From contig CBDDTI010000295.1 in NCBI GenBank assembly GCA_965233585.1, positions 192,418 through 256,417 on the forward strand: a stretch of 64,000 bases of DNA, read 5' to 3'. The DNA comes from a bacterium (GTDB lineage Bacteria; SAR324; NAC60-12). A program made the translations under genes and the position numbers. The stretch's first letter is position 1, and each line of letters starts with the position of its first letter. Shown piece by piece: positions 1-64,000 of this stretch. The notes under the pieces are model-generated. The model was not told where the DNA came from. It saw nothing but the letters and a program-made list of their open reading frames with translations, and made no database searches.

Positions 1-480
1 CAATTCAAAGTCATTGATCTACAGTCTTATCAAGATGTTTATTTGTGTGGTCCCAGAGGTATGATTGACGGATGCTTAGAAATTTTAGATGAACATGAAT
101 TTCCTCAAGCACAACTCCACTACGAGTTGTTTACTTCTACTACAATTTCGGCAAAACAGGTTCAACATCAATCCAGTCCAGAATTAAGGGAACATCAAAA
201 GCTGGCTCAAATCTCATTTCAATATTTAGGAGAAATTCATCAAATTGACTTTGTGGAAGATGACCACTCTATTTTGACTGCTGCAGCAAGACAAGGGCAT
301 CAATTACCTTATGCTTGTGCAGGGGGAGTTTGTGGAACTTGCCGCGCTAAAATCTTAAAAGGTTCTGCTCAGATGTCAGAAAATTACGCACTGGATCAAG
401 AAGATTTAGCAGAACATTTTGTGCTGACGTGCCAAGCGATTCCTACAACCGATGAAGTGTTTTTGAATTTTGATTATTGA
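1..480 (+). CDS. paaE: Phenylacetyl-CoA epoxidase reductase subunit (5' partial)
   Basis: Frame is open from base 1 (QFKVIDLQSYQDVYLCGP). NAD-binding YLCGP and HYELF motifs, C-terminal 2Fe-2S motif CAGGVCGTC...LTCQ, paa context. Confidence 0.88.
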   Translation, partial: QFKVIDLQSYQDVYLCGPRGMIDGCLEILDEHEFPQAQLHYELFTSTTISAKQVQHQSSPELREHQKLAQISFQYLGEIHQIDFVEDDHSILTAAARQGHQLPYACAGGVCGTCRAKILKGSAQMSENYALDQEDLAEHFVLTCQAIPTTDEVFLNFDY

Positions 481-506
481 AGTCAATCTTTTTTCTGATA
501 CTTGAT

Positions 507-1109
507 ATGCCATTCTATGAATTTGAAGGTGCGAAACCTGTGGTGAGTGATAAGAGCTATGTTCACCCCACTGCAGTGATTATAGGAGATGTTTGGATTG
601 CAGAAGATTGTTACATTGGTCCGTGTGCTTCTTTGCGTGGGGATTTTGGCAGAATCCGAATCTGTCAAGGTGCTAATGTACAAGATTGCTGCATCCTCCA
701 TTCCTTTCCAGAAAAAGAGCTCATCCTCCATGAAAACGTTCATGTTGGACATGGTGCCGTGATTCATAGTGCCGTGATTGAAAAAGATGCCATGGTGGGC
801 ATGCACGCTGTCGTTTTAGATCATGCTGTTGTAGGTGAGCAAGCAATCATTGCTGCAAATTCTACCGTGCCAACACATTGCCAAGTTCCTCCTAGAGTCT
901 TATTTGCAGGGACACCAGGGAAAGTGAAACGTGAGCTTTCTCAAGACAATATCCAAGCCAAACGGCTTGCAACTGAAGCTTACCATCAGCTAGCTCAACG
1001 ATCTTTAAATGGATTGCATGAAACAGAACCACTCAGAGAGGCATCACGCCAACGTCCTCAAATCCCTTGGCAAATCCAATTTGATGCCAATTTCAACATG
1101 AAACAATGA
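507..1109 (+). CDS. paaY: Phenylacetate degradation protein PaaY (hexapeptide-repeat, gamma-carbonic-anhydrase-like)
   Basis: MPFYEFEG..P.V...SYVHPTAVIIGDV...YIGPCASLRGDFG. ATG at 507 preferred over TTG at 477. Confidence 0.88.
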   Translation: MPFYEFEGAKPVVSDKSYVHPTAVIIGDVWIAEDCYIGPCASLRGDFGRIRICQGANVQDCCILHSFPEKELILHENVHVGHGAVIHSAVIEKDAMVGMHAVVLDHAVVGEQAIIAANSTVPTHCQVPPRVLFAGTPGKVKRELSQDNIQAKRLATEAYHQLAQRSLNGLHETEPLREASRQRPQIPWQIQFDANFNMKQ

Positions 1110-1169
1110 TTTCAAATAAGCAACTTCTTGATTTTGAATGTCGCTGAAAAAGATTCTATTCGTAAAATT

Positions 1170-1940
1170 ATGCCTATCCTTCAATTTTTGTATCACCAAA
1201 AACAAACTTTAGTCCTTCAGCTAACCAGTGAGCAACGTTATAACACCGTAGATGATGAAACGTTGAAACAATTAATAGATGCCTTACTTCAAGCAAATGC
1301 TGATTCATCGGTCAAAACCATGATCATTTATGGTGGAGATAAAAACTTTGCAGTAGGGGCAAACCTTCATGAATTGAAAGCTAAAAGTAAAGAGTATTTA
1401 CGAACTGATGAAAGGCGAAAAAACTGGCAACGTTTCCAGTTGTGTCAAAAACCGATCATTGCTGCGGTCAATGGATTAGCACTAGGAGCAGGCAATGAAT
1501 TGGTGATGAATTGCGACATTGTCATTGCAGGAAAGAAGGCACAATTTGGACAACCTGAAATCAATCTAGGACTCATACCAGGGGCAGGTGGAACACAAAG
1601 ACTGACTCATCTCATTGGAAAAAAACAAGCCATGCTGATGCTTTTGACAGGATTGACTCTTTCTGCACAGGAAGCCTTACAACATGGTTTGATTTCCAAA
1701 GTTTGTCAAGATGATCTGGTCTTAGAAGAAGCACTTGCTGTGGCAGAGACCATCAACCAAAAATCATCTGTTGCTGTTACTGCTGTTAAATCATGCGTTT
1801 CTCAAGTAGAACAACTTCCTTTGCAAGAAGGATTAGCCGTAGAATATCAAGCCTTTGTTGAGCTTGCAGACTCGCAAGATCGCACCGAAGGCATCAATGC
1901 TTTTTTAGAAAAACGCAAACCTCATTTTATTGGAAAATAA
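1170..1940 (+). CDS. paaF: Enoyl-CoA hydratase (2,3-dehydroadipyl-CoA hydratase)
   Basis: Crotonase motifs KPIIAAVNGLALGAGNEL and FGQPEINLGLIPGAGGTQRL. Start codon approximate. Confidence 0.82.
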   Translation: MPILQFLYHQKQTLVLQLTSEQRYNTVDDETLKQLIDALLQANADSSVKTMIIYGGDKNFAVGANLHELKAKSKEYLRTDERRKNWQRFQLCQKPIIAAVNGLALGAGNELVMNCDIVIAGKKAQFGQPEINLGLIPGAGGTQRLTHLIGKKQAMLMLLTGLTLSAQEALQHGLISKVCQDDLVLEEALAVAETINQKSSVAVTAVKSCVSQVEQLPLQEGLAVEYQAFVELADSQDRTEGINAFLEKRKPHFIGK

Positions 1941-1959
1941 TTCAAATCACTCAAATATT

Positions 1960-2760
1960 ATGGAAACTATTGATTTAGAATGGATTGAATCTGTTGCGAT
2001 GTTAACGCTCAACCGTCCTGATTCTCTCAATAGCATCAATCTCACAATGCACGAAGAGCTAGCCCAAGCGTTGAAACAAATCAAAACTTCTTCTGCACGT
2101 GTCATGTTGCTGACAGGAAAAGGTCGTGGATTTTGTGCAGGACAAGATTTAACCGACCGAACTGTTGCAGCTGATTCAAACTCCAAAAAAACAGAAACAC
2201 AAATAGATTTAGGAAAGTCTTTAGAAAAACACTACAACCCTTTAATCCGCACTCTTCAGTCTTTAGAGATTCCAATCGTTTGTGCAGTCAATGGTGTTGC
2301 CGCTGGTGCTGGAGTGTCTTTAGTTTTAGCATCTGATATTGTCTTGATGAGTAAAAAAGCCAAACTCACATTAGCCTTTAGCCGAATTGGATTAGTACCT
2401 GATTCGGGCTGTAGTTGGTTTTTGACACAATGTTTAGGAACTAAACGAGCATTAGCTCTAGCCATGTTAAGTGAAAGCATCACTGCAGAACAAGCTCAAA
2501 ACTGGGGAATTGCATGGGAAGTTTATCAAGAAGGCTCTTTACAAAAAGGAGCTATGGAATTTTGCCAAAAGCTAGCAGCGGCGCCCACCAAAGGTTTAGG
2601 ATACCTCAAACGATGTTTTGCGACTGCCGACACTTCCAGCTTAAACGAACAACTGAACCACGAACGAGAGTTTCAACAGCTTGCAGGAAGAACCAAAGAC
2701 TACCAAGAAGGCGTCGCAGCATTTCTTGAAAAAAGAAAACCCAAATTTACTGGAGAATGA
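1960..2760 (+). CDS. paaG: Ring-1,2-epoxyphenylacetyl-CoA isomerase
   Basis: GRGFCAGQDL, YNPLIR, GLVPDSG, GRTKDYQEGV; follows paaF. Confidence 0.88.
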   Translation: METIDLEWIESVAMLTLNRPDSLNSINLTMHEELAQALKQIKTSSARVMLLTGKGRGFCAGQDLTDRTVAADSNSKKTETQIDLGKSLEKHYNPLIRTLQSLEIPIVCAVNGVAAGAGVSLVLASDIVLMSKKAKLTLAFSRIGLVPDSGCSWFLTQCLGTKRALALAMLSESITAEQAQNWGIAWEVYQEGSLQKGAMEFCQKLAAAPTKGLGYLKRCFATADTSSLNEQLNHEREFQQLAGRTKDYQEGVAAFLEKRKPKFTGE

Positions 2761-4253
2761 ACAAGATGCCACAGCAAGCAGTCATCATTGGTGGTGGAGT
2801 CATGGGACGTGGCATTGCACAGACCTTTGTGCAAAATGGCTATACTGTCTCTATTGTTGAAAATCAAGCAGAACACGCTAAACAAATTTTAAAAATCCTT
2901 GAAAACTCTTGGCAAAAATTAGTAACACGTGGGAAATTTACCTCAAACCAGACACAACAATTTTTAGAACAACTGACAATCACTTCTGACCTTTCAGTTG
3001 TCAAACAAGCTGATGTTGTCATTGAAGCGGTGTTTGAAGACTTAGAACTGAAACAAAATATTCTGGCTCAAGTAGAACAAATGGCATCAGAGAACACTTT
3101 GACAGCTTCCAACACCTCTACTTTTTCTATCACTGCTCTTGCCTCTGCACTTCAAAATCCTCACCGTTTAGTGGGTTTGCATTTCTTCAATCCTCCTCCA
3201 GTTATGAGACTAGTTGAAGTGGTCAAAGGCTTACAAACTGATGAAACCATCATTCAACGAGCAATACAACTTGCTGAAAATCTAGGAAAACAACCTGTGT
3301 TGTGTCAATCCTTTCCCGGTTTCATTGTCAATCGCATTTGCCGTCCTTATTATTGTGAATCTTTCAAAATGCTAGATGAACACGCTGGCAGTATTAGCAA
3401 CCTTGATACAGCACTGGAAGGTTCTGGACTTTTTCCAATGGGAGTCTTTCGGCTAGTAGATTTGATTGGAGTAGAGACTAACTTTCGTAACACCAAATCC
3501 ATGTTTGAAGCCTTTTTTTATGATAACCGCTACAAACCTTCCTTCATTCAAGCAGAATATGTGAATGCAAAACGTTTTGGTCAAAAAGTAGCCCAAGGTT
3601 TGTACAGTTATCAAAACCATCAAGCCATGCGGCAAAGTGAATTTGTTCCAAAAAGTCAAATTTTTTCTGAAGAGGTTCTACTACAATCTACCGCAACTGC
3701 TCCTTTTTGGATTCAAAATTTACAAAACATTGCCAACCAAAAAGGAGTTGCATTGAACATGCAACAGGGAGCGAGTTCTTTTCTAAAAATTGGTTCAGTG
3801 CAAATGTTAGCAACTGATGGGCAACTTGCAGAAAGTCTATTGCCATGGAAGCAAATGCCTACCATCATCATGGATTGGATATTGAGTGAAAAAGCATCAG
3901 TTTTAGCCATTCAAGCCAATCCTTTAGTAGAAAACGAAATGCTAGAACAAGTAGCATCATTTTTTGATTCGCTTGGTATCCAGTTGGTTGTAGTTCATTC
4001 ACCTGCAATGGTGGTGATGCGGTTAGTAGTGATGCTCATCAATGAAGCCTTAGAGGCGATCCAACAAGGCGTGTGCAATGAGCATGATTGTAATCTTGCT
4101 TTGAGGCTTGGCATGAATTTTCAGTTTGACATCCTGACCCTAGCAGAGCAAATTGGCTATTCCAATGTGATGCAAATTCTTAAAAATTTGTTCCAACTGT
4201 TTCAAGATGAAAAATATCGTTCCTCCTTGAGATTAAGAACAATGGCAACTTGA
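2757..4253 (+). CDS. paaH: 3-hydroxyacyl-CoA dehydrogenase
   Basis: GGGVMGRGIA, EAVFEDLELK, SNTSTFSIT, GLHFFNP; about 500 aa with duplicated C-terminal domain. Confidence 0.88.
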   Translation: MNKMPQQAVIIGGGVMGRGIAQTFVQNGYTVSIVENQAEHAKQILKILENSWQKLVTRGKFTSNQTQQFLEQLTITSDLSVVKQADVVIEAVFEDLELKQNILAQVEQMASENTLTASNTSTFSITALASALQNPHRLVGLHFFNPPPVMRLVEVVKGLQTDETIIQRAIQLAENLGKQPVLCQSFPGFIVNRICRPYYCESFKMLDEHAGSISNLDTALEGSGLFPMGVFRLVDLIGVETNFRNTKSMFEAFFYDNRYKPSFIQAEYVNAKRFGQKVAQGLYSYQNHQAMRQSEFVPKSQIFSEEVLLQSTATAPFWIQNLQNIANQKGVALNMQQGASSFLKIGSVQMLATDGQLAESLLPWKQMPTIIMDWILSEKASVLAIQANPLVENEMLEQVASFFDSLGIQLVVVHSPAMVVMRLVVMLINEALEAIQQGVCNEHDCNLALRLGMNFQFDILTLAEQIGYSNVMQILKNLFQLFQDEKYRSSLRLRTMAT

Positions 4254-4265
4254 AGGATTGAACAC

Positions 4266-4703
4266 ATGACTATGAATTTATCTCAACAAGACATTGCTGA
4301 ACGTGGTGTCAAAACCATGCTAGCCAGTGATCAATGTTCTCATTCGCTGGGAATTGAACTACAAGAGATCAGGCAAGGTTATGCCAAAATGACCATGACG
4401 ATTAGGCAAGACATGGTCAATGGTCATAACATTTGTCATGGAGGAATGTTATTTACTTTGGCGGATTCTACTTTTGCTTGTTGTTGCAATGGACACAACC
4501 GTGTGACTGTTGCTTCTGCTTGTAAAATAGATTTTTTACGACCAGCTGTTTTAGGAGATCAACTCACAGCAATTGGTACAGAACGCAAAAGAGGCAAGCA
4601 GACAGGACTATGTGATGTTGAAATTTACAATTCTCACAATCAACTTGTTGCATTGTTTAGAGGCAATTCACACATTTTAGACCAATCTATTTTCAAAGAA
4701 TAA
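4266..4703 (+). CDS. paaI: Hydroxyphenylacetyl-CoA thioesterase (hotdog fold)
   Basis: NGHNICHGGMLFTLADSTFA and VALFRG motifs. Confidence 0.92.
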   Translation: MTMNLSQQDIAERGVKTMLASDQCSHSLGIELQEIRQGYAKMTMTIRQDMVNGHNICHGGMLFTLADSTFACCCNGHNRVTVASACKIDFLRPAVLGDQLTAIGTERKRGKQTGLCDVEIYNSHNQLVALFRGNSHILDQSIFKE

Positions 4704-4708
4704 TTACC

Positions 4709-5998
4709 ATGACCAATCTCACTCCCTTAGATGCAATTGAACGATCCAGCATTGATGAAATACGAAAAGTCCAGTTAGAAAGAATGCAATGGAGCATAAG
4801 CCATTGTTATCAAAATATCCCACATTATCAAAAAACCTTTAAGGCTCAAGGCATTCATCCTCAAGATTTGAAACAACTGGAAGATTTAAAGCATTTTCCT
4901 TTCACCGTGAAGGAAGACCTGCGCCAAAATTATCCGACAGGCTTGTTTGCTACACCAATGAAGGACGTTGTGCGTTTTCATGCTTCTAGTGGTACTACAG
5001 GCAAGCCAACCGTAGTAGGTTATACTCAAAAAGACATTGAAACATGGTCTCATTGTGTGGCAAGAAGTATCCGTGCAGCAGGAGGTGATGCACACAGCAT
5101 TGTTCACGTTTCTTATGGTTATGGTTTATTCACTGGTGGATTAGGAGCGCATTATGGAGCAGAAAAACTAGGGGCAACCGTCATTCCTGTTTCAGGAGGT
5201 ATGACAGGTCGTCAAATCCAGATCATTGCTGACCTCAAGCCAGACATCATTATGGTCACCCCTTCCTATTTTTTAAAGATCATCAGCGAATCTAAAAAAC
5301 ATGGAGTAGATCCACAACATTGGTCTCTCAAAGTCGCTATTTTAGGAGCAGAGCCTTGGACAGAAGCGATGCGTGAAGTCATTGAAACTGAGTCTTGCAC
5401 TCAAGCCACCAATATCTATGGTTTATCTGAAATTATTGGACCGGGAGTTGCTCAAGAGTGCTTAGAAACCCAAGATGGTCTTACAGTGTGGGAAGATCAT
5501 TTTTATCCTGAAATCATTGATCCTAACACCTTAGAAGTTTTGCCAGATGGTCAAGAAGGCGAGCTAGTTTTTACTACATTGACCAAAGAAGCAACACCTT
5601 TGGTTCGTTATCGTACAAGAGACCTCACCAAAATTTTACCCGGCACCTCAAGAACCATGAGGAGGATTGACAGGATTCTTGGCAGAAGTGATGACATGCT
5701 TATCATTCGTGGTGTCAATGTCTTTCCAACACAAGTAGAAGAACAAATCCTAAAAATTCCTGAATTGGAAAGCAATTATCAATTAGAAGTCGTACAAGAA
5801 GAAAATACCAATGCCCTGCATGTTCATGTGGAATTAAAGAATGCCAACCATGATGCCAAATCAATCAAACCGCATTTAGAACATTTGATCAAAGATTTCA
5901 TTGGAATTTCTGCACAAGTCAAAATCCAGCCTCAAGGCACGTTACCTGAATCACAAGGCAAAGCTGTGAGAGTGAGAAAAGCCAACCCGAGTTGCTAG
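4709..5998 (+). CDS. paaK: Phenylacetate-CoA ligase
   Basis: HASSGTTGKPTVVGYT, YGYGLFTGGLGAHYG, IYGLSEIIGPGVA, GRSDDMLIIRGVNVFP. Confidence 0.95.
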   Translation: MTNLTPLDAIERSSIDEIRKVQLERMQWSISHCYQNIPHYQKTFKAQGIHPQDLKQLEDLKHFPFTVKEDLRQNYPTGLFATPMKDVVRFHASSGTTGKPTVVGYTQKDIETWSHCVARSIRAAGGDAHSIVHVSYGYGLFTGGLGAHYGAEKLGATVIPVSGGMTGRQIQIIADLKPDIIMVTPSYFLKIISESKKHGVDPQHWSLKVAILGAEPWTEAMREVIETESCTQATNIYGLSEIIGPGVAQECLETQDGLTVWEDHFYPEIIDPNTLEVLPDGQEGELVFTTLTKEATPLVRYRTRDLTKILPGTSRTMRRIDRILGRSDDMLIIRGVNVFPTQVEEQILKIPELESNYQLEVVQEENTNALHVHVELKNANHDAKSIKPHLEHLIKDFIGISAQVKIQPQGTLPESQGKAVRVRKANPSC

Positions 5999-6150
5999 GT
6001 GATTCATAAAATTTGCACCATAGCCTAATTGCTGCGATTTTAAGCATAGCCATCAATGTTGAGAAGTGCTTGTCGTATCGTATTGCGATAGATCTGCCTG
6101 ATTGTTGGAGGTGACCCAACGCTTTCTCAATAGGTTTCCTAATGAGTTCT
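5995..6150 (-). pseudogene. IS5-family transposase C-terminal remnant
   Basis: IEKALGHLQQ..RSIAIRYDK...LMAMLKIAAIRLWCKFYES resembles the IS5/IS427-group tail (IERxFxxLKxxRRIATRYDK...AAIRLW). No N-terminal part is present. Confidence 0.65.
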
Positions 6151-6286
6151 GCTCTGTTTTGAGCATCGGCATCAAGACTTCCTGTACAAGCCTCAATCAA
6201 TTTGCTAACGGATAAAGAGTTGAGCCATGATTTTTTTAGCAATGATTCTGACTAAACCATGTGTTTTTGGATTGAGTTGTAGGTTG

Positions 6287-7276
6287 TTATTGCTTCTTAA
6301 CCACTTTTTGCTCAATGGTGCCAAAAATATTATTGCCTTGATCGTCAGTCATTTCAATTTTGACAGTGTCTCCAAATTTTAAAAAAGGTGTTTTGGGACT
6401 GCCTAATTCAATGGTTTCAATCATACGAGCTTCTGCCAAGCAACAGAATCCTTTAGAGGCATCTTTGTTAGAAATTGTCCCAGAGCCAATGATAGTACCT
6501 GCTTTCAGTGGACGAGTCTTGGCAGCGTGTGCAATGAGTTGAGCAAAATTAAACTGCATATCTACCCCTGCATTAGGAGAACCAAATGGCTCGTTGTTAA
6601 TCCAAGTTCTCAAAGGCAAATGCACTTTGTAATCCCTCCATGCACTGCCTAACTCGTCAGGGGTAACAAAAACAGGAGCAAAAGCCGTTGGAGGCTTGCC
6701 TTGCACAAATCCAAAGCCTTTAGACAGTTCAGTAGGAATCAAGTTCCGCAAGGACACATCGTTCAAAATGGTAATCAAAAGAATATAATCACCTGCATCT
6801 GCTTCACTGACTCCCATGGGGACATGATCAGTGATGACTGCCACTTCTGCTTCTAAATCAATGCCATAGTCTTCACTAACAACTTCAATATCTGAAGTAG
6901 CAGAAAGCAGGGGATCTGAGCCTCCTTGATACATGAGTGGGTCAGTTAAAAACTCTGGGGGCATCACGGCACCTCGTGCTTTCCGCACCAATTCTACGTG
7001 GTTTAAATAAGCCGAGCCATCTAACCACTGATACGCTCTGGGCAAAGGAGCAAGAAAGTTTTTTATCTCAAAAGGAGAGGGTCTTGGTTTTTCAGATGTG
7101 CCAGCTTCCAACTCTCCAGCTAAATATGACAATTCCAAGTGGGAGTCATCCCAATAGTCCAATGCTCTTTGCATGAAAGGGGCAATATGCAGGGCATGAA
7201 CATATTGTGTCAAGTTGCGATTGACGATGACTAATTGTCCATCTAGGTTTCCGTTATTGAATGTTGCAAGTTTCAT
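6287..7276 (-). CDS. Fumarylacetoacetate hydrolase family protein
   Basis: PLPRAYQWLDGSAYLNHVELVRKARGA, DPLMYQGGSD, DLEAEVAV, NDVSLRNLIP; lies downstream of hmgA. Confidence 0.88.
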   Translation of the reverse strand: MKLATFNNGNLDGQLVIVNRNLTQYVHALHIAPFMQRALDYWDDSHLELSYLAGELEAGTSEKPRPSPFEIKNFLAPLPRAYQWLDGSAYLNHVELVRKARGAVMPPEFLTDPLMYQGGSDPLLSATSDIEVVSEDYGIDLEAEVAVITDHVPMGVSEADAGDYILLITILNDVSLRNLIPTELSKGFGFVQGKPPTAFAPVFVTPDELGSAWRDYKVHLPLRTWINNEPFGSPNAGVDMQFNFAQLIAHAAKTRPLKAGTIIGSGTISNKDASKGFCCLAEARMIETIELGSPKTPFLKFGDTVKIEMTDDQGNNIFGTIEQKVVKKQ

Positions 7277-7373
7277 AATGATCTTTTAATTAAAAAATTA
7301 GGTTAAATTGAATCAATCGTCAGTCATCTCTTGACTCAAAGGTGTATAGATGACATCTACAACAACCCCACAA

Positions 7374-8222
7374 CTACAAAAGGTTTTGGAGTTGTTTTTC
7401 AGAAAGTCCAGTGATTTGGCAAATGAGTTGAGTCTCTATGCCTTGAGCGAGCATCTTTTGAGCAATGTCAAGTTTCTCTTCTTCTTTGCCTCTTTGGAAT
7501 CCTCGTTGTTCTCCTTGCTGTTCCCCGAGTTGAACAGAGCTTTTTTGAATGGCAACAAACTCTTTTCTTTTGTGATGGAGTTCTAATTCTTCAGCAGTCA
7601 TGCCTGCTTCATTGACAATTTCTAATGCTTTTTGAATAGAAGGATTCCAAGTAGTAGGCACTTTGTCAAAGTCTTCAGCATGTTTGACAAAATAAATCCA
7701 CTGGTCTTGAATCTCTTTTAACTCTTCAAATTTTTTTTGAAACTTAGGGAGTTCAATGAAGACCAGTTCAATGTCTCCCGAATACTCTGTGTGCTTTTCT
7801 TTTTCCAATAACCTGAAGCAATTGATGAGTTTGTCAGAGTCTTGAAACATGACAAAGTCCACTACACTGATTGCAATGACAGGATTGAGTAGGTGGTAGC
7901 TGTTCCCAGAGACCAACTGCATAGAATACTTTTTACAGGCATTGTAAAGGATTCTTTTTTCAAATCCTTCATGGTTGATGACTTGCATCTCAATCATCAC
8001 CTGCTCACCTGTGCTTAGTGTGGCTTTCACATCTACATAGCTGTCTTTCATGCCTTTGAGCAAGGGTGAGTTGTAAGGGTCTTGGATGCTTAAATTCTCA
8101 ATCTTTTCATCATTTTGAAATTCTAAGATGGAATTGAGAAAGCTAATCAGAATGTCTTGGTGTTGATCATTACCAAACACCATCTTGAAGGCATAATCTG
8201 TCTTGACATCTAAAAAACGCAT
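7374..8222 (-). CDS. Rpn-like PD-(D/E)XK nuclease family (putative transposase)
   Basis: D.AFKMVFG, VDVKA.......MIEMQ, FIELPKF, and a C-terminal G.E.G repeat followed by IAQKML.......I..ITGLS. Confidence 0.88.
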   Translation of the reverse strand: MRFLDVKTDYAFKMVFGNDQHQDILISFLNSILEFQNDEKIENLSIQDPYNSPLLKGMKDSYVDVKATLSTGEQVMIEMQVINHEGFEKRILYNACKKYSMQLVSGNSYHLLNPVIAISVVDFVMFQDSDKLINCFRLLEKEKHTEYSGDIELVFIELPKFQKKFEELKEIQDQWIYFVKHAEDFDKVPTTWNPSIQKALEIVNEAGMTAEELELHHKRKEFVAIQKSSVQLGEQQGEQRGFQRGKEEEKLDIAQKMLAQGIETQLICQITGLSEKQLQNLL

Positions 8223-8332
8223 CTCGGTTTTATGGAAGCTAAGGTTTTAAAAATTATCATCTCTCATGCGGAGAGGCATTTTATCCGACTGTACGCATAA
8301 TAACATAGTAGATTCTGCCATTGAAAATTCCA

Positions 8333-9619
8333 TCATGGTTGAAAGTGTTTTTTCAAGCCTGCCCAGCAATCGGTGTAATTTTTTTGCAACGTTTCTAATT
8401 CTGCTGCATAGTTGGTGAGCCGTTGTCTCAAATGACTTTCAAACATGAACGCCATGGTGTTGCTTAATTTTTCGGGTTGAAGCTCCATAGTGCTTGCCTT
8501 TTCAAAAGCATCAACATCTGGTCCATGAGGAAGCATGAGATTGTGCAAACTGAACCCACCGGGAGCAAAGCCGTCAGGTTTTGCATCATAAACTCCATAA
8601 ATCAAGCCCATAAATTCAGACATGACGTTGCGATGATACCAAGGTGGTCGGAAGGTCTTTTCAGCAACCAACCAACGTTCAGGAAAGATGACAAAATCTA
8701 CATTGGCTGTTCCTGCAATGGTAGAGGGAGAAGTCAACACGGTAAAAATGGAAGGGTCAGGGTGGTCAAAAAGGATTGCCCCCACTGGAGAAAAAGTTTT
8801 GAGGTCATACTTGTAAGGAGAGTAGTTGCCATGCCATGCGACTACATCTAAAGGAGAATGTCCGATGGCGCATGACCACACATCTCCCCCCCATTTCACC
8901 CATAAACGACAAGGCTTTTCTTGCTCTTCGTAAGCGGCAACAGGATACTTGAAGTCTCTTGGATTTGCCAAACAATTTGCACCAATGGGACCTCTATCAG
9001 GCAGAATGAAACGGCTGCCATAATTTTCGCAAATGTAGCCCCTTGCCTCATCGTGTAGTAATTCTACTTTGAACATCACACCACGTGGAATGACAACAAT
9101 CTCACCGGGTAAGGCTTCAATGATGCCTAATTCTGTGACAAACCGCAGTCCATTTTGCTCTGGAACAATCAAATACTCACCATCAGCATTGAAGTAATAA
9201 TCCTCGTTCATGGATTGATTGCAAGTATAAACATGCGATGCCATGCCTGTATTCGCATCGCTGTCTCCCGCAAGCGTGATGGTTTTGATGCCTTCAATGA
9301 AAGTATGTAGCTCTTTAGGAATAGGAATGGCTGACCAACGCAAGGCACCAAGTGGCAACGAATGTGGCTCACGGTTGGGGGCAGTTCTGACTAAGCCTTG
9401 AGGTTCTTTGTGAAATGTTCCAACATGCTTGACCGATGGACGCAGGCGATACAACCATGAACGATAATTGGCATGTTGTGGCATTGTGAAGGCAGACCCG
9501 CTCAACTGCTCTGCATACAAGCCATAGTGGCATTGTTGCGGAGAGTTCTGACCTTGTGGCAAGGCATTGGGCAATGCTTCGGTTTCAAAATGATTTCCAA
9601 ATCCACTCATGTATTGCAT
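8333..9619 (-). CDS. hmgA: Homogentisate 1,2-dioxygenase
   Basis: [52 protein letters not shown]. Confidence 0.97.
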
Positions 9620-9868
9620 GGTTTTTTTCCGCTAAAAAAAGTTAATTAGTTGAAAATGTTTAGAAAAATAACAGTTGGGTTCAAAAGATTAACATCAGCC
9701 TTCAAAAAAAATCTCTTAAACATCAGAAAGTTAGTTTTGATGTTGATAGCACTTCAACCAACATAAAAACTAGATTCAAAAATGAGTAAAAAGACTTGAC
9801 CAAGCCATTTTTGTCCAAATTCTAAATCGTTTGCCTTTGCAGGTATTAAACTCAACTCATCATTTTGT

Positions 9869-9898
9869 ACTTGACTTGTCAAGTGTTTCATGTATAAC
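9869..9898 (+). promoter_or_regulatory. Putative sigma70 promoter overlapped by a palindrome
   Basis: TTGACT(9871)-16 nt-TATAAC(9893), with a perfect inverted repeat ACTTGAC-tt-GTCAAGT at 9869-9884, in the divergent hmgA/ABC intergenic region. Confidence 0.5.
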
Positions 9899-9937
9899 CA
9901 CTTTTTTCAACGTCTTAACATTTTCAAGGAGAAAAAT

Positions 9938-11122
9938 ATGAATAGTCAAAAACTTTCACGTAGGTCTTTTATTGTAAAGACAGCAGTAGCCTCTGGTTCG
10001 TTAGCGCTTAGTGAAGGCTTATTGAGCCAAAATGTCTGGGCGGCAAATGGAACAATCAAGGTTGGTGTCTTGATTCCCTTGTCAGGACCTGCTGGCTTGT
10101 TTGGACCTTCAAGTCAAAACTGTGCCAATCTAGCCATTGATGAAATCAACAAAGCAGGAGGATTATTAGGCAACATGATTGAACCAGTTTTTGCTGATGT
10201 TGGAGGGGCTCCTGCTGATGCCAAGCAAGCTGCACTCAAATTGTGGAAGGGTGAGAAAGTCAAAGCATTTATTGGAATGCACGATAGCGCAGTTCGTGGT
10301 GCATTGACCAATTTATTCAAAGGACAGATTCCTTATATTTATACACCAGTTTATGAAGGCGGAGAATGCTCTAAGGGTGTTTATGTCATTGGAGAAACAC
10401 CAGCTCAACAGCTTCAACCTGTCATTCCTTACTTGTCCTCTCAAAAAGATGTTAATCGTTGGTATTTGATTGGAAATGACTACAACTGGCCTCGGGATAC
10501 AAATGCGATTGCCAAAAAGTACATCAATGAAGCAGGTGGCAAAATTGTGGGGGAAGAATATTTGCCCTTCACAGCAGATAATTTTGACTCCAATTTAGCC
10601 AAAATCAAACAATCTGGGGCAAATGGTGTTTTAATCACTTTAGTTGGTGGAGCATCAGTAGGTTTTAATCGTGCCTTTGCTAATTTTGGACTATCCTCTC
10701 AAGCCATTCGTTTAGGGACTTTAATTGAAGAAAATACTTTAATGGGAATTGGTGCAGAAAATTCTAAAAATTTGTTTGCTTCTGCAGGCTATTTTGCCAA
10801 TATTGATACTGGATCAGCCAAATCCTTTGCTCAAAAGTATTATCAAAAATTTGGTCAAGATGCCGCCATTTTGAATGCTTTAGGAGAATCATGTTATGAA
10901 GGTGTGATTTTACTACAAGCCCTTGTCAAAAAAGCAGAGTCTTTTTCAGTGGGGCAAATAGAAAAGATGGCTCAAGGAGTCAGCTATACAGGTCCACGTG
11001 GACAGGCTACTTTAGAGGCAAGGCATTTTGCTAAAGATATTTATCTAGCAGAAGCCCAAGGAACAACTTTCAACGTCCTGAAGACTTTTAGTGATGTTGA
11101 TTCTGGTCAGACTTGCACTTGA
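9938..11122 (+). CDS. ABC transporter substrate-binding protein, amide/urea (AmiC/UrtA-like) class, Tat-exported
   Basis: RBS AAGGAG before ATG 9938; twin-arginine SRRSF signal; YTPVYEGGE and YLIGNDYNWPR motifs. Confidence 0.85.
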   Translation: MNSQKLSRRSFIVKTAVASGSLALSEGLLSQNVWAANGTIKVGVLIPLSGPAGLFGPSSQNCANLAIDEINKAGGLLGNMIEPVFADVGGAPADAKQAALKLWKGEKVKAFIGMHDSAVRGALTNLFKGQIPYIYTPVYEGGECSKGVYVIGETPAQQLQPVIPYLSSQKDVNRWYLIGNDYNWPRDTNAIAKKYINEAGGKIVGEEYLPFTADNFDSNLAKIKQSGANGVLITLVGGASVGFNRAFANFGLSSQAIRLGTLIEENTLMGIGAENSKNLFASAGYFANIDTGSAKSFAQKYYQKFGQDAAILNALGESCYEGVILLQALVKKAESFSVGQIEKMAQGVSYTGPRGQATLEARHFAKDIYLAEAQGTTFNVLKTFSDVDSGQTCT

Positions 11123-11135
11123 ATCAACTGAGAAC

Positions 11136-11990
11136 ATGGATTTGCTTGTCACTTATGCTTTAAATTTGCTTTATGTGATCATGGTCACAGGTCTAATTGC
11201 CTTGGGACTTGGAGTTGTTTTTGGACTGTTGGGAGTCATGAACATGGCACATGGTGAATTTGTGATGCTAGGTGCTTATAATGCGGTCATCTGTCAGCAG
11301 CTTCAATTACCATTTTTCTTTGCGATTCCAATGGCAGTTCTTGTGTCAGCAGGTATTGGATTACTCATAGAATGGTCAATGATCAAGCATTTATACCATC
11401 GTCCTTTTGATACCTTTCTTGCCACTTGGGGCATTGCTATTCTCATACGTCAAGTGGTAGAACTCATTTTTGGTAAAGAATATCAAAGCCTGAATCAACC
11501 TATTGTTGGCATGTTCAATTTATGGGGAGCAACTTATCCCACCTATAGAGTCATCCTGATTATGTTGATTGCGCTATTTTTTGGTGGGTTATGGTTTTGG
11601 TCTCAACATAGTTTGATAGCAACCAGAATCAAAGCCATGGTTGCTAATCCTGATTTAGCAAAAGCCGTTGGTATCAACACAACATGGCTTTCACGTTGTG
11701 TTTTTATCTTTGGTGCTGGTACAGCAGGGTTAGCAGGGGCATTACTTTCACCACTGGTAAGGATTGAACCATACATTGGTTTAGATTACTTACTTTCTTC
11801 TTTTTTCATTTTGATTGTTGGAGGTTTAGGAACATTAGAAGGCTTGTTTCTAGGCACAACAGTCATCAATAGTATTGATGTTGTCGCTTCGGCTTTCATT
11901 AATACTACAGGCGGGTATTTTTTGGTACTCATCACATCAATCTTGTTTTTATGGTTGCGTCCTCATGGGCTTTATTCCAAAAGGATTTAA
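11136..11990 (+). CDS. ABC permease (LivH/UrtB-like)
   Basis: ALGLGVVFGLLGVMNMAHGEFVMLGAY, LATWG, LRPHGL; multiple transmembrane segments. Confidence 0.9.
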   Translation: MDLLVTYALNLLYVIMVTGLIALGLGVVFGLLGVMNMAHGEFVMLGAYNAVICQQLQLPFFFAIPMAVLVSAGIGLLIEWSMIKHLYHRPFDTFLATWGIAILIRQVVELIFGKEYQSLNQPIVGMFNLWGATYPTYRVILIMLIALFFGGLWFWSQHSLIATRIKAMVANPDLAKAVGINTTWLSRCVFIFGAGTAGLAGALLSPLVRIEPYIGLDYLLSSFFILIVGGLGTLEGLFLGTTVINSIDVVASAFINTTGGYFLVLITSILFLWLRPHGLYSKRI

Positions 11991-12037
11991 CCATTGAGTA
12001 TTGAGCAAGGTTTTTTATTTTCATTAGGAGATTAATT

Positions 12038-13993
12038 ATGTCTATTTACCCATACTTAGGAGAACTTAACGAAAAGAGATCTATTCAAGACGAACCCAGT
12101 ACAATAGCAGACTTAGATCAAGGCTATAACTGGTATCCTGATTTGATCAATTTTGATTATGTTGGAACCATAAGAAGATTAGCACCCAGTGAAAAATCTT
12201 TCCTTAAGACTTCTTTATCAGACAGTGAAGCAAACACAGATATTGCTATTATTGGAGCCGGTCCGGCAGGTGTGATTGCAGCCTATGAATTACAGCGAGC
12301 TGGTTTTAAAAAAATTACCATTTACGATGGTGGTGAAATGGCGAGTCATTTCACTAATTATGACGACAATAAAACTAAAACTGTTTCTCGTGCTTATACT
12401 AGCAGTGATGGTTTTGAAATGGGGGCTATGCGATTCCCTGATAGAGCAAAGCTGTTCTGGCATTATTCAAGTGTTGCACTGGGTTCCAGTACTAAGGTAG
12501 AAGCTTTCCCAAATCCTGGAACTGTACCTTCCTTATTAAATTATCAGGGACAAACTTATCCTTTTCAAAGTGAGGTAAAAGATTTGCCTGAAAAATTTAC
12601 TGCTGTGAGAGACAAATTTATCACTGCCGTTAAATCAGCTGTTCCAGGGTACGAAATTGTATCTGGTTTATTGCAAAAACAAACTCTGAATTCTGATGAG
12701 AAAAAAATTGTTGCAATTTATTGGGATACTATGATCAAGAAATATGAGAACAAAAGTTTTTTTGACTTTGCCAAAGAAGATGTTCAATTGACAGAGGAGG
12801 AGATGGACATTTTGTATAGCATTGGTTTCGGTACAGGCCCTTTTGGTCCATTATTTCCTGTCTCATTTTTAGAAATAGCAAGGATTTTGATTTGGGATTA
12901 CGGAAAGGAATATAAATATTCTTCAGAGAACACAGTGCAGCAATTGATTTATTATATGATGAATTATTTGTTGAATCCTTCCGGAGAGGAAAAAATAACT
13001 TACAAAAAGAATACAACTATCAAATCAGTACGTAGAAATAGCTATCAATCGTTGACTCTAGGTGATGCAGCAGGTCAAACGTACGATCATGATAGATTGG
13101 TTATAGCCACTAGTCATACAAGTGCTACTGTTTTGATGGATTGTTCTGCTAGGTATGCTGACACTGAAAAACAACATCCTACATTTGATCCTGATTCACC
13201 GTTATCTGGAGAAACAGTATCTCAAGCTGCGAAGGAGAAGTTGAATTATTTGATCAGATCATTACAAGGAAATTTCTTAATTAGTGCCTCAAAAGTATTT
13301 GTTACATTAAAAAAATTCCCTTGGGAGGAAGGAGCAGTCGCCAATTGGCCTAAGGTAGGAAGTAACCCTGTAAAAGTAGTGCTTACTGATGCGTTACCTC
13401 AACAGTCTTACTTTATTGAGAGTTCTGCCTTTCAAAAACCGGGCTTGTTGATAAGTTATGCATGGGGAAGAGAATCTAACAAGCAGGAAGGACTAGATGA
13501 TTTAGCTTCAGGTGATTCGACGAACCATAATACTTCAGACGTAGGTGCTAACATGCTTTTGGGAGCTTATGACAGACTTTCTGGATTTGGTTCTAGTAGT
13601 GCTTTGTCAAATCCTATTTCAAAAATGTATGAGGTAGTAGCTGATTGTAACCAAGGTGTGCCCAAATCAGATATCAAGGTTCATAAGCTGTTTTGGAATC
13701 AAACACCGGGTGTTTTTGGAGGGTTCAAGCTCAATGTTCCCGGATCATTGGGCAAAGTGAATGCACTTGCTTTTCAATATCGCTTTGTAAATGATTCAGA
13801 ACTACCTGCTTCTTACAAAAAGATCGTCTTATGTGGAGACAGCTTTAGCTATTATGGTGGTTGGATAGAAGGTGCTGCTTGCTCAGCTGTCAATGCTGCT
13901 GCTGCAATTATGTATTCTATTGCTCCGAATAAACTAGATGATGAGGTCAAATCTTGGATCACAGATGATCCTAGACCAAGCACCGATTCTTAA
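12038..13993 (+). CDS. Flavin amino-acid oxidase/2-monooxygenase (phenylalanine oxidase / IaaM-like), paralog 1
   Basis: IIGAGPAG Rossmann motif, EMGAMRFP, FPNPG, GFGTGPFGP, LLISYAW, GGFKL, GGWIEGA; RBS AGGAG. Confidence 0.82.
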   Translation: MSIYPYLGELNEKRSIQDEPSTIADLDQGYNWYPDLINFDYVGTIRRLAPSEKSFLKTSLSDSEANTDIAIIGAGPAGVIAAYELQRAGFKKITIYDGGEMASHFTNYDDNKTKTVSRAYTSSDGFEMGAMRFPDRAKLFWHYSSVALGSSTKVEAFPNPGTVPSLLNYQGQTYPFQSEVKDLPEKFTAVRDKFITAVKSAVPGYEIVSGLLQKQTLNSDEKKIVAIYWDTMIKKYENKSFFDFAKEDVQLTEEEMDILYSIGFGTGPFGPLFPVSFLEIARILIWDYGKEYKYSSENTVQQLIYYMMNYLLNPSGEEKITYKKNTTIKSVRRNSYQSLTLGDAAGQTYDHDRLVIATSHTSATVLMDCSARYADTEKQHPTFDPDSPLSGETVSQAAKEKLNYLIRSLQGNFLISASKVFVTLKKFPWEEGAVANWPKVGSNPVKVVLTDALPQQSYFIESSAFQKPGLLISYAWGRESNKQEGLDDLASGDSTNHNTSDVGANMLLGAYDRLSGFGSSSALSNPISKMYEVVADCNQGVPKSDIKVHKLFWNQTPGVFGGFKLNVPGSLGKVNALAFQYRFVNDSELPASYKKIVLCGDSFSYYGGWIEGAACSAVNAAAAIMYSIAPNKLDDEVKSWITDDPRPSTDS

Positions 13994-14011
13994 ATATTCA
14001 CTCCACATTAG

Positions 14012-15754
14012 ATGCTTTTTCACAGTATCAAGCCTGCTGTTTTTATAGGATTGTTGGCTGTTCCTTGGATTTGGGATAGTTTCACAGGATACCAATTAGG
14101 GCAATATCTTCTTTATGGCATTGTAGGACAAGGAATTGCTTTGTGCTGGGGAAGAACAGGTTTTTTACCTTTGGGACAAGCGTTATTTTTCGGCATAGGA
14201 GCTTATTTATCAGGTGGAGTTTTGATTCACTTTGAACAAAGTGAGTGGTCATTGTTTCCTCTTTTGATCTTGGTCATCTTTGTTCCTGCCTTCCTAGCAT
14301 GGGGTTTAGGTATGATGGTTTTTAAACGTCAGGTTGGCTCTGGTGCTTATTTTTCCATGATCACTTTGGCTCTTTCTATGCTAGGATTCCAGCTTGCTAA
14401 CTCAATGACTTGGTTGACTGGTGGTTTTAACGGTCTGGTTGGTATTCCTAATTTACCTCACATAGATAGCTTTGAGCATCTCTACTACCTCATCGTTTTC
14501 ATTCTGATTGGCACAAGTTATTTCCTGAGTTATCTCTTTCGTACCCCTTTTGGACAATTACTTTCAGCAACTGAACAAAATGAGATGAGGCTTCAAGTTT
14601 TTGGTTTTCAAACGTATCATTTGAAATCTTTGGTTTTTGCCATTAGTGCCACTCTTGCAGGGCTGGCTGGAGTTCTCTATGCACCTCATCAAGGCATTGT
14701 AACACCACAGGCTGTAGGTTTTTTGTTTTCGGCAGAACTTTTGATTTGGACTGCTGTTGGAGGTCGCAATGGTTATTCAGGAGCGATTATTGGTGCAGTG
14801 CTTATTGGCTTTCTGTCATCAGGTTTAAGAGATCGTTTTGAATATTGGGAAGTTTTAGTGGCTCTTGTTTTTTTGACGGTTGTTCTGAAGTTTCCTGATG
14901 GTCTAGCAGGACAAATTTCAAAAATTCAGAAATTTTTGTTTGTTCGTCAATTTCAATCTCCAACCTTCAGACGTTCTCAAAATTTGCCATCTTTTGTGGT
15001 GCCACCTCAGCCTGATTTGCTTTTTTCAAATGTTTCCGTCCAACTCAATTCAGTCAAACTACTCAATGACTTGAATTTTAGTATTGCTAGTAAAGGGATT
15101 CATTGTGTGATTGGTCCTAATGGAGCGGGTAAGACTTCCATGTTTAATGCACTAGCTGGTGTGTTGCCCATTTCTTCAGGAAGCATTAACTGGGCAGGTC
15201 AATCTTTGGTTGGTCTCTCTCCTTGTGAAGCATCTACTTTAGGAATTGGACGTAAATTCCAAATTCCAATGGTGTTTCCCAAATTAAGTATTGCTCAAAA
15301 CATAGATATAGCACTTTGGTCTAATAGACTGAATTGGATCAAACAATGGTTGATGAATCCTTATCAATGGCAATCGGATTTACTGAAAGACTTTGAAGAG
15401 CAGTTTCCTTTTTTAAAAGAGAGTTCCACAAAAGCAGGCGAGCTTTCAGTAGGGCAACGTCAAATTCTTGACTTGGCTATGACCTTTCTTTCACAACCTC
15501 AACTGATTTTATTAGATGAACCTTGTGCAGGACTTTCTCATGCAGAAACAGCAAAGGTGATTGAAGTACTTTTAAAACTGAAAACTAAAACTCAAGCAAC
15601 GATTATGATGATTGAACATGATATGCAAGTCGTCAAGCAGTTAGCTGACCAAGTATGGGTGATGAATCAAGGGCAACTACTGGCTCAAGGCACAATGGCA
15701 GAAATTCAACAAAATACACAGGTGCAGAACATTTATACAGGAGTTTGTCATTAA
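14012..15754 (+). CDS. Fused ABC permease (LivM/UrtC-like) and ATPase (LivG/UrtD-like)
   Basis: N-terminal transmembrane domain (GQALFFGIGAY, TGGFNGL), then Walker A GPNGAGKT and Walker B LLDEP. Confidence 0.9.
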   Translation: MLFHSIKPAVFIGLLAVPWIWDSFTGYQLGQYLLYGIVGQGIALCWGRTGFLPLGQALFFGIGAYLSGGVLIHFEQSEWSLFPLLILVIFVPAFLAWGLGMMVFKRQVGSGAYFSMITLALSMLGFQLANSMTWLTGGFNGLVGIPNLPHIDSFEHLYYLIVFILIGTSYFLSYLFRTPFGQLLSATEQNEMRLQVFGFQTYHLKSLVFAISATLAGLAGVLYAPHQGIVTPQAVGFLFSAELLIWTAVGGRNGYSGAIIGAVLIGFLSSGLRDRFEYWEVLVALVFLTVVLKFPDGLAGQISKIQKFLFVRQFQSPTFRRSQNLPSFVVPPQPDLLFSNVSVQLNSVKLLNDLNFSIASKGIHCVIGPNGAGKTSMFNALAGVLPISSGSINWAGQSLVGLSPCEASTLGIGRKFQIPMVFPKLSIAQNIDIALWSNRLNWIKQWLMNPYQWQSDLLKDFEEQFPFLKESSTKAGELSVGQRQILDLAMTFLSQPQLILLDEPCAGLSHAETAKVIEVLLKLKTKTQATIMMIEHDMQVVKQLADQVWVMNQGQLLAQGTMAEIQQNTQVQNIYTGVCH

Positions 15755-16441
15755 ATGGATGCTCAGCTGGTTCTCAATCAACTTTCAGGGGGTTATGGAC
15801 AGATTCAGATCATCAACAAATTCTCTTTAAGTCTCAACAAGGGTCAGGTGGCTTTCATCATAGGAAGGAATGGAGTTGGTAAATCCACATTGATTAAAAT
15901 GATCACAGGACATCTGCCTTTGATGTCAGGGACAATCCACTTTGACCAAAGAAATATCCATCAGGTTTCTGCTCATCAATATTACAAAATAGGAATCAGC
16001 TATGCTCCACAAGAACGTATTGTTTTTGATTCCTTAACCGTGTTGCAAAATTTAGCCTTGCAACAGCATCATCTGAATTTAGAGCATTCAGTCTTTCAGA
16101 AATTTCCCAGAATCAAAGAACGTCTAAAACAACAGGCAGGAGTACTTTCAGGTGGAGAGAAAAAAATCCTTTCCTTTTGCAGAATCATGCTTGAAAAATC
16201 CAAGTTGAATATCTTAGATGAACCGACTGAAGGAGTCCAACCTGAAAACATTGGAATCATGGCTCAAATGATTCAAGAACAAACCTCTCTAGGTGCGTCT
16301 TTTATTATTGTTGACCAAAACCTGAATCTGATGAGTCAAGTCGCACATCATGTCTATCTTTTGGAACATGGAGAATGCCTTTTTTCTGCTCCAAATAGCA
16401 CAGAGATTCAGGAAGAAATTGTCAAAAGATTACAAATTTAG
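15755..16441 (+). CDS. ABC ATPase (LivF/UrtE-like)
   Basis: GRNGVGKST, LSGGE, DEPTEGVQP. Confidence 0.9.
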   Translation: MDAQLVLNQLSGGYGQIQIINKFSLSLNKGQVAFIIGRNGVGKSTLIKMITGHLPLMSGTIHFDQRNIHQVSAHQYYKIGISYAPQERIVFDSLTVLQNLALQQHHLNLEHSVFQKFPRIKERLKQQAGVLSGGEKKILSFCRIMLEKSKLNILDEPTEGVQPENIGIMAQMIQEQTSLGASFIIVDQNLNLMSQVAHHVYLLEHGECLFSAPNSTEIQEEIVKRLQI

Positions 16442-16553
16442 CTTGTCATCTTTGCAAAATTACTTTTTAATCTATTGTTTTTTAGCTGAACGATAGTTTT
16501 ATGATTGTTATTGTTCATTTTTTATTCACAACCATTTAAGGAGAAACAATATT

Positions 16554-17504
16554 ATGAGTGCATCTTTTGCATCATCTGGAGATTTAGGAGAAAAGAAAAT
16601 CACTTTCAGCAAAATGGGTGAGCATTGCTACGGATTCACAGCAGAGGGAGACCCCAACACAGGAGTCATTGTTGGCGATGATTCTGTGATGGTGATTGAT
16701 GCCCAAGCCACGCCATTTATGGCACAAAAAGTCATTGACCGTGTCAAAAGCATTACTGATAAACCCATCTCTCATGTGGTGCTGACCCATTATCATGCTG
16801 TCAGAACGCTTGGTGCTTCGGCTTACCATGCTGATGAAATCATTATGAGTGATTCTGCTTATGACTATGTTCTGGAGAGAGGAGAGCAAGATTGGGAGTC
16901 TGAATTTAGAAGGTTTCCCAGACTCTTTCAAGGACATGAAAGCATTCCCGGACTCACCTATCCCACCACCACTTTTAGTGAAAACATGACTATTTTTCTT
17001 GGAAAATTAGAAGTGCGTTTGATGAAAATTGGAAGAGGACATACGGCAGGGGATTTGATTGTTCATGTTCCAAAGTCCAATGTTGTCTTTTCAGGAGACT
17101 TGGTAGAGTATGAATCTGCTTGTTATTGCGGAGATGCTCATCTTGGAGACTGGCCTGCCACGCTAGACAAACTTTCTGTCTTCAATGCCAATGCAGTCTT
17201 GCCCGGACGTGGTGCGGCATTGATTGGCAGAGACATGGCGAAAAAAGGGATTGCGATGACACGTGATTTCATTGTGACCCTTTATGGAAGCGTACAGGAA
17301 AGTGTTGCCTCGCAAAAAACACTCAAGCAAGCCTTTGATGCAGCGAATGAAGCCATGCGTGACAAGTTTGGACATTTTGCTATCTTTGAACATTGTCAGC
17401 CGTTTAGCGTGAGTCGTGCTTATGATGAAGCCAACGGCATAGACCACCCCACTATCTGGACTGCTGAACGTGATTTGGACATGTGGAATCAGCTGAACGG
17501 ATAG
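16554..17504 (+). CDS. MBL-fold protein with degenerate metal motif (hmgA-associated family)
   Basis: TAEGDPNTGVIVGDD, LTHYHAVR in place of HxHxDH, GHTAGD, FSGDLVE; RBS AAGGAG. Confidence 0.82.
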   Translation: MSASFASSGDLGEKKITFSKMGEHCYGFTAEGDPNTGVIVGDDSVMVIDAQATPFMAQKVIDRVKSITDKPISHVVLTHYHAVRTLGASAYHADEIIMSDSAYDYVLERGEQDWESEFRRFPRLFQGHESIPGLTYPTTTFSENMTIFLGKLEVRLMKIGRGHTAGDLIVHVPKSNVVFSGDLVEYESACYCGDAHLGDWPATLDKLSVFNANAVLPGRGAALIGRDMAKKGIAMTRDFIVTLYGSVQESVASQKTLKQAFDAANEAMRDKFGHFAIFEHCQPFSVSRAYDEANGIDHPTIWTAERDLDMWNQLNG

Positions 17505-17612
17505 CTACTGCCTAAAAAACAACTTGAAACCTAGAATTATTACAGAAAATTTTTTGTCGTTTTAAAGTCATAACTTCTTAAATTGTGAAAAACTAACTCA
17601 TTCAGGTATAAG

Positions 17613-18914
17613 ATGAAAACCAAAAAAGTAGTAAGAGAAACCATTGCAAAAAGCAAAGAGCAAGACCGAGACTATCATGCTGTGATTTCTTGGATTAAAG
17701 ACTCTGCCATTGAAGATTGTCAAGAGATGGTCGTGGTCAAGGATTCTATCAACGTGCAAGGATTTCCGACGACCAATGGAACAAAAAGCATGGGAAAAAC
17801 CATTGAGCAAACAAGTGCTGGTGCTGTCCAAAAGCTGGAAGAAGCAGGGTATTTGATGACTTGCAAAACGAATCTGCATGAAACCATGTTCGGAATCACC
17901 AGTCAAAATCATGCTTTTGGATTTGTGAAAAATCCTTTGACCGAGACAGGCATCGCTGGGGGAAGCAGTGGAGGAACTGCTGTGGCGATTGCATTGGGTT
18001 ATGCAGATTTAGGTTTAGGCACGGATACAGGAGGCTCTTGCCGTATTCCTGCCTCACTCACTGGAACTTATGGCTTTCGTCCCTCCACAGGACGTTATCC
18101 CAAGGAAGGTGTCATGGTCATTTCTCCAACTCGCGACACGGTGGGGTCTTTTGCCAAGACGTTGCAAGGCATTGTGGAGTTAGATGCTTGTATCGCCCCG
18201 CATTCTCAAACAACAGAGATTCCTGACTTCAAATCTATTCGTCTTGGTGTGGATAAAAAAACCTTTTGGCATGATGTGGATCCAAGAGTCAGCGAAGCAA
18301 CCAACAAAGCCTTGAATCGCCTAGAACAACAAGGCTTCCAGCTGATAGAAGTAGATGCTCACGACATTTTAACACTGGCTAACACTATCTCCTTTCCTAT
18401 TGTTTTGTTTGAAGCCCATGATGCCACTTTGCGAAACCTAGAACAACAAGGCGTGACTCTTGAAGAGTTTCTTGGTCAATTAAAAAGCCCAGATGTGCGT
18501 GCTGTGTTTGTAGATGGCATTGTACAGGGTTTGAGTGTTTTTGGAGAAACACGCATTGCTCAAGCAGATTATGAAGCCGTCATGCAGCAAGAACTTCCCA
18601 AACTTCAAACGATGTATGCACAGCTTTTTGACACTCATCAACTTGATGCACTGCTTTTTCCTACCACTCCTGCCCCTGCTCTTGCGGTTGATGAACAAGG
18701 CATGATCACTTTGAATGGACAATCACAACCAGCGTTCCCCGTTTACATCAGACACATGGAGTTAAGCTCGCTAGTCGCTAGTCCAAGCCTCTGCCTGCCT
18801 TGTGGAAAAACGGCTGAAGGGTTGCCTGTTGGACTATCTTTAGATGGAATTTCTGAAAAAGACCACCATTTGTTGGCAGTAACACAAGCTGTGGATTCTG
18901 TTTTGTCTCACTAA
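17613..18914 (+). CDS. Amidase-signature enzyme, indoleacetamide/aryl-acetamide hydrolase (IaaH-like)
   Basis: VKD, KTNLHE..FGITS, GGSSGG, GTDTGGSCRIPA, SPDV, GLPVGLSLDG. Confidence 0.82.
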   Translation: MKTKKVVRETIAKSKEQDRDYHAVISWIKDSAIEDCQEMVVVKDSINVQGFPTTNGTKSMGKTIEQTSAGAVQKLEEAGYLMTCKTNLHETMFGITSQNHAFGFVKNPLTETGIAGGSSGGTAVAIALGYADLGLGTDTGGSCRIPASLTGTYGFRPSTGRYPKEGVMVISPTRDTVGSFAKTLQGIVELDACIAPHSQTTEIPDFKSIRLGVDKKTFWHDVDPRVSEATNKALNRLEQQGFQLIEVDAHDILTLANTISFPIVLFEAHDATLRNLEQQGVTLEEFLGQLKSPDVRAVFVDGIVQGLSVFGETRIAQADYEAVMQQELPKLQTMYAQLFDTHQLDALLFPTTPAPALAVDEQGMITLNGQSQPAFPVYIRHMELSSLVASPSLCLPCGKTAEGLPVGLSLDGISEKDHHLLAVTQAVDSVLSH

Positions 18915-18923
18915 CTTAAAAAC

Positions 18924-20897
18924 ATGTCTATCTTTCCTCCACCTGAACTGGAAGATGGGGAGGCTCAAGATGTTGCCCCCCCTAAAACTGTTGAACATCT
19001 AGCCACTCAAGGCATTGTTCGCTATCCAGACTTAACGTCCAGAGTGGATTATGTTGAGACCATTCGCCAACTTTCAGACAGCCCTCATGGATTTTGCAAA
19101 CAGGCTTTAAGCCAAGAAGAAGCCAATCGTTCTGTCGTGATTGTCGGTGCAGGAATGAGTGGCTTGATTGCCGCTTATGAACTCAAAAGAGCAGGCTTTC
19201 AAAACTTGACCATTCTTGATGCAGGAGACATGAGTCAGTCTGAAACCCAAACCCAAGAACCTTTGAGCTTTAGCCGAACTTACACCACTGCTGAAGGTTT
19301 TGAGATAGGAGCAATGCGTTTTCCAGACAAAGCCAAGTTGTTTTGGCATTATGTTGCCACCCGTCCCAGTTTGAAAACTCAACCTGTGCAACCCTTTTCT
19401 AATCCCGGTCAAGTGCCAACCTTGCTCGTCTATCAAGGAGAATCCCACCTTTTTCAAAATCAAATCCAACCCCTTCCCCCCAAATTTTTGAATATCAAAA
19501 AAAGGTTTGACCGCATGGTGGAACATCTGATGAAAGATAAAACGAGCCTACAATGGACAACTTCACAATTTACAAAAGTGTTGTATCAAGAACAACTGAC
19601 TGAACAAGAACGCCACCAGATTAAAACCTACTGGAACGATTTTCTTTGTCATTTCAAAAACAAAAGTTTTTATGATGTGTTGATAGAGGAAGGACAATTT
19701 GATGAGGAAGCCGTCAATATCCTTTACACCATCGGTTTAGGCACAGGTCCTTTTGGTGCTTTGTTTGAAGTGGCATTTGCCGACATGTACCGCATTTTAA
19801 TTTGGCAATACACTCAAGAATACAGCCTTGCTCCTCATTGCACTGTACAAGGAATCACTCATGCTTTTGCACAAGATTTTAAGATTCGCACCAATACCAA
19901 TGTAACAGGGGTCTGGCGTTGTGAAGGCGGGCAAGTTGTCATTGAAACTAACACCTTAGAACAAGGCAAAGTGAACACAGTCCATGAAAAATATGACTAT
20001 GCCATCATTGCCACTTCTCATCGCAGTATGTCACAAATGATGGGGTTGGCTGACAGTAGCAAAAGCAATCCTGAACGTCTACTAAAAAGTCCATTTAATC
20101 CCTACCATACTTTTCCCAATGAAACGATTTCTCAAGAGGCAGAAGTTTTTTTAAAACGGCTGATTGATGCCTTGCAAAAGACGTTTATGATTGACGCAAC
20201 TAAAACTTTTGTCAGCCTCAAACAGCCTCCTTGGGAAGTCCCTGAACTCAAAGAAGACTGGCCCCGTATCCATGGTGAGCCTGTGCAAACCATCATCAGT
20301 GATACTTTATGCCAACAAAGTTATATCGTCACAACCAAAACAGGATATGGTTTGTTGTTAAGCTATGCTTGGGGAGATGAGTGTTCTCGTCAAGAAGGCT
20401 TGCAACATGTTCAACAGTCCTTGATTCCAGACTCATGGAAGGTGACATCAAACGTGCATGTCAATATCTTGCAACAAAGTTACAATGAACTGGCGTTGGG
20501 GGGAAAATCCACCACTGAAACCAAAGTGTTATACAATCTCATTCAAAAATGTAATGCAGGTCTGTCCCCTGAAAACATTGCCTGCTACACCTTTTTTTGG
20601 CAACAGGCACCGGGAGTCTATGGAGGGTTCAAACTCAACAAACCCAATCAACATGAAGCTGTAACAACGCTTGCTCATCAAAATGCAATCGCTCTGGCTT
20701 CTGATTCTGGTCAATCTTGGTTTCCTGAATCGTATCGTAAGATTTTTTTAGCAGGGGAGAGTTGTAGCTTTTACGGAGGATGGGTAGAAGGAGCCGCCTT
20801 TGCAGGAGTGAATGCTGCTGCTGGTGTCATGTATGAAATCAATCGTCATAAACTGCATGACAACGTTCGGAAGTTTGTGAGTCTGCCCAACGTCTGA
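18924..20897 (+). CDS. Flavin amino-acid oxidase/2-monooxygenase (phenylalanine oxidase / IaaM-like), paralog 2
   Basis: VGAGMSG, EIGAMRFP, GLGTGPFG, LLSYAW, GGFKLN, GGWVEGA; colinear with 12038..13993. Confidence 0.82.
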   Translation: MSIFPPPELEDGEAQDVAPPKTVEHLATQGIVRYPDLTSRVDYVETIRQLSDSPHGFCKQALSQEEANRSVVIVGAGMSGLIAAYELKRAGFQNLTILDAGDMSQSETQTQEPLSFSRTYTTAEGFEIGAMRFPDKAKLFWHYVATRPSLKTQPVQPFSNPGQVPTLLVYQGESHLFQNQIQPLPPKFLNIKKRFDRMVEHLMKDKTSLQWTTSQFTKVLYQEQLTEQERHQIKTYWNDFLCHFKNKSFYDVLIEEGQFDEEAVNILYTIGLGTGPFGALFEVAFADMYRILIWQYTQEYSLAPHCTVQGITHAFAQDFKIRTNTNVTGVWRCEGGQVVIETNTLEQGKVNTVHEKYDYAIIATSHRSMSQMMGLADSSKSNPERLLKSPFNPYHTFPNETISQEAEVFLKRLIDALQKTFMIDATKTFVSLKQPPWEVPELKEDWPRIHGEPVQTIISDTLCQQSYIVTTKTGYGLLLSYAWGDECSRQEGLQHVQQSLIPDSWKVTSNVHVNILQQSYNELALGGKSTTETKVLYNLIQKCNAGLSPENIACYTFFWQQAPGVYGGFKLNKPNQHEAVTTLAHQNAIALASDSGQSWFPESYRKIFLAGESCSFYGGWVEGAAFAGVNAAAGVMYEINRHKLHDNVRKFVSLPNV

Positions 20898-20976
20898 TGG
20901 ATACTTCCATCAAAGAAACTAAAGTCATTCGTCAATAAGCCGAGCGAGTCAATTCATTTTTTCAAATCAAACACTT

Positions 20977-22602
20977 ATGAAAAGTCCCCATTGGAGAGAA
21001 GTAGAACAAATGCGGTTTCAGCCTGTTCATGCCAAGCCTGCCCAAAGTGACATCATCATCGTCGGAGCAGGACCTGTTGGAATGAGCCTTGCCATTGATC
21101 TGGCACAGCGAGGCATCAAGAGTCTTGTCTTGGATGATGAAAACCGTGTTTCCGATGGCTCACGTGCGATATGTTGGGCAAGAAAAACATTAGAGATTTT
21201 CACAAGGTTAGGCATTGGTGAGACCTTGCGAGAAGAAGGCATCCAATGGACAACAGGCAGAGTGTTCCATCAAGACAAACTCATTTACAAACAACAACTC
21301 ACTCCTGACACTTTCCCTGAAAATCCTTTTTTTGTGAATTTTCAACAATCCTTATGCGAGTACCTGCTTATCAAACGTTGTGAAGCCTTGAACATTGAGA
21401 TTCGTTGGAAAAATAAGTTGATTGACTTTGAGCAAAATGAACAAGGAGTGTCGTTGCAAGTCCAAGCTCCAGATCAAAAGTATCAGCTTCAAACCAAGTA
21501 TTTGATTGCTTGTGATGGTGCAAGGTCTTTTGTGAGAAGGCAGCTGGGTTTGGAGTTTGAAGGTCAAAGATTCCGTGACCGCTTCTTGATTGTGGATATA
21601 GAAATGAAAGGGGAGTTTCCGCAAGAACGTTGGTTTTGGTTTGAGCCTCCTTTTCATCAAGGACAATCTACTTTACTGCACAAACAACCTCAAAATGTGT
21701 GGCGAATTGATTTTCAACTAGATGCCAACCAAGAAACCAGCAATCAAGAACTCAAAAACGAGCAAGATGAAGCCTCAATCGCTAAGAGAGTGCGTGCTTT
21801 TTTGGGACGTGATGACTTGGAGTTTTCTATTGTGTGGTTTTCCATTTATTCGTTCACTTGCCGTCGTTTGAAGAACTTTCGGCATGGCAATATCTTTTTT
21901 GCAGGAGACAGCGCCCATGTGGTGTCTCCATTTGGGGCAAGAGGAGGTAACGGAGGCGTGCAAGATGCAGAAAACTTAGCATGGAAACTTGCTGAAGTTT
22001 TGTCAGGGAAAGCACACCCCAAATTGTTAGACACTTATGAAGAAGAGCGGATTTCTGCTTGTGATGAAAATATCTTGCATTCTGCACGCACCACCGATTT
22101 TATGACTCCTAAATCCCAAAAATCGTATCAGTTGAGAAATGCTGTTCTCAAACTTTCACGTTTTCATCATTTTGCCAGCCGTTTAGTCAATGCAGGCAGA
22201 ATGAGCTTGCCACATTCTTATCAAGGGGCAAGCCTATCTGGTCTCCTTCCACCAAACACCACCATTGCCGCAGGCGAGCCTGCCATTGATGTCCCTTTGA
22301 CAAATGTGCAAGGAGAACCAACCTACTTACTCAGACACATTCAAAACTTCACCATTGTTGGATTTAGACGCCCACCTTTAGAAAAAGCCCTTGATTATGA
22401 TGTTCTCAACATCAATTCTACCGATGGCACAACAACTTTGAACGATGCAGAAGGTTTGTTAGCCAAGCACTACTTCAAACATCATAAACAAGGTGGTTAT
22501 CTTGTCTTTCGTCCAGACCAACATGTCTTAGGTGTCTGTTTAGAAGAGACTCCAGAACAAGCCAAGTCTGCGATTGAGAAAGTGAGAGCAGGGAAGTTTT
22601 AG
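20977..22602 (+). CDS. FAD-dependent aromatic monooxygenase (MhpA/MhaA-like, group A)
   Basis: VGAGPVG, ACDGARS, AGDSAHVVSPFGARGGNGG, C-terminal RPDQHV. Confidence 0.85.
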   Translation: MKSPHWREVEQMRFQPVHAKPAQSDIIIVGAGPVGMSLAIDLAQRGIKSLVLDDENRVSDGSRAICWARKTLEIFTRLGIGETLREEGIQWTTGRVFHQDKLIYKQQLTPDTFPENPFFVNFQQSLCEYLLIKRCEALNIEIRWKNKLIDFEQNEQGVSLQVQAPDQKYQLQTKYLIACDGARSFVRRQLGLEFEGQRFRDRFLIVDIEMKGEFPQERWFWFEPPFHQGQSTLLHKQPQNVWRIDFQLDANQETSNQELKNEQDEASIAKRVRAFLGRDDLEFSIVWFSIYSFTCRRLKNFRHGNIFFAGDSAHVVSPFGARGGNGGVQDAENLAWKLAEVLSGKAHPKLLDTYEEERISACDENILHSARTTDFMTPKSQKSYQLRNAVLKLSRFHHFASRLVNAGRMSLPHSYQGASLSGLLPPNTTIAAGEPAIDVPLTNVQGEPTYLLRHIQNFTIVGFRRPPLEKALDYDVLNINSTDGTTTLNDAEGLLAKHYFKHHKQGGYLVFRPDQHVLGVCLEETPEQAKSAIEKVRAGKF

Positions 22603-22680
22603 GCAAAAGAAACCGAATATTGATGACCTAAGTTGCTAGTAAATATTCTAAGTTTATGAGTTCACTGCCTAGTGTCTTTT

Positions 22681-24669
22681 TCAAGGAGTTTGCAAGTCGG
22701 TAATATGGCGGTAATACTCTAAGCACTCTGGATTGCCGATGGCTGACAGATTGCTAATCTGTTTGCCCATCACCACATCACGGATACAAATTTCTGATAC
22801 TTTGCCCGATCTAGTGCGGGGAATGTCTGGTACGGCAATAATTTTTGCTGGCACATGACGGGGTGTACAGGTGGTTTTAATGTGATTTTTTATCTGCTGT
22901 CTATACGCATCATGCAACTGCTGACCCTCTTTCATCACCACGAACAAAATCACCCGCACATCGTTTTGCCATGGTTGTCCAATCACTGCACTGTCCCTGA
23001 TTTTGTCAAAGGCGAGGACTTGGTTATAAATCTCTGCCGTGCCAATGCGGACACCGCCAGGGTTCAAGGTGGTATCGCTGCGCCCTTTAATCACATATCC
23101 AGTGGCGGTCTTTTCCACAAAATCTCCATGACACCAAATGTCTGGGTATTTTTTAAAATAAGCACTGCGATATTTTTGACCACCTGCATCGTCCCAAAAG
23201 TAGATGGGCATACTTGGAAATGGTTTGACGCAGACAAGCTCACCCACCCCATTACTGATAGGCGTGCCATGGTCGTCCCATACTTGGACAGCTTTTCCAA
23301 GCACAGGCGACACCAACTCGCCCCGATACACGGACAACAAAGGATTGCCCATTAAAAAACAACCGACAATGTCTGTTCCCCCAGAAAGCGAAGAAATATA
23401 CACCCCTGACTTGACATGTGCTTGCAGCCAATCAAACTGGTTTGGTGCCAACACAGATGCAGTTGACCCTATCGTGCGTAATTGTGAAAAATCGTATTTT
23501 TTGTTGGGTTGACAATGATGATTTTGTAACATCTCGTAGTATTTTGCTCCTGCCCCCACAAACGATGCTTTTTCCACACTGACATATTCCATTAACACGT
23601 CCATATTGGGATACAAGGGAGACCCATCGTACAGCAATAAGGTTGCACCACATATCAGTTGCCCTACCAACCAGTTCCACATCATCCACCCGCAAGTGGT
23701 ATAAAAAAAGACCCTATCGTTAGGCTGAATATCGCTGTGATACATTCCCTCAATGGCAAATGACAGCAACATTCCCCCCACGCCATGAACAATACATTTT
23801 GGTTTGCCAGTGGTGCCAGATGAATACATAATGAACACGGGGGCATTAAATGGCACTGGCACAAACATCATCTGTTGTGGCATGTAATCACAGATGATTT
23901 TTTCCCATGCCACATACTCATCGCCCATATGAGCTATGGAATCATCAGAATCATCGGCGGCAGTCTTTTTGGTCATGTCAAAATACACAACCTGTTTAAT
24001 TTCAGGGATGCTTGTCAGCACTTGTGACACCTTATCAAGGCTGTTGTGGAATTTCCCGTTATAGAAATATCCTGTGGCAGTAAATAATATTTTTGGTTGG
24101 GTACTGCCAAAACGGTCTACAATCCCGCTCACTCCAAAGTCAGGAGAACAAGATGTCCACACCGCTCCAAGAGCTGTCGTTGCCAGCATGGCAATCACTG
24201 CATGGGGACTGTTGGGGACAAACCCCGCTACCACATCGCCCTTGACTACCCCCGCATCTATCAAGTATTGTTGCACTTGTGACACTTGGGCATGCACCAT
24301 ATTCCACGACATGCGGTATGCTGTATTTGCTTCAGTTTTAAAGACGAGACAATCGTCATCGCCACACTTTTTTAACAGATTTTCGGCAAAATTTAAGGTG
24401 CTGTCAGTCAAAAACTGCCCGCCAATCATGGTATGGGGATTGTCAACAATCCGCCTACCTTTGTGATAAAAAATAAGCGGAATATGACCACACAAGAACT
24501 GCCAAAATTTTTCTACTTCAGTAATAGAAAAAGTATGCAAATCATCGGCATTTTGCAAGTTTAGCCCATATTGTGTGTTCAAACCTTGCATCAACCTGCC
24601 TATATTGCTGGTATGTGTGGCATCTGCAGGAGGACTACATATGGGAGTAGATAGACGTTGTTCTGTCAT
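22681..24669 (-). CDS. Acetoacetate-CoA ligase
   Basis: LNFAENLL, SCSPDFG, MYSSGTTGKPKCIVHG, YTTCGWMMWNW, SGGTD, GRSDTTLNPGGVRIG. Start placed at MTEQRL. Confidence 0.92.
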   Translation of the reverse strand: MTEQRLSTPICSPPADATHTSNIGRLMQGLNTQYGLNLQNADDLHTFSITEVEKFWQFLCGHIPLIFYHKGRRIVDNPHTMIGGQFLTDSTLNFAENLLKKCGDDDCLVFKTEANTAYRMSWNMVHAQVSQVQQYLIDAGVVKGDVVAGFVPNSPHAVIAMLATTALGAVWTSCSPDFGVSGIVDRFGSTQPKILFTATGYFYNGKFHNSLDKVSQVLTSIPEIKQVVYFDMTKKTAADDSDDSIAHMGDEYVAWEKIICDYMPQQMMFVPVPFNAPVFIMYSSGTTGKPKCIVHGVGGMLLSFAIEGMYHSDIQPNDRVFFYTTCGWMMWNWLVGQLICGATLLLYDGSPLYPNMDVLMEYVSVEKASFVGAGAKYYEMLQNHHCQPNKKYDFSQLRTIGSTASVLAPNQFDWLQAHVKSGVYISSLSGGTDIVGCFLMGNPLLSVYRGELVSPVLGKAVQVWDDHGTPISNGVGELVCVKPFPSMPIYFWDDAGGQKYRSAYFKKYPDIWCHGDFVEKTATGYVIKGRSDTTLNPGGVRIGTAEIYNQVLAFDKIRDSAVIGQPWQNDVRVILFVVMKEGQQLHDAYRQQIKNHIKTTCTPRHVPAKIIAVPDIPRTRSGKVSEICIRDVVMGKQISNLSAIGNPECLEYYRHITDLQTP

Positions 24670-24688
24670 AGTCTTTGAGCCTTTCTGT

Positions 24689-25846
24689 TTATCCATTTGA
24701 GCAGTTTTCAATGCACATGGCAACGCCCATGCCTCCCCCTACGCACAGGGTGGCAACGCCCCGTTTTTGACCAAGTCTGTGCAAAGTATGTGTCAAGGTT
24801 GTCAAAATACGGCTGCCACTGGCACCGATAGGATGCCCCAAGGCAACAGCACCGCCATTGACATTGACCTTATCCGTATCCCACCCCAGCAATCTATTGA
24901 CCGCTATGGCTTGAACCGCAAAGGCTTCGTTGGCTTCAATCACATCAATCTCGTTGAGATGCCACCCCGCCCGTTGCAGTGCCATTTGTACCGCCCCCAC
25001 AGGACCTATGCCCATCAGTTCAGGGGCAACGCCTGACACCCCATAGGACACAATCCTTGCCAAAGGCGAAAGACTATGACGATTGACATACTCTTCACTG
25101 CCCAATAACACCATTGATGCCCCATCGTTAATGCCAGAGGCATTGCCTGCGGTCACTGTGCCATTTTCTTTGTCAAATACAGGAGGCAAATCCTGTAAAT
25201 CGGTCAATGTTAGATTGTGGCGAATGTGTTGGTCAGTGGCAATGCCATTGACAGTCACGATTTCATCGTTAAAATAGCCTTGTTCGGTGGCAGTTTGGGC
25301 TTTCTGTTGCGATTGCAAGGCAAACACATCTTGTTCCTCCCGACCAATATCATATTTTTTTGCCAAGTTTTCAGCAGTTATGCCCATGTGTGTCTGCCCA
25401 ATGGCACACAACAAACCGTCCGTCAGCATCGTGTCCTTGAGTGCATCGGTGTTTTTTTGTGGATTTTTGCGGTCATAATAGGCACAGAACTGTGAGAGAC
25501 TCATGTTTTCTTGCCCACCGCTAAGTACACAGTCCAAACCACTTTCAATGCCTTGTACCCCCAAAATCACACTACGTAATCCCGACCCACACACTTGGTT
25601 AATGGTCAATGCTGGTGTAGATACGGGTATTCCTGCCGAAATAGCACTTTGACGGGCAGGGTTCATTCCCACCCCAGCGGTTAAAACCTGTCCCACAATC
25701 ACATCCTGCACTCTATCAGGTGCAGTGCCAGATTGCTGTAATACAGCCCTCATACAGACGGTGCCTAAGCACACAGCAGAGGTGTCAGCAAAGGTTTTCA
25801 TAAATCGCCCAATGGGCGTTCGTACAGCATGTAAAATATAGACCAT
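24689..25846 (-). CDS. Acetyl-CoA C-acetyltransferase (thiolase)
   Basis: NQVCGSG, NEAFA, GHPIGASG, LCVGGGMG. Confidence 0.95.
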   Translation of the reverse strand: MVYILHAVRTPIGRFMKTFADTSAVCLGTVCMRAVLQQSGTAPDRVQDVIVGQVLTAGVGMNPARQSAISAGIPVSTPALTINQVCGSGLRSVILGVQGIESGLDCVLSGGQENMSLSQFCAYYDRKNPQKNTDALKDTMLTDGLLCAIGQTHMGITAENLAKKYDIGREEQDVFALQSQQKAQTATEQGYFNDEIVTVNGIATDQHIRHNLTLTDLQDLPPVFDKENGTVTAGNASGINDGASMVLLGSEEYVNRHSLSPLARIVSYGVSGVAPELMGIGPVGAVQMALQRAGWHLNEIDVIEANEAFAVQAIAVNRLLGWDTDKVNVNGGAVALGHPIGASGSRILTTLTHTLHRLGQKRGVATLCVGGGMGVAMCIENCSNG

Positions 25847-25892
25847 AATGTGGCTCTTTTAGTGTTGATGAGGTTTTCTAACCCAAGGCTAG

Positions 25893-26102
25893 TCAATCAG
25901 GTTGCTGGGTGATTCGGTGAGCTTCTTCAACCAAGAATTTAAGACGTTCTGCATTGCCAACTTCATTGGCAAGTAAAAAAATCAAAGTCTGGCTGAATTG
26001 TGTAGATTGCTGCTCATCAAACGATTCATAAATATCAATCAACTGATGGTACAAGTCATCGGGGTTTTCTAAGGAATCAGGAATGGTTTGGTTAGTCTGC
26101 AT
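25893..26102 (-). CDS. Small protein, DUF2783/MhaB-like coupling protein
   Basis: PDDLYHQLID........S......LIFLLANEVG pattern; 69 aa from an ATG overlapping the end of maiA. Confidence 0.7.
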   Translation of the reverse strand: MQTNQTIPDSLENPDDLYHQLIDIYESFDEQQSTQFSQTLIFLLANEVGNAERLKFLVEEAHRITQQPD

Positions 26103-26727
26103 CAGGTTGTTGTTGAGGTTGTGCTTGTTGAAAAGCTTGCAGTTGCAAAGCATTGTTTTGAATCTGTTTTAAGCGAGGATAGGAAGACAAATCAACCTTC
26201 CAACGTTCGGCATTATACAACTGCGGAATCAGGCAAACGTCTGCAAGGGTGGGTTCATCACCAAAACAAAACAGGTTTTGGGGACTGACTTTCGCCTCAA
26301 GGATTGCAAAGGTTTTAGACATCCAATAGTTCATCCACTGCTGAGTCATCTCTTGCGTCAAACCATGTTCCTTTTTTAAATAATTCAAAACTCCTAAGTT
26401 GTTGATGGGTTGGACTTCCATGGCAATATCATAAGCCACAGATAGCACTTTTGCACGCAGAGTTAAGTCTTTTGGAATCAATGCAGGTTTGGGTTGTATA
26501 TGCTCCAAATAATCAATGATAACTAAGGATTGACAAAGACAAGTGCCATCATAGAGTTCCAAAGTAGGTAATACATTTGTTGGATTTTTCTGCTGATACC
26601 AACTTTGTTGATGCTCCCTTTTTAAGAGATTGACAGGCACTAATTCATGCTCAATCTGTTTCAAATTCAAAGCAATTCGCACACGATACGAAGAGCTAGA
26701 ACGCCAATAGGTGTAAAGTTTCATCAT
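26092..26727 (-). CDS. maiA: Maleylacetoacetate isomerase (zeta-class GST)
   Basis: LYTYWRSSSSYRVRIALNLK, QPINNL, ADVCLIPQLYNA. Confidence 0.95.
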   Translation of the reverse strand: MMKLYTYWRSSSSYRVRIALNLKQIEHELVPVNLLKREHQQSWYQQKNPTNVLPTLELYDGTCLCQSLVIIDYLEHIQPKPALIPKDLTLRAKVLSVAYDIAMEVQPINNLGVLNYLKKEHGLTQEMTQQWMNYWMSKTFAILEAKVSPQNLFCFGDEPTLADVCLIPQLYNAERWKVDLSSYPRLKQIQNNALQLQAFQQAQPQQQPDAD

Positions 26728-26991
26728 AATTTTGTAAAGCGGGAGTTATTCAAGGGTTGCCAGCAAACGGGTGATGAAAAACGCAGATAAACCACACAAC
26801 CTTCGGGTTCTGCCCGCAAACTATAACCTAAAAAATCACCTTTGTCTAGTCAATTCTTGCATCTGCCTTGATATGTCTCAAAACTTCGTCATTCACCTCA
26901 TCGCACTCCTGTCTATCCATCTGCTCTAAAGGACTTTAAGCCAACACTCTCTAAATTTAATCCTGAGACTCTGGGTCTTCAAGAAAAAGAC

Positions 26992-27020
26992 TTGTCATAA
27001 AAATATATATTTGATAAATT
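26992..27020 (+). promoter_or_regulatory. Putative sigma70 promoter of the efflux operon
   Basis: TTGTCA-17 nt-TAAATT, with TGn extension before the -10. Confidence 0.45.
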
Positions 27021-27133
27021 ATTCTTTGTTGATGAAAAAGCGAGGGCAATGAAGAAATTTTTGAGAAACATTTTTTGTCGCTTGGGATATTTTCAATGTT
27101 TTCTTGCCATTTGATTTGGATTCAAAATAAATC

Positions 27134-27231
27134 CATACACTTTCATCTTATTTGATTATGAAAAACAACTCTTAATGAGTTAGAATAGAAACGTATTCAT
27201 ACACTTTCATCTTATTTAATTATGAAAAACA
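27134..27231 (+). repeat. 34-bp direct repeat (2 copies, 1 mismatch) spanning the TolC start codon
   Basis: CATACACTTTCATCTTATTT(G/A)ATTATGAAAAACA at 27134-27167 and 27198-27231. Confidence 0.9.
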
Positions 27232-28838
27232 CTTTGCTTGTCTTAATAATTTTTTTGACAGTTGTCATCAGTTCCTTTGCTCAAACAACCAATCAGGAGT
27301 TGCTTGAGGAATTTCTTCAGTCTGAAAATAGAGAGATTGTTCAAGCAGTTTTTGCAAAATATCCAAATATTCAAATTCAGACAACAGAAGATGGTCAACT
27401 TTTAGTGAAAGTGACGCTTGAGCAAGCCCTCTGGATCGCCCAAAAATACAGCTCCAATATTGATTTAAGTGAACAAGCGTTGCGAATCCGGAGGTCTATT
27501 TGGATTGCCGAACAAAATTCACGCTATGGCACTCTTGAGTTTTCAACAGGCTTTGCCCATCAGCTCAGACAGGAAAGACCTGTCCCAGACAATGAGTTCA
27601 ATTTTAGTAAACGTCAAACCCAGTCAGGCGGGGCAAAATACACGAAAGAATTAGATAGTGGTCTTTCTTACAAACTAGATTACACATCGCAAAAAATTCG
27701 CCAACGTTCCATCACTGCTGAAGATTCAGAAGCAGACCCTGATTTAGGAGGTTATTCTGATTGGAAACATGGAGACTCCATTGATGCGTCTTTGACGATT
27801 CCTTTGTCCCAAGATTTGGGAGAAGTCAACCAAGTTCAAGAAAGGTTGTCAGCCATAGACGTTGAAAAAGCACAAATAGACTTGGAAGCATCAGAGCTAC
27901 AAGTTTTAAAAGTGATTGCAGATCAGTATTGGGATTTTTTGGGTATTTTGAAAAAAATAGAAGTTCAGGAATCAGCACTTAAATTGTCCGAAAAAATGCT
28001 TCAAGAAACTCAACAAAAGTTTAAACTTGGTCAGGTAGAAGAGCATGATGTTTTGAGTGCAGAATTGTCTGTTTTGTCTGATAAAGAGCAGTTGTTTGAT
28101 TTGGAAATTAAAAAGGAAAATGCGCAAATCACGATGCTTGCCGCATTGAGTCCCAATTTTAGTCAAGATTTGATTTTTCAGCCAGTTGACACACCAGCAG
28201 AGACATTGTCTCAATTTGACAAAACCAATGTGTTGGAAAAAGTGAAAAAACACGATCAGCAAATTCAGAAACTAGATCAATCAGTCGCTCAAGAACATTT
28301 AAAACTCACACAAATTCAAAACAAAGATAAATCCGATATTGACCTGACTTTAGGCACTAAATTTACGGGATTGCGTGAACTTCCTTTGGAAAGCCTTCAA
28401 GATGCAGGCAGAGATGAACTGTTTGACCCGTACGTAACATTGACATGGAAAATTCCTTTTTCAGGAGATTCCATCGCTGAAGATTACAATCAAAATCGTC
28501 TCACAGTGGCAAGGTTGACTTTGGAAAAAAGAAACCGCATGAAACAAATTGATGTTCAGGCAAAATCTATTCTTGCCTCCCTTCAGCTGCAAGAAAAACG
28601 TATTGAGTCAAATGAATATTCTTTAGACCTTGCTAAAAGACAACTGGACAAGCAAACTCAATTTTTTAGCATAGGCAAGGTGTCTTCTCTGACCTTAGAG
28701 CAAACTCGTCAACAGTATTTGCAAGCTCAAGAAACAAAAATTGACTCTAAAATATTATATGAAAAAACGAGACTGAACCTATTGGTTCTCACACGTGACC
28801 TTTATGATTTTTATTCTCTGACTCCTCTAACTCCATAA
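27222..28838 (+). CDS. TolC-family outer membrane efflux protein
   Basis: Signal peptide; two-repeat OEP pattern (TLEQAL, LTIPL, QYWD, KFKLG..., FFSIGK); first gene of the MFP-RND operon. Confidence 0.8.
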   Translation: MKNTLLVLIIFLTVVISSFAQTTNQELLEEFLQSENREIVQAVFAKYPNIQIQTTEDGQLLVKVTLEQALWIAQKYSSNIDLSEQALRIRRSIWIAEQNSRYGTLEFSTGFAHQLRQERPVPDNEFNFSKRQTQSGGAKYTKELDSGLSYKLDYTSQKIRQRSITAEDSEADPDLGGYSDWKHGDSIDASLTIPLSQDLGEVNQVQERLSAIDVEKAQIDLEASELQVLKVIADQYWDFLGILKKIEVQESALKLSEKMLQETQQKFKLGQVEEHDVLSAELSVLSDKEQLFDLEIKKENAQITMLAALSPNFSQDLIFQPVDTPAETLSQFDKTNVLEKVKKHDQQIQKLDQSVAQEHLKLTQIQNKDKSDIDLTLGTKFTGLRELPLESLQDAGRDELFDPYVTLTWKIPFSGDSIAEDYNQNRLTVARLTLEKRNRMKQIDVQAKSILASLQLQEKRIESNEYSLDLAKRQLDKQTQFFSIGKVSSLTLEQTRQQYLQAQETKIDSKILYEKTRLNLLVLTRDLYDFYSLTPLTP

Positions 28839-28865
28839 ATCACCATTTTATCTTTAAGGAACAAA

Positions 28866-30659
28866 ATGACATATAAACATTACCTCAAAATTTCTCTCAT
28901 CTGGTTCATTCCTGCTTTGACTTACGCTCAAACCAACATTGATGTTTTAGAGCTGATGCCACAAACGATTAGCATTGAAAAGGACTATATCGGAAACCTC
29001 AAATCGGAGGCAAATATTCATATCGGACTAGAAGCAGAAGGAGTTTTGGACAAAGTGCATGTTGAAAAAGGGAAACGTATTCAACAAGGAGATTTGGTTG
29101 CAGAACTCCGCAATGACAAGCACAAGGTCAGATTGAAGATTGCTAAAGACACATTGAGTTTGAGTCAAAAGACGTATGCGAGCGAAAAGAAAACTTCAAA
29201 AACTGAAATCAAGCAGTTGGAAATAGAACTTAAAAGAGAACAGCAAAAGTCTGCTTTTGCTGCGATTGATTTGAAGAACGAAAAAGAGCTTGCCAAAAAA
29301 CGATTAAGTATTTTGCAACTCCAACTTAAAGATGCTGAAGATAATTTAATTTTTACCCAAAATCAGTTGGAAAGAGACCGGGAGTCTTCTACCAAAGAAA
29401 TCAAACAGCTGGAAACAGAACTGGCTAGGGAGCAAGAAAGGTCTAGTTTTGCACGAGTAAACTTGGAGAATGAAAAGGAACTTGCCAAAAAACGATTAAG
29501 TATTTTGCAACTCCAACTCAAAGATGCTGAGGATAATTTGGCATTCAACCAATCAGAGTTTGGAAGGGATCAAGGTGCTTTCACCCAACAACTCTTAGCA
29601 GAATCAGCTTTTGAAAGATCACAATACAATTTGTCTGTGGCGCAAAATCAGTATGACCGAATCAAAGAACAAATTGCACAAGAACAAATTGCGACCCCCG
29701 CCAAAATAGACCAACTCCAACACAATCTTAAAGTCCAAGACGACCAAACACAACTTGCTGAACAGAGACTTTCACTCAAAAAAGTATCAGTACGGACAAC
29801 CCTTGAAAGGTCACAATACAATTTATCTGTAGCACAAAACCAGTATGATCAAATCAAAGAACGAATCGCACAAGAGCAAGTGTCAGCCCCTGCGAGGCAA
29901 GACCAACTTCAACACAATCTTAAAGTTCAAGAGAATCAAACACAGCTTGCACAGCAAAGGCTTCAACAAACCAAACTCAACAAATCTCTACGACTTACAG
30001 AACTTTTGAACCATGTGCAAAAAGCCAAAAATGATCTGACGCTGTCCCAAGAAGACTTAAATCAAACTTTGGCGTACGCTCCCTCTTCTGGCTTTGTGAA
30101 TGATGTTTTGTATGAGCAAGGAGAGTTTATAAACAAAGGGAGAACATTGATTCAACTCATCAAAACTGACCGAATGTTGATTGAGTTTTCTATTGCAGAA
30201 CAAGACATTCCTTGGCTCAAAGTTGGGCAGGAAGCCAAAATTTCAATCCCTGCTCTCAAAAAAGAATTTCCTGCAACACTCAATTTTATCAATCAAGAAT
30301 CCTCTGACAACCGAACTTTTCAGGCAGAGTTTTTGATTGAAAACCCCAAAGACTCTCTTCGTTCTGGAATGCTAGCACAGACGCATATTTTTTTGTTTGA
30401 GGAAAAAAATCAAATTGTGATTCCGCTGAATGCTGTCTTACAAGGATTTCAAGAACAGTCAGTCTTTATTGTCCAAGATGGAGTAGCACGCAAAAAAAAG
30501 GTGCAATTAGGCTATCAATTTGACAACTTTGTTCAAATCACATCGGGCTTAACCATTGATGATATTCTTGTGATACGAGGGCAAAGTTTTATTGCTGATG
30601 GTAAAGCGGTCTCTGTCAAAAAAGTAGAAAAACAAACGGCAAATCAAGTGTATCGTTAA
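28866..30659 (+). CDS. RND efflux periplasmic adaptor (MFP) with greatly elongated coiled-coil
   Basis: Lipoyl half-motifs GVLDKVHVEKGKRIQQGD and APSSGFV...GEFINKG; LRSGM; IVIPLNAV; internal 64-aa repeats. Confidence 0.88.
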   Translation: MTYKHYLKISLIWFIPALTYAQTNIDVLELMPQTISIEKDYIGNLKSEANIHIGLEAEGVLDKVHVEKGKRIQQGDLVAELRNDKHKVRLKIAKDTLSLSQKTYASEKKTSKTEIKQLEIELKREQQKSAFAAIDLKNEKELAKKRLSILQLQLKDAEDNLIFTQNQLERDRESSTKEIKQLETELAREQERSSFARVNLENEKELAKKRLSILQLQLKDAEDNLAFNQSEFGRDQGAFTQQLLAESAFERSQYNLSVAQNQYDRIKEQIAQEQIATPAKIDQLQHNLKVQDDQTQLAEQRLSLKKVSVRTTLERSQYNLSVAQNQYDQIKERIAQEQVSAPARQDQLQHNLKVQENQTQLAQQRLQQTKLNKSLRLTELLNHVQKAKNDLTLSQEDLNQTLAYAPSSGFVNDVLYEQGEFINKGRTLIQLIKTDRMLIEFSIAEQDIPWLKVGQEAKISIPALKKEFPATLNFINQESSDNRTFQAEFLIENPKDSLRSGMLAQTHIFLFEEKNQIVIPLNAVLQGFQEQSVFIVQDGVARKKKVQLGYQFDNFVQITSGLTIDDILVIRGQSFIADGKAVSVKKVEKQTANQVYR

Positions 30660-30712
30660 ACCAAGCTGTGGCTTGTCCAAATACATCAAATATTTTTACC
30701 AAATAATCAAAA

Positions 30713-33700
30713 ATGAAACTTTCCCACATTCCTATCCATTTTAGAACACCTGTTTACCTGATTCTGTTTTTAATTATCATCTTGGGAACGTTAGCCTATA
30801 AACAAATTCCAAGAGAAAGTCAGCCAGATATTCAAATCCCTATTCTGATTGTGACTGTTCCTTACCCAGGTGCCTCCCCTGCAGACACAGAATCTTTAAT
30901 TACGCGTAAGTTAGAAAAGGAATTTAAGGGTATTGAAAACCTTGACAAAATTACCTCCACTTCCGCAGAAAGTGTCTCTGTCATCGTACTGAATTTTGAT
31001 GCAGGTTTTGACACCAAACAGGCGAGAACTTCTGTCAGAGAAGCGATAGATTCTGTGAGACCTGACCTACCAGACGAATCAGAAACAGCAACCATCCAAG
31101 AAATCAACCTTTCTGAAACTCCCATTCTCTACGTCAACCTGTCTTCCAAAATTGGGCTAAATCGTCTAAGAATTGCTGCCGATGATTTGAAAGATGAGAT
31201 TGAAGATTTAGGAGGAGTTTTAGAAGTCAGAAGAATAGGAGGATTGACGAGGGAGATTCAAATCTTGCTAGACCCTGCAAAAATACTCCACCACAAACTA
31301 GACACCAATCAAATTGCCAACGCCATCAATGGAGAAAATAAGGACTTACCGGGCGGGTCAATTGATTTGGGAGGGAGCAAATACCAGTTGAGAATACCGG
31401 GTAAATTTACGAACCCCAAAGATATTGAGAATGCTTTAATTACCACCCGTGAAGGTGTGCCTATTCTGATTAAAGATGTGGGACAAGTGGTTGATGGCTT
31501 TGAAGACTTGTCTTCTCGCTCACGTCTCAACAAAACAGAAACGGTGTCTTTGAGTGTTTCTAAAAGAAGTGGTGAAAATATTTTTCTCATCAGGGACAAA
31601 GTGCTAGAGCTGATTAAAGAAGAAGAAGCCAAGTATCAGGGACAAATTCAATATGCTATCACGAACGACCAAACTGTCTTTATTGAATCTATGGTGTCTG
31701 ATTTGGAAAATAATATCTTCACAGGCTTTTTGATGGTGTTTGTGGTGCTACTGGTGTTCATGGGATTTCGTAGTGCCTCCTTTGCCGCTTTTGCGATTCC
31801 TTCTTCCTTTTTGCTCTCCATTTTTATTTTGAATGCTGCAGGTATGACGTTGAATATGATGGTTTTGTTCAGTCTGATTCTTGCTTTGGGAATGCTGGTC
31901 GACAACGCAGTCGTGGTGATTGACAATATTTACCGCCATTTGCAGATGGGGAAAACACGTATAGAAGCGTCAAAAGATGGAATCAGCGAGGTTGTCATTC
32001 CTGTCTTCACTTCTAGCATGACAACGATTGCCGCATTTTCTCCACTGCTATTTATGCCAGACATCATCGGGGAATTTATGAGCTTTATCCCGAGAACGGT
32101 GATCATTGCTTTATCTTCATCATTGTTTGTGGGGGTCATTGTCATTCCTGCTATCTGTTCTTTGTTGATGAGGGCAAAAATAGAAAGTTCTCAAAAATTG
32201 GACTCCCATCAAGCAGTCGTTACACAAGGTGTGATTTTTGACGTTTACCGTAAAGTTTTGGGCGGAGCCTTGAGGTTTAAATGGTCGGTCATGGTTGGTG
32301 CTTTTGCGGTTTTGATTCTAACCATCGGGGGATATATTGCGAGCCGTCCGGGGATAGAATTTATGCCTGCAGGTGAACCGGGGCATGTCACCATCAATTT
32401 AACTGCTGAAATCGGTTCTAGTTTGGAAACCACCGACCAATACATTGCAGACATTGAGGAAAATGTTGACAAAAATAGAGCAAATGTTGAGTCTTTTCTA
32501 GCCAATGTGGGGCTAAGTCCTTCTATGAGAGTCGCAGGGGCTTCGTCTCATTTGGGTTACATGGTGATAGAGTTCCCTACATGGCAAGAGTGGAAGAAAA
32601 AACCATCAGAAGTCATTGAAGAGATTCGTGAACAATTAGCCGATTTTTCAGGAGTTCAGTTGACGTTGGACAAAGAAGAAAATGGACCACCCAAAGAAAA
32701 ACCTGTCAATATTGAAATCTCAGGACCCAATTTGAATGTTTTAAGTCAAATTGCTAGAGACATTGAAGACAGGATTTTTGACCTCAAAGGGATTGTTGAT
32801 TTGACTGATGATTTTGACGATAGTCGTTCAGAAATTCATGTGGTGGTTGACAGACAAAAAGCCGCGAAGCTCGGCTTGCGTCCCAGAGATATTGGGCAGA
32901 TTGTTCGCATTGGGTTCAATGGTAGAAAAATTGCCACCTTCCAAGAAGGCAAAGACGATTATGACGTCATGTTAAAGCTCAACCAAGATGCAAGACAGAG
33001 CGTGGAGAGTATGGAATCTTTATACATTGTTGCACCTAGTCAGCAGTTGATTCCTATCAAAGAGGTTGCATCGGTTCAAGTCACACAAGGTTATAGTTCC
33101 ATTCGGCATGTGAACGCAGAACGGGTCGTGACAGTTTCTGCAGAAGCAGAAAGAATCCCAGGACCTGTCTTGCTCGGTCAAGTCAAAGAACGTTTGCAAG
33201 ATTTGGAACTGCCCGCAGGCTATCATGTGAAATACACAGGAGAAGATGAGCAACGCAAGGAGTCTCAAGGTTTTCTTGTCCAAAGTTTTTTTGTCGCCTT
33301 GTTTCTGATTTTTATCATCTTGACTGCCCAATTTAACTCATTCAAAATTCCATTGATTATTTTAGTGTCAGTTCTTCTTTCTTTGATTGGAGTCATCACA
33401 GGCTATGTCATCCATGACAAACCCTTTAGCATTCTGCTTGGGGGAATTGGTACAGTCTCTCTGGCTGGGATTGTTGTCAATAATGCCATTGTTTTGCTGG
33501 ACTTCATTCAGCAATTAAGGAAACAAGGATATGAACTAAAAGACGCCATCATTTCAGCAGGTGCAGCAAGATTGCGTCCTGTCTTGTTGACCACCATTAC
33601 AACTATTTTTGGATTGTTGCCAATCCTACTTGGAATTGAAGTGAATTTTTACCGATGGCCTGATGTCGTGTTGTTTGGTTCCGAAAGCGCTGTCTTTTGG

Positions 33701-33829
33701 AAGCCTTTTGCAATCTCTATTGCTTACGGATTGGCAGTTTCTACCATTCTCACTCTTATTGTTGTCCCCACTTTGTATTACATTCTCAATACACCCCTTT
33801 GGCAAAGGAAGGCTAAAGTAGCTGCCTGA
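30713..33829 (+). CDS. RND efflux permease (AcrB/AcrD/AcrF family)
   Basis: YPGASP, LGMLVDNAVVVIDN, GIVVNNAIVLLD, RLRPVLLTT; 1038 aa. Confidence 0.95.
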   Translation: MKLSHIPIHFRTPVYLILFLIIILGTLAYKQIPRESQPDIQIPILIVTVPYPGASPADTESLITRKLEKEFKGIENLDKITSTSAESVSVIVLNFDAGFDTKQARTSVREAIDSVRPDLPDESETATIQEINLSETPILYVNLSSKIGLNRLRIAADDLKDEIEDLGGVLEVRRIGGLTREIQILLDPAKILHHKLDTNQIANAINGENKDLPGGSIDLGGSKYQLRIPGKFTNPKDIENALITTREGVPILIKDVGQVVDGFEDLSSRSRLNKTETVSLSVSKRSGENIFLIRDKVLELIKEEEAKYQGQIQYAITNDQTVFIESMVSDLENNIFTGFLMVFVVLLVFMGFRSASFAAFAIPSSFLLSIFILNAAGMTLNMMVLFSLILALGMLVDNAVVVIDNIYRHLQMGKTRIEASKDGISEVVIPVFTSSMTTIAAFSPLLFMPDIIGEFMSFIPRTVIIALSSSLFVGVIVIPAICSLLMRAKIESSQKLDSHQAVVTQGVIFDVYRKVLGGALRFKWSVMVGAFAVLILTIGGYIASRPGIEFMPAGEPGHVTINLTAEIGSSLETTDQYIADIEENVDKNRANVESFLANVGLSPSMRVAGASSHLGYMVIEFPTWQEWKKKPSEVIEEIREQLADFSGVQLTLDKEENGPPKEKPVNIEISGPNLNVLSQIARDIEDRIFDLKGIVDLTDDFDDSRSEIHVVVDRQKAAKLGLRPRDIGQIVRIGFNGRKIATFQEGKDDYDVMLKLNQDARQSVESMESLYIVAPSQQLIPIKEVASVQVTQGYSSIRHVNAERVVTVSAEAERIPGPVLLGQVKERLQDLELPAGYHVKYTGEDEQRKESQGFLVQSFFVALFLIFIILTAQFNSFKIPLIILVSVLLSLIGVITGYVIHDKPFSILLGGIGTVSLAGIVVNNAIVLLDFIQQLRKQGYELKDAIISAGAARLRPVLLTTITTIFGLLPILLGIEVNFYRWPDVVLFGSESAVFWKPFAISIAYGLAVSTILTLIVVPTLYYILNTPLWQRKAKVAA

Positions 33830-33947
33830 TTCATAACATGGATTGAGACACATCAACTCTGTATCAAATTTTCATTGACGTTTCCTGTGAGTCTTGGGTA
33901 GAATAAACTCCTTTTATTGTCTAAGCCCAAGATACAGGAGAAAAGAG

Positions 33948-35807
33948 ATGTTTGGAGAAGCAAAGAAATCGTGGAAGTTATGGAAACTTTTGTTTGTATT
34001 GGTGGTGTTTGTGTTTGTGGCTTGCCGACCGCCAGCAGAAGAAAACAACGAAGAAGAGACACAGAGTTCAGAAAAGCCTCAATGTAATCTGAGTGATACA
34101 GAGACGTTGCAAAAAGATGTTGCACAAGAGGCAAAGATCAGTTGCACAAATATTGGCTCCCTTTATCAAGGCAAGAAGTTAAAAGTTCAATATGACAAAG
34201 ACTTGGTTTCTGTCAAAGTTTACAAGGAAGATGGCAAGGTAGATACTGAGCCAGAGACGGGGTCTTTGATTTTGATTTTAGACAAGAAGGCAGATTTTGA
34301 GAAGAAAGTACAAGTCAAGGGTTTAAAACTGGGGTCAAGCAAGGTGACAGGTAAAGTATTGAGTGCCAGATTTAATGCAGACCTCAAGGTTGTTCCTGCC
34401 AGTTTAAGCTCGCCGTCATCGCCATCTGGCTCTCCTTCGTCTCCGAGTTCTCCGTCTGATTCGCCATCTGGTTCTGCACCTAGCAGTCCATCTCAACCGA
34501 CAGCAGTGAAAGCCTCTGCGACAACAATCACGGTGTCTTGGAGTGCAGCAACTGGGGCAACAAGTTATGAAGTGTATAGCGACACCAACAGCGGTGGTTC
34601 GTTTAGCTCCAAAGTAGGAACGGTCAATTCAGGCACAACTCACACAGATACAGCAACCAGAGGTGCAACTTATTACTACAAAGTGAAGGCATGCAATGCG
34701 GCAGGTTGTTCATCTCTTTCTGTTGCCTCTGCTGGTGTGAATTTACCGGGGGCAGTGTCCAAGCCCAATGCACCTAGCAAGCCGACAGTAGCGAAAGCCT
34801 CTGCAGCGACAATCACGGTATCTTGGAGTGCAGCAACTGGGGCAACAACTTATGAAGTGTATCGTGACACAAGTAGCGGTGGTTCATTTAGCTCCAAAGT
34901 AGGAACGGTCAATTCAGGCACGACTTACACAGACACGGTGTCTCAAGGGTCAACTTATTACTACAAAGTGAAGGCTTGTAATGTTGCGGGCTGTTCTGCA
35001 AAATCTAGTGCTTCAGCAGGAATGAATTTGATTGCAGCACCAGCTAAGCCAGCACATCCATCAGTAACTAAAGCAAGCTCTAGTAGTATTCAAGTTTCAT
35101 GGATTGCTGTGAGCGGAGCAACAAGCTACAAACTTTATCGTAGTGTTTCATCAGGTGGAGTTTATTCACAATTAGGCGGGTCTATCACAGGCACAAGCAA
35201 AACTGATACAGGCTTGTCTGCTGGTACTTACTACTATAAATTAGTGGCATGTAATTCAGCGGGTTGTTCTAATAAATCTGATGCTTCAACAGCAATGAAT
35301 TTGATTGCGGTACCTACTGGTCTTAGTTTTACTTATGTGATTGGTTATAAAATTCAGTTAGATTGGATTGCTGTTAGCGGAGCAACAAGCTACAAACTTT
35401 ATCGTGAAGTATATGGAGTCTCAACACAAATCGGTGGAGATGTGACATCAACATCACATACAGATACAGTGAATCAGCCTGCGGAATACAAGTATAGTAT
35501 CAAGGCTTGTGATTCAGTAGGATGTTCTTCAATTTCCAATCAGATTAGTATTAGAACATTTAATAAGCCAGCACTTTTGACTGGTGTGTCTTTTCAGTCG
35601 GGTATCAAATTGACTTGGGGTGCTGTTTCAAATGCTAGTGTTTATTTAGTTACTTTAGACAATGGTTCTACAAGAATAACTAATAACACAAGTTTTATGG
35701 ACACATCAGCTAAAGCAGGAAACAATCAATATTATGTTCAAGCATGTAATGCAGCAAAAACTAGTTGTTCCTACTCTGCCTCAATAAATGTAACAAGAAC
35801 AAAATAG
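33948..35807 (+). CDS. Surface lipoprotein with Ser/Pro linker and about 5 fibronectin type III-like repeats
   Basis: RBS AGGAG before ATG 33948; lipobox FVAC; SPSSPS linker; repeats VSW.A..GATSY.VY...YYYKVKACN.AGCS. Confidence 0.82.
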   Translation: MFGEAKKSWKLWKLLFVLVVFVFVACRPPAEENNEEETQSSEKPQCNLSDTETLQKDVAQEAKISCTNIGSLYQGKKLKVQYDKDLVSVKVYKEDGKVDTEPETGSLILILDKKADFEKKVQVKGLKLGSSKVTGKVLSARFNADLKVVPASLSSPSSPSGSPSSPSSPSDSPSGSAPSSPSQPTAVKASATTITVSWSAATGATSYEVYSDTNSGGSFSSKVGTVNSGTTHTDTATRGATYYYKVKACNAAGCSSLSVASAGVNLPGAVSKPNAPSKPTVAKASAATITVSWSAATGATTYEVYRDTSSGGSFSSKVGTVNSGTTYTDTVSQGSTYYYKVKACNVAGCSAKSSASAGMNLIAAPAKPAHPSVTKASSSSIQVSWIAVSGATSYKLYRSVSSGGVYSQLGGSITGTSKTDTGLSAGTYYYKLVACNSAGCSNKSDASTAMNLIAVPTGLSFTYVIGYKIQLDWIAVSGATSYKLYREVYGVSTQIGGDVTSTSHTDTVNQPAEYKYSIKACDSVGCSSISNQISIRTFNKPALLTGVSFQSGIKLTWGAVSNASVYLVTLDNGSTRITNNTSFMDTSAKAGNNQYYVQACNAAKTSCSYSASINVTRTK

Positions 35808-35907
35808 AGAAACCAGTAGCACCGTGACAGGTTCTGATACAAAGGTTTCAACAGAGACCACACCCAACGTCGTAGACAGAGCCAGATTAAATAGAAATAC
35901 AATATAC

Positions 35908-36668
35908 GGCATTGTTAAGTAATAAGTGATAGCTGATTATTCCGTTTTGCCATGAACAAAAGAACAGAATATTGTAATGCTTTAAGAGACTTGCTGTAAC
36001 ATTTGGTTTTCCTTCTCATTCTTGCCAAGAAATGTCTCAAGAGAGAATTATACCCTTCTATCGTGTATGTTTCTGCCTTGGAACATGTATGAATTTCTTT
36101 GGGAATGACTTGTTTGTAAGCCTTCCAGTGATCAGTCATCACCTGAAGAGGTTTTGTTTCCTTGACCTTGTCCCATAAATGCCTACAGGCTTTTGAGTCT
36201 CTGTTTCCAAGCACACAATTGATAAATTGCTTCCCACATCTATCAACAGCAATCCAGAGCCAGCAGTAGTTTTTTTTGACTGGATGTAGGTGTGCATTTC
36301 ATCAATTTCCATAATTTCAATGTCTGTGTCCTTATCTTAATGCCTTGAGCTGTTCGCCAAAACTACAGACCCAATTATAAACTGAAACATGAGAACAATT
36401 CAGCAAACGACCGATTGACCTGAAACCAAGACCCTCCAAATACAACTCTAATGCTCTTCTTTTGATCTGTGGTGAGATTTGGCCACGATAGGACTTGGTA
36501 TATTGATAGTTGCAGGCATTGCAACGCCTCCTCGGTTTACCATATAAAAAACCATTCTTAACCGTCTTCTCACTTTCACATCTAGGACACGACTTCATTG
36601 CTACACCATGACTATCAATTCAATTAAATGAACTTAATATCGCATATCACTTATAGTTTAACAATACC
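35908..36668 (-). mobile_element. IS1-family insertion sequence, copy 1 (761 bp, inactivated)
   Basis: Terminal inverted repeats GGTATTGTTAAACTATAAGTGATA / GGCATTGTTAAGTAATAAGTGATA (20/24 match); near-identical to copy 2. Confidence 0.93.
35915..36598 (-). pseudogene. IS1 transposase insAB with premature stop
   Basis: One extra base at about 36334 versus copy 2 creates TAA after LKALR, upstream of the frameshift site. Confidence 0.85.
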
Positions 36669-36767
36669 AAAATATAAAAACATCTAGTTTAGCAGGTCTT
36701 TTGAGAAAAGAAGAGGAGGGAGCAAAGCCGAGAGAAAATAAAAGAAGAATGAAACAAAAAACAAGGA

Positions 36768-37150
36768 AGATTGCGGGTCAAGCCCGCAATGACGGTTTTT
36801 AAAGTGAGCAATGAGGGAAGACACGCTTGCAACCTCTCAGTCATTCCGTGCTTGAAACGGAATCTCAAAAAAAGGAATCGTTGGGAAAGACAAGAGAGAT
36901 TACGGGTCAGGTCCCCAATGACAAAAAGCCACACCTGCAAACTCTCTCCTTCATTCTAAACTTGATGCGGAATCTCAAACGTCCTCTGTCATTCCGCACT
37001 TGATGCGGAATCTATCACCAAACCAAGCACAGATTTCTAACGTGACTGGATTCCTGTTTTCGCAGGAATGACTGTCGTATAGAGATTGCGGGTCAGGTCC
37101 CCAATGACCAAGACACGCCCGCAATGAAGGTTTTCAAGGTGAGCAATGAC
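36768..37150. repeat. Cluster of about 7 palindromic REP/RPE-like units (GTCATT-stem-AATC(T/C))
   Basis: Units at 36768, 36840, 36897, 36950, 36988, 37048 and 37083 in both orientations, e.g. GTCATTCCGCACTTGATGCGGAATCT and AGATTGCGGGTCAAGCCCGCAATGAC. Confidence 0.85.
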
Positions 37151-37179
37151 CAAAACACAAACCCGCCCTTACACAAAAC

Positions 37180-40100
37180 CTACCGCCCCAACTGATAAAG
37201 GCTTTGCACTTCCTGCTCACTCAAAGCCCGATTGTAAATGCGAACATCATCAATTTTTCCATTCCATCGTTTGCCTTGATGATTGGGAGGTGTGTTTTCA
37301 CCAATGATCAGATCAACTCCAGTCAAATTGGCTGTTTGACTGGGAAGTGTGCTGAACGAACAAGAATCAAAAGCAATAAAATCCTTGTTGAGGTAAACCT
37401 TCATTTGACTACCATCATAAGTGAACACAAAATGAAACCATTGTTGAGCAGAGACGAAACTGCTGTAATTGATGCGGCAGTATCCTCCTTGTCCATTGTT
37501 AGTAATATAGACAAATAAGAAGCCATCATCCCAAGTTCTCGCTCTAATCATATTAGGATGAGAACTCATTTTACTGAACATGCCACCTTTAACATACATC
37601 TGTTTCTGATAAAACCAGCCACTCATAGTGAACTGCGAAGCATTATTCAAATCGCTAACATCTCCCACATTGATATGTTGAGTGTTCCCATCAAAACTCG
37701 CTGCCTTTCCAATTTTCCCACTGGAATAGCTCACGCCACCCTTGGCTGTACCATGATTGCCATTGCCAGAGCTATCTTGTGCGTCGCCTTCAAATTCGTA
37801 ATGAGCAACTAAGCCATTGGTGGGAGCTTTAGGATGAGAACCAAATGCCCAAACATCGTTTCTGTGAGAACCGTCATATCCGCCCAGCACCCAGATTTTG
37901 TTTTTGAAGACAATGCTTTCGTACATGTAACGTTTTGACCATCCCGTATTATCGTTAGCTTTAATTTGCTTCCAAGTTTGACCATCGCTACTGCTCCAAA
38001 CATCATTTCTGGCATTGCTGCTACCCAAAGCTCCTCCCATTATCCACAGCTTGTCGCCAAACACAACGCTGGCATGGCTATTACGTTTTGACCATCCTGT
38101 ATTATTGTTAGCTTTGATTTGCTTCCAAGTTTGACCATCGCTACTGCTCCAAACATCATTTCTGGCATTGCTCCCACCAGAAGTTCCCCCCATGACCCAG
38201 ATTTTGCCATCAAACACAACGCTAGTGTGGTCATGGCGACCAGCCCAACCTGCTGAACCTGTGACTCTTGTCCAAGTTTGACCATTTCTACTGTTCCAAA
38301 CATCGTTGAGAGTACCAGAAGAGTTGCAACATCCGCCAATGACCCAGATTTTGCCATCAAACACAACGCTAGTATGTCCCCAACGTTTTGACCAATCTGA
38401 ATTGCTAGTTTCTTGTGTCCAAGTTTGGCCATCGCTACTGTTCCAAACATCGTTGAAGGGACCACCTCCGATAACCCACAGCTTGTTTTTAAAGACTATG
38501 TTGGTGTGACGATTTCTTTTGGAGAAAAACTGATTATTATTGGCTTTGACTTCAGTCCAATTCACACCATCAGAAGAACTCCACACATCATTTCTGTCAG
38601 AACCATCGCTTCCTCCGATAACCCAGATTTTTTTGTCAAAGATAATGCTTCTTTGCCCAGATCTTTTTGACCAACCGTTGTTGTCATTGGGTTTGACTTG
38701 CTTCCAAGTGTATTTGGAAGGGGGACCAAATGCCCAAACATCGTTTCTGTAGCTTCCATCATATCCCCCCATGACCCAGATTTTGCCACCAAACACGATG
38801 CTAGTATGAACATTCCTTGCAGGCCATTCTGCTAAACCAGTCTCTTTTGTCCAATTCTTGCCATCAGAAGAACTCCACACATCATTTTTTCTGACATTTC
38901 CATTATCATTTCCCCCTAGTACCCACATCTTGCCATTGAACACGACACTGCTGTGCGAATCCCTTGCGGGCCAGGCTGAACCAGTTTCTTTTGTCCAATT
39001 CTTGCCATCAGAAGAACTCCAGACATCGCTTGTGTCAACTGCACCATGACCATCTCCTCCCATGACCCAGATTTTGCCGTTAAACACGACACTGCTGTGC
39101 AAAACCCTTGTTGACCAGCCCGCATTGTCAGTGGCTTTCGTCCAATTCTTTCCATCGGAAGAACTCCAGACATCATTTTTTCTGACACCTCCATCGTCTC
39201 CTCCTATCACCCAGATTTTGCTGTTAAACACGACACTTGTATGTTCCCTACGTGCTGACCATTGTGCATTGTCAGTTTCTTTTGTCCAATTCTTTCCATC
39301 GGAAGAACTCCAGACATCATTTTTTCTGGCACCTCCATCGTTTCCTCCTATCACCCAGATTTTGTCATTGAACACGACGCTTGTATGGTCTTGACGCCGA
39401 GACCATTGTGTATTGTCAGTGACTTTTGTCCAGTTGATTCCATCAGAAGAACTCCAGACATCTTTTTTTGAGCTTGTAGTAGCTCCCCCAATGATCCACA
39501 TCTTGTCTTTAAACACAACACTTGTGTGACGGTCACGAACAGGCCAGCCTTGATTATTGTTGGCTTTGATTTGCTTCCAAGTGTATTTTGAGATGTCATT
39601 GGAGGCAGCAGAAGAGTCTGGAAAGTTGACTTGGTCAATCCAAACGGCATCGCTTCCTCCGCTTACGTGGTCGTCTTTCTGGTAGCACCATTTGAAGGTG
39701 TGACTTCCAGCCGAGACAGCATAGCTGGCTTGTGTCCAGCCGATGTTTCCACTTTTGCCACCTAGCTTTTCAGCAGAGTTGATGTAGAAGAAGAGTTTGT
39801 CATACCTTTGTTCTGAACTCACTTTGTAGTGAAACTTGATTTGTCCGTCAGAAACGGTTTGAGTCGTTTGGACACAAGTTTCTTGATTGTTCCCAATGTT
39901 TGCAGACTTGAGGCTTTTGGAAGTGTTGTTTGCCCCGCCAGAGACAACAGACCAGTTGCCACTCAAACCACTAGGCTTGTTGCCATCGTCAAAGTTCCAA
40001 GTGAGTGCTTGGCTGACAGAGGGAGCTTTTTGAGCGATGTCTTGGTCATAGCAAGCCCAGTCTGAAGCAGGAGTATTGCCTGATGCTTTGACACGGACGC

Positions 40101-41082
40101 ACAGCTTGTCTTTGGCAATGGCATCATCACCAAAACTAAAGGGGCTGGTGCAGTTGGTTTTTGTGGTGCCTGCATCTTTGGAACATTCATAGCTGTTGCC
40201 TGAAGTCATCATAAAGGTCAGGCTTCTGGCAGACACAGCAAGCGAAGTTGGTGCATTGGGTGCAGTGCTGACAGCGGTGCTTGTCTGGTAAGGACTCCAA
40301 TCTCCGTCATCGTCTTTGGTACGAATGCGGAAAGTGTAGCTGGTGGCAGGTTGAAGGGATTGAAAGGTGTAGGTCGTGTTGGCTGTCGTACTTGTGCCTG
40401 ACCAGAATCCATTGCCTATTTTGTAGGAGACTTCATAGCCTGAAATGCTACCGTCAGAGTCTGTGGCTGCAGTCCATGAGACTTTGATGCTGTCTGCAGT
40501 GACATCGCTGGTGCTGATGTTGCTCGGTTTTTCAGGTGGTTTGTTGGCAGCATAAGAGTCTGGAAAGTTGACTTCGTCAATCCAAGCGGCATCGCTTCCT
40601 CCGCTTACGTGGTCGTCTTTCTGGTAGCACCATTTGAAGGTGTGACTTCCAGCCGAGACAGCATAGCTGGCTTGTGTCCAGCCGATGTTTCCACTTTTGC
40701 CACCTAGCTTTTCAGCAGAGTCAATGTAGAAGAAGAGTTCGTCATAATTTTGTTCTGAACTGACTTTGTATTGAAATTCTACGTTTCCAGCCGAGACATT
40801 GCGTGTGGTTTGGACGCAGGTTTGTTGATTGTTGCCAATGTTTGCAGACTTGAGGCTTTTGGAAGTGTTGTTTGCCCCGCCAGAGACAACAGACCAGTTG
40901 CCTGTTAAGCCATTTGGCTTATTGCCGTTGTCAAAGTTCCAAGTGCCTGCTTGGCTGACTTCGTTTTCTTCTTCTGAAAATTTTGAAAAACCTGAAGTTT
41001 CTGAAGTGTTGAGATTATCCCAGTTACAACCACCGAAGACTAGCACGATTAAAAACGAATAGATGAAAAATTTCATGTTCAT
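37180..41082 (-). CDS. Large surface lipoprotein: duplicated beta-sandwich domain, FN3, two 6-blade Kelch-like propellers, C-terminal LamG
   Basis: Start MNMKFF (41082 or 41076) with lipobox FGGC; 12 repeats H.SVVF..KIWV.GG...NDVWSSSDG..W; LVAHYEFEG...WNGKIDDVRIYNRALS LamG signature. Confidence 0.85.
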   Translation of the reverse strand: MNMKFFIYSFLIVLVFGGCNWDNLNTSETSGFSKFSEEENEVSQAGTWNFDNGNKPNGLTGNWSVVSGGANNTSKSLKSANIGNNQQTCVQTTRNVSAGNVEFQYKVSSEQNYDELFFYIDSAEKLGGKSGNIGWTQASYAVSAGSHTFKWCYQKDDHVSGGSDAAWIDEVNFPDSYAANKPPEKPSNISTSDVTADSIKVSWTAATDSDGSISGYEVSYKIGNGFWSGTSTTANTTYTFQSLQPATSYTFRIRTKDDDGDWSPYQTSTAVSTAPNAPTSLAVSARSLTFMMTSGNSYECSKDAGTTKTNCTSPFSFGDDAIAKDKLCVRVKASGNTPASDWACYDQDIAQKAPSVSQALTWNFDDGNKPSGLSGNWSVVSGGANNTSKSLKSANIGNNQETCVQTTQTVSDGQIKFHYKVSSEQRYDKLFFYINSAEKLGGKSGNIGWTQASYAVSAGSHTFKWCYQKDDHVSGGSDAVWIDQVNFPDSSAASNDISKYTWKQIKANNNQGWPVRDRHTSVVFKDKMWIIGGATTSSKKDVWSSSDGINWTKVTDNTQWSRRQDHTSVVFNDKIWVIGGNDGGARKNDVWSSSDGKNWTKETDNAQWSARREHTSVVFNSKIWVIGGDDGGVRKNDVWSSSDGKNWTKATDNAGWSTRVLHSSVVFNGKIWVMGGDGHGAVDTSDVWSSSDGKNWTKETGSAWPARDSHSSVVFNGKMWVLGGNDNGNVRKNDVWSSSDGKNWTKETGLAEWPARNVHTSIVFGGKIWVMGGYDGSYRNDVWAFGPPSKYTWKQVKPNDNNGWSKRSGQRSIIFDKKIWVIGGSDGSDRNDVWSSSDGVNWTEVKANNNQFFSKRNRHTNIVFKNKLWVIGGGPFNDVWNSSDGQTWTQETSNSDWSKRWGHTSVVFDGKIWVIGGCCNSSGTLNDVWNSRNGQTWTRVTGSAGWAGRHDHTSVVFDGKIWVMGGTSGGSNARNDVWSSSDGQTWKQIKANNNTGWSKRNSHASVVFGDKLWIMGGALGSSNARNDVWSSSDGQTWKQIKANDNTGWSKRYMYESIVFKNKIWVLGGYDGSHRNDVWAFGSHPKAPTNGLVAHYEFEGDAQDSSGNGNHGTAKGGVSYSSGKIGKAASFDGNTQHINVGDVSDLNNASQFTMSGWFYQKQMYVKGGMFSKMSSHPNMIRARTWDDGFLFVYITNNGQGGYCRINYSSFVSAQQWFHFVFTYDGSQMKVYLNKDFIAFDSCSFSTLPSQTANLTGVDLIIGENTPPNHQGKRWNGKIDDVRIYNRALSEQEVQSLYQLGR

Positions 41083-41191
41083 TGTGTTGTTTTGAATTAA
41101 AAATTTAAAGAAGCAAAAGATGTTTGTGCACATTCCCCTCTCTACATTCTCTTGCAGTCTAGCACAGGTACAAAAAAACACAAGACTAATC

Positions 41192-41951
41192 GGTATTGTT
41201 AAACTATAAGTGATATGCGATATTAAGTTCATTTAATTGAATTGATAGTCATGGTGTAGCAATGAAGTCGTGTCCTAGATGTGAAAGTGAGAAGACGGTT
41301 AAGAATGGTTTTTTATATGGTAAACCGAGGAGGCGTTGCAATGCCTGCAACTATCAATATACCAAGTCCTATCGTGGTCAAATCTCACCACAGATCAAAA
41401 GAAGAGCATTAGAGTTGTATTTGGAGGGTCTTGGTTTCAGGTCAATCGGTCGTTTGCTGAATTGTTCTCATGTTTCAGTTTATAATTGGGTCTGTAGTTT
41501 TGGCGAACAGCTCAAGGCATTAAGAAAGGACACAGACATTGAAATTATGGAAATTGATGAAATGCACACCTACATCCAGTCAAAAAAAACTACTGCTGGC
41601 TCTGGATTGCTGTTGATAGATGTGGGAAGCAATTTATCAATTGTGTGCTTGGAAACAGAGACTCAAAAGCCTGTAGGCATTTATGGGACAAGGTCAAGGA
41701 AACAAAACCTCTTCAGGTGATGACTGATCACTGCAAGGCTTACAAACAAGTCATTCCCAAAGAAATTCATACATGTTCCAAGGCAGAAACATACACGATA
41801 GAAGGGTATAATTCTCTCTTGAGACATTTCTTGGCAAGAATGAGAAGGAAAACCAAATGTTACAGCAAGTCTCTTAAAGCATTACAATATTCTGTTCTTT
41901 TGTTCATGGCAAAACGGAATAATCAGCTATCACTTATTACTTAACAATGCC
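41192..41951 (+). mobile_element. IS1-family insertion sequence, copy 2 (760 bp)
   Basis: Same terminal inverted repeats as copy 1, opposite orientation; InsA zinc finger CPRC...CNAC and HTH. Confidence 0.95.
41262..41944 (+). CDS. IS1 transposase InsAB (programmed -1 frameshift)
   Basis: insA 41262..41720; slippery A8C at 41582-41590 leads into KNYCWLWIAVDR...TD...IEGYNSLLRH (DDE domain). Confidence 0.85.
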
Positions 41952-42386
41952 ATAGTTTTTTGTTTTTGCAAAGACAAAAAATGGTTCTGTTGCCTGTATC
42001 AATTTTCTTTGATCTTGCCTCGGAGTAGGATTAGGCTTATTCCAAGTGATTTGATTCACAAGAAAAATTTTTTCTTTTTCTAAAACTTGGATTGCAAACT
42101 TGAAGGGTATTAGAAGTAAACCTCCATTGATATATTTATCTCCAACATTAAAAACAATAATCCCAGTTTTTTTAATCACTCTTACGCACTCATGAAAAAC
42201 CTTGAACAGATTCTCTAGGTATTCTTCTTCTGTTTTTTCACTTCCAATCTCACTTGTTCCATTACCATAATCTCTCTGTTGAAAGTAGGGAGGAGAGGTG
42301 ACAATTAAATCAATAGAATCATCTGGAATCTGTTTTAAAATAGTTAAACTATCTTCATAGATAACTTGATTGATCAAATCTTTCAT
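41952..42386 (-). pseudogene. N4-C/N6-A DNA methyltransferase, truncated by IS1
   Basis: TSPPY is present but the SAM-binding motif I is absent; the frame runs into the IS1 inverted repeat (GIVK*). Confidence 0.85.
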
Positions 42387-43177
42387 TCTTCATTTTTTGA
42401 AAATAAATCTGGCATGACATGCTTCAATCGTTTTTCTGCAATGGCAACGTAGTCTTGAGAGATTTCAGAACCTATCCATTTTCTATTGAGTAAGTTTGCA
42501 ATTTTTGCAGTCGTTCCACTTCCCATAAAGGGATCATAAACAAGGTCATTTTCATTGCTCCAAGTTTGCATTTGATCTATAACTAATTGTTCAGGAAAAA
42601 TGGCAGGATGCTGATAAGCAATTTTGTCTTTAGTAGAAATACCTCCTCCAATGGAATAAAAGAATACATTACCTACTTTTTTGGCTTGAGTTCGTTCTAT
42701 TTTTTCATATTCTAAACTTCCATTTTGCCCCCTGTTTTTCATATTGGCTAATCCTCTGTATTTAGTCGGTTCTGTGATAGGGTTAAAAGTTTTGGGAGTT
42801 CCCTTAGAAAAGGCAAACATATATTCAAAATGTTGATGGTATCTTTTGCCAGTTTGTGGCATGGGGTTGTTCTTATAATAAATCATAGTGTCATGCAATC
42901 TAAAACCAATTTCTTTAAAAGAAAGAGCTTGCTTAAAAGACGTTCCTGTCTCACTGCCACCAATAGTCGCATCACCCACTACCCAAATCATCACCCCTCC
43001 TTTTTTTAAAACTCTCAATAATTCTTCTGCAATCTCTTGAAATTGAAAGGAATAACCGTTGTATTTTCTAATTTCATCATAAGGAGGAGAGGTGATGATA
43101 AAATCCATGAAATCATCTGGCATTTGAGCCATTGTTTTTAAACAATTTTCTGGATAGATTTGATTAATCTTGACCAT
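42383..43177 (-). CDS. Site-specific DNA methyltransferase, beta class (N4-C/N6-A)
   Basis: [20 protein letters not shown] in beta-class order. Confidence 0.92.
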
Positions 43178-44216
43178 GAAGTATTGCTTCTCTATCTAAT
43201 AAATCCAGTTGGTTAGATTGATGAGGTAATGCCAAGCCAAGATGCTCATAGGCTCTTGGTAAAACAACCCTTCCTCTTGGCGTGCGCTGCAAAAATCCTA
43301 TCAAAAGCAAATAAGGCTCATAGACATCTTCCAAAGTATCTGCTTCTTCAGACACTGCAGCAGCAATAGAATTGAGTCCGACAGGTCCACCTCCAAACTT
43401 CTCAATCATTGTTCTTAAAATCAGCTGATCCATTCGGTCTAACCCCAATGAATCTACATTGAGACGATTCAAACTTTTGCTTATCAAAGAAGCCGTCATC
43501 GTCTCTAACCCTGCAACCTCTGCAAAATCACGGCATCGTTTTAAAAGACGATTGGCAATGCGGGGAGTTCCACGAGACCTTTTAGCAAGTTCTAAAGCGG
43601 CTTCTTGTTCTATGGGAAATCGTAATTGATTTGCAGAACGAAGCACAATTTGACATAGCTCTTCAGGGGTATAAAACTCTAAACGGCACGGAATGCCAAA
43701 TCGGTCTCGCAAAGGAGTTGAAAGTAAACCAGCACGTGTGGTGGCACCAACCAATGTAAAATGTGCTAAATCCAGTTTCACAGTGCGTGCAGAGGGTCCT
43801 TGTCCTATCAAAATATCCAACTTAAAATCTTCCATTGCAGAATAAAGGACTTCTTCTACAACACGGTTCATGCGGTGGATTTCATCAATGAACAACAGGC
43901 TTTTGGGCTTCAGATTGGTGAGAATGGCAGCTAAGTCACCTTGCCTCTCAATCACAGGTCCTGATGTTGGATAAATCTCAACTTCTAGTTCATTAGCAAG
44001 GATTGTAGCCAATGTCGTTTTACCTAAGCCCGGTGGTCCACTGAACAAAACATGATCAAGAGAGGTTCCTCGTTTTTTTGCCGCTTGAATAAAAATGCTC
44101 AAATTGTCTTTCACTTCAGATTGCCCAATGTATTCACAGAGACGGAGAGGTCGTAGAGAAGGCTCGTGAACATCTGCTTCAAGGTGATGCTGATCTACAT
44201 CTCGTGGAAAGTCCAT
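43164..44216 (-). CDS. ruvB: Holliday junction branch migration helicase RuvB
   Basis: [40 protein letters not shown]. Confidence 0.98.
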
Positions 44217-44225
44217 AAATGTTTG

Positions 44226-45710
44226 CTATTGGAGAGGTGGAAGTTCTTGCGCCGCCTCTTGTGAACTGATGCGCCATGTCCACAAAGGAGAAATGATGTA
44301 AATGGCTCCGTATAAAAAAGCTCCATAACCAAGATAGGGGGTGAACACAAGACCAATCAATAGAAGTAATGTCAAAATCCCCCAAGAAGGCTTTCTGCTG
44401 AACAACCGCCCAATATGCAGATAACGGATAGAATAAAGGTTCATCAACACCCCTGCAAACACTAGCACGCCAGCACAAAACAGCCCAAAAGATTCTAAAT
44501 AAGCAAACTGACTTTGACTTAATTGTTGCAGAATAATCAAAGGAGGAGTCACAAATAATGCAGCACCCGGTGTAGGAATCCCTTTGAAAAAACCGGGTAT
44601 GGGGTGGCGGTCTAGTGTAAAACAGACAAGACGTGTAATACCAGAAATGACGTAAAAACAGACCAAAAAAATCAACAAATATTGGGGAATGAGGTCTGTT
44701 ACAAAAAATCTCATTCCCAGATAAAAAATCAATGCAGGAGCAATGGCGAAGCTCAGCATGTCAGAAATATCATCTAAAATACTACCCACCGTCAATCGTT
44801 TAGAAGGGTCAAGAGGTTGATCCACTCCAAATTTTCTTGCTAAAGCCCCATCAAGTTTGTCAAAGATTGCCGCACCAATGAGAATGATGTACGCCTCCCG
44901 AAACATGTTTTGATAAGCAAAAATGACTGCTAAAGCTCCCATCATGCCATTCATCACACTTAAAGCATTTGGAAAAAAAGACAAAATCTGATGCCTTAGT
45001 GAATCATCTCCAAAACACAATTCATCTAAAAAATACCCTCCGTATTTACGGCAATATAAAGTCATTGAACCAAAATTGATGACTAAGAATGCGATTTCAA
45101 CAAAAAATAAAACTCGCAGAGGAATGTCAGAAAATTGACCTAAAAACTCAATTTGGTAAGTGTACCAAGACAAAGGCTCAAAGGCATAGCCGTACAATAG
45201 CACAACAATTGGGGAAGCAACTAAAGTTCGCAAACGTGTGATTTCTCGCTGTTCTTCAGGTTCTCCTCGTTTGATTGAAAAATTACGCATGAAGTGGGCA
45301 AAGTGGTCTCTCATCAAAACTACAATGCACAGAATCAAAACAAACAACGCATGAAAAATCTCTGCATTAGAAACTGAAGGACTGATCAAATGAAGCCTCC
45401 AAAACATTCCAGCAGCAACCAATGGAAAAGCGATTGAATACACTAATTTATTCATAATTCGCTCAGCCAAAGACGCCAGTTTCATTTTGGGATAAATGCG
45501 AGAAGCAAACCAGCTATTCGCAAAATCAAAGCACATGGAAGTGACAAGGCAAAGCACCCCCAATGTATAAAACAACGTGTTTTCATAGAACATCAAAAGC
45601 CCTGCAAAAACCATTGCAAAGAAGGCAAGAGGAGGTCTACTGTAAACTAAAATGATTGCAAGAGACCTTTGCAAACGAACTGTTGCAGAATGGGGGGATT
45701 TTTCATTCAT
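44226..45710 (-). CDS. Two-domain CDP-alcohol phosphatidyltransferase (PssA-like C-terminal domain)
   Basis: C-terminal FDKLDGALARK...GSILDDISD and FFKGIPTP; degenerate N-terminal copy; ATGA overlap with pyrB. Confidence 0.75.
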   Translation of the reverse strand: MNEKSPHSATVRLQRSLAIILVYSRPPLAFFAMVFAGLLMFYENTLFYTLGVLCLVTSMCFDFANSWFASRIYPKMKLASLAERIMNKLVYSIAFPLVAAGMFWRLHLISPSVSNAEIFHALFVLILCIVVLMRDHFAHFMRNFSIKRGEPEEQREITRLRTLVASPIVVLLYGYAFEPLSWYTYQIEFLGQFSDIPLRVLFFVEIAFLVINFGSMTLYCRKYGGYFLDELCFGDDSLRHQILSFFPNALSVMNGMMGALAVIFAYQNMFREAYIILIGAAIFDKLDGALARKFGVDQPLDPSKRLTVGSILDDISDMLSFAIAPALIFYLGMRFFVTDLIPQYLLIFLVCFYVISGITRLVCFTLDRHPIPGFFKGIPTPGAALFVTPPLIILQQLSQSQFAYLESFGLFCAGVLVFAGVLMNLYSIRYLHIGRLFSRKPSWGILTLLLLIGLVFTPYLGYGAFLYGAIYIISPLWTWRISSQEAAQELPPLQ

Positions 45711-46768
45711 TGAGGGGAAAAGGCTTGAAGCCTTTTTTCTTGTTGGAAGAGATACAGCAGTAATGCCGCTCTGACATACATGCCGTTGCTCACTTGTTCC
45801 CAATACTTTGCCCTTGGGTCAAAATCAATGGCAGGGTCAATTTCTTGGCGACGTGGCAAGGGGTGCATAATGATTGACTCTTGTTTCATCAAAGCAACAC
45901 GTTCTGGCGTCAAATGAAATTCAGAGTCATCAAACTCTTTGGACTCTGAAAACTGGTCATATTCGTCTTGTACACGGGTCATGTACACACAATCTGATGT
46001 AGGAAGAACCTCCTTTAAAGAAGTTGTCTTATGCACAGGAATTTTAAGTTTTTTAAGGTGGTCTTCTAGGTCAGGTTCTATTTGAAACTTTTCGGGAGCG
46101 ACCATGAACATTTCTATCTCTTCAAATTGAGAGAGTAAGTAGATGATAGAGCGTGCAGCACGTCCACGCCAGAGGTCTCCAACAAAACAATATTTTTTAC
46201 CAGAAACTCCCCCCATTTCCTTAAAGGACTGGTGAATCGTATAGGCATCAAGCAATGCTTGTGTGGGGTGCTGGTCTTGTCCACTGCCTCCATTGATGAC
46301 CACAATATTCTCTCCCCATTGTTTCATAAGGTAAGCAATGTATTCAGACAAACCGGGCTGAGGCGTTCGCATCACCATCACATCAGAGTATTTCCCCATC
46401 ACGCGCAAGCCATCTTCTATGGTTTCTCCCTTGATCTCAGAAGAAAGGTTTGGATCGCGGACTTCTGAAACCATCATGCCAACCATTTGCATCGCATTGG
46501 TAAAAGAAAGAAATGTCCTTGTTGAAGGCTGTGTAAAATACAGCATGCCCCTTTTAGAGTATAGCAGTGTCGTCAAGAACTTAGAACCTTCTTGGGTTTT
46601 CGTCATCTCACGCACTTGATCTGTCAATTCAAAAATGGTCTGCAAAAAGTCTAAAGAAAATTGTTGCGACACCATAATTCCAAGAATCCTACCATCTTTT
46701 TGGTAATAAGACAGACGTTCTCGCAATGGACGATTCAGATACTCTTGGAAAGTGTCTAGTGAAGGCAT
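45707..46768 (-). CDS. pyrB: Aspartate carbamoyltransferase catalytic subunit
   Basis: PSTRTFLSF, HPTQALLD, YMTRVQ, MHPLPR. Confidence 0.92.
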   Translation of the reverse strand: MPSLDTFQEYLNRPLRERLSYYQKDGRILGIMVSQQFSLDFLQTIFELTDQVREMTKTQEGSKFLTTLLYSKRGMLYFTQPSTRTFLSFTNAMQMVGMMVSEVRDPNLSSEIKGETIEDGLRVMGKYSDVMVMRTPQPGLSEYIAYLMKQWGENIVVINGGSGQDQHPTQALLDAYTIHQSFKEMGGVSGKKYCFVGDLWRGRAARSIIYLLSQFEEIEMFMVAPEKFQIEPDLEDHLKKLKIPVHKTTSLKEVLPTSDCVYMTRVQDEYDQFSESKEFDDSEFHLTPERVALMKQESIIMHPLPRRQEIDPAIDFDPRAKYWEQVSNGMYVRAALLLYLFQQEKRLQAFSPQ

Positions 46769-46815
46769 GTTATCGTTTGAAATAATAATTGCGCAATGGG
46801 ACTGATCATTTCAAT

Positions 46816-47805
46816 TTATTTTCTTTGGAATTGATACGGACTGGGGGCATTGATTTTATTTAAATTTTCTATTTCTTGACCATAGTTTTTAATCTGTTGA
46901 ACTATGTCTAATCCCACATTTTTTGACCACTGGTCAAGGAGTTTCTGCGTGATACTTCCCATTTTCCCATTTCCAATAGGTAAGCCGTTGAGATGAGTCG
47001 TTGGAAGAATACAAAATGGTGTGCCTGTCAAAAAGGCTTCATCGGCTTGGTACACATCGTACGGCTCAATATTTTTTTCAAAACAAGGAATTTTCATTTG
47101 TTCGGCTAATTCAAAGATATAATCTCGGCTAATTCCTCTTAAAACATTCCTGCCTTCCGGTGTCAAAATTTGATCATCTTTGACCATAAAAAAATTATCA
47201 CCTGTGCCTTCTGCAATAAACCCATCAGGATCAACCAGCAATGCCCAATTGTTCTCTCCTTTCATTTGAGACACTTCAATATTTGCCATCTGATACCATA
47301 TACGGCTACGATTTTTAATTTTAGGATCCATCAAGGATGCAGGAATCGCAAGTTGTGAAGGAATTACAGAGTTAATGCCAACATCATAAAATTTAGCTAG
47401 ACTAGCAACTGTAAATTTCAAAGGGAAATCTGCAACCACTACAGTCGGTTCAAGTCTATTATCAAAAATTGGAGCATAAATTCCCAGAGGTCCACGGCTC
47501 ACATTGATCATTAAGCGATGCTCATCATCTTTTTCAAAAAGATGGTCATTTCTTTCAATCGTTTCATAGCAAACCTCCTCCAGTTGCTCCATAGACATTT
47601 GTAAGGGTATTCTTAAAATTTTTAACCCTGCAGCAAGGCGATTTAAGTGTTCTTTGAGCTTAAATTGTGTTTTGTTAAAAGAACGCGTCATTTCAAATAC
47701 CATGTCTCCAAACATCAAAGCTGAATCATAAATAGAAATTTTAGCATCAGCTTCTGCTACAAATTTTCCATTCATATAGACAACACGACCATTTGTTTTG
47801 TTCAT
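46816..47805 (-). CDS. Class IV (branched-chain-type) PLP aminotransferase
   Basis: AKISIYDSALMFGDMVFE, AEGTGDNFF, LRGISR, ADEAFLTGT. Confidence 0.88.
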   Translation of the reverse strand: MNKTNGRVVYMNGKFVAEADAKISIYDSALMFGDMVFEMTRSFNKTQFKLKEHLNRLAAGLKILRIPLQMSMEQLEEVCYETIERNDHLFEKDDEHRLMINVSRGPLGIYAPIFDNRLEPTVVVADFPLKFTVASLAKFYDVGINSVIPSQLAIPASLMDPKIKNRSRIWYQMANIEVSQMKGENNWALLVDPDGFIAEGTGDNFFMVKDDQILTPEGRNVLRGISRDYIFELAEQMKIPCFEKNIEPYDVYQADEAFLTGTPFCILPTTHLNGLPIGNGKMGSITQKLLDQWSKNVGLDIVQQIKNYGQEIENLNKINAPSPYQFQRK

Positions 47806-47865
47806 TTTTACCTTTTAGATGATACTTGAATAAATAATCATTTGTAGATTTGAATTCTATTTTTT

Positions 47866-48594
47866 CTATCCTTTTATTACCCCATAAAAGAAAGTGCGGT
47901 AACCCCCATTCAAATCGTGATGGGACATCTTTCCCCAATCCTTAATGTCAACTACATCAGACCAATAGGTAAGGATTTCTTCAAGATTTGTAAAATATTC
48001 TCTTCTATATTGCTGTTCTCCAGGTGCATAAGTCATCAAAGAATGAAAAAACCCCAAACCGCTATGCCTTTCTAGTAATATTTGCTTAAATTCTTCTAGC
48101 TTCTCCAATAACATACCAAGTGATTTCTACCATCATCAAAACGTCAGGTTGAAAGTGTTTAAAAATATCTTGACAAAGTAAATCTGATTCCATAAAATTT
48201 TCCGACTTCCGACTTCCGACTTCCGACTTCCGACTTCCGACTTCCGACTTCCGACTTCCGACTTCCGACTTCCGACTTCCGACTTCCGACTTCCGACTTC
48301 CGACGAGATTTGCTTTGCTCTTTTTATAGCAGTTTTTGAAACATCTACACCCCAAACTCCCTCAAAATGCTCTGCAAGTTGCCTTGTATAGAAACCTAAA
48401 CCACAACCGTATTCTAAGGATTTCTTGTATCCATATTTTTTCAAAAGTTCAATGCCAATCTTCTTTTCAATTGAAAAAATTTCTCTTGTGGATTGGTTCC
48501 AGGGATCCTCAAAATTTTGATACATTTTTTCAAATTCACCAATGAATTGACCATTTTGAATGACATAATCCTGATAATTCTTGTCTTTTTTCAT
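47866..48594 (-). pseudogene. Class I SAM-dependent methyltransferase split over three frames
   Basis: LEYGCGLG and GVDVSKTAI motifs; frame shifted at the heptamer tract and again near 48110. Confidence 0.75.
48200..48304. repeat. Perfect heptanucleotide tandem repeat (TTCCGAC)15
   Basis: 105 bp, equal to 15 exact units, inside the methyltransferase gene. Confidence 0.97.
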
Positions 48595-48616
48595 AGTTGT
48601 TTTTGTGTAGGAATAT

Positions 48617-49048
48617 TCAGCATTGTTCTCGCTCTAACAAATAATTATCTTCAAAGACTTCTTGCCACGTTAGGTTCATAATTGTAGATTTCAAATGAGT
48701 TTCATCTTCTGCATCTTCTGTTGCATATTTAAAAGATTGTTCCCAAATTGTGTTGATATAATTTTGATTTAGAGAAGGCATTTGATCTTGTATCCTCCTG
48801 ATAGACTTTCTTTCATTTTTAATGGTATTCATCCAACTTTTTGAACGATGAGTAGGCTGAATTTTCCACTTGATTACGAGCATCATCAATACAATCAGAT
48901 GACTTTCTACTGATCGCTTGATACTTTTTCCCATGTCTTCAATTTCTTCAATCAAGTTTTCTAAATCTAATTGATGAAACTGTTTATTCTTCATCAAATC
49001 GGCTTGTTGTTCTGACCACAAAACAAAATCTTCATCGTAAAGTTGCAT
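48617..49048 (-). CDS. DUF29 family protein
   Basis: LYDEDFVLWSEQQA, LDLENLIEEIEDMGKS, KW..QP..RS.SW. Confidence 0.88.
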   Translation of the reverse strand: MQLYDEDFVLWSEQQADLMKNKQFHQLDLENLIEEIEDMGKSIKRSVESHLIVLMMLVIKWKIQPTHRSKSWMNTIKNERKSIRRIQDQMPSLNQNYINTIWEQSFKYATEDAEDETHLKSTIMNLTWQEVFEDNYLLEREQC

Positions 49049-49073
49049 CACATTTTCTCCCAACTCTAACCAT

Positions 49074-49760
49074 TTATTTGAATAGAAACTCTTTCATTAA
49101 AGCCTCACATATTCTTAAATCTTCTATAGAATCAATTTCAAATGTTTTCCAGAATTCTATCAAAGATAATCCTATTTTTCCTCCGAAACGATTATTACAC
49201 TTTTTCAAAACATCTGGTCTAAAAAGATAGAAAGAACCGTTTTCTACATATTGTTTTTGAATCTCCTGCCTCCTTTTTCTTGCTTGATAATCATAGTTAA
49301 TACTTTCTAATTGACTGTCATTAGAATATTGCCATAAAAACAAATCCTCAATTTCACTTGCTGAAAAAAGAGAATCATAATTTTCTAATTCAAATTTTTC
49401 AACTGCATGATCCAAGTCTTTTGACGTTCTCAAAGGAGAGGTGACTTGAGGAGCTACTACTAAATCAATAGTATGTTGTAATCGTTGTTCTATAAACTCA
49501 ATAGCATGCAACCAACCTGACTCTGAAGTTGCAAGATCACCTGACAAATCATCAGGTCTTTTTATGATTTTGACTCCATATTTTTTAGAAATTTCTAAAA
49601 TCTCATCACTATCAGAACTTACAAAAACCTCATCAATTTTTTGGGCATCAAGACAATTCTCAATTGTCCATGCAATTAAAGGTTTTCCACAAAAATCAAT
49701 CATATTTTTTTTGGGAATACCTTTAGAACCTCCACGTGCAAGGATAATCGCTACGTTCAT
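49074..49760 (-). CDS. neuA: Acylneuraminate (CMP-nonulosonate) cytidylyltransferase
   Basis: ILARGGSKGIPKKN, VSSDS, QVTSPLR, ENGSFY, EIDS.ED. Confidence 0.88.
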   Translation of the reverse strand: MNVAIILARGGSKGIPKKNMIDFCGKPLIAWTIENCLDAQKIDEVFVSSDSDEILEISKKYGVKIIKRPDDLSGDLATSESGWLHAIEFIEQRLQHTIDLVVAPQVTSPLRTSKDLDHAVEKFELENYDSLFSASEIEDLFLWQYSNDSQLESINYDYQARKRRQEIQKQYVENGSFYLFRPDVLKKCNNRFGGKIGLSLIEFWKTFEIDSIEDLRICEALMKEFLFK

Positions 49761-50074
49761 TTAGAAAACTCAGTATTTTGATAAACAATTTCACCAAATT
49801 TAAGAATTTGATGCTGGAGTTGTGGATTTTCAAGTTGTTCAAAAAGGGATAAATCCAACATGTAAGGCAGATGCAGTGTTTCAATGTGTTCATCTATCCA
49901 AAAAAGATGATGTTGTGTTAGGGCTTTCCCAAAAAAAGCCAAATCAATATCAGAACCTTGTTTATAGTTTCCTTGAGAACGAGAACCATAAAGGATCACT
50001 TTTTCAAGCTCTGGATATTGCATAAAAATAGTTTGCAACTGATTGATTGTTTCTTGTTTCAAACCATATTTCAT
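49757..50074 (-). CDS. Minimal nucleotidyltransferase (MNT) antitoxin
   Basis: LYGSRSQGNYKQGSDIDL (GSx10DxD). Confidence 0.9.
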   Translation of the reverse strand: MKYGLKQETINQLQTIFMQYPELEKVILYGSRSQGNYKQGSDIDLAFFGKALTQHHLFWIDEHIETLHLPYMLDLSLFEQLENPQLQHQILKFGEIVYQNTEFSK

Positions 50075-50475
50075 GATTTCTTTTGTTCAAGGTGTAATCG
50101 TTCTTTTAGAGAAAGGAATTCAAAATAATATTGTTCAACAATATCAAGATAAATGGTTTTTGCTGTTTTTTCATTATAAGTGTGAACGGTCAGTTGCCTG
50201 CTTTTGATAGACTGCATCCAGACTTCTCCGTGTTCAATCAAACCTCGTTGAAAGGCTAATCTGAAAGCATCTCTACTTCCTTGAATACTGCTTTCTCCTT
50301 GTGCTTCATAAAAATCTTTAATCGTTTTCCAAGCCAGTTCATAAGTGTATTCGAAACGTTGTATGACTCCTTCTCTTTCCAAATCTGATAATTCTCTTTT
50401 GGTGCTTAAAACGGTTGCTTGTTCCAATTGAGCAAGTGCTTTTTGAAAACTTTCAAAACGTTGAATCCATCGCAT
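50071..50475 (-). CDS. HEPN / nucleotidyltransferase substrate-binding protein (HI0074-like toxin)
   Basis: RWIQRF, IQRFEYTYELAWK, RQLTVHTY (Rx4HxY). Confidence 0.9.
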   Translation of the reverse strand: MRWIQRFESFQKALAQLEQATVLSTKRELSDLEREGVIQRFEYTYELAWKTIKDFYEAQGESSIQGSRDAFRLAFQRGLIEHGEVWMQSIKSRQLTVHTYNEKTAKTIYLDIVEQYYFEFLSLKERLHLEQKKS

Positions 50476-50484
50476 ACTTAGAAG

Positions 50485-52947
50485 CTAATGAAAAGCTGAT
50501 AAGATCACCTTAATCCGTTTACCATCAACACAGTTAAATTGAATTTTTGTTTGCTGCTGATCGGACTCCACGACTTGAGCATCAGCTCCTGAAACTATTT
50601 TCCATTGTCCTTGGATGGTGATCATAACAGGTTGCACCGTCGGTTTGGCATGCCATGTTTCACGTGTAGCAATATCCTTATACTCAAATGGTTTTAGAAT
50701 TTTACCCAATTCAGGATTCATCACAGCAACGACTAATTGATTGTTGTTCAATTCTTGAGTCATTACCATAGAAGGAACATTCGCATCGCGAATGAGTGTT
50801 CCGATGATTGGATGAGTATTCATAATGGCATAAGCAGTAACCTTATTCGGTTGGTAATGGACAATATGTGCATCTTGATCACTTTTCAAAATTTTAAACA
50901 GTTTTGATACGTTTTTTTGTAAAGATTGAACTCCTGTTTGTCCTCCATCAACATGAATATAATATTCATAAGAGGCATTTTTAGGATTCAATCCATGAAG
51001 GATTCTTCCAGAAACATAATGTTTAGAAAAGGTTTGTAATCCTGTGTGATCAGGTGCAGTTTGGTAAGATCGTTCCAAAATAAAATTTTTACCATTAGGT
51101 AGATAAAACGCATTGTTGACAGCATCAATTACTGTAATCTCTTTGGGTTGATTAACCAGTAAGGAAGTTTCTTTTGTTAAGATTTCTCCATTAAAAAAAG
51201 TGGTCTGATTTTTTTGTTGAAGAGCAGTTTGAAAAAGGGTGGTATGCACTTTATAATTTTCGTTTTTTGAAGAAATAGCACTTCCTAAAGCCACGATATA
51301 CTCATCAAAGTAAAAAACTGATTTTTTGGCTTTTAAGGAGCTTCTATTTGCTATGTATTGCATGGAAGACATACCATTGTTTTCATCTATAAATACTCCA
51401 CCAACAAAGAAATTTTTAGAAAATTGTCGGTCGTTTTTAGAAGGCATCTTCTCATAAGATTCATTCAGTGCAGTGGTTCCAGGGATACGTCTCCAATCCC
51501 AGCCTTCTCTAGCAATGCCACTGCCGACTTCACTGATTGGTTGACCTCCATTGAGGATCGTTAAAGCCCCTGCACCTGCATACTTACCATAAATGTTCTC
51601 ATGTTTACCAACAGGACCTTCATAATCCCATAAATATTTTCCGATACCTTTCCACAGCACCGCCCATTCTTTTTGACGATGTACGGACATGCCTGCGTGA
51701 TGAAAATACCAATGACCATTGGGAGCTTTCTCTGCCGTGCCACCTTGTTGAAGTTGATTGATAGCAATCTCTAAAGTTCCCATCGTTTGATAATATCCTT
51801 TACCAGCTTTCACTTTAGCCAATAACTCACTTTTGAACTTGGAGTAAGAAGGATCCCAATACCTTAAAAAAGCACCTTGCAATTCCTTTTGATAGGGGCT
51901 TTCAATAGTGGCTAGCAGTGCATAAAAAGGAGCTAAATTGATGCTTTTGCTAAAATCACCAGACCTTCCAGCAATACCGCGATGGTAACTGTATTTGTTG
52001 CTATAAATTCTAGCCGCCAGCATCGCTTTGAAAACATTAGTAGCACTCTCTTTCTCCAGTTGATACTCGGTTTTGTTCAAAATATAAGTCAGCACAGATG
52101 CCGCTTGTAAACCCATGTTTCCATAAGTAGAAACATAGGTATTTTTGTGATGATTGGTGGTGAAATCAGACTTGATAAAATCAGCAAAACCATCAGCAAC
52201 TTTCAGAGCTTTATTAGATAAACGCCAATGATAGTTCATTTGTACTTCTCTTTCTTTTCCAGCAGGTAGAGATAGGATATAGCACAGCCTGCTTTGCATC
52301 GCTGCGATAAGATGATCAGTATTGAAACCGTTCACTTCCCATAAAATGGGACGGTCAAATTTGGGACTAACCACTTCTGTTGCATAGTTCAATGTTTTGA
52401 GTTCCCTTTCAAGAAGACCCTCTTGTTTTAAGACATCACGCATTAAAAAAACAGAAACAGCATAAGCAACCATCCGATTACTGTATGAGCCACCAGCACC
52501 AATGATGCCTGTTTTTTCGTAATCTGCTAAATTTCCCCAGCCAATTTTTTGAGTTTCATTCCAGCCAGAAGCATGAATTTTGTTAAAAAGATCAACAATT
52601 TTACGTTTGACAAATGGGGAATGGTAATCTGGATTGGGGTTGTGAGGTTCTCCTGACGTTTGGTAACTGGTTGCCAGTGGTAATAATACATTTTGCCAAA
52701 CTTTGGTTCGTTGGTTTCGGTTGCTATATTTTAGCCTTCCAGAATCATACCTTTGATGAGCTTTTTCAATCAAAGCTAACAAACGTTTGTATTTGAATTG
52801 AACATGCTCATTGGAAAAATCTAGCTTTTGACTTCCTAGTAGCCACTGTTCGTATTTGATGACTACCCTTGCCACTTTGTCTGTTGCTTGAGCGTTGAAG
52901 AATGAGAAAGTGATGACCAGAAAAAGAAATAATTTGAAAAGAATCAC
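50485..52947 (-). CDS. Polysaccharide lyase family 8 (chondroitin/hyaluronate lyase-like), secreted
   Basis: Signal peptide ending AQA; KSDFTTNHH...Y...YG; GWDWRRIPGTT; AKKSVFYFD..IVALGS.I; TTLFQ. Confidence 0.78.
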   Translation of the reverse strand: MILFKLFLFLVITFSFFNAQATDKVARVVIKYEQWLLGSQKLDFSNEHVQFKYKRLLALIEKAHQRYDSGRLKYSNRNQRTKVWQNVLLPLATSYQTSGEPHNPNPDYHSPFVKRKIVDLFNKIHASGWNETQKIGWGNLADYEKTGIIGAGGSYSNRMVAYAVSVFLMRDVLKQEGLLERELKTLNYATEVVSPKFDRPILWEVNGFNTDHLIAAMQSRLCYILSLPAGKEREVQMNYHWRLSNKALKVADGFADFIKSDFTTNHHKNTYVSTYGNMGLQAASVLTYILNKTEYQLEKESATNVFKAMLAARIYSNKYSYHRGIAGRSGDFSKSINLAPFYALLATIESPYQKELQGAFLRYWDPSYSKFKSELLAKVKAGKGYYQTMGTLEIAINQLQQGGTAEKAPNGHWYFHHAGMSVHRQKEWAVLWKGIGKYLWDYEGPVGKHENIYGKYAGAGALTILNGGQPISEVGSGIAREGWDWRRIPGTTALNESYEKMPSKNDRQFSKNFFVGGVFIDENNGMSSMQYIANRSSLKAKKSVFYFDEYIVALGSAISSKNENYKVHTTLFQTALQQKNQTTFFNGEILTKETSLLVNQPKEITVIDAVNNAFYLPNGKNFILERSYQTAPDHTGLQTFSKHYVSGRILHGLNPKNASYEYYIHVDGGQTGVQSLQKNVSKLFKILKSDQDAHIVHYQPNKVTAYAIMNTHPIIGTLIRDANVPSMVMTQELNNNQLVVAVMNPELGKILKPFEYKDIATRETWHAKPTVQPVMITIQGQWKIVSGADAQVVESDQQQTKIQFNCVDGKRIKVILSAFH

Positions 52948-52996
52948 TTACTTTTGAAGTTTCATTGCTAAGCCTTCCGACTAAAGGCTTGGTTTT

Positions 52997-53824
52997 TTAC
53001 AAAATGCTTCTTCCGCCATCTATCACAAGGTTTTGTCCCGTCATATAAGAAGAAGCATTTGAACAGAGGAATTGGACTGCTCCTTGATAATCGTCTTGAT
53101 AAGCCATTCTATTCATAGGAATCAAATTTTTAATGCGTTCTACAAAACTATCGGATTGATTTACTTGAACACCACCGGGTGATAGAGCGTTAACACGAAC
53201 ACCTTGACTTGCCCAGTAACTAGCTAAATAACGAGTCAAACCGATCAAACCCGTTTTGATCACAGAATAGGTAATCGGTTTGACTGGTTGTAACTCATCA
53301 GGAGTATTTTCTTTTCGGTAAAGTCTTTGATCAGGAGCAATTACTGATAAATCTGAAGCAATATTCAAAATAACACCATGACCTCGTTTTGCCATTTGAA
53401 CACCAAAAATTTGAGAACATAAAAAAGCTCCACTCAACCCTACATCAATTTCTTGATTCCATTGTTCTAGTGAAAAAAACTCTAACCTAGATTTCTCTAA
53501 TCCTTGAGAATGTTTATCTACTTTTGCATCAATAGCGGCATTATTGATCAAAATATCAATTTGTATTCCATTCTGCTTTAAACGATTTTCTACTTCTGAA
53601 ACAGATTTTTTTTTCCGAACATCCACAACATGACATAAAATATTGTTTTCACAATGATGTTCTTTTAAAAAGTTTTTTTTCTGCTCTAAATTTTCTAAAT
53701 GAATATCGGTTAAAACAACCCTTGCTCCTAACTCTAACAAAGCTGAAGCGTGAGCAATACCTAGTAAGCCTCCTGCTCCAGTAATCAATGCAGTTTTGTT
53801 TGACAAATTGAATAAATCCAACAT
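52997..53824 (-). CDS. SDR oxidoreductase (PtmA-like, nonulosonate-locus type)
   Basis: TGAGGLLG, NNAA, YSVIK, VRVNALSPGG. Confidence 0.88.
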   Translation of the reverse strand: MLDLFNLSNKTALITGAGGLLGIAHASALLELGARVVLTDIHLENLEQKKNFLKEHHCENNILCHVVDVRKKKSVSEVENRLKQNGIQIDILINNAAIDAKVDKHSQGLEKSRLEFFSLEQWNQEIDVGLSGAFLCSQIFGVQMAKRGHGVILNIASDLSVIAPDQRLYRKENTPDELQPVKPITYSVIKTGLIGLTRYLASYWASQGVRVNALSPGGVQVNQSDSFVERIKNLIPMNRMAYQDDYQGAVQFLCSNASSYMTGQNLVIDGGRSIL

Positions 53825-53826
53825 CT

Positions 53827-54612
53827 TTAAGTTCTAGTCTGTCCACCATCTACTACCCAATTGACACCCGTAACAAATTGAGCTTGTTGAGAAGCTAAAA
53901 AGACAACGATTGATGCAATTTCCTCTGGTGTTCCAAAACGTTGTAAAGCTACTTCTGACTGAATCATTTGTTCCACTCCTTCTTTATCTTGTTTCAATTT
54001 ATCTTCCCATGTGGAACCAGAAAACAAGATATTGCCCGGAGAAACACAATTGACACGGACTTTATGTTTTCCTAAGGCACGAGATAAGTTCTTTGAATAA
54101 GTTTGTAACGCAGATTTTGCAGAAGCATAAGCAACAGGACAACCTAAAACTTCAATTCCACAAATGGAGCTTATAAAAGTGATAGATGAATTTAGAGATA
54201 AGCGAGCAGATTCAATGATCAAATTTTTCATCTTGTTCACACATGAAGCTGACGTTTTAAAATTGATTTTGAGCATCCGTTCAATTTCATCATCATCTTC
54301 TTCTAAAGGTGCAACAGATTTACCAGAACCAATATTGCAAATCAGATGATCTAAAACTCCCCAATTTTTAGTGATCAGTTCATGTAGTTTGGATAAATCT
54401 TGTTCTTGAGCAAGATCACCTGAAAAGTAAAGATTAGAATTGTGAGGAAAGCGTTTTAAAAATTCATTTTGAGTTTCTCGTAGTGCATGTGAATTTCTAC
54501 CACAAAGCAACACATGAGAACCTTCTTCATTAAATCTTTGAGCAATAGCTTTGCCTATTCCTTTTGAAGAACCTGCAACTAAAACTTTTTTATCTTGTAA
54601 AAAAAGCTCCAT
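53827..54612 (-). CDS. SDR oxidoreductase
   Basis: GSSKGIG, YASAK, RVNCVSPGNI, VDGGQ. Confidence 0.9.
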   Translation of the reverse strand: MELFLQDKKVLVAGSSKGIGKAIAQRFNEEGSHVLLCGRNSHALRETQNEFLKRFPHNSNLYFSGDLAQEQDLSKLHELITKNWGVLDHLICNIGSGKSVAPLEEDDDEIERMLKINFKTSASCVNKMKNLIIESARLSLNSSITFISSICGIEVLGCPVAYASAKSALQTYSKNLSRALGKHKVRVNCVSPGNILFSGSTWEDKLKQDKEGVEQMIQSEVALQRFGTPEEIASIVVFLASQQAQFVTGVNWVVDGGQTRT

Positions 54613-54616
54613 ATTT

Positions 54617-55447
54617 TTAAAAATAATTGCTAATCATTGTTTTATACTGAAGCAATATTTCTGCATGATTGTCATCTTTAGCACGCGCAGGTTGAAGAAT
54701 ATAATTACCTTGATAATTGATTTTCTTTAAATTTTCTATCACTCTTTGAAAGTCAACAGCACCTTCTCCAAATGGAACAGTTGTTCCTCGTAATAAACGA
54801 TCTTTAAGATGAACGTTTAAAATATAATCTCCATAAGTTTCTATTTCTTCATCACAAGAATATCCTAAACTAGCACTATTTCCTGTGTCATAATTGATTC
54901 CAAAACACTGTTTTTTAAAATTAGAAATAAAAGCTAGCAGTTGATGAGGTCCATAATCTGATTCAAAAGCAATTTTCATCTTCTTTTCTTCCAATGAAGA
55001 AGTCATTTTCATTAATCCATCTATCAAATTTTTTTCTTCTTGTGGAGAAATGATACTGGAATGATCTACTAAGGGAATGACTATGATCTTAATTCCTATC
55101 TTTGAAGAGTTGATAATCACTTTTTCTAATGCTTCTAAAAGTTTTAATTTAAGGGAAGATTCTTCTTTAAAAAAAGGTTTTTGCATAAAAAAATCACAAG
55201 TGATGCTCACAATTTTTAATGAAAATCTTGAAGATAGTTGGACAACTTTTTCTTGACCTTCTTCTGTCATTAAAGGATTCAAAAATAAATCTTCATAATC
55301 AGCAGTCCATTCCATCAAATCAAAGCCATATTGATTTGCTATACAAAATTCATTTTCCCAATAGTCTTTAGGAAAAGCCTGTATTTTACCATCTATGATA
55401 GGGGAAAGCCTTCCTTGCATAAAACCAATATTAGGTTCTTTAATCAT
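54617..55447 (-). CDS. Sugar-phosphate isomerase/epimerase (xylose-isomerase-like TIM barrel)
   Basis: IGFMQGRLSP, INYDTGNS, NVHLKDR, TVPFGEG. Confidence 0.82.
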   Translation of the reverse strand: MIKEPNIGFMQGRLSPIIDGKIQAFPKDYWENEFCIANQYGFDLMEWTADYEDLFLNPLMTEEGQEKVVQLSSRFSLKIVSITCDFFMQKPFFKEESSLKLKLLEALEKVIINSSKIGIKIIVIPLVDHSSIISPQEEKNLIDGLMKMTSSLEEKKMKIAFESDYGPHQLLAFISNFKKQCFGINYDTGNSASLGYSCDEEIETYGDYILNVHLKDRLLRGTTVPFGEGAVDFQRVIENLKKINYQGNYILQPARAKDDNHAEILLQYKTMISNYF

Positions 55448-55473
55448 AAATTCAAAAAAGATAGCTATTTAAA

Positions 55474-56310
55474 TTACTGTTTAAGATGAACACGAAGTTT
55501 TTTAGCGATTGGGATTTCTTCTTCTAACATTCTTACTTGTCCATCTCCCATAGCTTGTTCAATTTTTCTGACCGCTCCAACCAACATACTCAAACCTGAA
55601 GGTTCAATAGAAGCGGACTGATCGGATCCATACATAGAACGATCCAAAGTGATATGACGTTCTAAAGAGGAAATACCCAATGCTGCAGCCCCATAAGAAA
55701 CAGCCAATCCAACCTCATGTCCACTGTAGCCCACATTGCACTGATAACGATTACGCAAAGTTTCAATACATTTGAGATTGGCGTTTTTTTCATCCATTGG
55801 ATAAGTGGAAATGCAGTGCATGAGTTCAAAAGGACAATTTGCAGATTTAAAAATATCAACAGCTTGATCAATGTCTTTCAATTCACACATACCAGTAGAA
55901 ATGAAAGTATGTCGTTGTTCAGAAGCAACGAGTTTGAGAAAATGAGCGTCCACGATCATTGCTGATGCAATTTTATTGTATTTGAGATTGAACCGTTGCA
56001 GAAATTTTTGACTTTCCACATCCCATGCTGAGGCAAACCATTCAATGTTTTGCTCCTTACAAAAAGAATCAATGGCTTGGTATTCTTCAAATCCAAACTC
56101 TAACCCCTCTTTTTGTTCTCTAGTCGTTGTTCCCCAAGGGCTTTCTCTTGGGGATTCTAAAACCTCTACCGGATAGACTAAATCAATAGTTCGTTTTTGA
56201 AATTTAACAGCATCACAACCTGCCTTCTTAGCAACGTTGATCAAGTCTTTAGCAAGGTTGAGGTCTCCATTATGGTTGATTCCAATTTCTGCAATGATAA
56301 ACATGGGCAT
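55474..56310 (-). CDS. neuB: N-acetylneuraminate/nonulosonate synthase family (short form, no C-terminal SAF domain)
   Basis: IIAEIGINHNG, AVKFQKR, ISTGM, MHCISTYP, GYSGHE, ERHITLDR; only 278 aa. Confidence 0.85.
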   Translation of the reverse strand: MPMFIIAEIGINHNGDLNLAKDLINVAKKAGCDAVKFQKRTIDLVYPVEVLESPRESPWGTTTREQKEGLEFGFEEYQAIDSFCKEQNIEWFASAWDVESQKFLQRFNLKYNKIASAMIVDAHFLKLVASEQRHTFISTGMCELKDIDQAVDIFKSANCPFELMHCISTYPMDEKNANLKCIETLRNRYQCNVGYSGHEVGLAVSYGAAALGISSLERHITLDRSMYGSDQSASIEPSGLSMLVGAVRKIEQAMGDGQVRMLEEEIPIAKKLRVHLKQ

Positions 56311-56370
56311 AGTTTTTATTCAATTTGAGGTTCAAGAATTATAAAATAAGTGACTTACAACAAACAATGG

Positions 56371-57567
56371 CTAACTTTGATGAAATCTTAACATTCCGTT
56401 GTCTCCTACCCGACAATATGTAGTACAATCGCATAGCCTTTTTTGATATGAGAGAGAACGGTAATGGTTAAATCTCACTTCAGAAGGTGACAGATAGAGA
56501 TAAGGATGTTCCGTGTTAGCATCATGTACTCTAACTGCTTGAGTTCTCTCTGTATGAAAAATAATTTTAGAACTTTCTTGAAAAGCATTAACTTCTCGTT
56601 TTCTTCTATTCAACTTGATTAAAAAGTCATCTTCTGTAATGTTTGCTTGATAACCACATCCAAACCATTGGCAGCATAAAGAAAGCACTCCAAATTTGTA
56701 ATTTTTTTCATATTTCTCAATTATACCTAGAATAGAACTATCATCCATCGGAAAAATAAACTCATCAAGGTCAAAATGTGCCATATATTCTGAACTATAT
56801 CCGTGCAAAGAATGATTGATAGCGGCAGTTTGTGCTTGCTCTTTTCCATATTGATTACAGAAAGGAAATGGCCAAGCAATTATAGAAACTTGGTTAGACT
56901 CAATGAAAGGTTGTAAAATTTGAAAAAGATTATCAATATTAGCCGTCAAATTAAGATAGAGATAAAAATGATTAAAACCTATTTTAATATGGTGTTCTAA
57001 ATATCTTTTTAAAAAAGAGATATCATCTTTAAAATGCAGTATCATAGATAAATAATGGTATTTTTGATTGAATGAATTAATCTTAAATTGTTTTTCTTTA
57101 CTATCTATATACAGTTTTACACTTGCAAATTTAACTTGCAAATTTACCACACTCTCAAACTTGAGAACGATACAATAATCTCTTGAAGCAACAATAATTT
57201 TAGGTTCATATTTTGTATTTTCTATTTCTAAGTAGGTATAGTTATGGTTAATTTCAAATAGGTTTCTATGAATTGGCACAATGACAAAAATATCTTCATT
57301 TTTTATAAAAATATCTGTAATGATATAATGATCACCTCCAATTAACCAATAATTAGGTGTGTAGATATATTCTTGATAAAGATCTATTTTTTTTAAGAAA
57401 GCGTCTCTTTCTTGAATAAATAAATCTGTGTAATGAGGATGGATAAAAGCATTGCCTGATCTTTGGTCTGGAAAATATATCTTATGAGAATCTGTTTTTT
57501 TCCTAATCTGCTTTACTTTTTTCCAAAGAATTTTATTTTGAATTTTTTGCTTAATTTTTGAAATCAT
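56371..57567 (-). CDS. Glycosyltransferase family 92-like protein
   Basis: HH..IGF.HFYLY, W......Q..A.N, FDLDEF (DxD); very AT-rich. Confidence 0.7.
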   Translation of the reverse strand: MISKIKQKIQNKILWKKVKQIRKKTDSHKIYFPDQRSGNAFIHPHYTDLFIQERDAFLKKIDLYQEYIYTPNYWLIGGDHYIITDIFIKNEDIFVIVPIHRNLFEINHNYTYLEIENTKYEPKIIVASRDYCIVLKFESVVNLQVKFASVKLYIDSKEKQFKINSFNQKYHYLSMILHFKDDISFLKRYLEHHIKIGFNHFYLYLNLTANIDNLFQILQPFIESNQVSIIAWPFPFCNQYGKEQAQTAAINHSLHGYSSEYMAHFDLDEFIFPMDDSSILGIIEKYEKNYKFGVLSLCCQWFGCGYQANITEDDFLIKLNRRKREVNAFQESSKIIFHTERTQAVRVHDANTEHPYLYLSPSEVRFNHYRSLSYQKRLCDCTTYCRVGDNGMLRFHQS

Positions 57568-57704
57568 TTACGACCCATTGCTGTAGATTTCACCTACAAT
57601 TATTTATTGGTAATTAAGTCCATCACGCAACTTGCATTAGCTTATCTGATGCAAAGCGAGTATCATATCATGTCTTTTGAGCAAATTGGTATCTTAAAAA
57701 AAGA

Positions 57705-58841
57705 GTGATTTACCTAGACTATGCCGCAACAGCCATTCCTTATCCTGAAGTTGCAAACATTTTTAAAGAAGCCATCACACAAATCACAGGAAACCCCTCA
57801 AGCCAGCATCACTTTGGACGCAAAGCAAGAGTCAAACTAGAACAAGCACGCCAAGAGATTGCAACATGCTTGGAGGTTCCGCATCAAGGTCTTGTGTTCA
57901 CAAGTGGAGGGAGTGAAAGTAACAACACAGTTTTTAAGCAATTTTTGGATTCTCAAGAACCTTGCCATGTGATTACTAGCCAGATAGAACACCCATCAAT
58001 ATTGGCAACATGTCAACTTTTGGAGCAACAACCTCACATGACAGTCAGCTATTTGCCTGTCACTTCAAAAGGAGTTGTTGAACCTGACGCACTTCCATCT
58101 GCCATCACTCCACAGACTCGGTTAATTTCTATCATGGGAGTCAATAATGAACTTGGCACAATACAGCCGATAGAACAACTTGCAGAGACTGCACAATCTT
58201 TTGGAATCCCATTGCACACAGACAGCGTACAATCTCTTGGGAAATGCCATTCGCATTGGAAAAATGCCAACTTTGCTTCTTTTGCTGCTCACAAAATCGG
58301 AGGACCTCTTGGAATTAGTGCGTTGTATTTTGCACAAGAACACACGGGGGCAACACTCATTACAGGGGGCAAACAAGAAAGGGCAAGAAGGGCAGGAACA
58401 GAAAACGTCGCACTGGCTCTTGGATTTGCTTATGCCTTGAAGCAGACCTTTGAAAACTTTTCACAAATCCAGAGACGTCTCAAAACATGGAATCATCAAA
58501 TCATTCAGTCACTTTCTGAAGTTGATGAGTTTTTTCTTTCTTGTCCCGTAGAGTCTTGTGTTCCCCACATTTTAAATTTTGGATTTCATGGAATCACAGC
58601 AGAAAGTTTATTGATTTTGCTAGATTTAGACAAAATTGCCATTTCTGCAGGGTCAGCATGTTCTTCTGGTGCATTAGAACCTAGTACGACTTTGCTTGCA
58701 ATGGGGTTTACAAAAGAAAAGGCAAAATCGGCATTAAGGTTAAGCATGGGCTGGGCGACTACTCAATCTGATGTTGATTTTTTCATTGAACGAACTTTGA
58801 TTCACGTTAAAAAACTACTTTCCAAACGCAAAAAACTCTAA
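57705..58841 (+). CDS. Cysteine desulfurase (IscS/NifS family)
   Basis: IYLDYAAT, FTSGGSESNN, NNELG, AHK, RAGTEN, SAGSACSS. Confidence 0.93.
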   Translation: MIYLDYAATAIPYPEVANIFKEAITQITGNPSSQHHFGRKARVKLEQARQEIATCLEVPHQGLVFTSGGSESNNTVFKQFLDSQEPCHVITSQIEHPSILATCQLLEQQPHMTVSYLPVTSKGVVEPDALPSAITPQTRLISIMGVNNELGTIQPIEQLAETAQSFGIPLHTDSVQSLGKCHSHWKNANFASFAAHKIGGPLGISALYFAQEHTGATLITGGKQERARRAGTENVALALGFAYALKQTFENFSQIQRRLKTWNHQIIQSLSEVDEFFLSCPVESCVPHILNFGFHGITAESLLILLDLDKIAISAGSACSSGALEPSTTLLAMGFTKEKAKSALRLSMGWATTQSDVDFFIERTLIHVKKLLSKRKKL

Positions 58842-58863
58842 TCCTCATTTAATTTTAATCTTG

Positions 58864-59628
58864 ATGTCATCTCAAAATTTATTTTTCAAAAGTCATCAGG
58901 GACTGAGGCTAGCAGCAACTCTTGACCTTCCCAAAGGAAAAGTCGTTGCTTATGCTTTGATGACGCATTGCTTCACCTGTGGTAGAAACTTCAAATCTCT
59001 TTATCGCATCAGTCAAGTTTTAAATCAGCATGGCATTGCCACCTTGCGTTTTGACCACACAGGAATTGGGGAAAGTGAAGGCAATTTTGAAGAAACTAGA
59101 TTTACCACCTACCTTGATGACACTTTAGCGGCAGTAGATTTTTTGAAACAAAATTATCAAGCACCTCAAGTCTTGCTAGGGCATTCACTTGGAGGAACAA
59201 CTCTTTTGGCAAGTGTTGCCAAGATTCCATCAGCACAAGCCATCATCATGCTTGCATCTCCTTCCAATACTTTGTCTCTTGCCAATTTACTTGTCTCTGA
59301 AAGCCCCCAAATTCTGACAGACGGTGTTGGTCAAGTCCAGATGGGAAGTCAAACTTTTGTCGTCAAAAAAGATTTGATTGAAAGTTTACAAAATTTTGAT
59401 GTAGAGTCTTACATTCCCCAAATCAATCAAGCATTACTCGTTTTATATCCTGAAAATGACAAAACAGTGAAGCCATCACATGCCAAAAAGGTCTTTGACC
59501 TTGCAACAACAAAACATAAAAACTGGATTTATCTACCAAAAACAACTCATCTTTTATTGACTCCAGAAGAAGCAAAGTATGCAGGGGATTTGATTGCTCT
59601 GTGGCTTCAACCTTACCTCCTGAAATAA
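58864..59628 (+). CDS. Alpha/beta hydrolase (like the N-terminal domain of hydrolase-OsmC fusions)
   Basis: HCFTCG, LRFD.TG.GESEG.F, GHSLGG. Confidence 0.85.
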   Translation: MSSQNLFFKSHQGLRLAATLDLPKGKVVAYALMTHCFTCGRNFKSLYRISQVLNQHGIATLRFDHTGIGESEGNFEETRFTTYLDDTLAAVDFLKQNYQAPQVLLGHSLGGTTLLASVAKIPSAQAIIMLASPSNTLSLANLLVSESPQILTDGVGQVQMGSQTFVVKKDLIESLQNFDVESYIPQINQALLVLYPENDKTVKPSHAKKVFDLATTKHKNWIYLPKTTHLLLTPEEAKYAGDLIALWLQPYLLK

Positions 59629-59736
59629 GTTGCAGAAGGTTGGGATATTTGCGAAAAATCATAGTGGATTTGATTCTTGATAATATCAGCAGGCAAAGTT
59701 AAAATAGTGGCTTTTTAATCAAAGCCAATCGTTTCT

Positions 59737-60720
59737 TTGAAACAAAGTATTCGTCTTTTACTACTGCTCGTCTGCACCTTCTTACCTATCACTTCACTTC
59801 AGGCAGTCCGTGTCTATGGCAAAGTCAAAATCCCTCAAGATTCACAATTCCCAGACCAGGGGCTAGATGTTGTTTTGCTCAAATTTGGTATCAATGACTC
59901 AGGACAGATTGAAACACAAGGACCAGTTGCTCGCTCCAAAACCGATGCTAATGGGCTGTTTGAGTTTGGTAAAATCACTCCAGAAACCAATGTTGCCTAT
60001 CGCATCGGCAGTCGTTTTGAAGGGAGTTTGATTAGCTCTGATTTTGTCTTCTTAGCAAGAAATCAAGAAGAGCAGTACATAGAGGTCATTGTCCCATCAG
60101 TGGTGGAGTCAGTGGAGGAATTGAAGATAGGAAACTCTGCAATTTTCATTGAATTGTCTGAACCCGGGAAACTCTGGATTACAGAAGCGATTTATGTCAA
60201 TAATCCTCTCAATGACATCATTTCGGCAGAAAACAATCCTTTTGAGATGCGATTAGTTGGAAGCCCCAAAAAATTTCAAATGTTAAGCGAACCAGCCAAT
60301 TCTCAAAATTTTGAGCAACTTGGGGCAACATTGCGATTATTCAAAGCCTTTCCCTCTGGTGAAAATGCGGTAGCATTCCGTTATCAAATTTCTGCACCTC
60401 TTGGAGAACATCGTTTGACCAAACGTTATGCAAACCCTCCTGAATTGGCAAAGGTGTTGCTTCCCCTGAAAGTATTAAACATTGAGTCACCTCAGCTCAA
60501 AATGGCAACCACAGAACAAGTTGGCAACATGGTTTTTCGTTCATGGACTTTTGATAATCCCCAAGATGCAGTTGAATTTACTTTGAAAAATATCCCGACA
60601 AATCAACTCCTCGTTTATGGCTTTGGAGGTGGGGCGGTTCTTTTCATTTTGTTGCTTTGTTTGGCAGGTTTTGTTCTCATCAGGTTAAATAATCGTCAAC
60701 AAAGCACGACTGAAGATTGA
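59737..60720 (+). CDS. Hypothetical exported protein with C-terminal membrane anchor
   Basis: Signal peptide, beta-rich body and one C-terminal transmembrane helix; family not recognised. Confidence 0.65.
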   Translation: MKQSIRLLLLLVCTFLPITSLQAVRVYGKVKIPQDSQFPDQGLDVVLLKFGINDSGQIETQGPVARSKTDANGLFEFGKITPETNVAYRIGSRFEGSLISSDFVFLARNQEEQYIEVIVPSVVESVEELKIGNSAIFIELSEPGKLWITEAIYVNNPLNDIISAENNPFEMRLVGSPKKFQMLSEPANSQNFEQLGATLRLFKAFPSGENAVAFRYQISAPLGEHRLTKRYANPPELAKVLLPLKVLNIESPQLKMATTEQVGNMVFRSWTFDNPQDAVEFTLKNIPTNQLLVYGFGGGAVLFILLLCLAGFVLIRLNNRQQSTTED

Positions 60721-60806
60721 AAGCTGAATCAAGAGAGACATGCCAACTAAATTCGTTTTAGCCTGACAAATCAAAAATTTTTAAACTCTTCGTCAACAAA
60801 AATAAC

Positions 60807-61034
60807 ATGTTTAACAAAAATTTATTTAATAAAAACTTATCATCACTAGGGATACAAGGTTGGATAGACCGCTACAAGACAGAAAAAACAGTCAAGTTTG
60901 GAGTGATTGGCGCCTTGCTTGTTGTCACTTATTTTGGAATCCTATCGCCTTTTATTTCTGCAATCGCAGGGCTGGTACTAGGTTACTTTGCTTACAACGA
61001 CAAGGTTGATGATTCCTGTTTAGAAGAAAATTAG
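60807..61034 (+). CDS. Small hypothetical membrane protein
   Basis: 75 aa with a two-helix hydrophobic segment; ATG start. Confidence 0.5.
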   Translation: MFNKNLFNKNLSSLGIQGWIDRYKTEKTVKFGVIGALLVVTYFGILSPFISAIAGLVLGYFAYNDKVDDSCLEEN

Positions 61035-61388
61035 GAAAAAGATGGCAATATTGGCAACGTACGTCAACACGCAAAACAGACAAAATGTTTTGAGTTTGAC
61101 AAACAAAATGTATGCAAAGTAGGCAGAAACCACTATTCCAATCACAGCCTGTATTTGCATCAACAAAGAAATGTTTTGAACTTGCAGTGCGTGAAATGCC
61201 TGTATGAGGAAGCCAAGGTAAAAAAGGATTCCAAGGCTCGCAGAACGGAAATTTCCCAAAGAAGCATATTTGGAATGATATGCTTTTTGGCATGTTGTTT
61301 TTTTAGAATTTTGCAAGGCATATATTCTTGCCGACACTAAAAGTCCGAAAAACGAAAAAACAAAAACAAAAACTAAATTTTCTATCAT
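61020..61388 (-). CDS. Vitamin K epoxide reductase (VKOR) family protein
   Basis: C...Y.SKYA..G, four transmembrane segments, CLFC redox motif; ATGA overlap with pgsA. Confidence 0.72.
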   Translation of the reverse strand: MIENLVFVFVFSFFGLLVSARIYALQNSKKTTCQKAYHSKYASLGNFRSASLGILFYLGFLIQAFHALQVQNISLLMQIQAVIGIVVSAYFAYILFVKLKTFCLFCVLTYVANIAIFFLIFF

Positions 61389-61951
61389 TCTTGTTCAGAG
61401 AGAATTTTTTGACAGCCTTGCAGATAGGGTACGGCACTCCAGATGCTCAAAAGTGAGGCAGTCCAAAGTAAAACGACACCAACTTCGTGGCTAGGAATCC
61501 AAAACGTTTCTTCGTGCAAAATTAAAAACCCTGTTGCTAGCATTTGACTGATTGTTTTGATTTTACCTTCTTGACCTGCTGGGATAATGACCCCTCTTGA
61601 AGCTGCCATGGAACGGACACCTGAGATTGCAAGCTCTCTCAACGTAATCAAAACGACAGGCAGATGAGGAGCCCGATCCAATGCCACTAACAAAATAAGT
61701 AAGGCAACAATCAGCAGCTTGTCAGCAATCGGGTCAAGCAGTTTGCCCATGTTAGTAATTTGACCAATTTTTCGTGCAAGTACTCCGTCCCAATAATCTG
61801 TTAGGCAAGCAATCAAGTAAACCAGAAAGGCAATGATTAACACAACATGCTGATTAGGATACAGCATGACCAGAGCATAAATCACAGGAATTGAACAGAT
61901 GCGAAAGAGTGTCAAAAAGTTGGGTGTCAGCCAGTTTGGAATCAAAGTCAT
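61385..61951 (-). CDS. pgsA: CDP-diacylglycerol--glycerol-3-phosphate 3-phosphatidyltransferase
   Basis: PNFLTLFRI, TDYWDGVLARK, GKLLDPIADK, RELAISG.R, GKIKT..QM. Confidence 0.95.
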   Translation of the reverse strand: MTLIPNWLTPNFLTLFRICSIPVIYALVMLYPNQHVVLIIAFLVYLIACLTDYWDGVLARKIGQITNMGKLLDPIADKLLIVALLILLVALDRAPHLPVVLITLRELAISGVRSMAASRGVIIPAGQEGKIKTISQMLATGFLILHEETFWIPSHEVGVVLLWTASLLSIWSAVPYLQGCQKILSEQE

Positions 61952-62007
61952 CAGCTTTTAAAATAAACTAGCATAATGGATTTATTGAATATCATCAATC
62001 GCTCACA

Positions 62008-63417
62008 ATGAACTTTTACATCGTCGGTTGGAATTACCGCAAAACTCCCATTGAAATTAGAGAGCGATTTGCAACACCCCTCCTTAAATCTCAACAATTT
62101 GCCAAGCAGCTCAAACAACGTTCAAACTCCAGTGAGTTGACCATTCTTGCAACCTGCAACCGTGTTGAAATTTATTTTTCTTCCCCAGACAGTAAATCCA
62201 GTGCTGAGGTCATTGTTCAAGAAATGGTCAAACTTTGCGGTGTTGTAGAAGCAAACCAGCTTTACTATCAAATCTCTAACATGAAAGCAGTAGAGCATCT
62301 GATACGTGTGATGGTGGGACTAGAATCTATGATTGTTGGCGAGGCTCAAATTTCAGGTCAAGTCAAAGCGGCATATCAAGCAAGTTTAGCATATGCTCAT
62401 GCTGGTAGTTTATTTAAAAACCTTTTCCCCAAAGCCTTTGCTATTGCCAAAAGAATCCGTTCAGAAACGCAAATCTCAAAGATTGCAGTATCGGTGAGTT
62501 TTGCCGCAGTAGAACTAGCGAAGCAAATTTTTGAACACCTTGCAGATTGTTCTGTTTTGATTATTGGCGCAGGTGAGATGGCAGAGCTGGCAGTCAAACA
62601 CTTCATCAAATGCCATGTCTCTAAAATTCTGATTACCAACAGAACTGCGTCAGCTGCAACAAAACTTGCAGAATCCCTACAAGGCATGACTATTCCATTT
62701 CAACAAATTGCTCACTATTTGCCACAGGTGGACATTGTTATCAGCTCCACAGGCGCCCCTTCTTGTATCATCACAAAAGACATGGTGGAACAAGGTCTTG
62801 CCTCACGCAAAAACAAACCTCTTTTTTTTGTGGACATTGCTGTCCCAAGAGATGTTGAGTTTGAAGTCCATGAACTAACAGACGTTTATTGCTATGACAT
62901 TGACAGTCTTCAAAATGTTGTAGATTGCAACCTCAACAAACGTCAAGCACAGATTGCCTCCGCACAAAAAATCATTCTCCAAGAGTTGGAAAATCTGCGT
63001 TGCTGGTTTAAAGCATTCTCTGCCGCTCCTTATATCAGCTCACTGCGTGAATCCTTCCATGAACTCGGCTCACAAGAATTAAAAAATGCCTTAGCCAAAA
63101 TGCCTGACCTTTCGGCTCAAGATCAGGAAAAAATCAGGCATCTTGTCTATTCCCTCATCAACAAACTTTTACACAAACCTTCAGTGAACCTTCGTCAGCT
63201 GAGTGAACAGGTTGATGGACAGGACTATCTTGACCTCACCAATCGTCTCTTTGAACTTCTTCCGTTAGAAGAAGTTTATGAATCTCAAAAACAACATTCA
63301 TTTTTAGAAGAATCCAAAACATGCCAACCTTACGCATTGGCTCAAGAGGAAGCAAACTTGCCTTATGGCAATCAGAGTGGGTCCGCCAGAAAATCTTGGA
63401 AAACTTTCCACGTCTAA
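62008..63417 (+). CDS. hemA: Glutamyl-tRNA reductase
   Basis: TCNRVE, GLESMIVGEAQI, IGAGEMAE, DIAVPRD. Confidence 0.96.
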   Translation: MNFYIVGWNYRKTPIEIRERFATPLLKSQQFAKQLKQRSNSSELTILATCNRVEIYFSSPDSKSSAEVIVQEMVKLCGVVEANQLYYQISNMKAVEHLIRVMVGLESMIVGEAQISGQVKAAYQASLAYAHAGSLFKNLFPKAFAIAKRIRSETQISKIAVSVSFAAVELAKQIFEHLADCSVLIIGAGEMAELAVKHFIKCHVSKILITNRTASAATKLAESLQGMTIPFQQIAHYLPQVDIVISSTGAPSCIITKDMVEQGLASRKNKPLFFVDIAVPRDVEFEVHELTDVYCYDIDSLQNVVDCNLNKRQAQIASAQKIILQELENLRCWFKAFSAAPYISSLRESFHELGSQELKNALAKMPDLSAQDQEKIRHLVYSLINKLLHKPSVNLRQLSEQVDGQDYLDLTNRLFELLPLEEVYESQKQHSFLEESKTCQPYALAQEEANLPYGNQSGSARKSWKTFHV

Positions 63418-64000
63418 ATATTGAAATCATCACCATTCAAACCAAAGGAGATTTGATTTTAGACCGCACATTGTCCTTAGTTGGCGGTAAGGGGTTGTTT
63501 GTCAAAGAACTGGAAGTGGCTTTACTCAAAGGTGAGATAGACCTTGCTGTGCATAGCATGAAGGATTTACCTGCGATGCTTCCTGATGGTTTGGAGATTT
63601 CTGTTGTCTCACAACGAGAAGACCCACGAGATGCGTTGGTCTCCTCTAAAACATTAAATGAGCTTGGGGCAGGTAGTTTGGTCGGAACAGCATCTTTGAG
63701 AAGGCAAGCACAGCTCAAACACTTGCGTCCAGACCTTCAAGTCAACGTTTTACGTGGAAATGTTGAAACGAGAATCAGCAAAATCCAATCAGGACAGTAT
63801 GATGCAGGAATCATGGCACTTGCAGGCATCAAAAGGCTTGGATTAGAACATGTCATCAGCGAGGTCTTTCCAACTTCAACAATGCTTCCTGCCGTTGCTC
63901 AAGGGGCTTTAGGACTTGAAACACGATGCGAGGATTCCCAAACTTTTGAAGTGATTCGGCACATTCATCATCAAGAAACAGCTGTCTGTGTGAAAGCAGA
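63321..64000 (+). CDS. hemC: Hydroxymethylbilane synthase (3' partial; absent from the ORF track)
   Basis: Read directly from sequence: MPTLRIGSRGSKLALWQ...TKGD...GGKGLFVKELE...AVHSMKD...GTASLRR...RGNVETR. Confidence 0.96.
   Translation, partial: MPTLRIGSRGSKLALWQSEWVRQKILENFPRLNIEIITIQTKGDLILDRTLSLVGGKGLFVKELEVALLKGEIDLAVHSMKDLPAMLPDGLEISVVSQREDPRDALVSSKTLNELGAGSLVGTASLRRQAQLKHLRPDLQVNVLRGNVETRISKIQSGQYDAGIMALAGIKRLGLEHVISEVFPTSTMLPAVAQGALGLETRCEDSQTFEVIRHIHHQETAVCVKA

Follow-up and report, generated by a model that had tools for sequence, protein, structure and literature searches.

Published homogentisate-forming hydroxylases are described as multi-component enzymes with a large flavoprotein (PMC3053370, PMC9338888, PMC8058095). 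MhaAB includes a small coupling protein and adjoins hmg genes (PMC3053370), and HPAH/HPAC is a second multi-component hydroxylase that forms homogentisate (PMC9338888, PMC8058095). For the clade that holds the L-phenylalanine oxidase of Pseudomonas sp. P-501 (PAO), the description in PMC5832979 indicates that the three solved members include amide-forming 2-monooxygenases, that PAO and the Lys enzyme have oxidase as well as monooxygenase activity, and that three positions determine specificity.

We analysed a 64-kb stretch of DNA (the window), in which positions 1–26727 form the cluster under study (Table 1), with NCBIfam and Pfam profiles run on its ORFs. We slightly favour (probability roughly 0.55) the reading that this cluster encodes a composite catabolic unit for aryl-acetamides which may also make such amides from aromatic amino acids, apparently tyrosine and perhaps phenylalanine. 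The gene classes listed in the original prediction (paa and homogentisate genes around two flavoenzymes, an amidase, an importer and an aromatic hydroxylase) are all present, and three genes that it omitted are added here, encoding the metallo-beta-lactamase (MBL)-fold protein, the DUF2783 protein and the C-terminus of PaaE. It had also overlooked the Rpn/PD-(D/E)XK gene and the insertion of the flavoenzyme 1 gene within the transporter operon.

Table 1. Features of the cluster; positions are counted from the first base of the window.
Feature	Position	Strand	Evidence
PaaE C-terminal part (phenylacetyl-CoA epoxidase reductase)	1..480	+	TIGR02160 E 1.3e-41, profile positions 200-352 of 352; Fer2 domain
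PaaY-like hexapeptide protein	477..1109	+	TIGR02287 237 bits, top match, below cutoff 319.6
PaaF-like enoyl-CoA hydratase	1128..1940	+	NF007239 283 bits, below cutoff 371
PaaG-like isomerase	1930..2760	+	TIGR02280 326.7 bits, cutoff 345
PaaH-like 3-hydroxyacyl-CoA dehydrogenase	2757..4253	+	TIGR02279 423.8 bits, below cutoff 669; PRK08268 462 bits
PaaI thioesterase	4266..4703	+	TIGR02286 146.5 bits, above cutoff 118.9
PaaK phenylacetate-CoA ligase	4709..5998	+	TIGR02155 648.1 bits, above cutoff 646.3
Short-type fumarylacetoacetate-hydrolase (FAH)-family protein	6287..7276	-	Pfam FAA_hydro_N_2 and FAA_hydrolase
Rpn / PD-(D/E)XK putative transposase-nuclease	7374..8222	-	TIGR01784 172 bits, above cutoff 52; PF12784
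HmgA, homogentisate 1,2-dioxygenase	8333..9619	-	TIGR01015 670 bits, above cutoff 511
Periplasmic binding protein, Urt/Fmd/AmiC-like ABC importer	9890..11122	+	UrtA model 227 bits, below cutoff 493
ABC permease, UrtB-like	11091..11990	+	TIGR03409 228.6 bits, below cutoff 250; 42-53% identity to plasmid module permeases
Flavoenzyme 1, PAO/TMO/Lys-MOG-clade amino-acid oxidase/2-monooxygenase-like, 651 aa	12038..13993	+	Amino_oxidase domain
Fused permease-ATPase, UrtC-UrtD-like	14012..15754	+	TIGR03408 and TIGR03411, below cutoff
ABC ATPase, UrtE-like	15755..16441	+	TIGR03410 172 bits, below cutoff 286; 43-45% identity to plasmid module ATPases
MBL-fold protein	16554..17504	+	PF00753; PDB 8D2Z 2e-120
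Amidase-signature amidase (IaaH / mandelamidase-like)	17613..18914	+	PF01425; PRK07488 414 bits, below cutoff 532
Flavoenzyme 2, paralogue of flavoenzyme 1, 657 aa	18924..20897	+	Amino_oxidase domain
Class A FAD monooxygenase	20977..22602	+	PRK08132 630.6 bits, above cutoff 416; PF01494
Acetoacetate-CoA ligase	22681..24723	-	NF002937 824 bits, above cutoff 639
Acetoacetyl-CoA thiolase	24689..25846	-	TIGR01930 439 bits, above cutoff 241
DUF2783 small protein, 69 aa from the second ATG (ORF open from 26153)	25893..26102	-	PF10932 E 2.2e-11, 43.8 bits, above cutoff 25
MaiA, maleylacetoacetate isomerase	26092..26727	-	TIGR01262 259.5 bits, above cutoff 171

The sequence and the comparisons directly reveal to which families the proteins belong, how their genes are ordered and that the modules occur apart from each other in other genomes. 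Nine co-directional genes on the + strand (9890–22602, intergenic gaps of at most 112 bp) interleave three units, i.e. the amidase with the Urt-like importer, the MBL/FAD-monooxygenase/DUF2783 set and the two paralogous flavoenzymes. Since this string mixes modules that are found separately elsewhere, the linkage is beyond chance. An 'aromatic island' of abutting independent modules, with no flux from the flavoenzymes into paa or hmg, would accommodate the Rpn-type mobile-element gene within the hmg unit, the range in G+C across the region (0.376 to 0.468) and the separate paa unit; it is nevertheless improbable, because interleaving at the level of single genes in one co-directional string would hardly arise by chance and because homologues of the amidase, flavoenzyme 2 and the hydroxylase apparently occur together on a relative's contig.

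The paa genes form a transcription unit of their own, ~4 kb away, and the PaaE gene continues beyond the left end of the window. Only PaaI and PaaK passed the NCBIfam equivalog cutoffs; for the others a paa model ranked first (second for PaaH) yet scored below its cutoff. As the link from Phe to paa is one of adjacency, this branch is weaker than stated in the original prediction, and the homogentisate branch is better supported.

On that branch, the FAD monooxygenase is probably the large component of a homogentisate-forming hydroxyphenylacetate hydroxylase, its candidate reaction being either 1-hydroxylation of 4-HPA or 6-hydroxylation of 3-HPA. Its homologues in eight fetched plasmid loci (44–49% identity) had an MBL homologue (51–61%) directly upstream in every case, a DUF2783 gene in seven and hmgA within ~5 kb in six, usually in the order hmgA-fahA-MBL-FAD-DUF2783-maiA and at times followed by the acetoacetate-CoA ligase gene, which likewise comes after maiA on a Sinorhizobium fredii plasmid (locus L017). 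The aromatic hydroxylase of the original prediction thus belongs to a set embedded in homogentisate operons elsewhere. The MBL-fold protein, in which HYHAVR replaces HxHxDH, is a conserved partner of the monooxygenase, and the DUF2783 protein, whose ORF was also matched by plasmid DUF2783 proteins in tblastn (E 2e-8), is probably the small component. The set resembles MhaAB and HPAH/HPAC, as these are described, in architecture and context. This hydroxylase step is not unusual and represents a widespread conserved module.

The FAH-family protein is probably the FAH of the pathway, with 56% identity to the FAH-family gene located between hmgA and MBL in locus L017. Its assignment to the TIGR01266 equivalog was ruled out (26.8 bits vs 375). 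The Rpn gene lying between the FAH gene and hmgA is an interloper outside the pathway.

The best model for the amidase is an indoleacetamide hydrolase (PRK07488), and its nearest named relatives (38–45% identity) bear automatic annotations of indoleacetamide hydrolase or mandelamide amidase, in line with the IaaH-like enzyme proposed earlier, although its 414 bits fall short of the 532 that the IaaH equivalog requires. The catalytic motifs read as intact (GGSSGG at 116; VKD, Lys43). Every part of the importer (9890–11990 and 14012–16441) likewise scored under the Urt cutoffs. Its binding protein, in which an RR-type signal can be read, matched PDB 8TG1 (5e-51), urea binders (1e-41) and AmiC (1e-25), and its nearest plasmid homologues (45–59% identity) follow iaaH-type amidase genes on all three plasmids examined, in each case as iaaH-SBP-permease-permease/ATPase-ATPase. 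All four transporter parts share 42–59% identity with their counterparts in these modules (42–44% for the fused permease-ATPase), so that an amide-class importer, as had been suggested, is indeed of an amidase-linked type.

The importer allows a simpler reading with exogenous amides as the main substrates. In its strict form, importer and amidase would only take in and hydrolyse amides from the environment (4-hydroxyphenylacetamide, phenylacetamide or mandelamide-like compounds), the acid would be consumed through the hydroxylase and hmg genes, and the flavoenzymes would have another role or be minor side entries. The amidase-importer unit occurs without a flavoenzyme on the 3/3 plasmids examined, adjoining nitrilase-family and alpha-hydroxy-acid-oxidising genes on that of Burkholderia anthina, and the hydroxylase/hmg unit lacks flavoenzymes in 8/8 loci. 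We regard scavenging alone as rather unlikely, given that flavoenzyme 1 is encoded within the transporter operon, that the gene for flavoenzyme 2 sits between those of the amidase (9 bp) and the hydroxylase (79 bp), and that known clade members, as described, yield just the type of product an amidase needs (PMC5832979). It overlaps with the composite unit, and the two are not mutually exclusive.

The two flavoenzymes are 39% identical and form one clade in a FastTree phylogeny (SH-like support 99), placed in a weakly supported group with verified PAO-family representatives. Their closest solved relatives (PDB 3WE0, 2e-34, 2YR4, 3e-29, and 4IV9, 9e-27, for flavoenzyme 1; 2YR4, 6e-32, 4IV9, 2e-21, and 3WE0, 2e-18, for flavoenzyme 2) are the three solved members of the clade with amide-forming 2-monooxygenases, which agrees with their original naming as 2-monooxygenase-like. 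Close relatives are very rare, those on plasmids are IaaM-like (23–27% identity), and relatives with known enzyme activity do not exceed ~33% identity. Both enzymes keep the carboxylate-binding Arg of GAMRFP and the Trp of GGW (by alignment, R132, F269, L272, G608 and W609 in flavoenzyme 1; R132, F277, L280, G619 and W620 in flavoenzyme 2), and their three specificity positions are Phe/Leu/Gly, as in PAO (F316/L319/G659), whereas the Lys enzyme carries an Asp, the mark of Lys/Arg-specific enzymes, that is missing from both. A preference for Lys or Arg, named earlier as an outcome that would speak against the amide route, therefore appears improbable from the alignment. Phe/Leu/Gly prevails in the family at large (92 of 140 representatives) and so gives no specific pointer to Phe or Tyr: the residues would exclude only a Lys/Arg-type pocket, with Phe, Tyr and Trp indistinguishable and an aliphatic substrate possible.

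PAO-clade enzymes are also plain oxidases that yield keto acids, and their ratio of oxidase to monooxygenase activity is unreadable from sequence. HppD and aromatic aminotransferases were not found among ORFs of at least 100 aa, which extends their absence from the cluster, as originally claimed, to the whole 64-kb window; the sole aminotransferase there is IlvE-like (46816–47805). An hppD gene may sit elsewhere on the genome, the absence being stated for these 64 kb. In a keto-acid route, the flavoenzymes would be L-amino-acid oxidases that produce phenylpyruvate and 4-hydroxyphenylpyruvate, an HppD encoded elsewhere would form homogentisate, and amidase, importer and hydroxylase would serve unrelated substrates. 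This reading could draw on the dual activity described for PAO and the Lys enzyme (PMC5832979) and on the scope of the hppD search, which was the 64-kb window. We consider it improbable, as it leaves the tight interleaving with an amidase and a hydroxyphenylacetate-type hydroxylase unexplained and as genes for HppD, a keto-acid decarboxylase and an aldehyde dehydrogenase are all missing from the 64 kb. Less probable still is that flavoenzyme(s) and amidase act as an IaaM/IaaH-like pair making indole-3-acetate or phenylacetate as a signal. Such auxin-type synthesis fits the indoleacetamide hydrolase model, the relatedness to tryptophan 2-monooxygenase (E 2e-21 to 9e-27) and the IaaM-like plasmid relatives, but catabolic genes flank the pair on both sides, two paralogues and an importer are present, the flavoenzymes share little identity with IaaM, and the amidase score lies under the IaaH cutoff.

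None of the eight plasmid hydroxylase loci or three plasmid transporter loci contained a flavoenzyme, and the full combination has therefore been seen only at this locus and in one or a few ~80% identical relatives, whose closeness disqualifies them as evidence of independent conservation. Homologues (~80% identity) of flavoenzyme 2, the amidase and the hydroxylase apparently share a contig in a relative, each being reported with a longest contig of 31261 bases.

In the composite unit that we favour, each step being drawn from sequence and context, the two cytoplasmic PAO-like flavoenzymes would produce 4-hydroxyphenylacetamide from L-Tyr and/or phenylacetamide from L-Phe by oxidative decarboxylation, and in parallel the Urt-like system would take up external amides (amino acids less likely). 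The amidase would release aryl-acetate and ammonia; the FAD monooxygenase, DUF2783 and MBL-fold proteins, as a three-part hydroxylase, would turn hydroxyphenylacetate into homogentisate; HmgA, MaiA and the FAH-family hydrolase would yield fumarate and acetoacetate; and acetoacetate-CoA ligase followed by thiolase would give acetyl-CoA. Phenylacetate would enter via PaaK and the adjacent paa genes. The amide route first put forward is supported in part, by the clade of the flavoenzymes, the 9-bp amidase linkage, the amidase-type importer and the hydroxylase context, and its Phe-to-paa arm is the part that stands on adjacency. Wired in this manner, the locus would be unusual in joining three known gene modules with two rare enzymes.

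ORF calling combined with NCBIfam and Pfam placed 23 genes in the first 27 kb of the window (listed in the table of features), which bore out the gene content that the original prediction had claimed for this cluster; its list lacked the genes for the MBL-fold and Rpn proteins, the small DUF2783 ORF and the fragment of paaE. Nine plus-strand genes, with internal gaps of −32 to 112 bp, form a string that diverges from hmgA across 270 bp and on which a minus-strand group converges from the right. Within the string the genes are interleaved: that for flavoenzyme 1 separates the two permease genes, that for the MBL-fold protein separates ATPase from amidase, and that for flavoenzyme 2 separates amidase from monooxygenase. 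Neither HppD nor an aromatic aminotransferase was detected among ORFs of at least 100 aa in the whole 64 kb, and the sole aminotransferase there is IlvE-like (46816–47805). A promoter and terminator scan returned a site count no higher than in shuffled sequences.

Features of the left part of the window and its right-hand neighbour (FAH, fumarylacetoacetate hydrolase family; MBL, metallo-β-lactamase)
Feature	Position	Strand	Remarks
paaE end	1–480	+	gene cut at window edge
paaY, F, G, H, I, K	after paaE, as far as 5998	+	NCBIfam
Short-type FAH-family hydrolase	6287–7276	−	
Rpn/PD-(D/E)XK gene	7374–8222	−	
hmgA	8333–9619	−	670 bits versus cutoff 511
Binding protein	9890–11122	+	string gene 1
Permease	11091–11990	+	string gene 2
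Flavoenzyme 1	12038–13993	+	string gene 3
Fused permease-ATPase	14012–15754	+	string gene 4
ATPase	15755–16441	+	string gene 5
MBL-fold protein	16554–17504	+	string gene 6
Amidase	17613–18914	+	string gene 7
Flavoenzyme 2	18924–20897	+	string gene 8
FAD monooxygenase	20977–22602	+	string gene 9
Acetoacetate-CoA ligase	22681–24723	−	converges on string from right
Thiolase	24689–25846	−	converges on string
DUF2783 ORF	25893–26102	−	converges on string
maiA	26092–26727	−	converges on string
RND efflux system	begins 27222		adjoins cluster on right

The Rpn-family PD-(D/E)XK gene, an intact putative transposase or nuclease gene whose DNA had no match in the plasmid collection, splits the FAH and hmgA genes, hmgA and fahA being contiguous in other genomes. 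The G+C content is 0.376 near flavoenzyme 1 (12000–14000) versus 0.43–0.47 over flavoenzyme 2, the hydroxylase, the ligase and the thiolase (18000–26000), a contrast compatible with parts of differing origin. Elsewhere in the window, a 637-aa fn3/chitinase-N-like protein (33894–35807, plus strand) and a Kelch-repeat-rich protein of 1350 aa with one fn3 and one laminin-G domain (37180–41232, minus strand) are probably surface or secreted proteins with no relation to the finding. Within 41262–43177, an IS1-family transposase fragment (152 aa) adjoins an adenine DNA methyltransferase that is apparently split into ORFs 41937–42386 and 42383–43177. A minus-strand sugar-modification block (48136–57567) encodes a NeuB-like synthase, a PseF-like cytidylyltransferase, two SDR proteins, a polysaccharide lyase family 8 protein and a GT92-like glycosyltransferase, and is interrupted by an HI0074/MntA-type nucleotidyltransferase toxin–antitoxin pair (49757–50475) and a DUF29 gene. 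RuvB was about as close to Firmicutes as to Proteobacteria homologues (57–64% identity).

The two flavoenzymes share 39% identity along their entire length and, as read from their sequences, neither has a signal peptide. Both contain the Amino_oxidase domain PF01593 (E 5e-17 and 6e-20) and a GAGxxG FAD motif (residues 73–78 and 75–80 respectively). Strong matches among all solved structures (E about 2e-18 to 2e-34) were restricted to three enzymes, i.e. 3WE0, the lysine oxidase/monooxygenase of Pseudomonas sp. AIU 813 (top match of flavoenzyme 1, 2e-34); 2YR4, the phenylalanine oxidase (PAO) proenzyme of Pseudomonas sp. P-501 (top match of flavoenzyme 2, 6e-32, and second for flavoenzyme 1); and 4IV9, tryptophan 2-monooxygenase (TMO). 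The next structures matched at E values of at least 1e-4 for flavoenzyme 1 and at least about 6e-6 for flavoenzyme 2, with ordinary L-amino-acid oxidases at 6e-6 or above. These solved relatives already fix the folds. In the accessible part of PMC5832979, the lysine enzyme, PAO and TMO are described as a distinct branch of the monoamine oxidase family that forms amides by oxidative decarboxylation, and the size and charge of the pocket are said to be governed by three positions.

Residues at the three pocket positions
Enzyme	Position 1	Position 2	Position 3	Source
Lysine enzyme	Trp235	Asp238	Ala515	PMC5832979 (accessible part)
TMO	Phe244	Val247	Gly518	PMC5832979 (accessible part)
PAO	Phe316	Leu319	Gly659	PMC5832979 (accessible part)
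Flavoenzyme 1	F269	L272	G608	HMMER alignment
Flavoenzyme 2	F277	L280	G619	HMMER alignment

The window residues were read from HMMER alignments, which allow the residue numbers of each of the three reference enzymes to be verified. Where the lysine enzyme has Asp238 both window enzymes have Leu, with Phe and Gly in place of its Trp235 and Ala515. They belong to the same flavin amine oxidase clade as PAO (2YR4/3AYJ) and match all three of its pocket positions, together with the Trp that follows Gly659 and contributes to the aromatic cage (GGW at 607–609 and 618–620); PAO and the window enzymes also share a long N-terminal stretch ahead of the FAD motif. The Arg of the GAMRFP motif, equivalent to PAO Arg143, which binds the α-carboxylate, is retained as R132 in both. 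A preference for Lys or Arg, one of the objections that the original prediction had raised against itself, is argued against by this F/L/G pocket without Asp. As evidence for Phe or Tyr the pocket is weak: when the two window enzymes were aligned with 138 family representatives of at least 500 aa, 92 of the 140 rows shared the R-F-L-G-W pattern, which thus excludes a Lys/Arg pocket and does not establish a preference for Phe or Tyr. The flavoenzymes are predicted to release an amide rather than a keto acid.

Both enzymes are rare. Among 5.8 billion proteins, a word-indexed search retrieved four sequences (the query, one at 80% and two at 27–28% identity), but missed even the window's own paralogue, so that an exhaustive profile search was needed. 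Run against all 1.84 billion cluster representatives, the latter returned 305 clusters at E ≤ 1e-10 (154 at E ≤ 1e-30), and beyond the 80% relative no protein exceeded about 33% identity with either flavoenzyme. A FastTree phylogeny was built from 49 rows, comprising four clade markers and the first 45 sequences of the 140-row alignment, namely both window enzymes together with the top-scoring representatives of at least 500 aa. It joined both flavoenzymes and the 80% relative in one clade (SH-like support 99), inside a group of weak support (90, drawn open) to which P0027 and P0103 also belong, two proteins assigned to the PAO family by their match to 2YR4 (E 3e-191 and 8e-207), while shorter TMO/Lys-type proteins were placed in a separate group. 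The window enzymes thus form a separate and very small clade, only about 23–27% identical to PAO-family representatives. Scanning 185,579 species genomes with the flavoenzyme alignment yielded nine distant loci only (22–26% identity), with neither the window's own genome nor close relatives among the returns; a plasmid search retrieved only IaaM-like relatives (20–28% identity), and the ESM Atlas only generic flavin amine oxidase or tryptophan 2-monooxygenase clusters.

Homologues at about 80% identity of flavoenzyme 2 (P0002), the hydroxylase (P0154) and the amidase (P0276) each carry the same value for the longest contig (31261 bases), so the three genes are probably kept together in at least one relative, albeit one too near to represent independent conservation. 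Of five flavoenzyme loci fetched, two from Pseudomonas (P. lactis and P. veronii) were scanned. At both, a distant relative (~605 aa) is encoded divergently from a transporter of the NCS1 family and an amidohydrolase of the nitrilase family, beside glycine-betaine monooxygenase genes; the window amidase belongs to the amidase-signature family instead. The Pseudomonas loci look like another, uncharacterised unit of oxidase, amidase and transporter, in which the same logic is repeated with different parts.

The window amidase contains the amidase-signature domain PF01425 (262 bits) and the motifs GGSSGG (at 116), VKD (Lys43) and GGSCRIPAS, corresponding to the Ser-cisSer-Lys catalytic motifs. 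Its top NCBIfam model is indoleacetamide hydrolase, the score of 414.1 bits falling below the cutoff of 532, and hence it is not classed as IaaH proper; its nearest named relatives (38–45% identity) carry the automatic names mandelamide amidase or indoleacetamide hydrolase. Hydrolysis of aryl-acetamides is its predicted activity. All subunits of the adjoining ABC importer missed the Urt equivalog cutoffs (227 versus 493, 229 versus 250, 189 versus 296, 214 versus 304 and 172 versus 286 bits) and, on these scores, the importer is a relative of UrtABCDE and not Urt itself. The binding protein bears an RR-type signal and is nearer in its structure matches to urea/amide binders (8TG1, 5e-51; urea binders, ~1e-41; AmiC, 1e-25) than to aromatic-acid binders (6e-23); a literature search on structure 8TG1 found nothing relevant.

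Plasmid homologues of the binding protein were more informative as to genomic context. The three best of 931 matching records were opened (Variovorax boronicumulans, 59%; Burkholderia anthina, 51%; and Rhizobium rhizogenes K84, 45% identity), and all three encode a unit of iaaH-type amidase, binding protein, permease, fused permease-ATPase and ATPase, with transporter parts 42–59% and amidases 32–38% identical to those of the window. The earlier claim of an amide-class importer was therefore supported by 3/3 plasmid contexts and can be sharpened to an amidase-coupled importer. The window retains the same five-gene make-up, including the fused permease-ATPase, but its amidase gene lies downstream rather than upstream, and one flavoenzyme gene and the MBL gene are inserted. 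The fused protein unites the second permease and the first ATPase in 580 aa, and the same fusion is found in the amidase-linked importers of the Variovorax, Burkholderia and Rhizobium plasmids as well as in a Ralstonia transporter adjoining the hydroxylase trio described below.

The FAD monooxygenase (541 aa) is a class A flavoprotein (PF01494) that scored 630.6 bits with PRK08132, above the cutoff of 416. Its family is very large and carries generic names only (at least 7998 proteins at E ≤ 1e-60 among the 8000 scored). Eight plasmid loci were opened out of 1065 matching records, selected from the top 25 for their annotation and taxonomic breadth rather than at random, and compared with the window by tblastn (coverage ≥ 0.5, E ≤ 1e-4). 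Directly upstream of the hydroxylase homologue, all eight carry an MBL-fold gene (51–61% identical to that of the window), and directly after the flavoprotein gene a DUF2783 gene (58–72 aa) is present in seven, the eighth locus (L013, unannotated) giving no DUF2783 match. hmgA lies within about 5 kb of the homologue in 6/8 loci, and the window hydroxylase is likewise hmg-linked. None of the eight loci gave a flavoenzyme or amidase homologue by tblastn. The gene order in Paroceanicella, Ponticoccus and Sinorhizobium fredii is MarR / hmgA-fahA-MBL-FAD-DUF2783, with maiA next in Ponticoccus and S. fredii, and then acetoacetate-CoA ligase in S. fredii. The MBL, FAD monooxygenase (PRK08132) and DUF2783 genes form a conserved trio in alpha- and beta-proteobacterial plasmid homogentisate operons, where their annotation is generic only.

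The window counterpart of the third gene, a DUF2783 ORF of 69 aa (Pfam E 2.2e-11), was revealed by tblastn with the plasmid DUF2783 proteins; no small ORF lies beside the window hydroxylase gene, and ORF 5919–6242, considered as a small hydroxylase component, had no Pfam match. All parts of the plasmid hmgA-fahA-MBL-FAD-DUF2783-maiA operons, exemplified by those of S. fredii pSfreNXT3a and Ponticoccus alexandrii p-SCP3, are present in the window at 37–66% identity, among them the short FAH type and acetoacetate-CoA ligase. The trio genes are, however, spread over 9.5 kb in the window and adjacent in other genomes. Moreover, the plasmid operons possess MarR regulators and TRAP transporters and lack flavoenzyme and amidase genes, whereas no regulator gene is visible at 1–27000 of the window (related hmg/hydroxylase operons have MarR or IclR genes).

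A similar architecture has been reported for enzymes that act on hydroxyphenylacetates. According to the accessible part of PMC3053370, the 3-hydroxyphenylacetate 6-hydroxylase of P. putida U (MhaAB) consists of a large flavoprotein and a small coupling protein, and MhaAB homologues adjoin hmgA1B1C1 in Burkholderia xenovorans. For the 4-hydroxyphenylacetate 1-hydroxylase of Delftia acidovorans, the accessible parts of PMC9338888 and PMC8058095 describe an hpaH flavoprotein that forms an intermediate ‘Z’ and an hpaC product that converts Z to homogentisate; cloned hpaH and hpaC yielded no homogentisate, and the review suggests that further DNA sequence is required (PMC9338888). The window proteins resemble both systems in architecture and context, a large flavoprotein being encoded together with a putative small or second component among hmg genes, and differ in the conserved MBL partner, of which the same parts of PMC3053370, PMC9338888 and PMC8058095 make no mention for MhaAB or HPAH/HPAC.

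By analogy with these enzymes, we infer that the window trio is a multi-component homogentisate-forming hydroxylase acting on the 3- or the 4-hydroxy isomer, in which the DUF2783 and MBL proteins would both take part. From its size and position only, the DUF2783 protein may be the counterpart of MhaB, which is reportedly about 6 kDa, or of HPAC, while the MBL-fold protein is a candidate for the missing part behind the failure of hpaH and hpaC. In six of six aligned MBL sequences (the window and five plasmid loci, L010, L011 and L015–L017), the motif HYHAVR (residues ~78–84) stands in place of the superfamily HxHxDH, and hence the metal site and chemistry of this partner may differ from those of hydrolytic MBLs. 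The solved structure 8D2Z is near to it (E 2e-120), and a literature search on that structure found nothing relevant.

HmgA, MaiA and FAH are all encoded in the window. The first two exceed their equivalog cutoffs, and FAH, which is not of the TIGR01266 type, was recognized from its Pfam domains and from its 56% identity to the FAH-family member of the S. fredii hmg operon (L017). The paa set comprises E (part), Y, F, G, H, I and K, of which PaaI and PaaK alone passed the NCBIfam equivalog cutoff; the others scored below it with a paa model ranked top, or second in the case of PaaH. Z and J are absent from the window, and paaA–D probably lie beyond its left edge. Support is stronger for the homogentisate than for the phenylacetate branch, since genes for the flavoenzymes and the amidase are intermixed with those of the putative homogentisate-forming hydroxylase; the paa genes form a separate unit, beyond the divergent hmgA-FAH genes.

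The plus-strand string is a mosaic of an amidase–importer unit, a hydroxylase unit normally found in homogentisate operons and two rare PAO-like enzymes. Family membership, conserved motifs, the order of the genes and the occurrence of the modules apart from one another in other genomes are direct observations; the substrates and products of every step, the amide outcome, the assignment to Tyr and Phe, the roles of the DUF2783 and MBL proteins and the co-transcription of the string are inferred. The simplest chemistry that would use every part starts from an amino acid, or from an imported amide, and would proceed through an aryl-acetamide to an aryl-acetate. Hydroxyphenylacetate would then pass via homogentisate to fumarate and acetoacetate, and on to acetyl-CoA, while phenylacetate would enter the pathway of the neighbouring PaaK. 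We give this amide route, which rests on comparative sequence evidence, a probability of roughly 0.55. A more complete version is unlikely in all its details, namely that Tyr and Phe are degraded by specialized paralogues, one amidase and a three-protein hydroxylase without aminotransferase or HppD. One of the paralogous 2-monooxygenases would in that case convert Tyr and the other Phe to aryl-acetamides, a single amidase would handle both these self-made amides and those brought in by the dedicated ABC system, and the flavoprotein, DUF2783 and MBL-fold proteins would together convert 4-hydroxyphenylacetate to homogentisate.

The enzyme logic itself is already known from IaaM/IaaH (acting on Trp), from lysine 2-monooxygenase with its amidase and from PAO as an isolated enzyme, and two of the three modules are widespread. 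IaaM/IaaH follow the same two steps, amino acid to amide to acid, with the same two protein families. They serve hormone formation and reside on virulence or Ti plasmids, whereas the window pair lies among ring-cleavage genes, has two oxidases and a joined importer, and includes an amidase under the IaaH cutoff. Lysine 2-monooxygenase and 5-aminopentanamidase (DavB/DavA) constitute a catabolic amide route, to which, along with the 3WE0 enzyme, the window route can be likened. A path from Phe via phenylacetamide to phenylacetate is drawn in KEGG. The literature consulted describes no catabolic gene context for PAO, and full-text searches of freely accessible papers, judged by titles and the opening lines of abstracts, listed no amide chemistry wired to Tyr/Phe ring-cleavage genes.

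Textbook bacterial tyrosine catabolism consists of transamination followed by HppD. If the amide route is true, homogentisate would have a second entry, driven by oxygen, in which nitrogen leaves as ammonia at the amidase step, and the same genes could also consume environmental aryl-acetamides. What would be new here is a gene-encoded amide entry, equipped with an amide importer, by which Tyr, and perhaps also Phe, would join the homogentisate and paa pathways. The trio further provides concrete candidate genes for the conversion of hydroxyphenylacetates to homogentisate, activities whose genetics are poorly documented in the literature consulted. If the more complete version is true, the trio would also supply the entire genetic basis that has long been sought for 4-hydroxyphenylacetate 1-hydroxylase.
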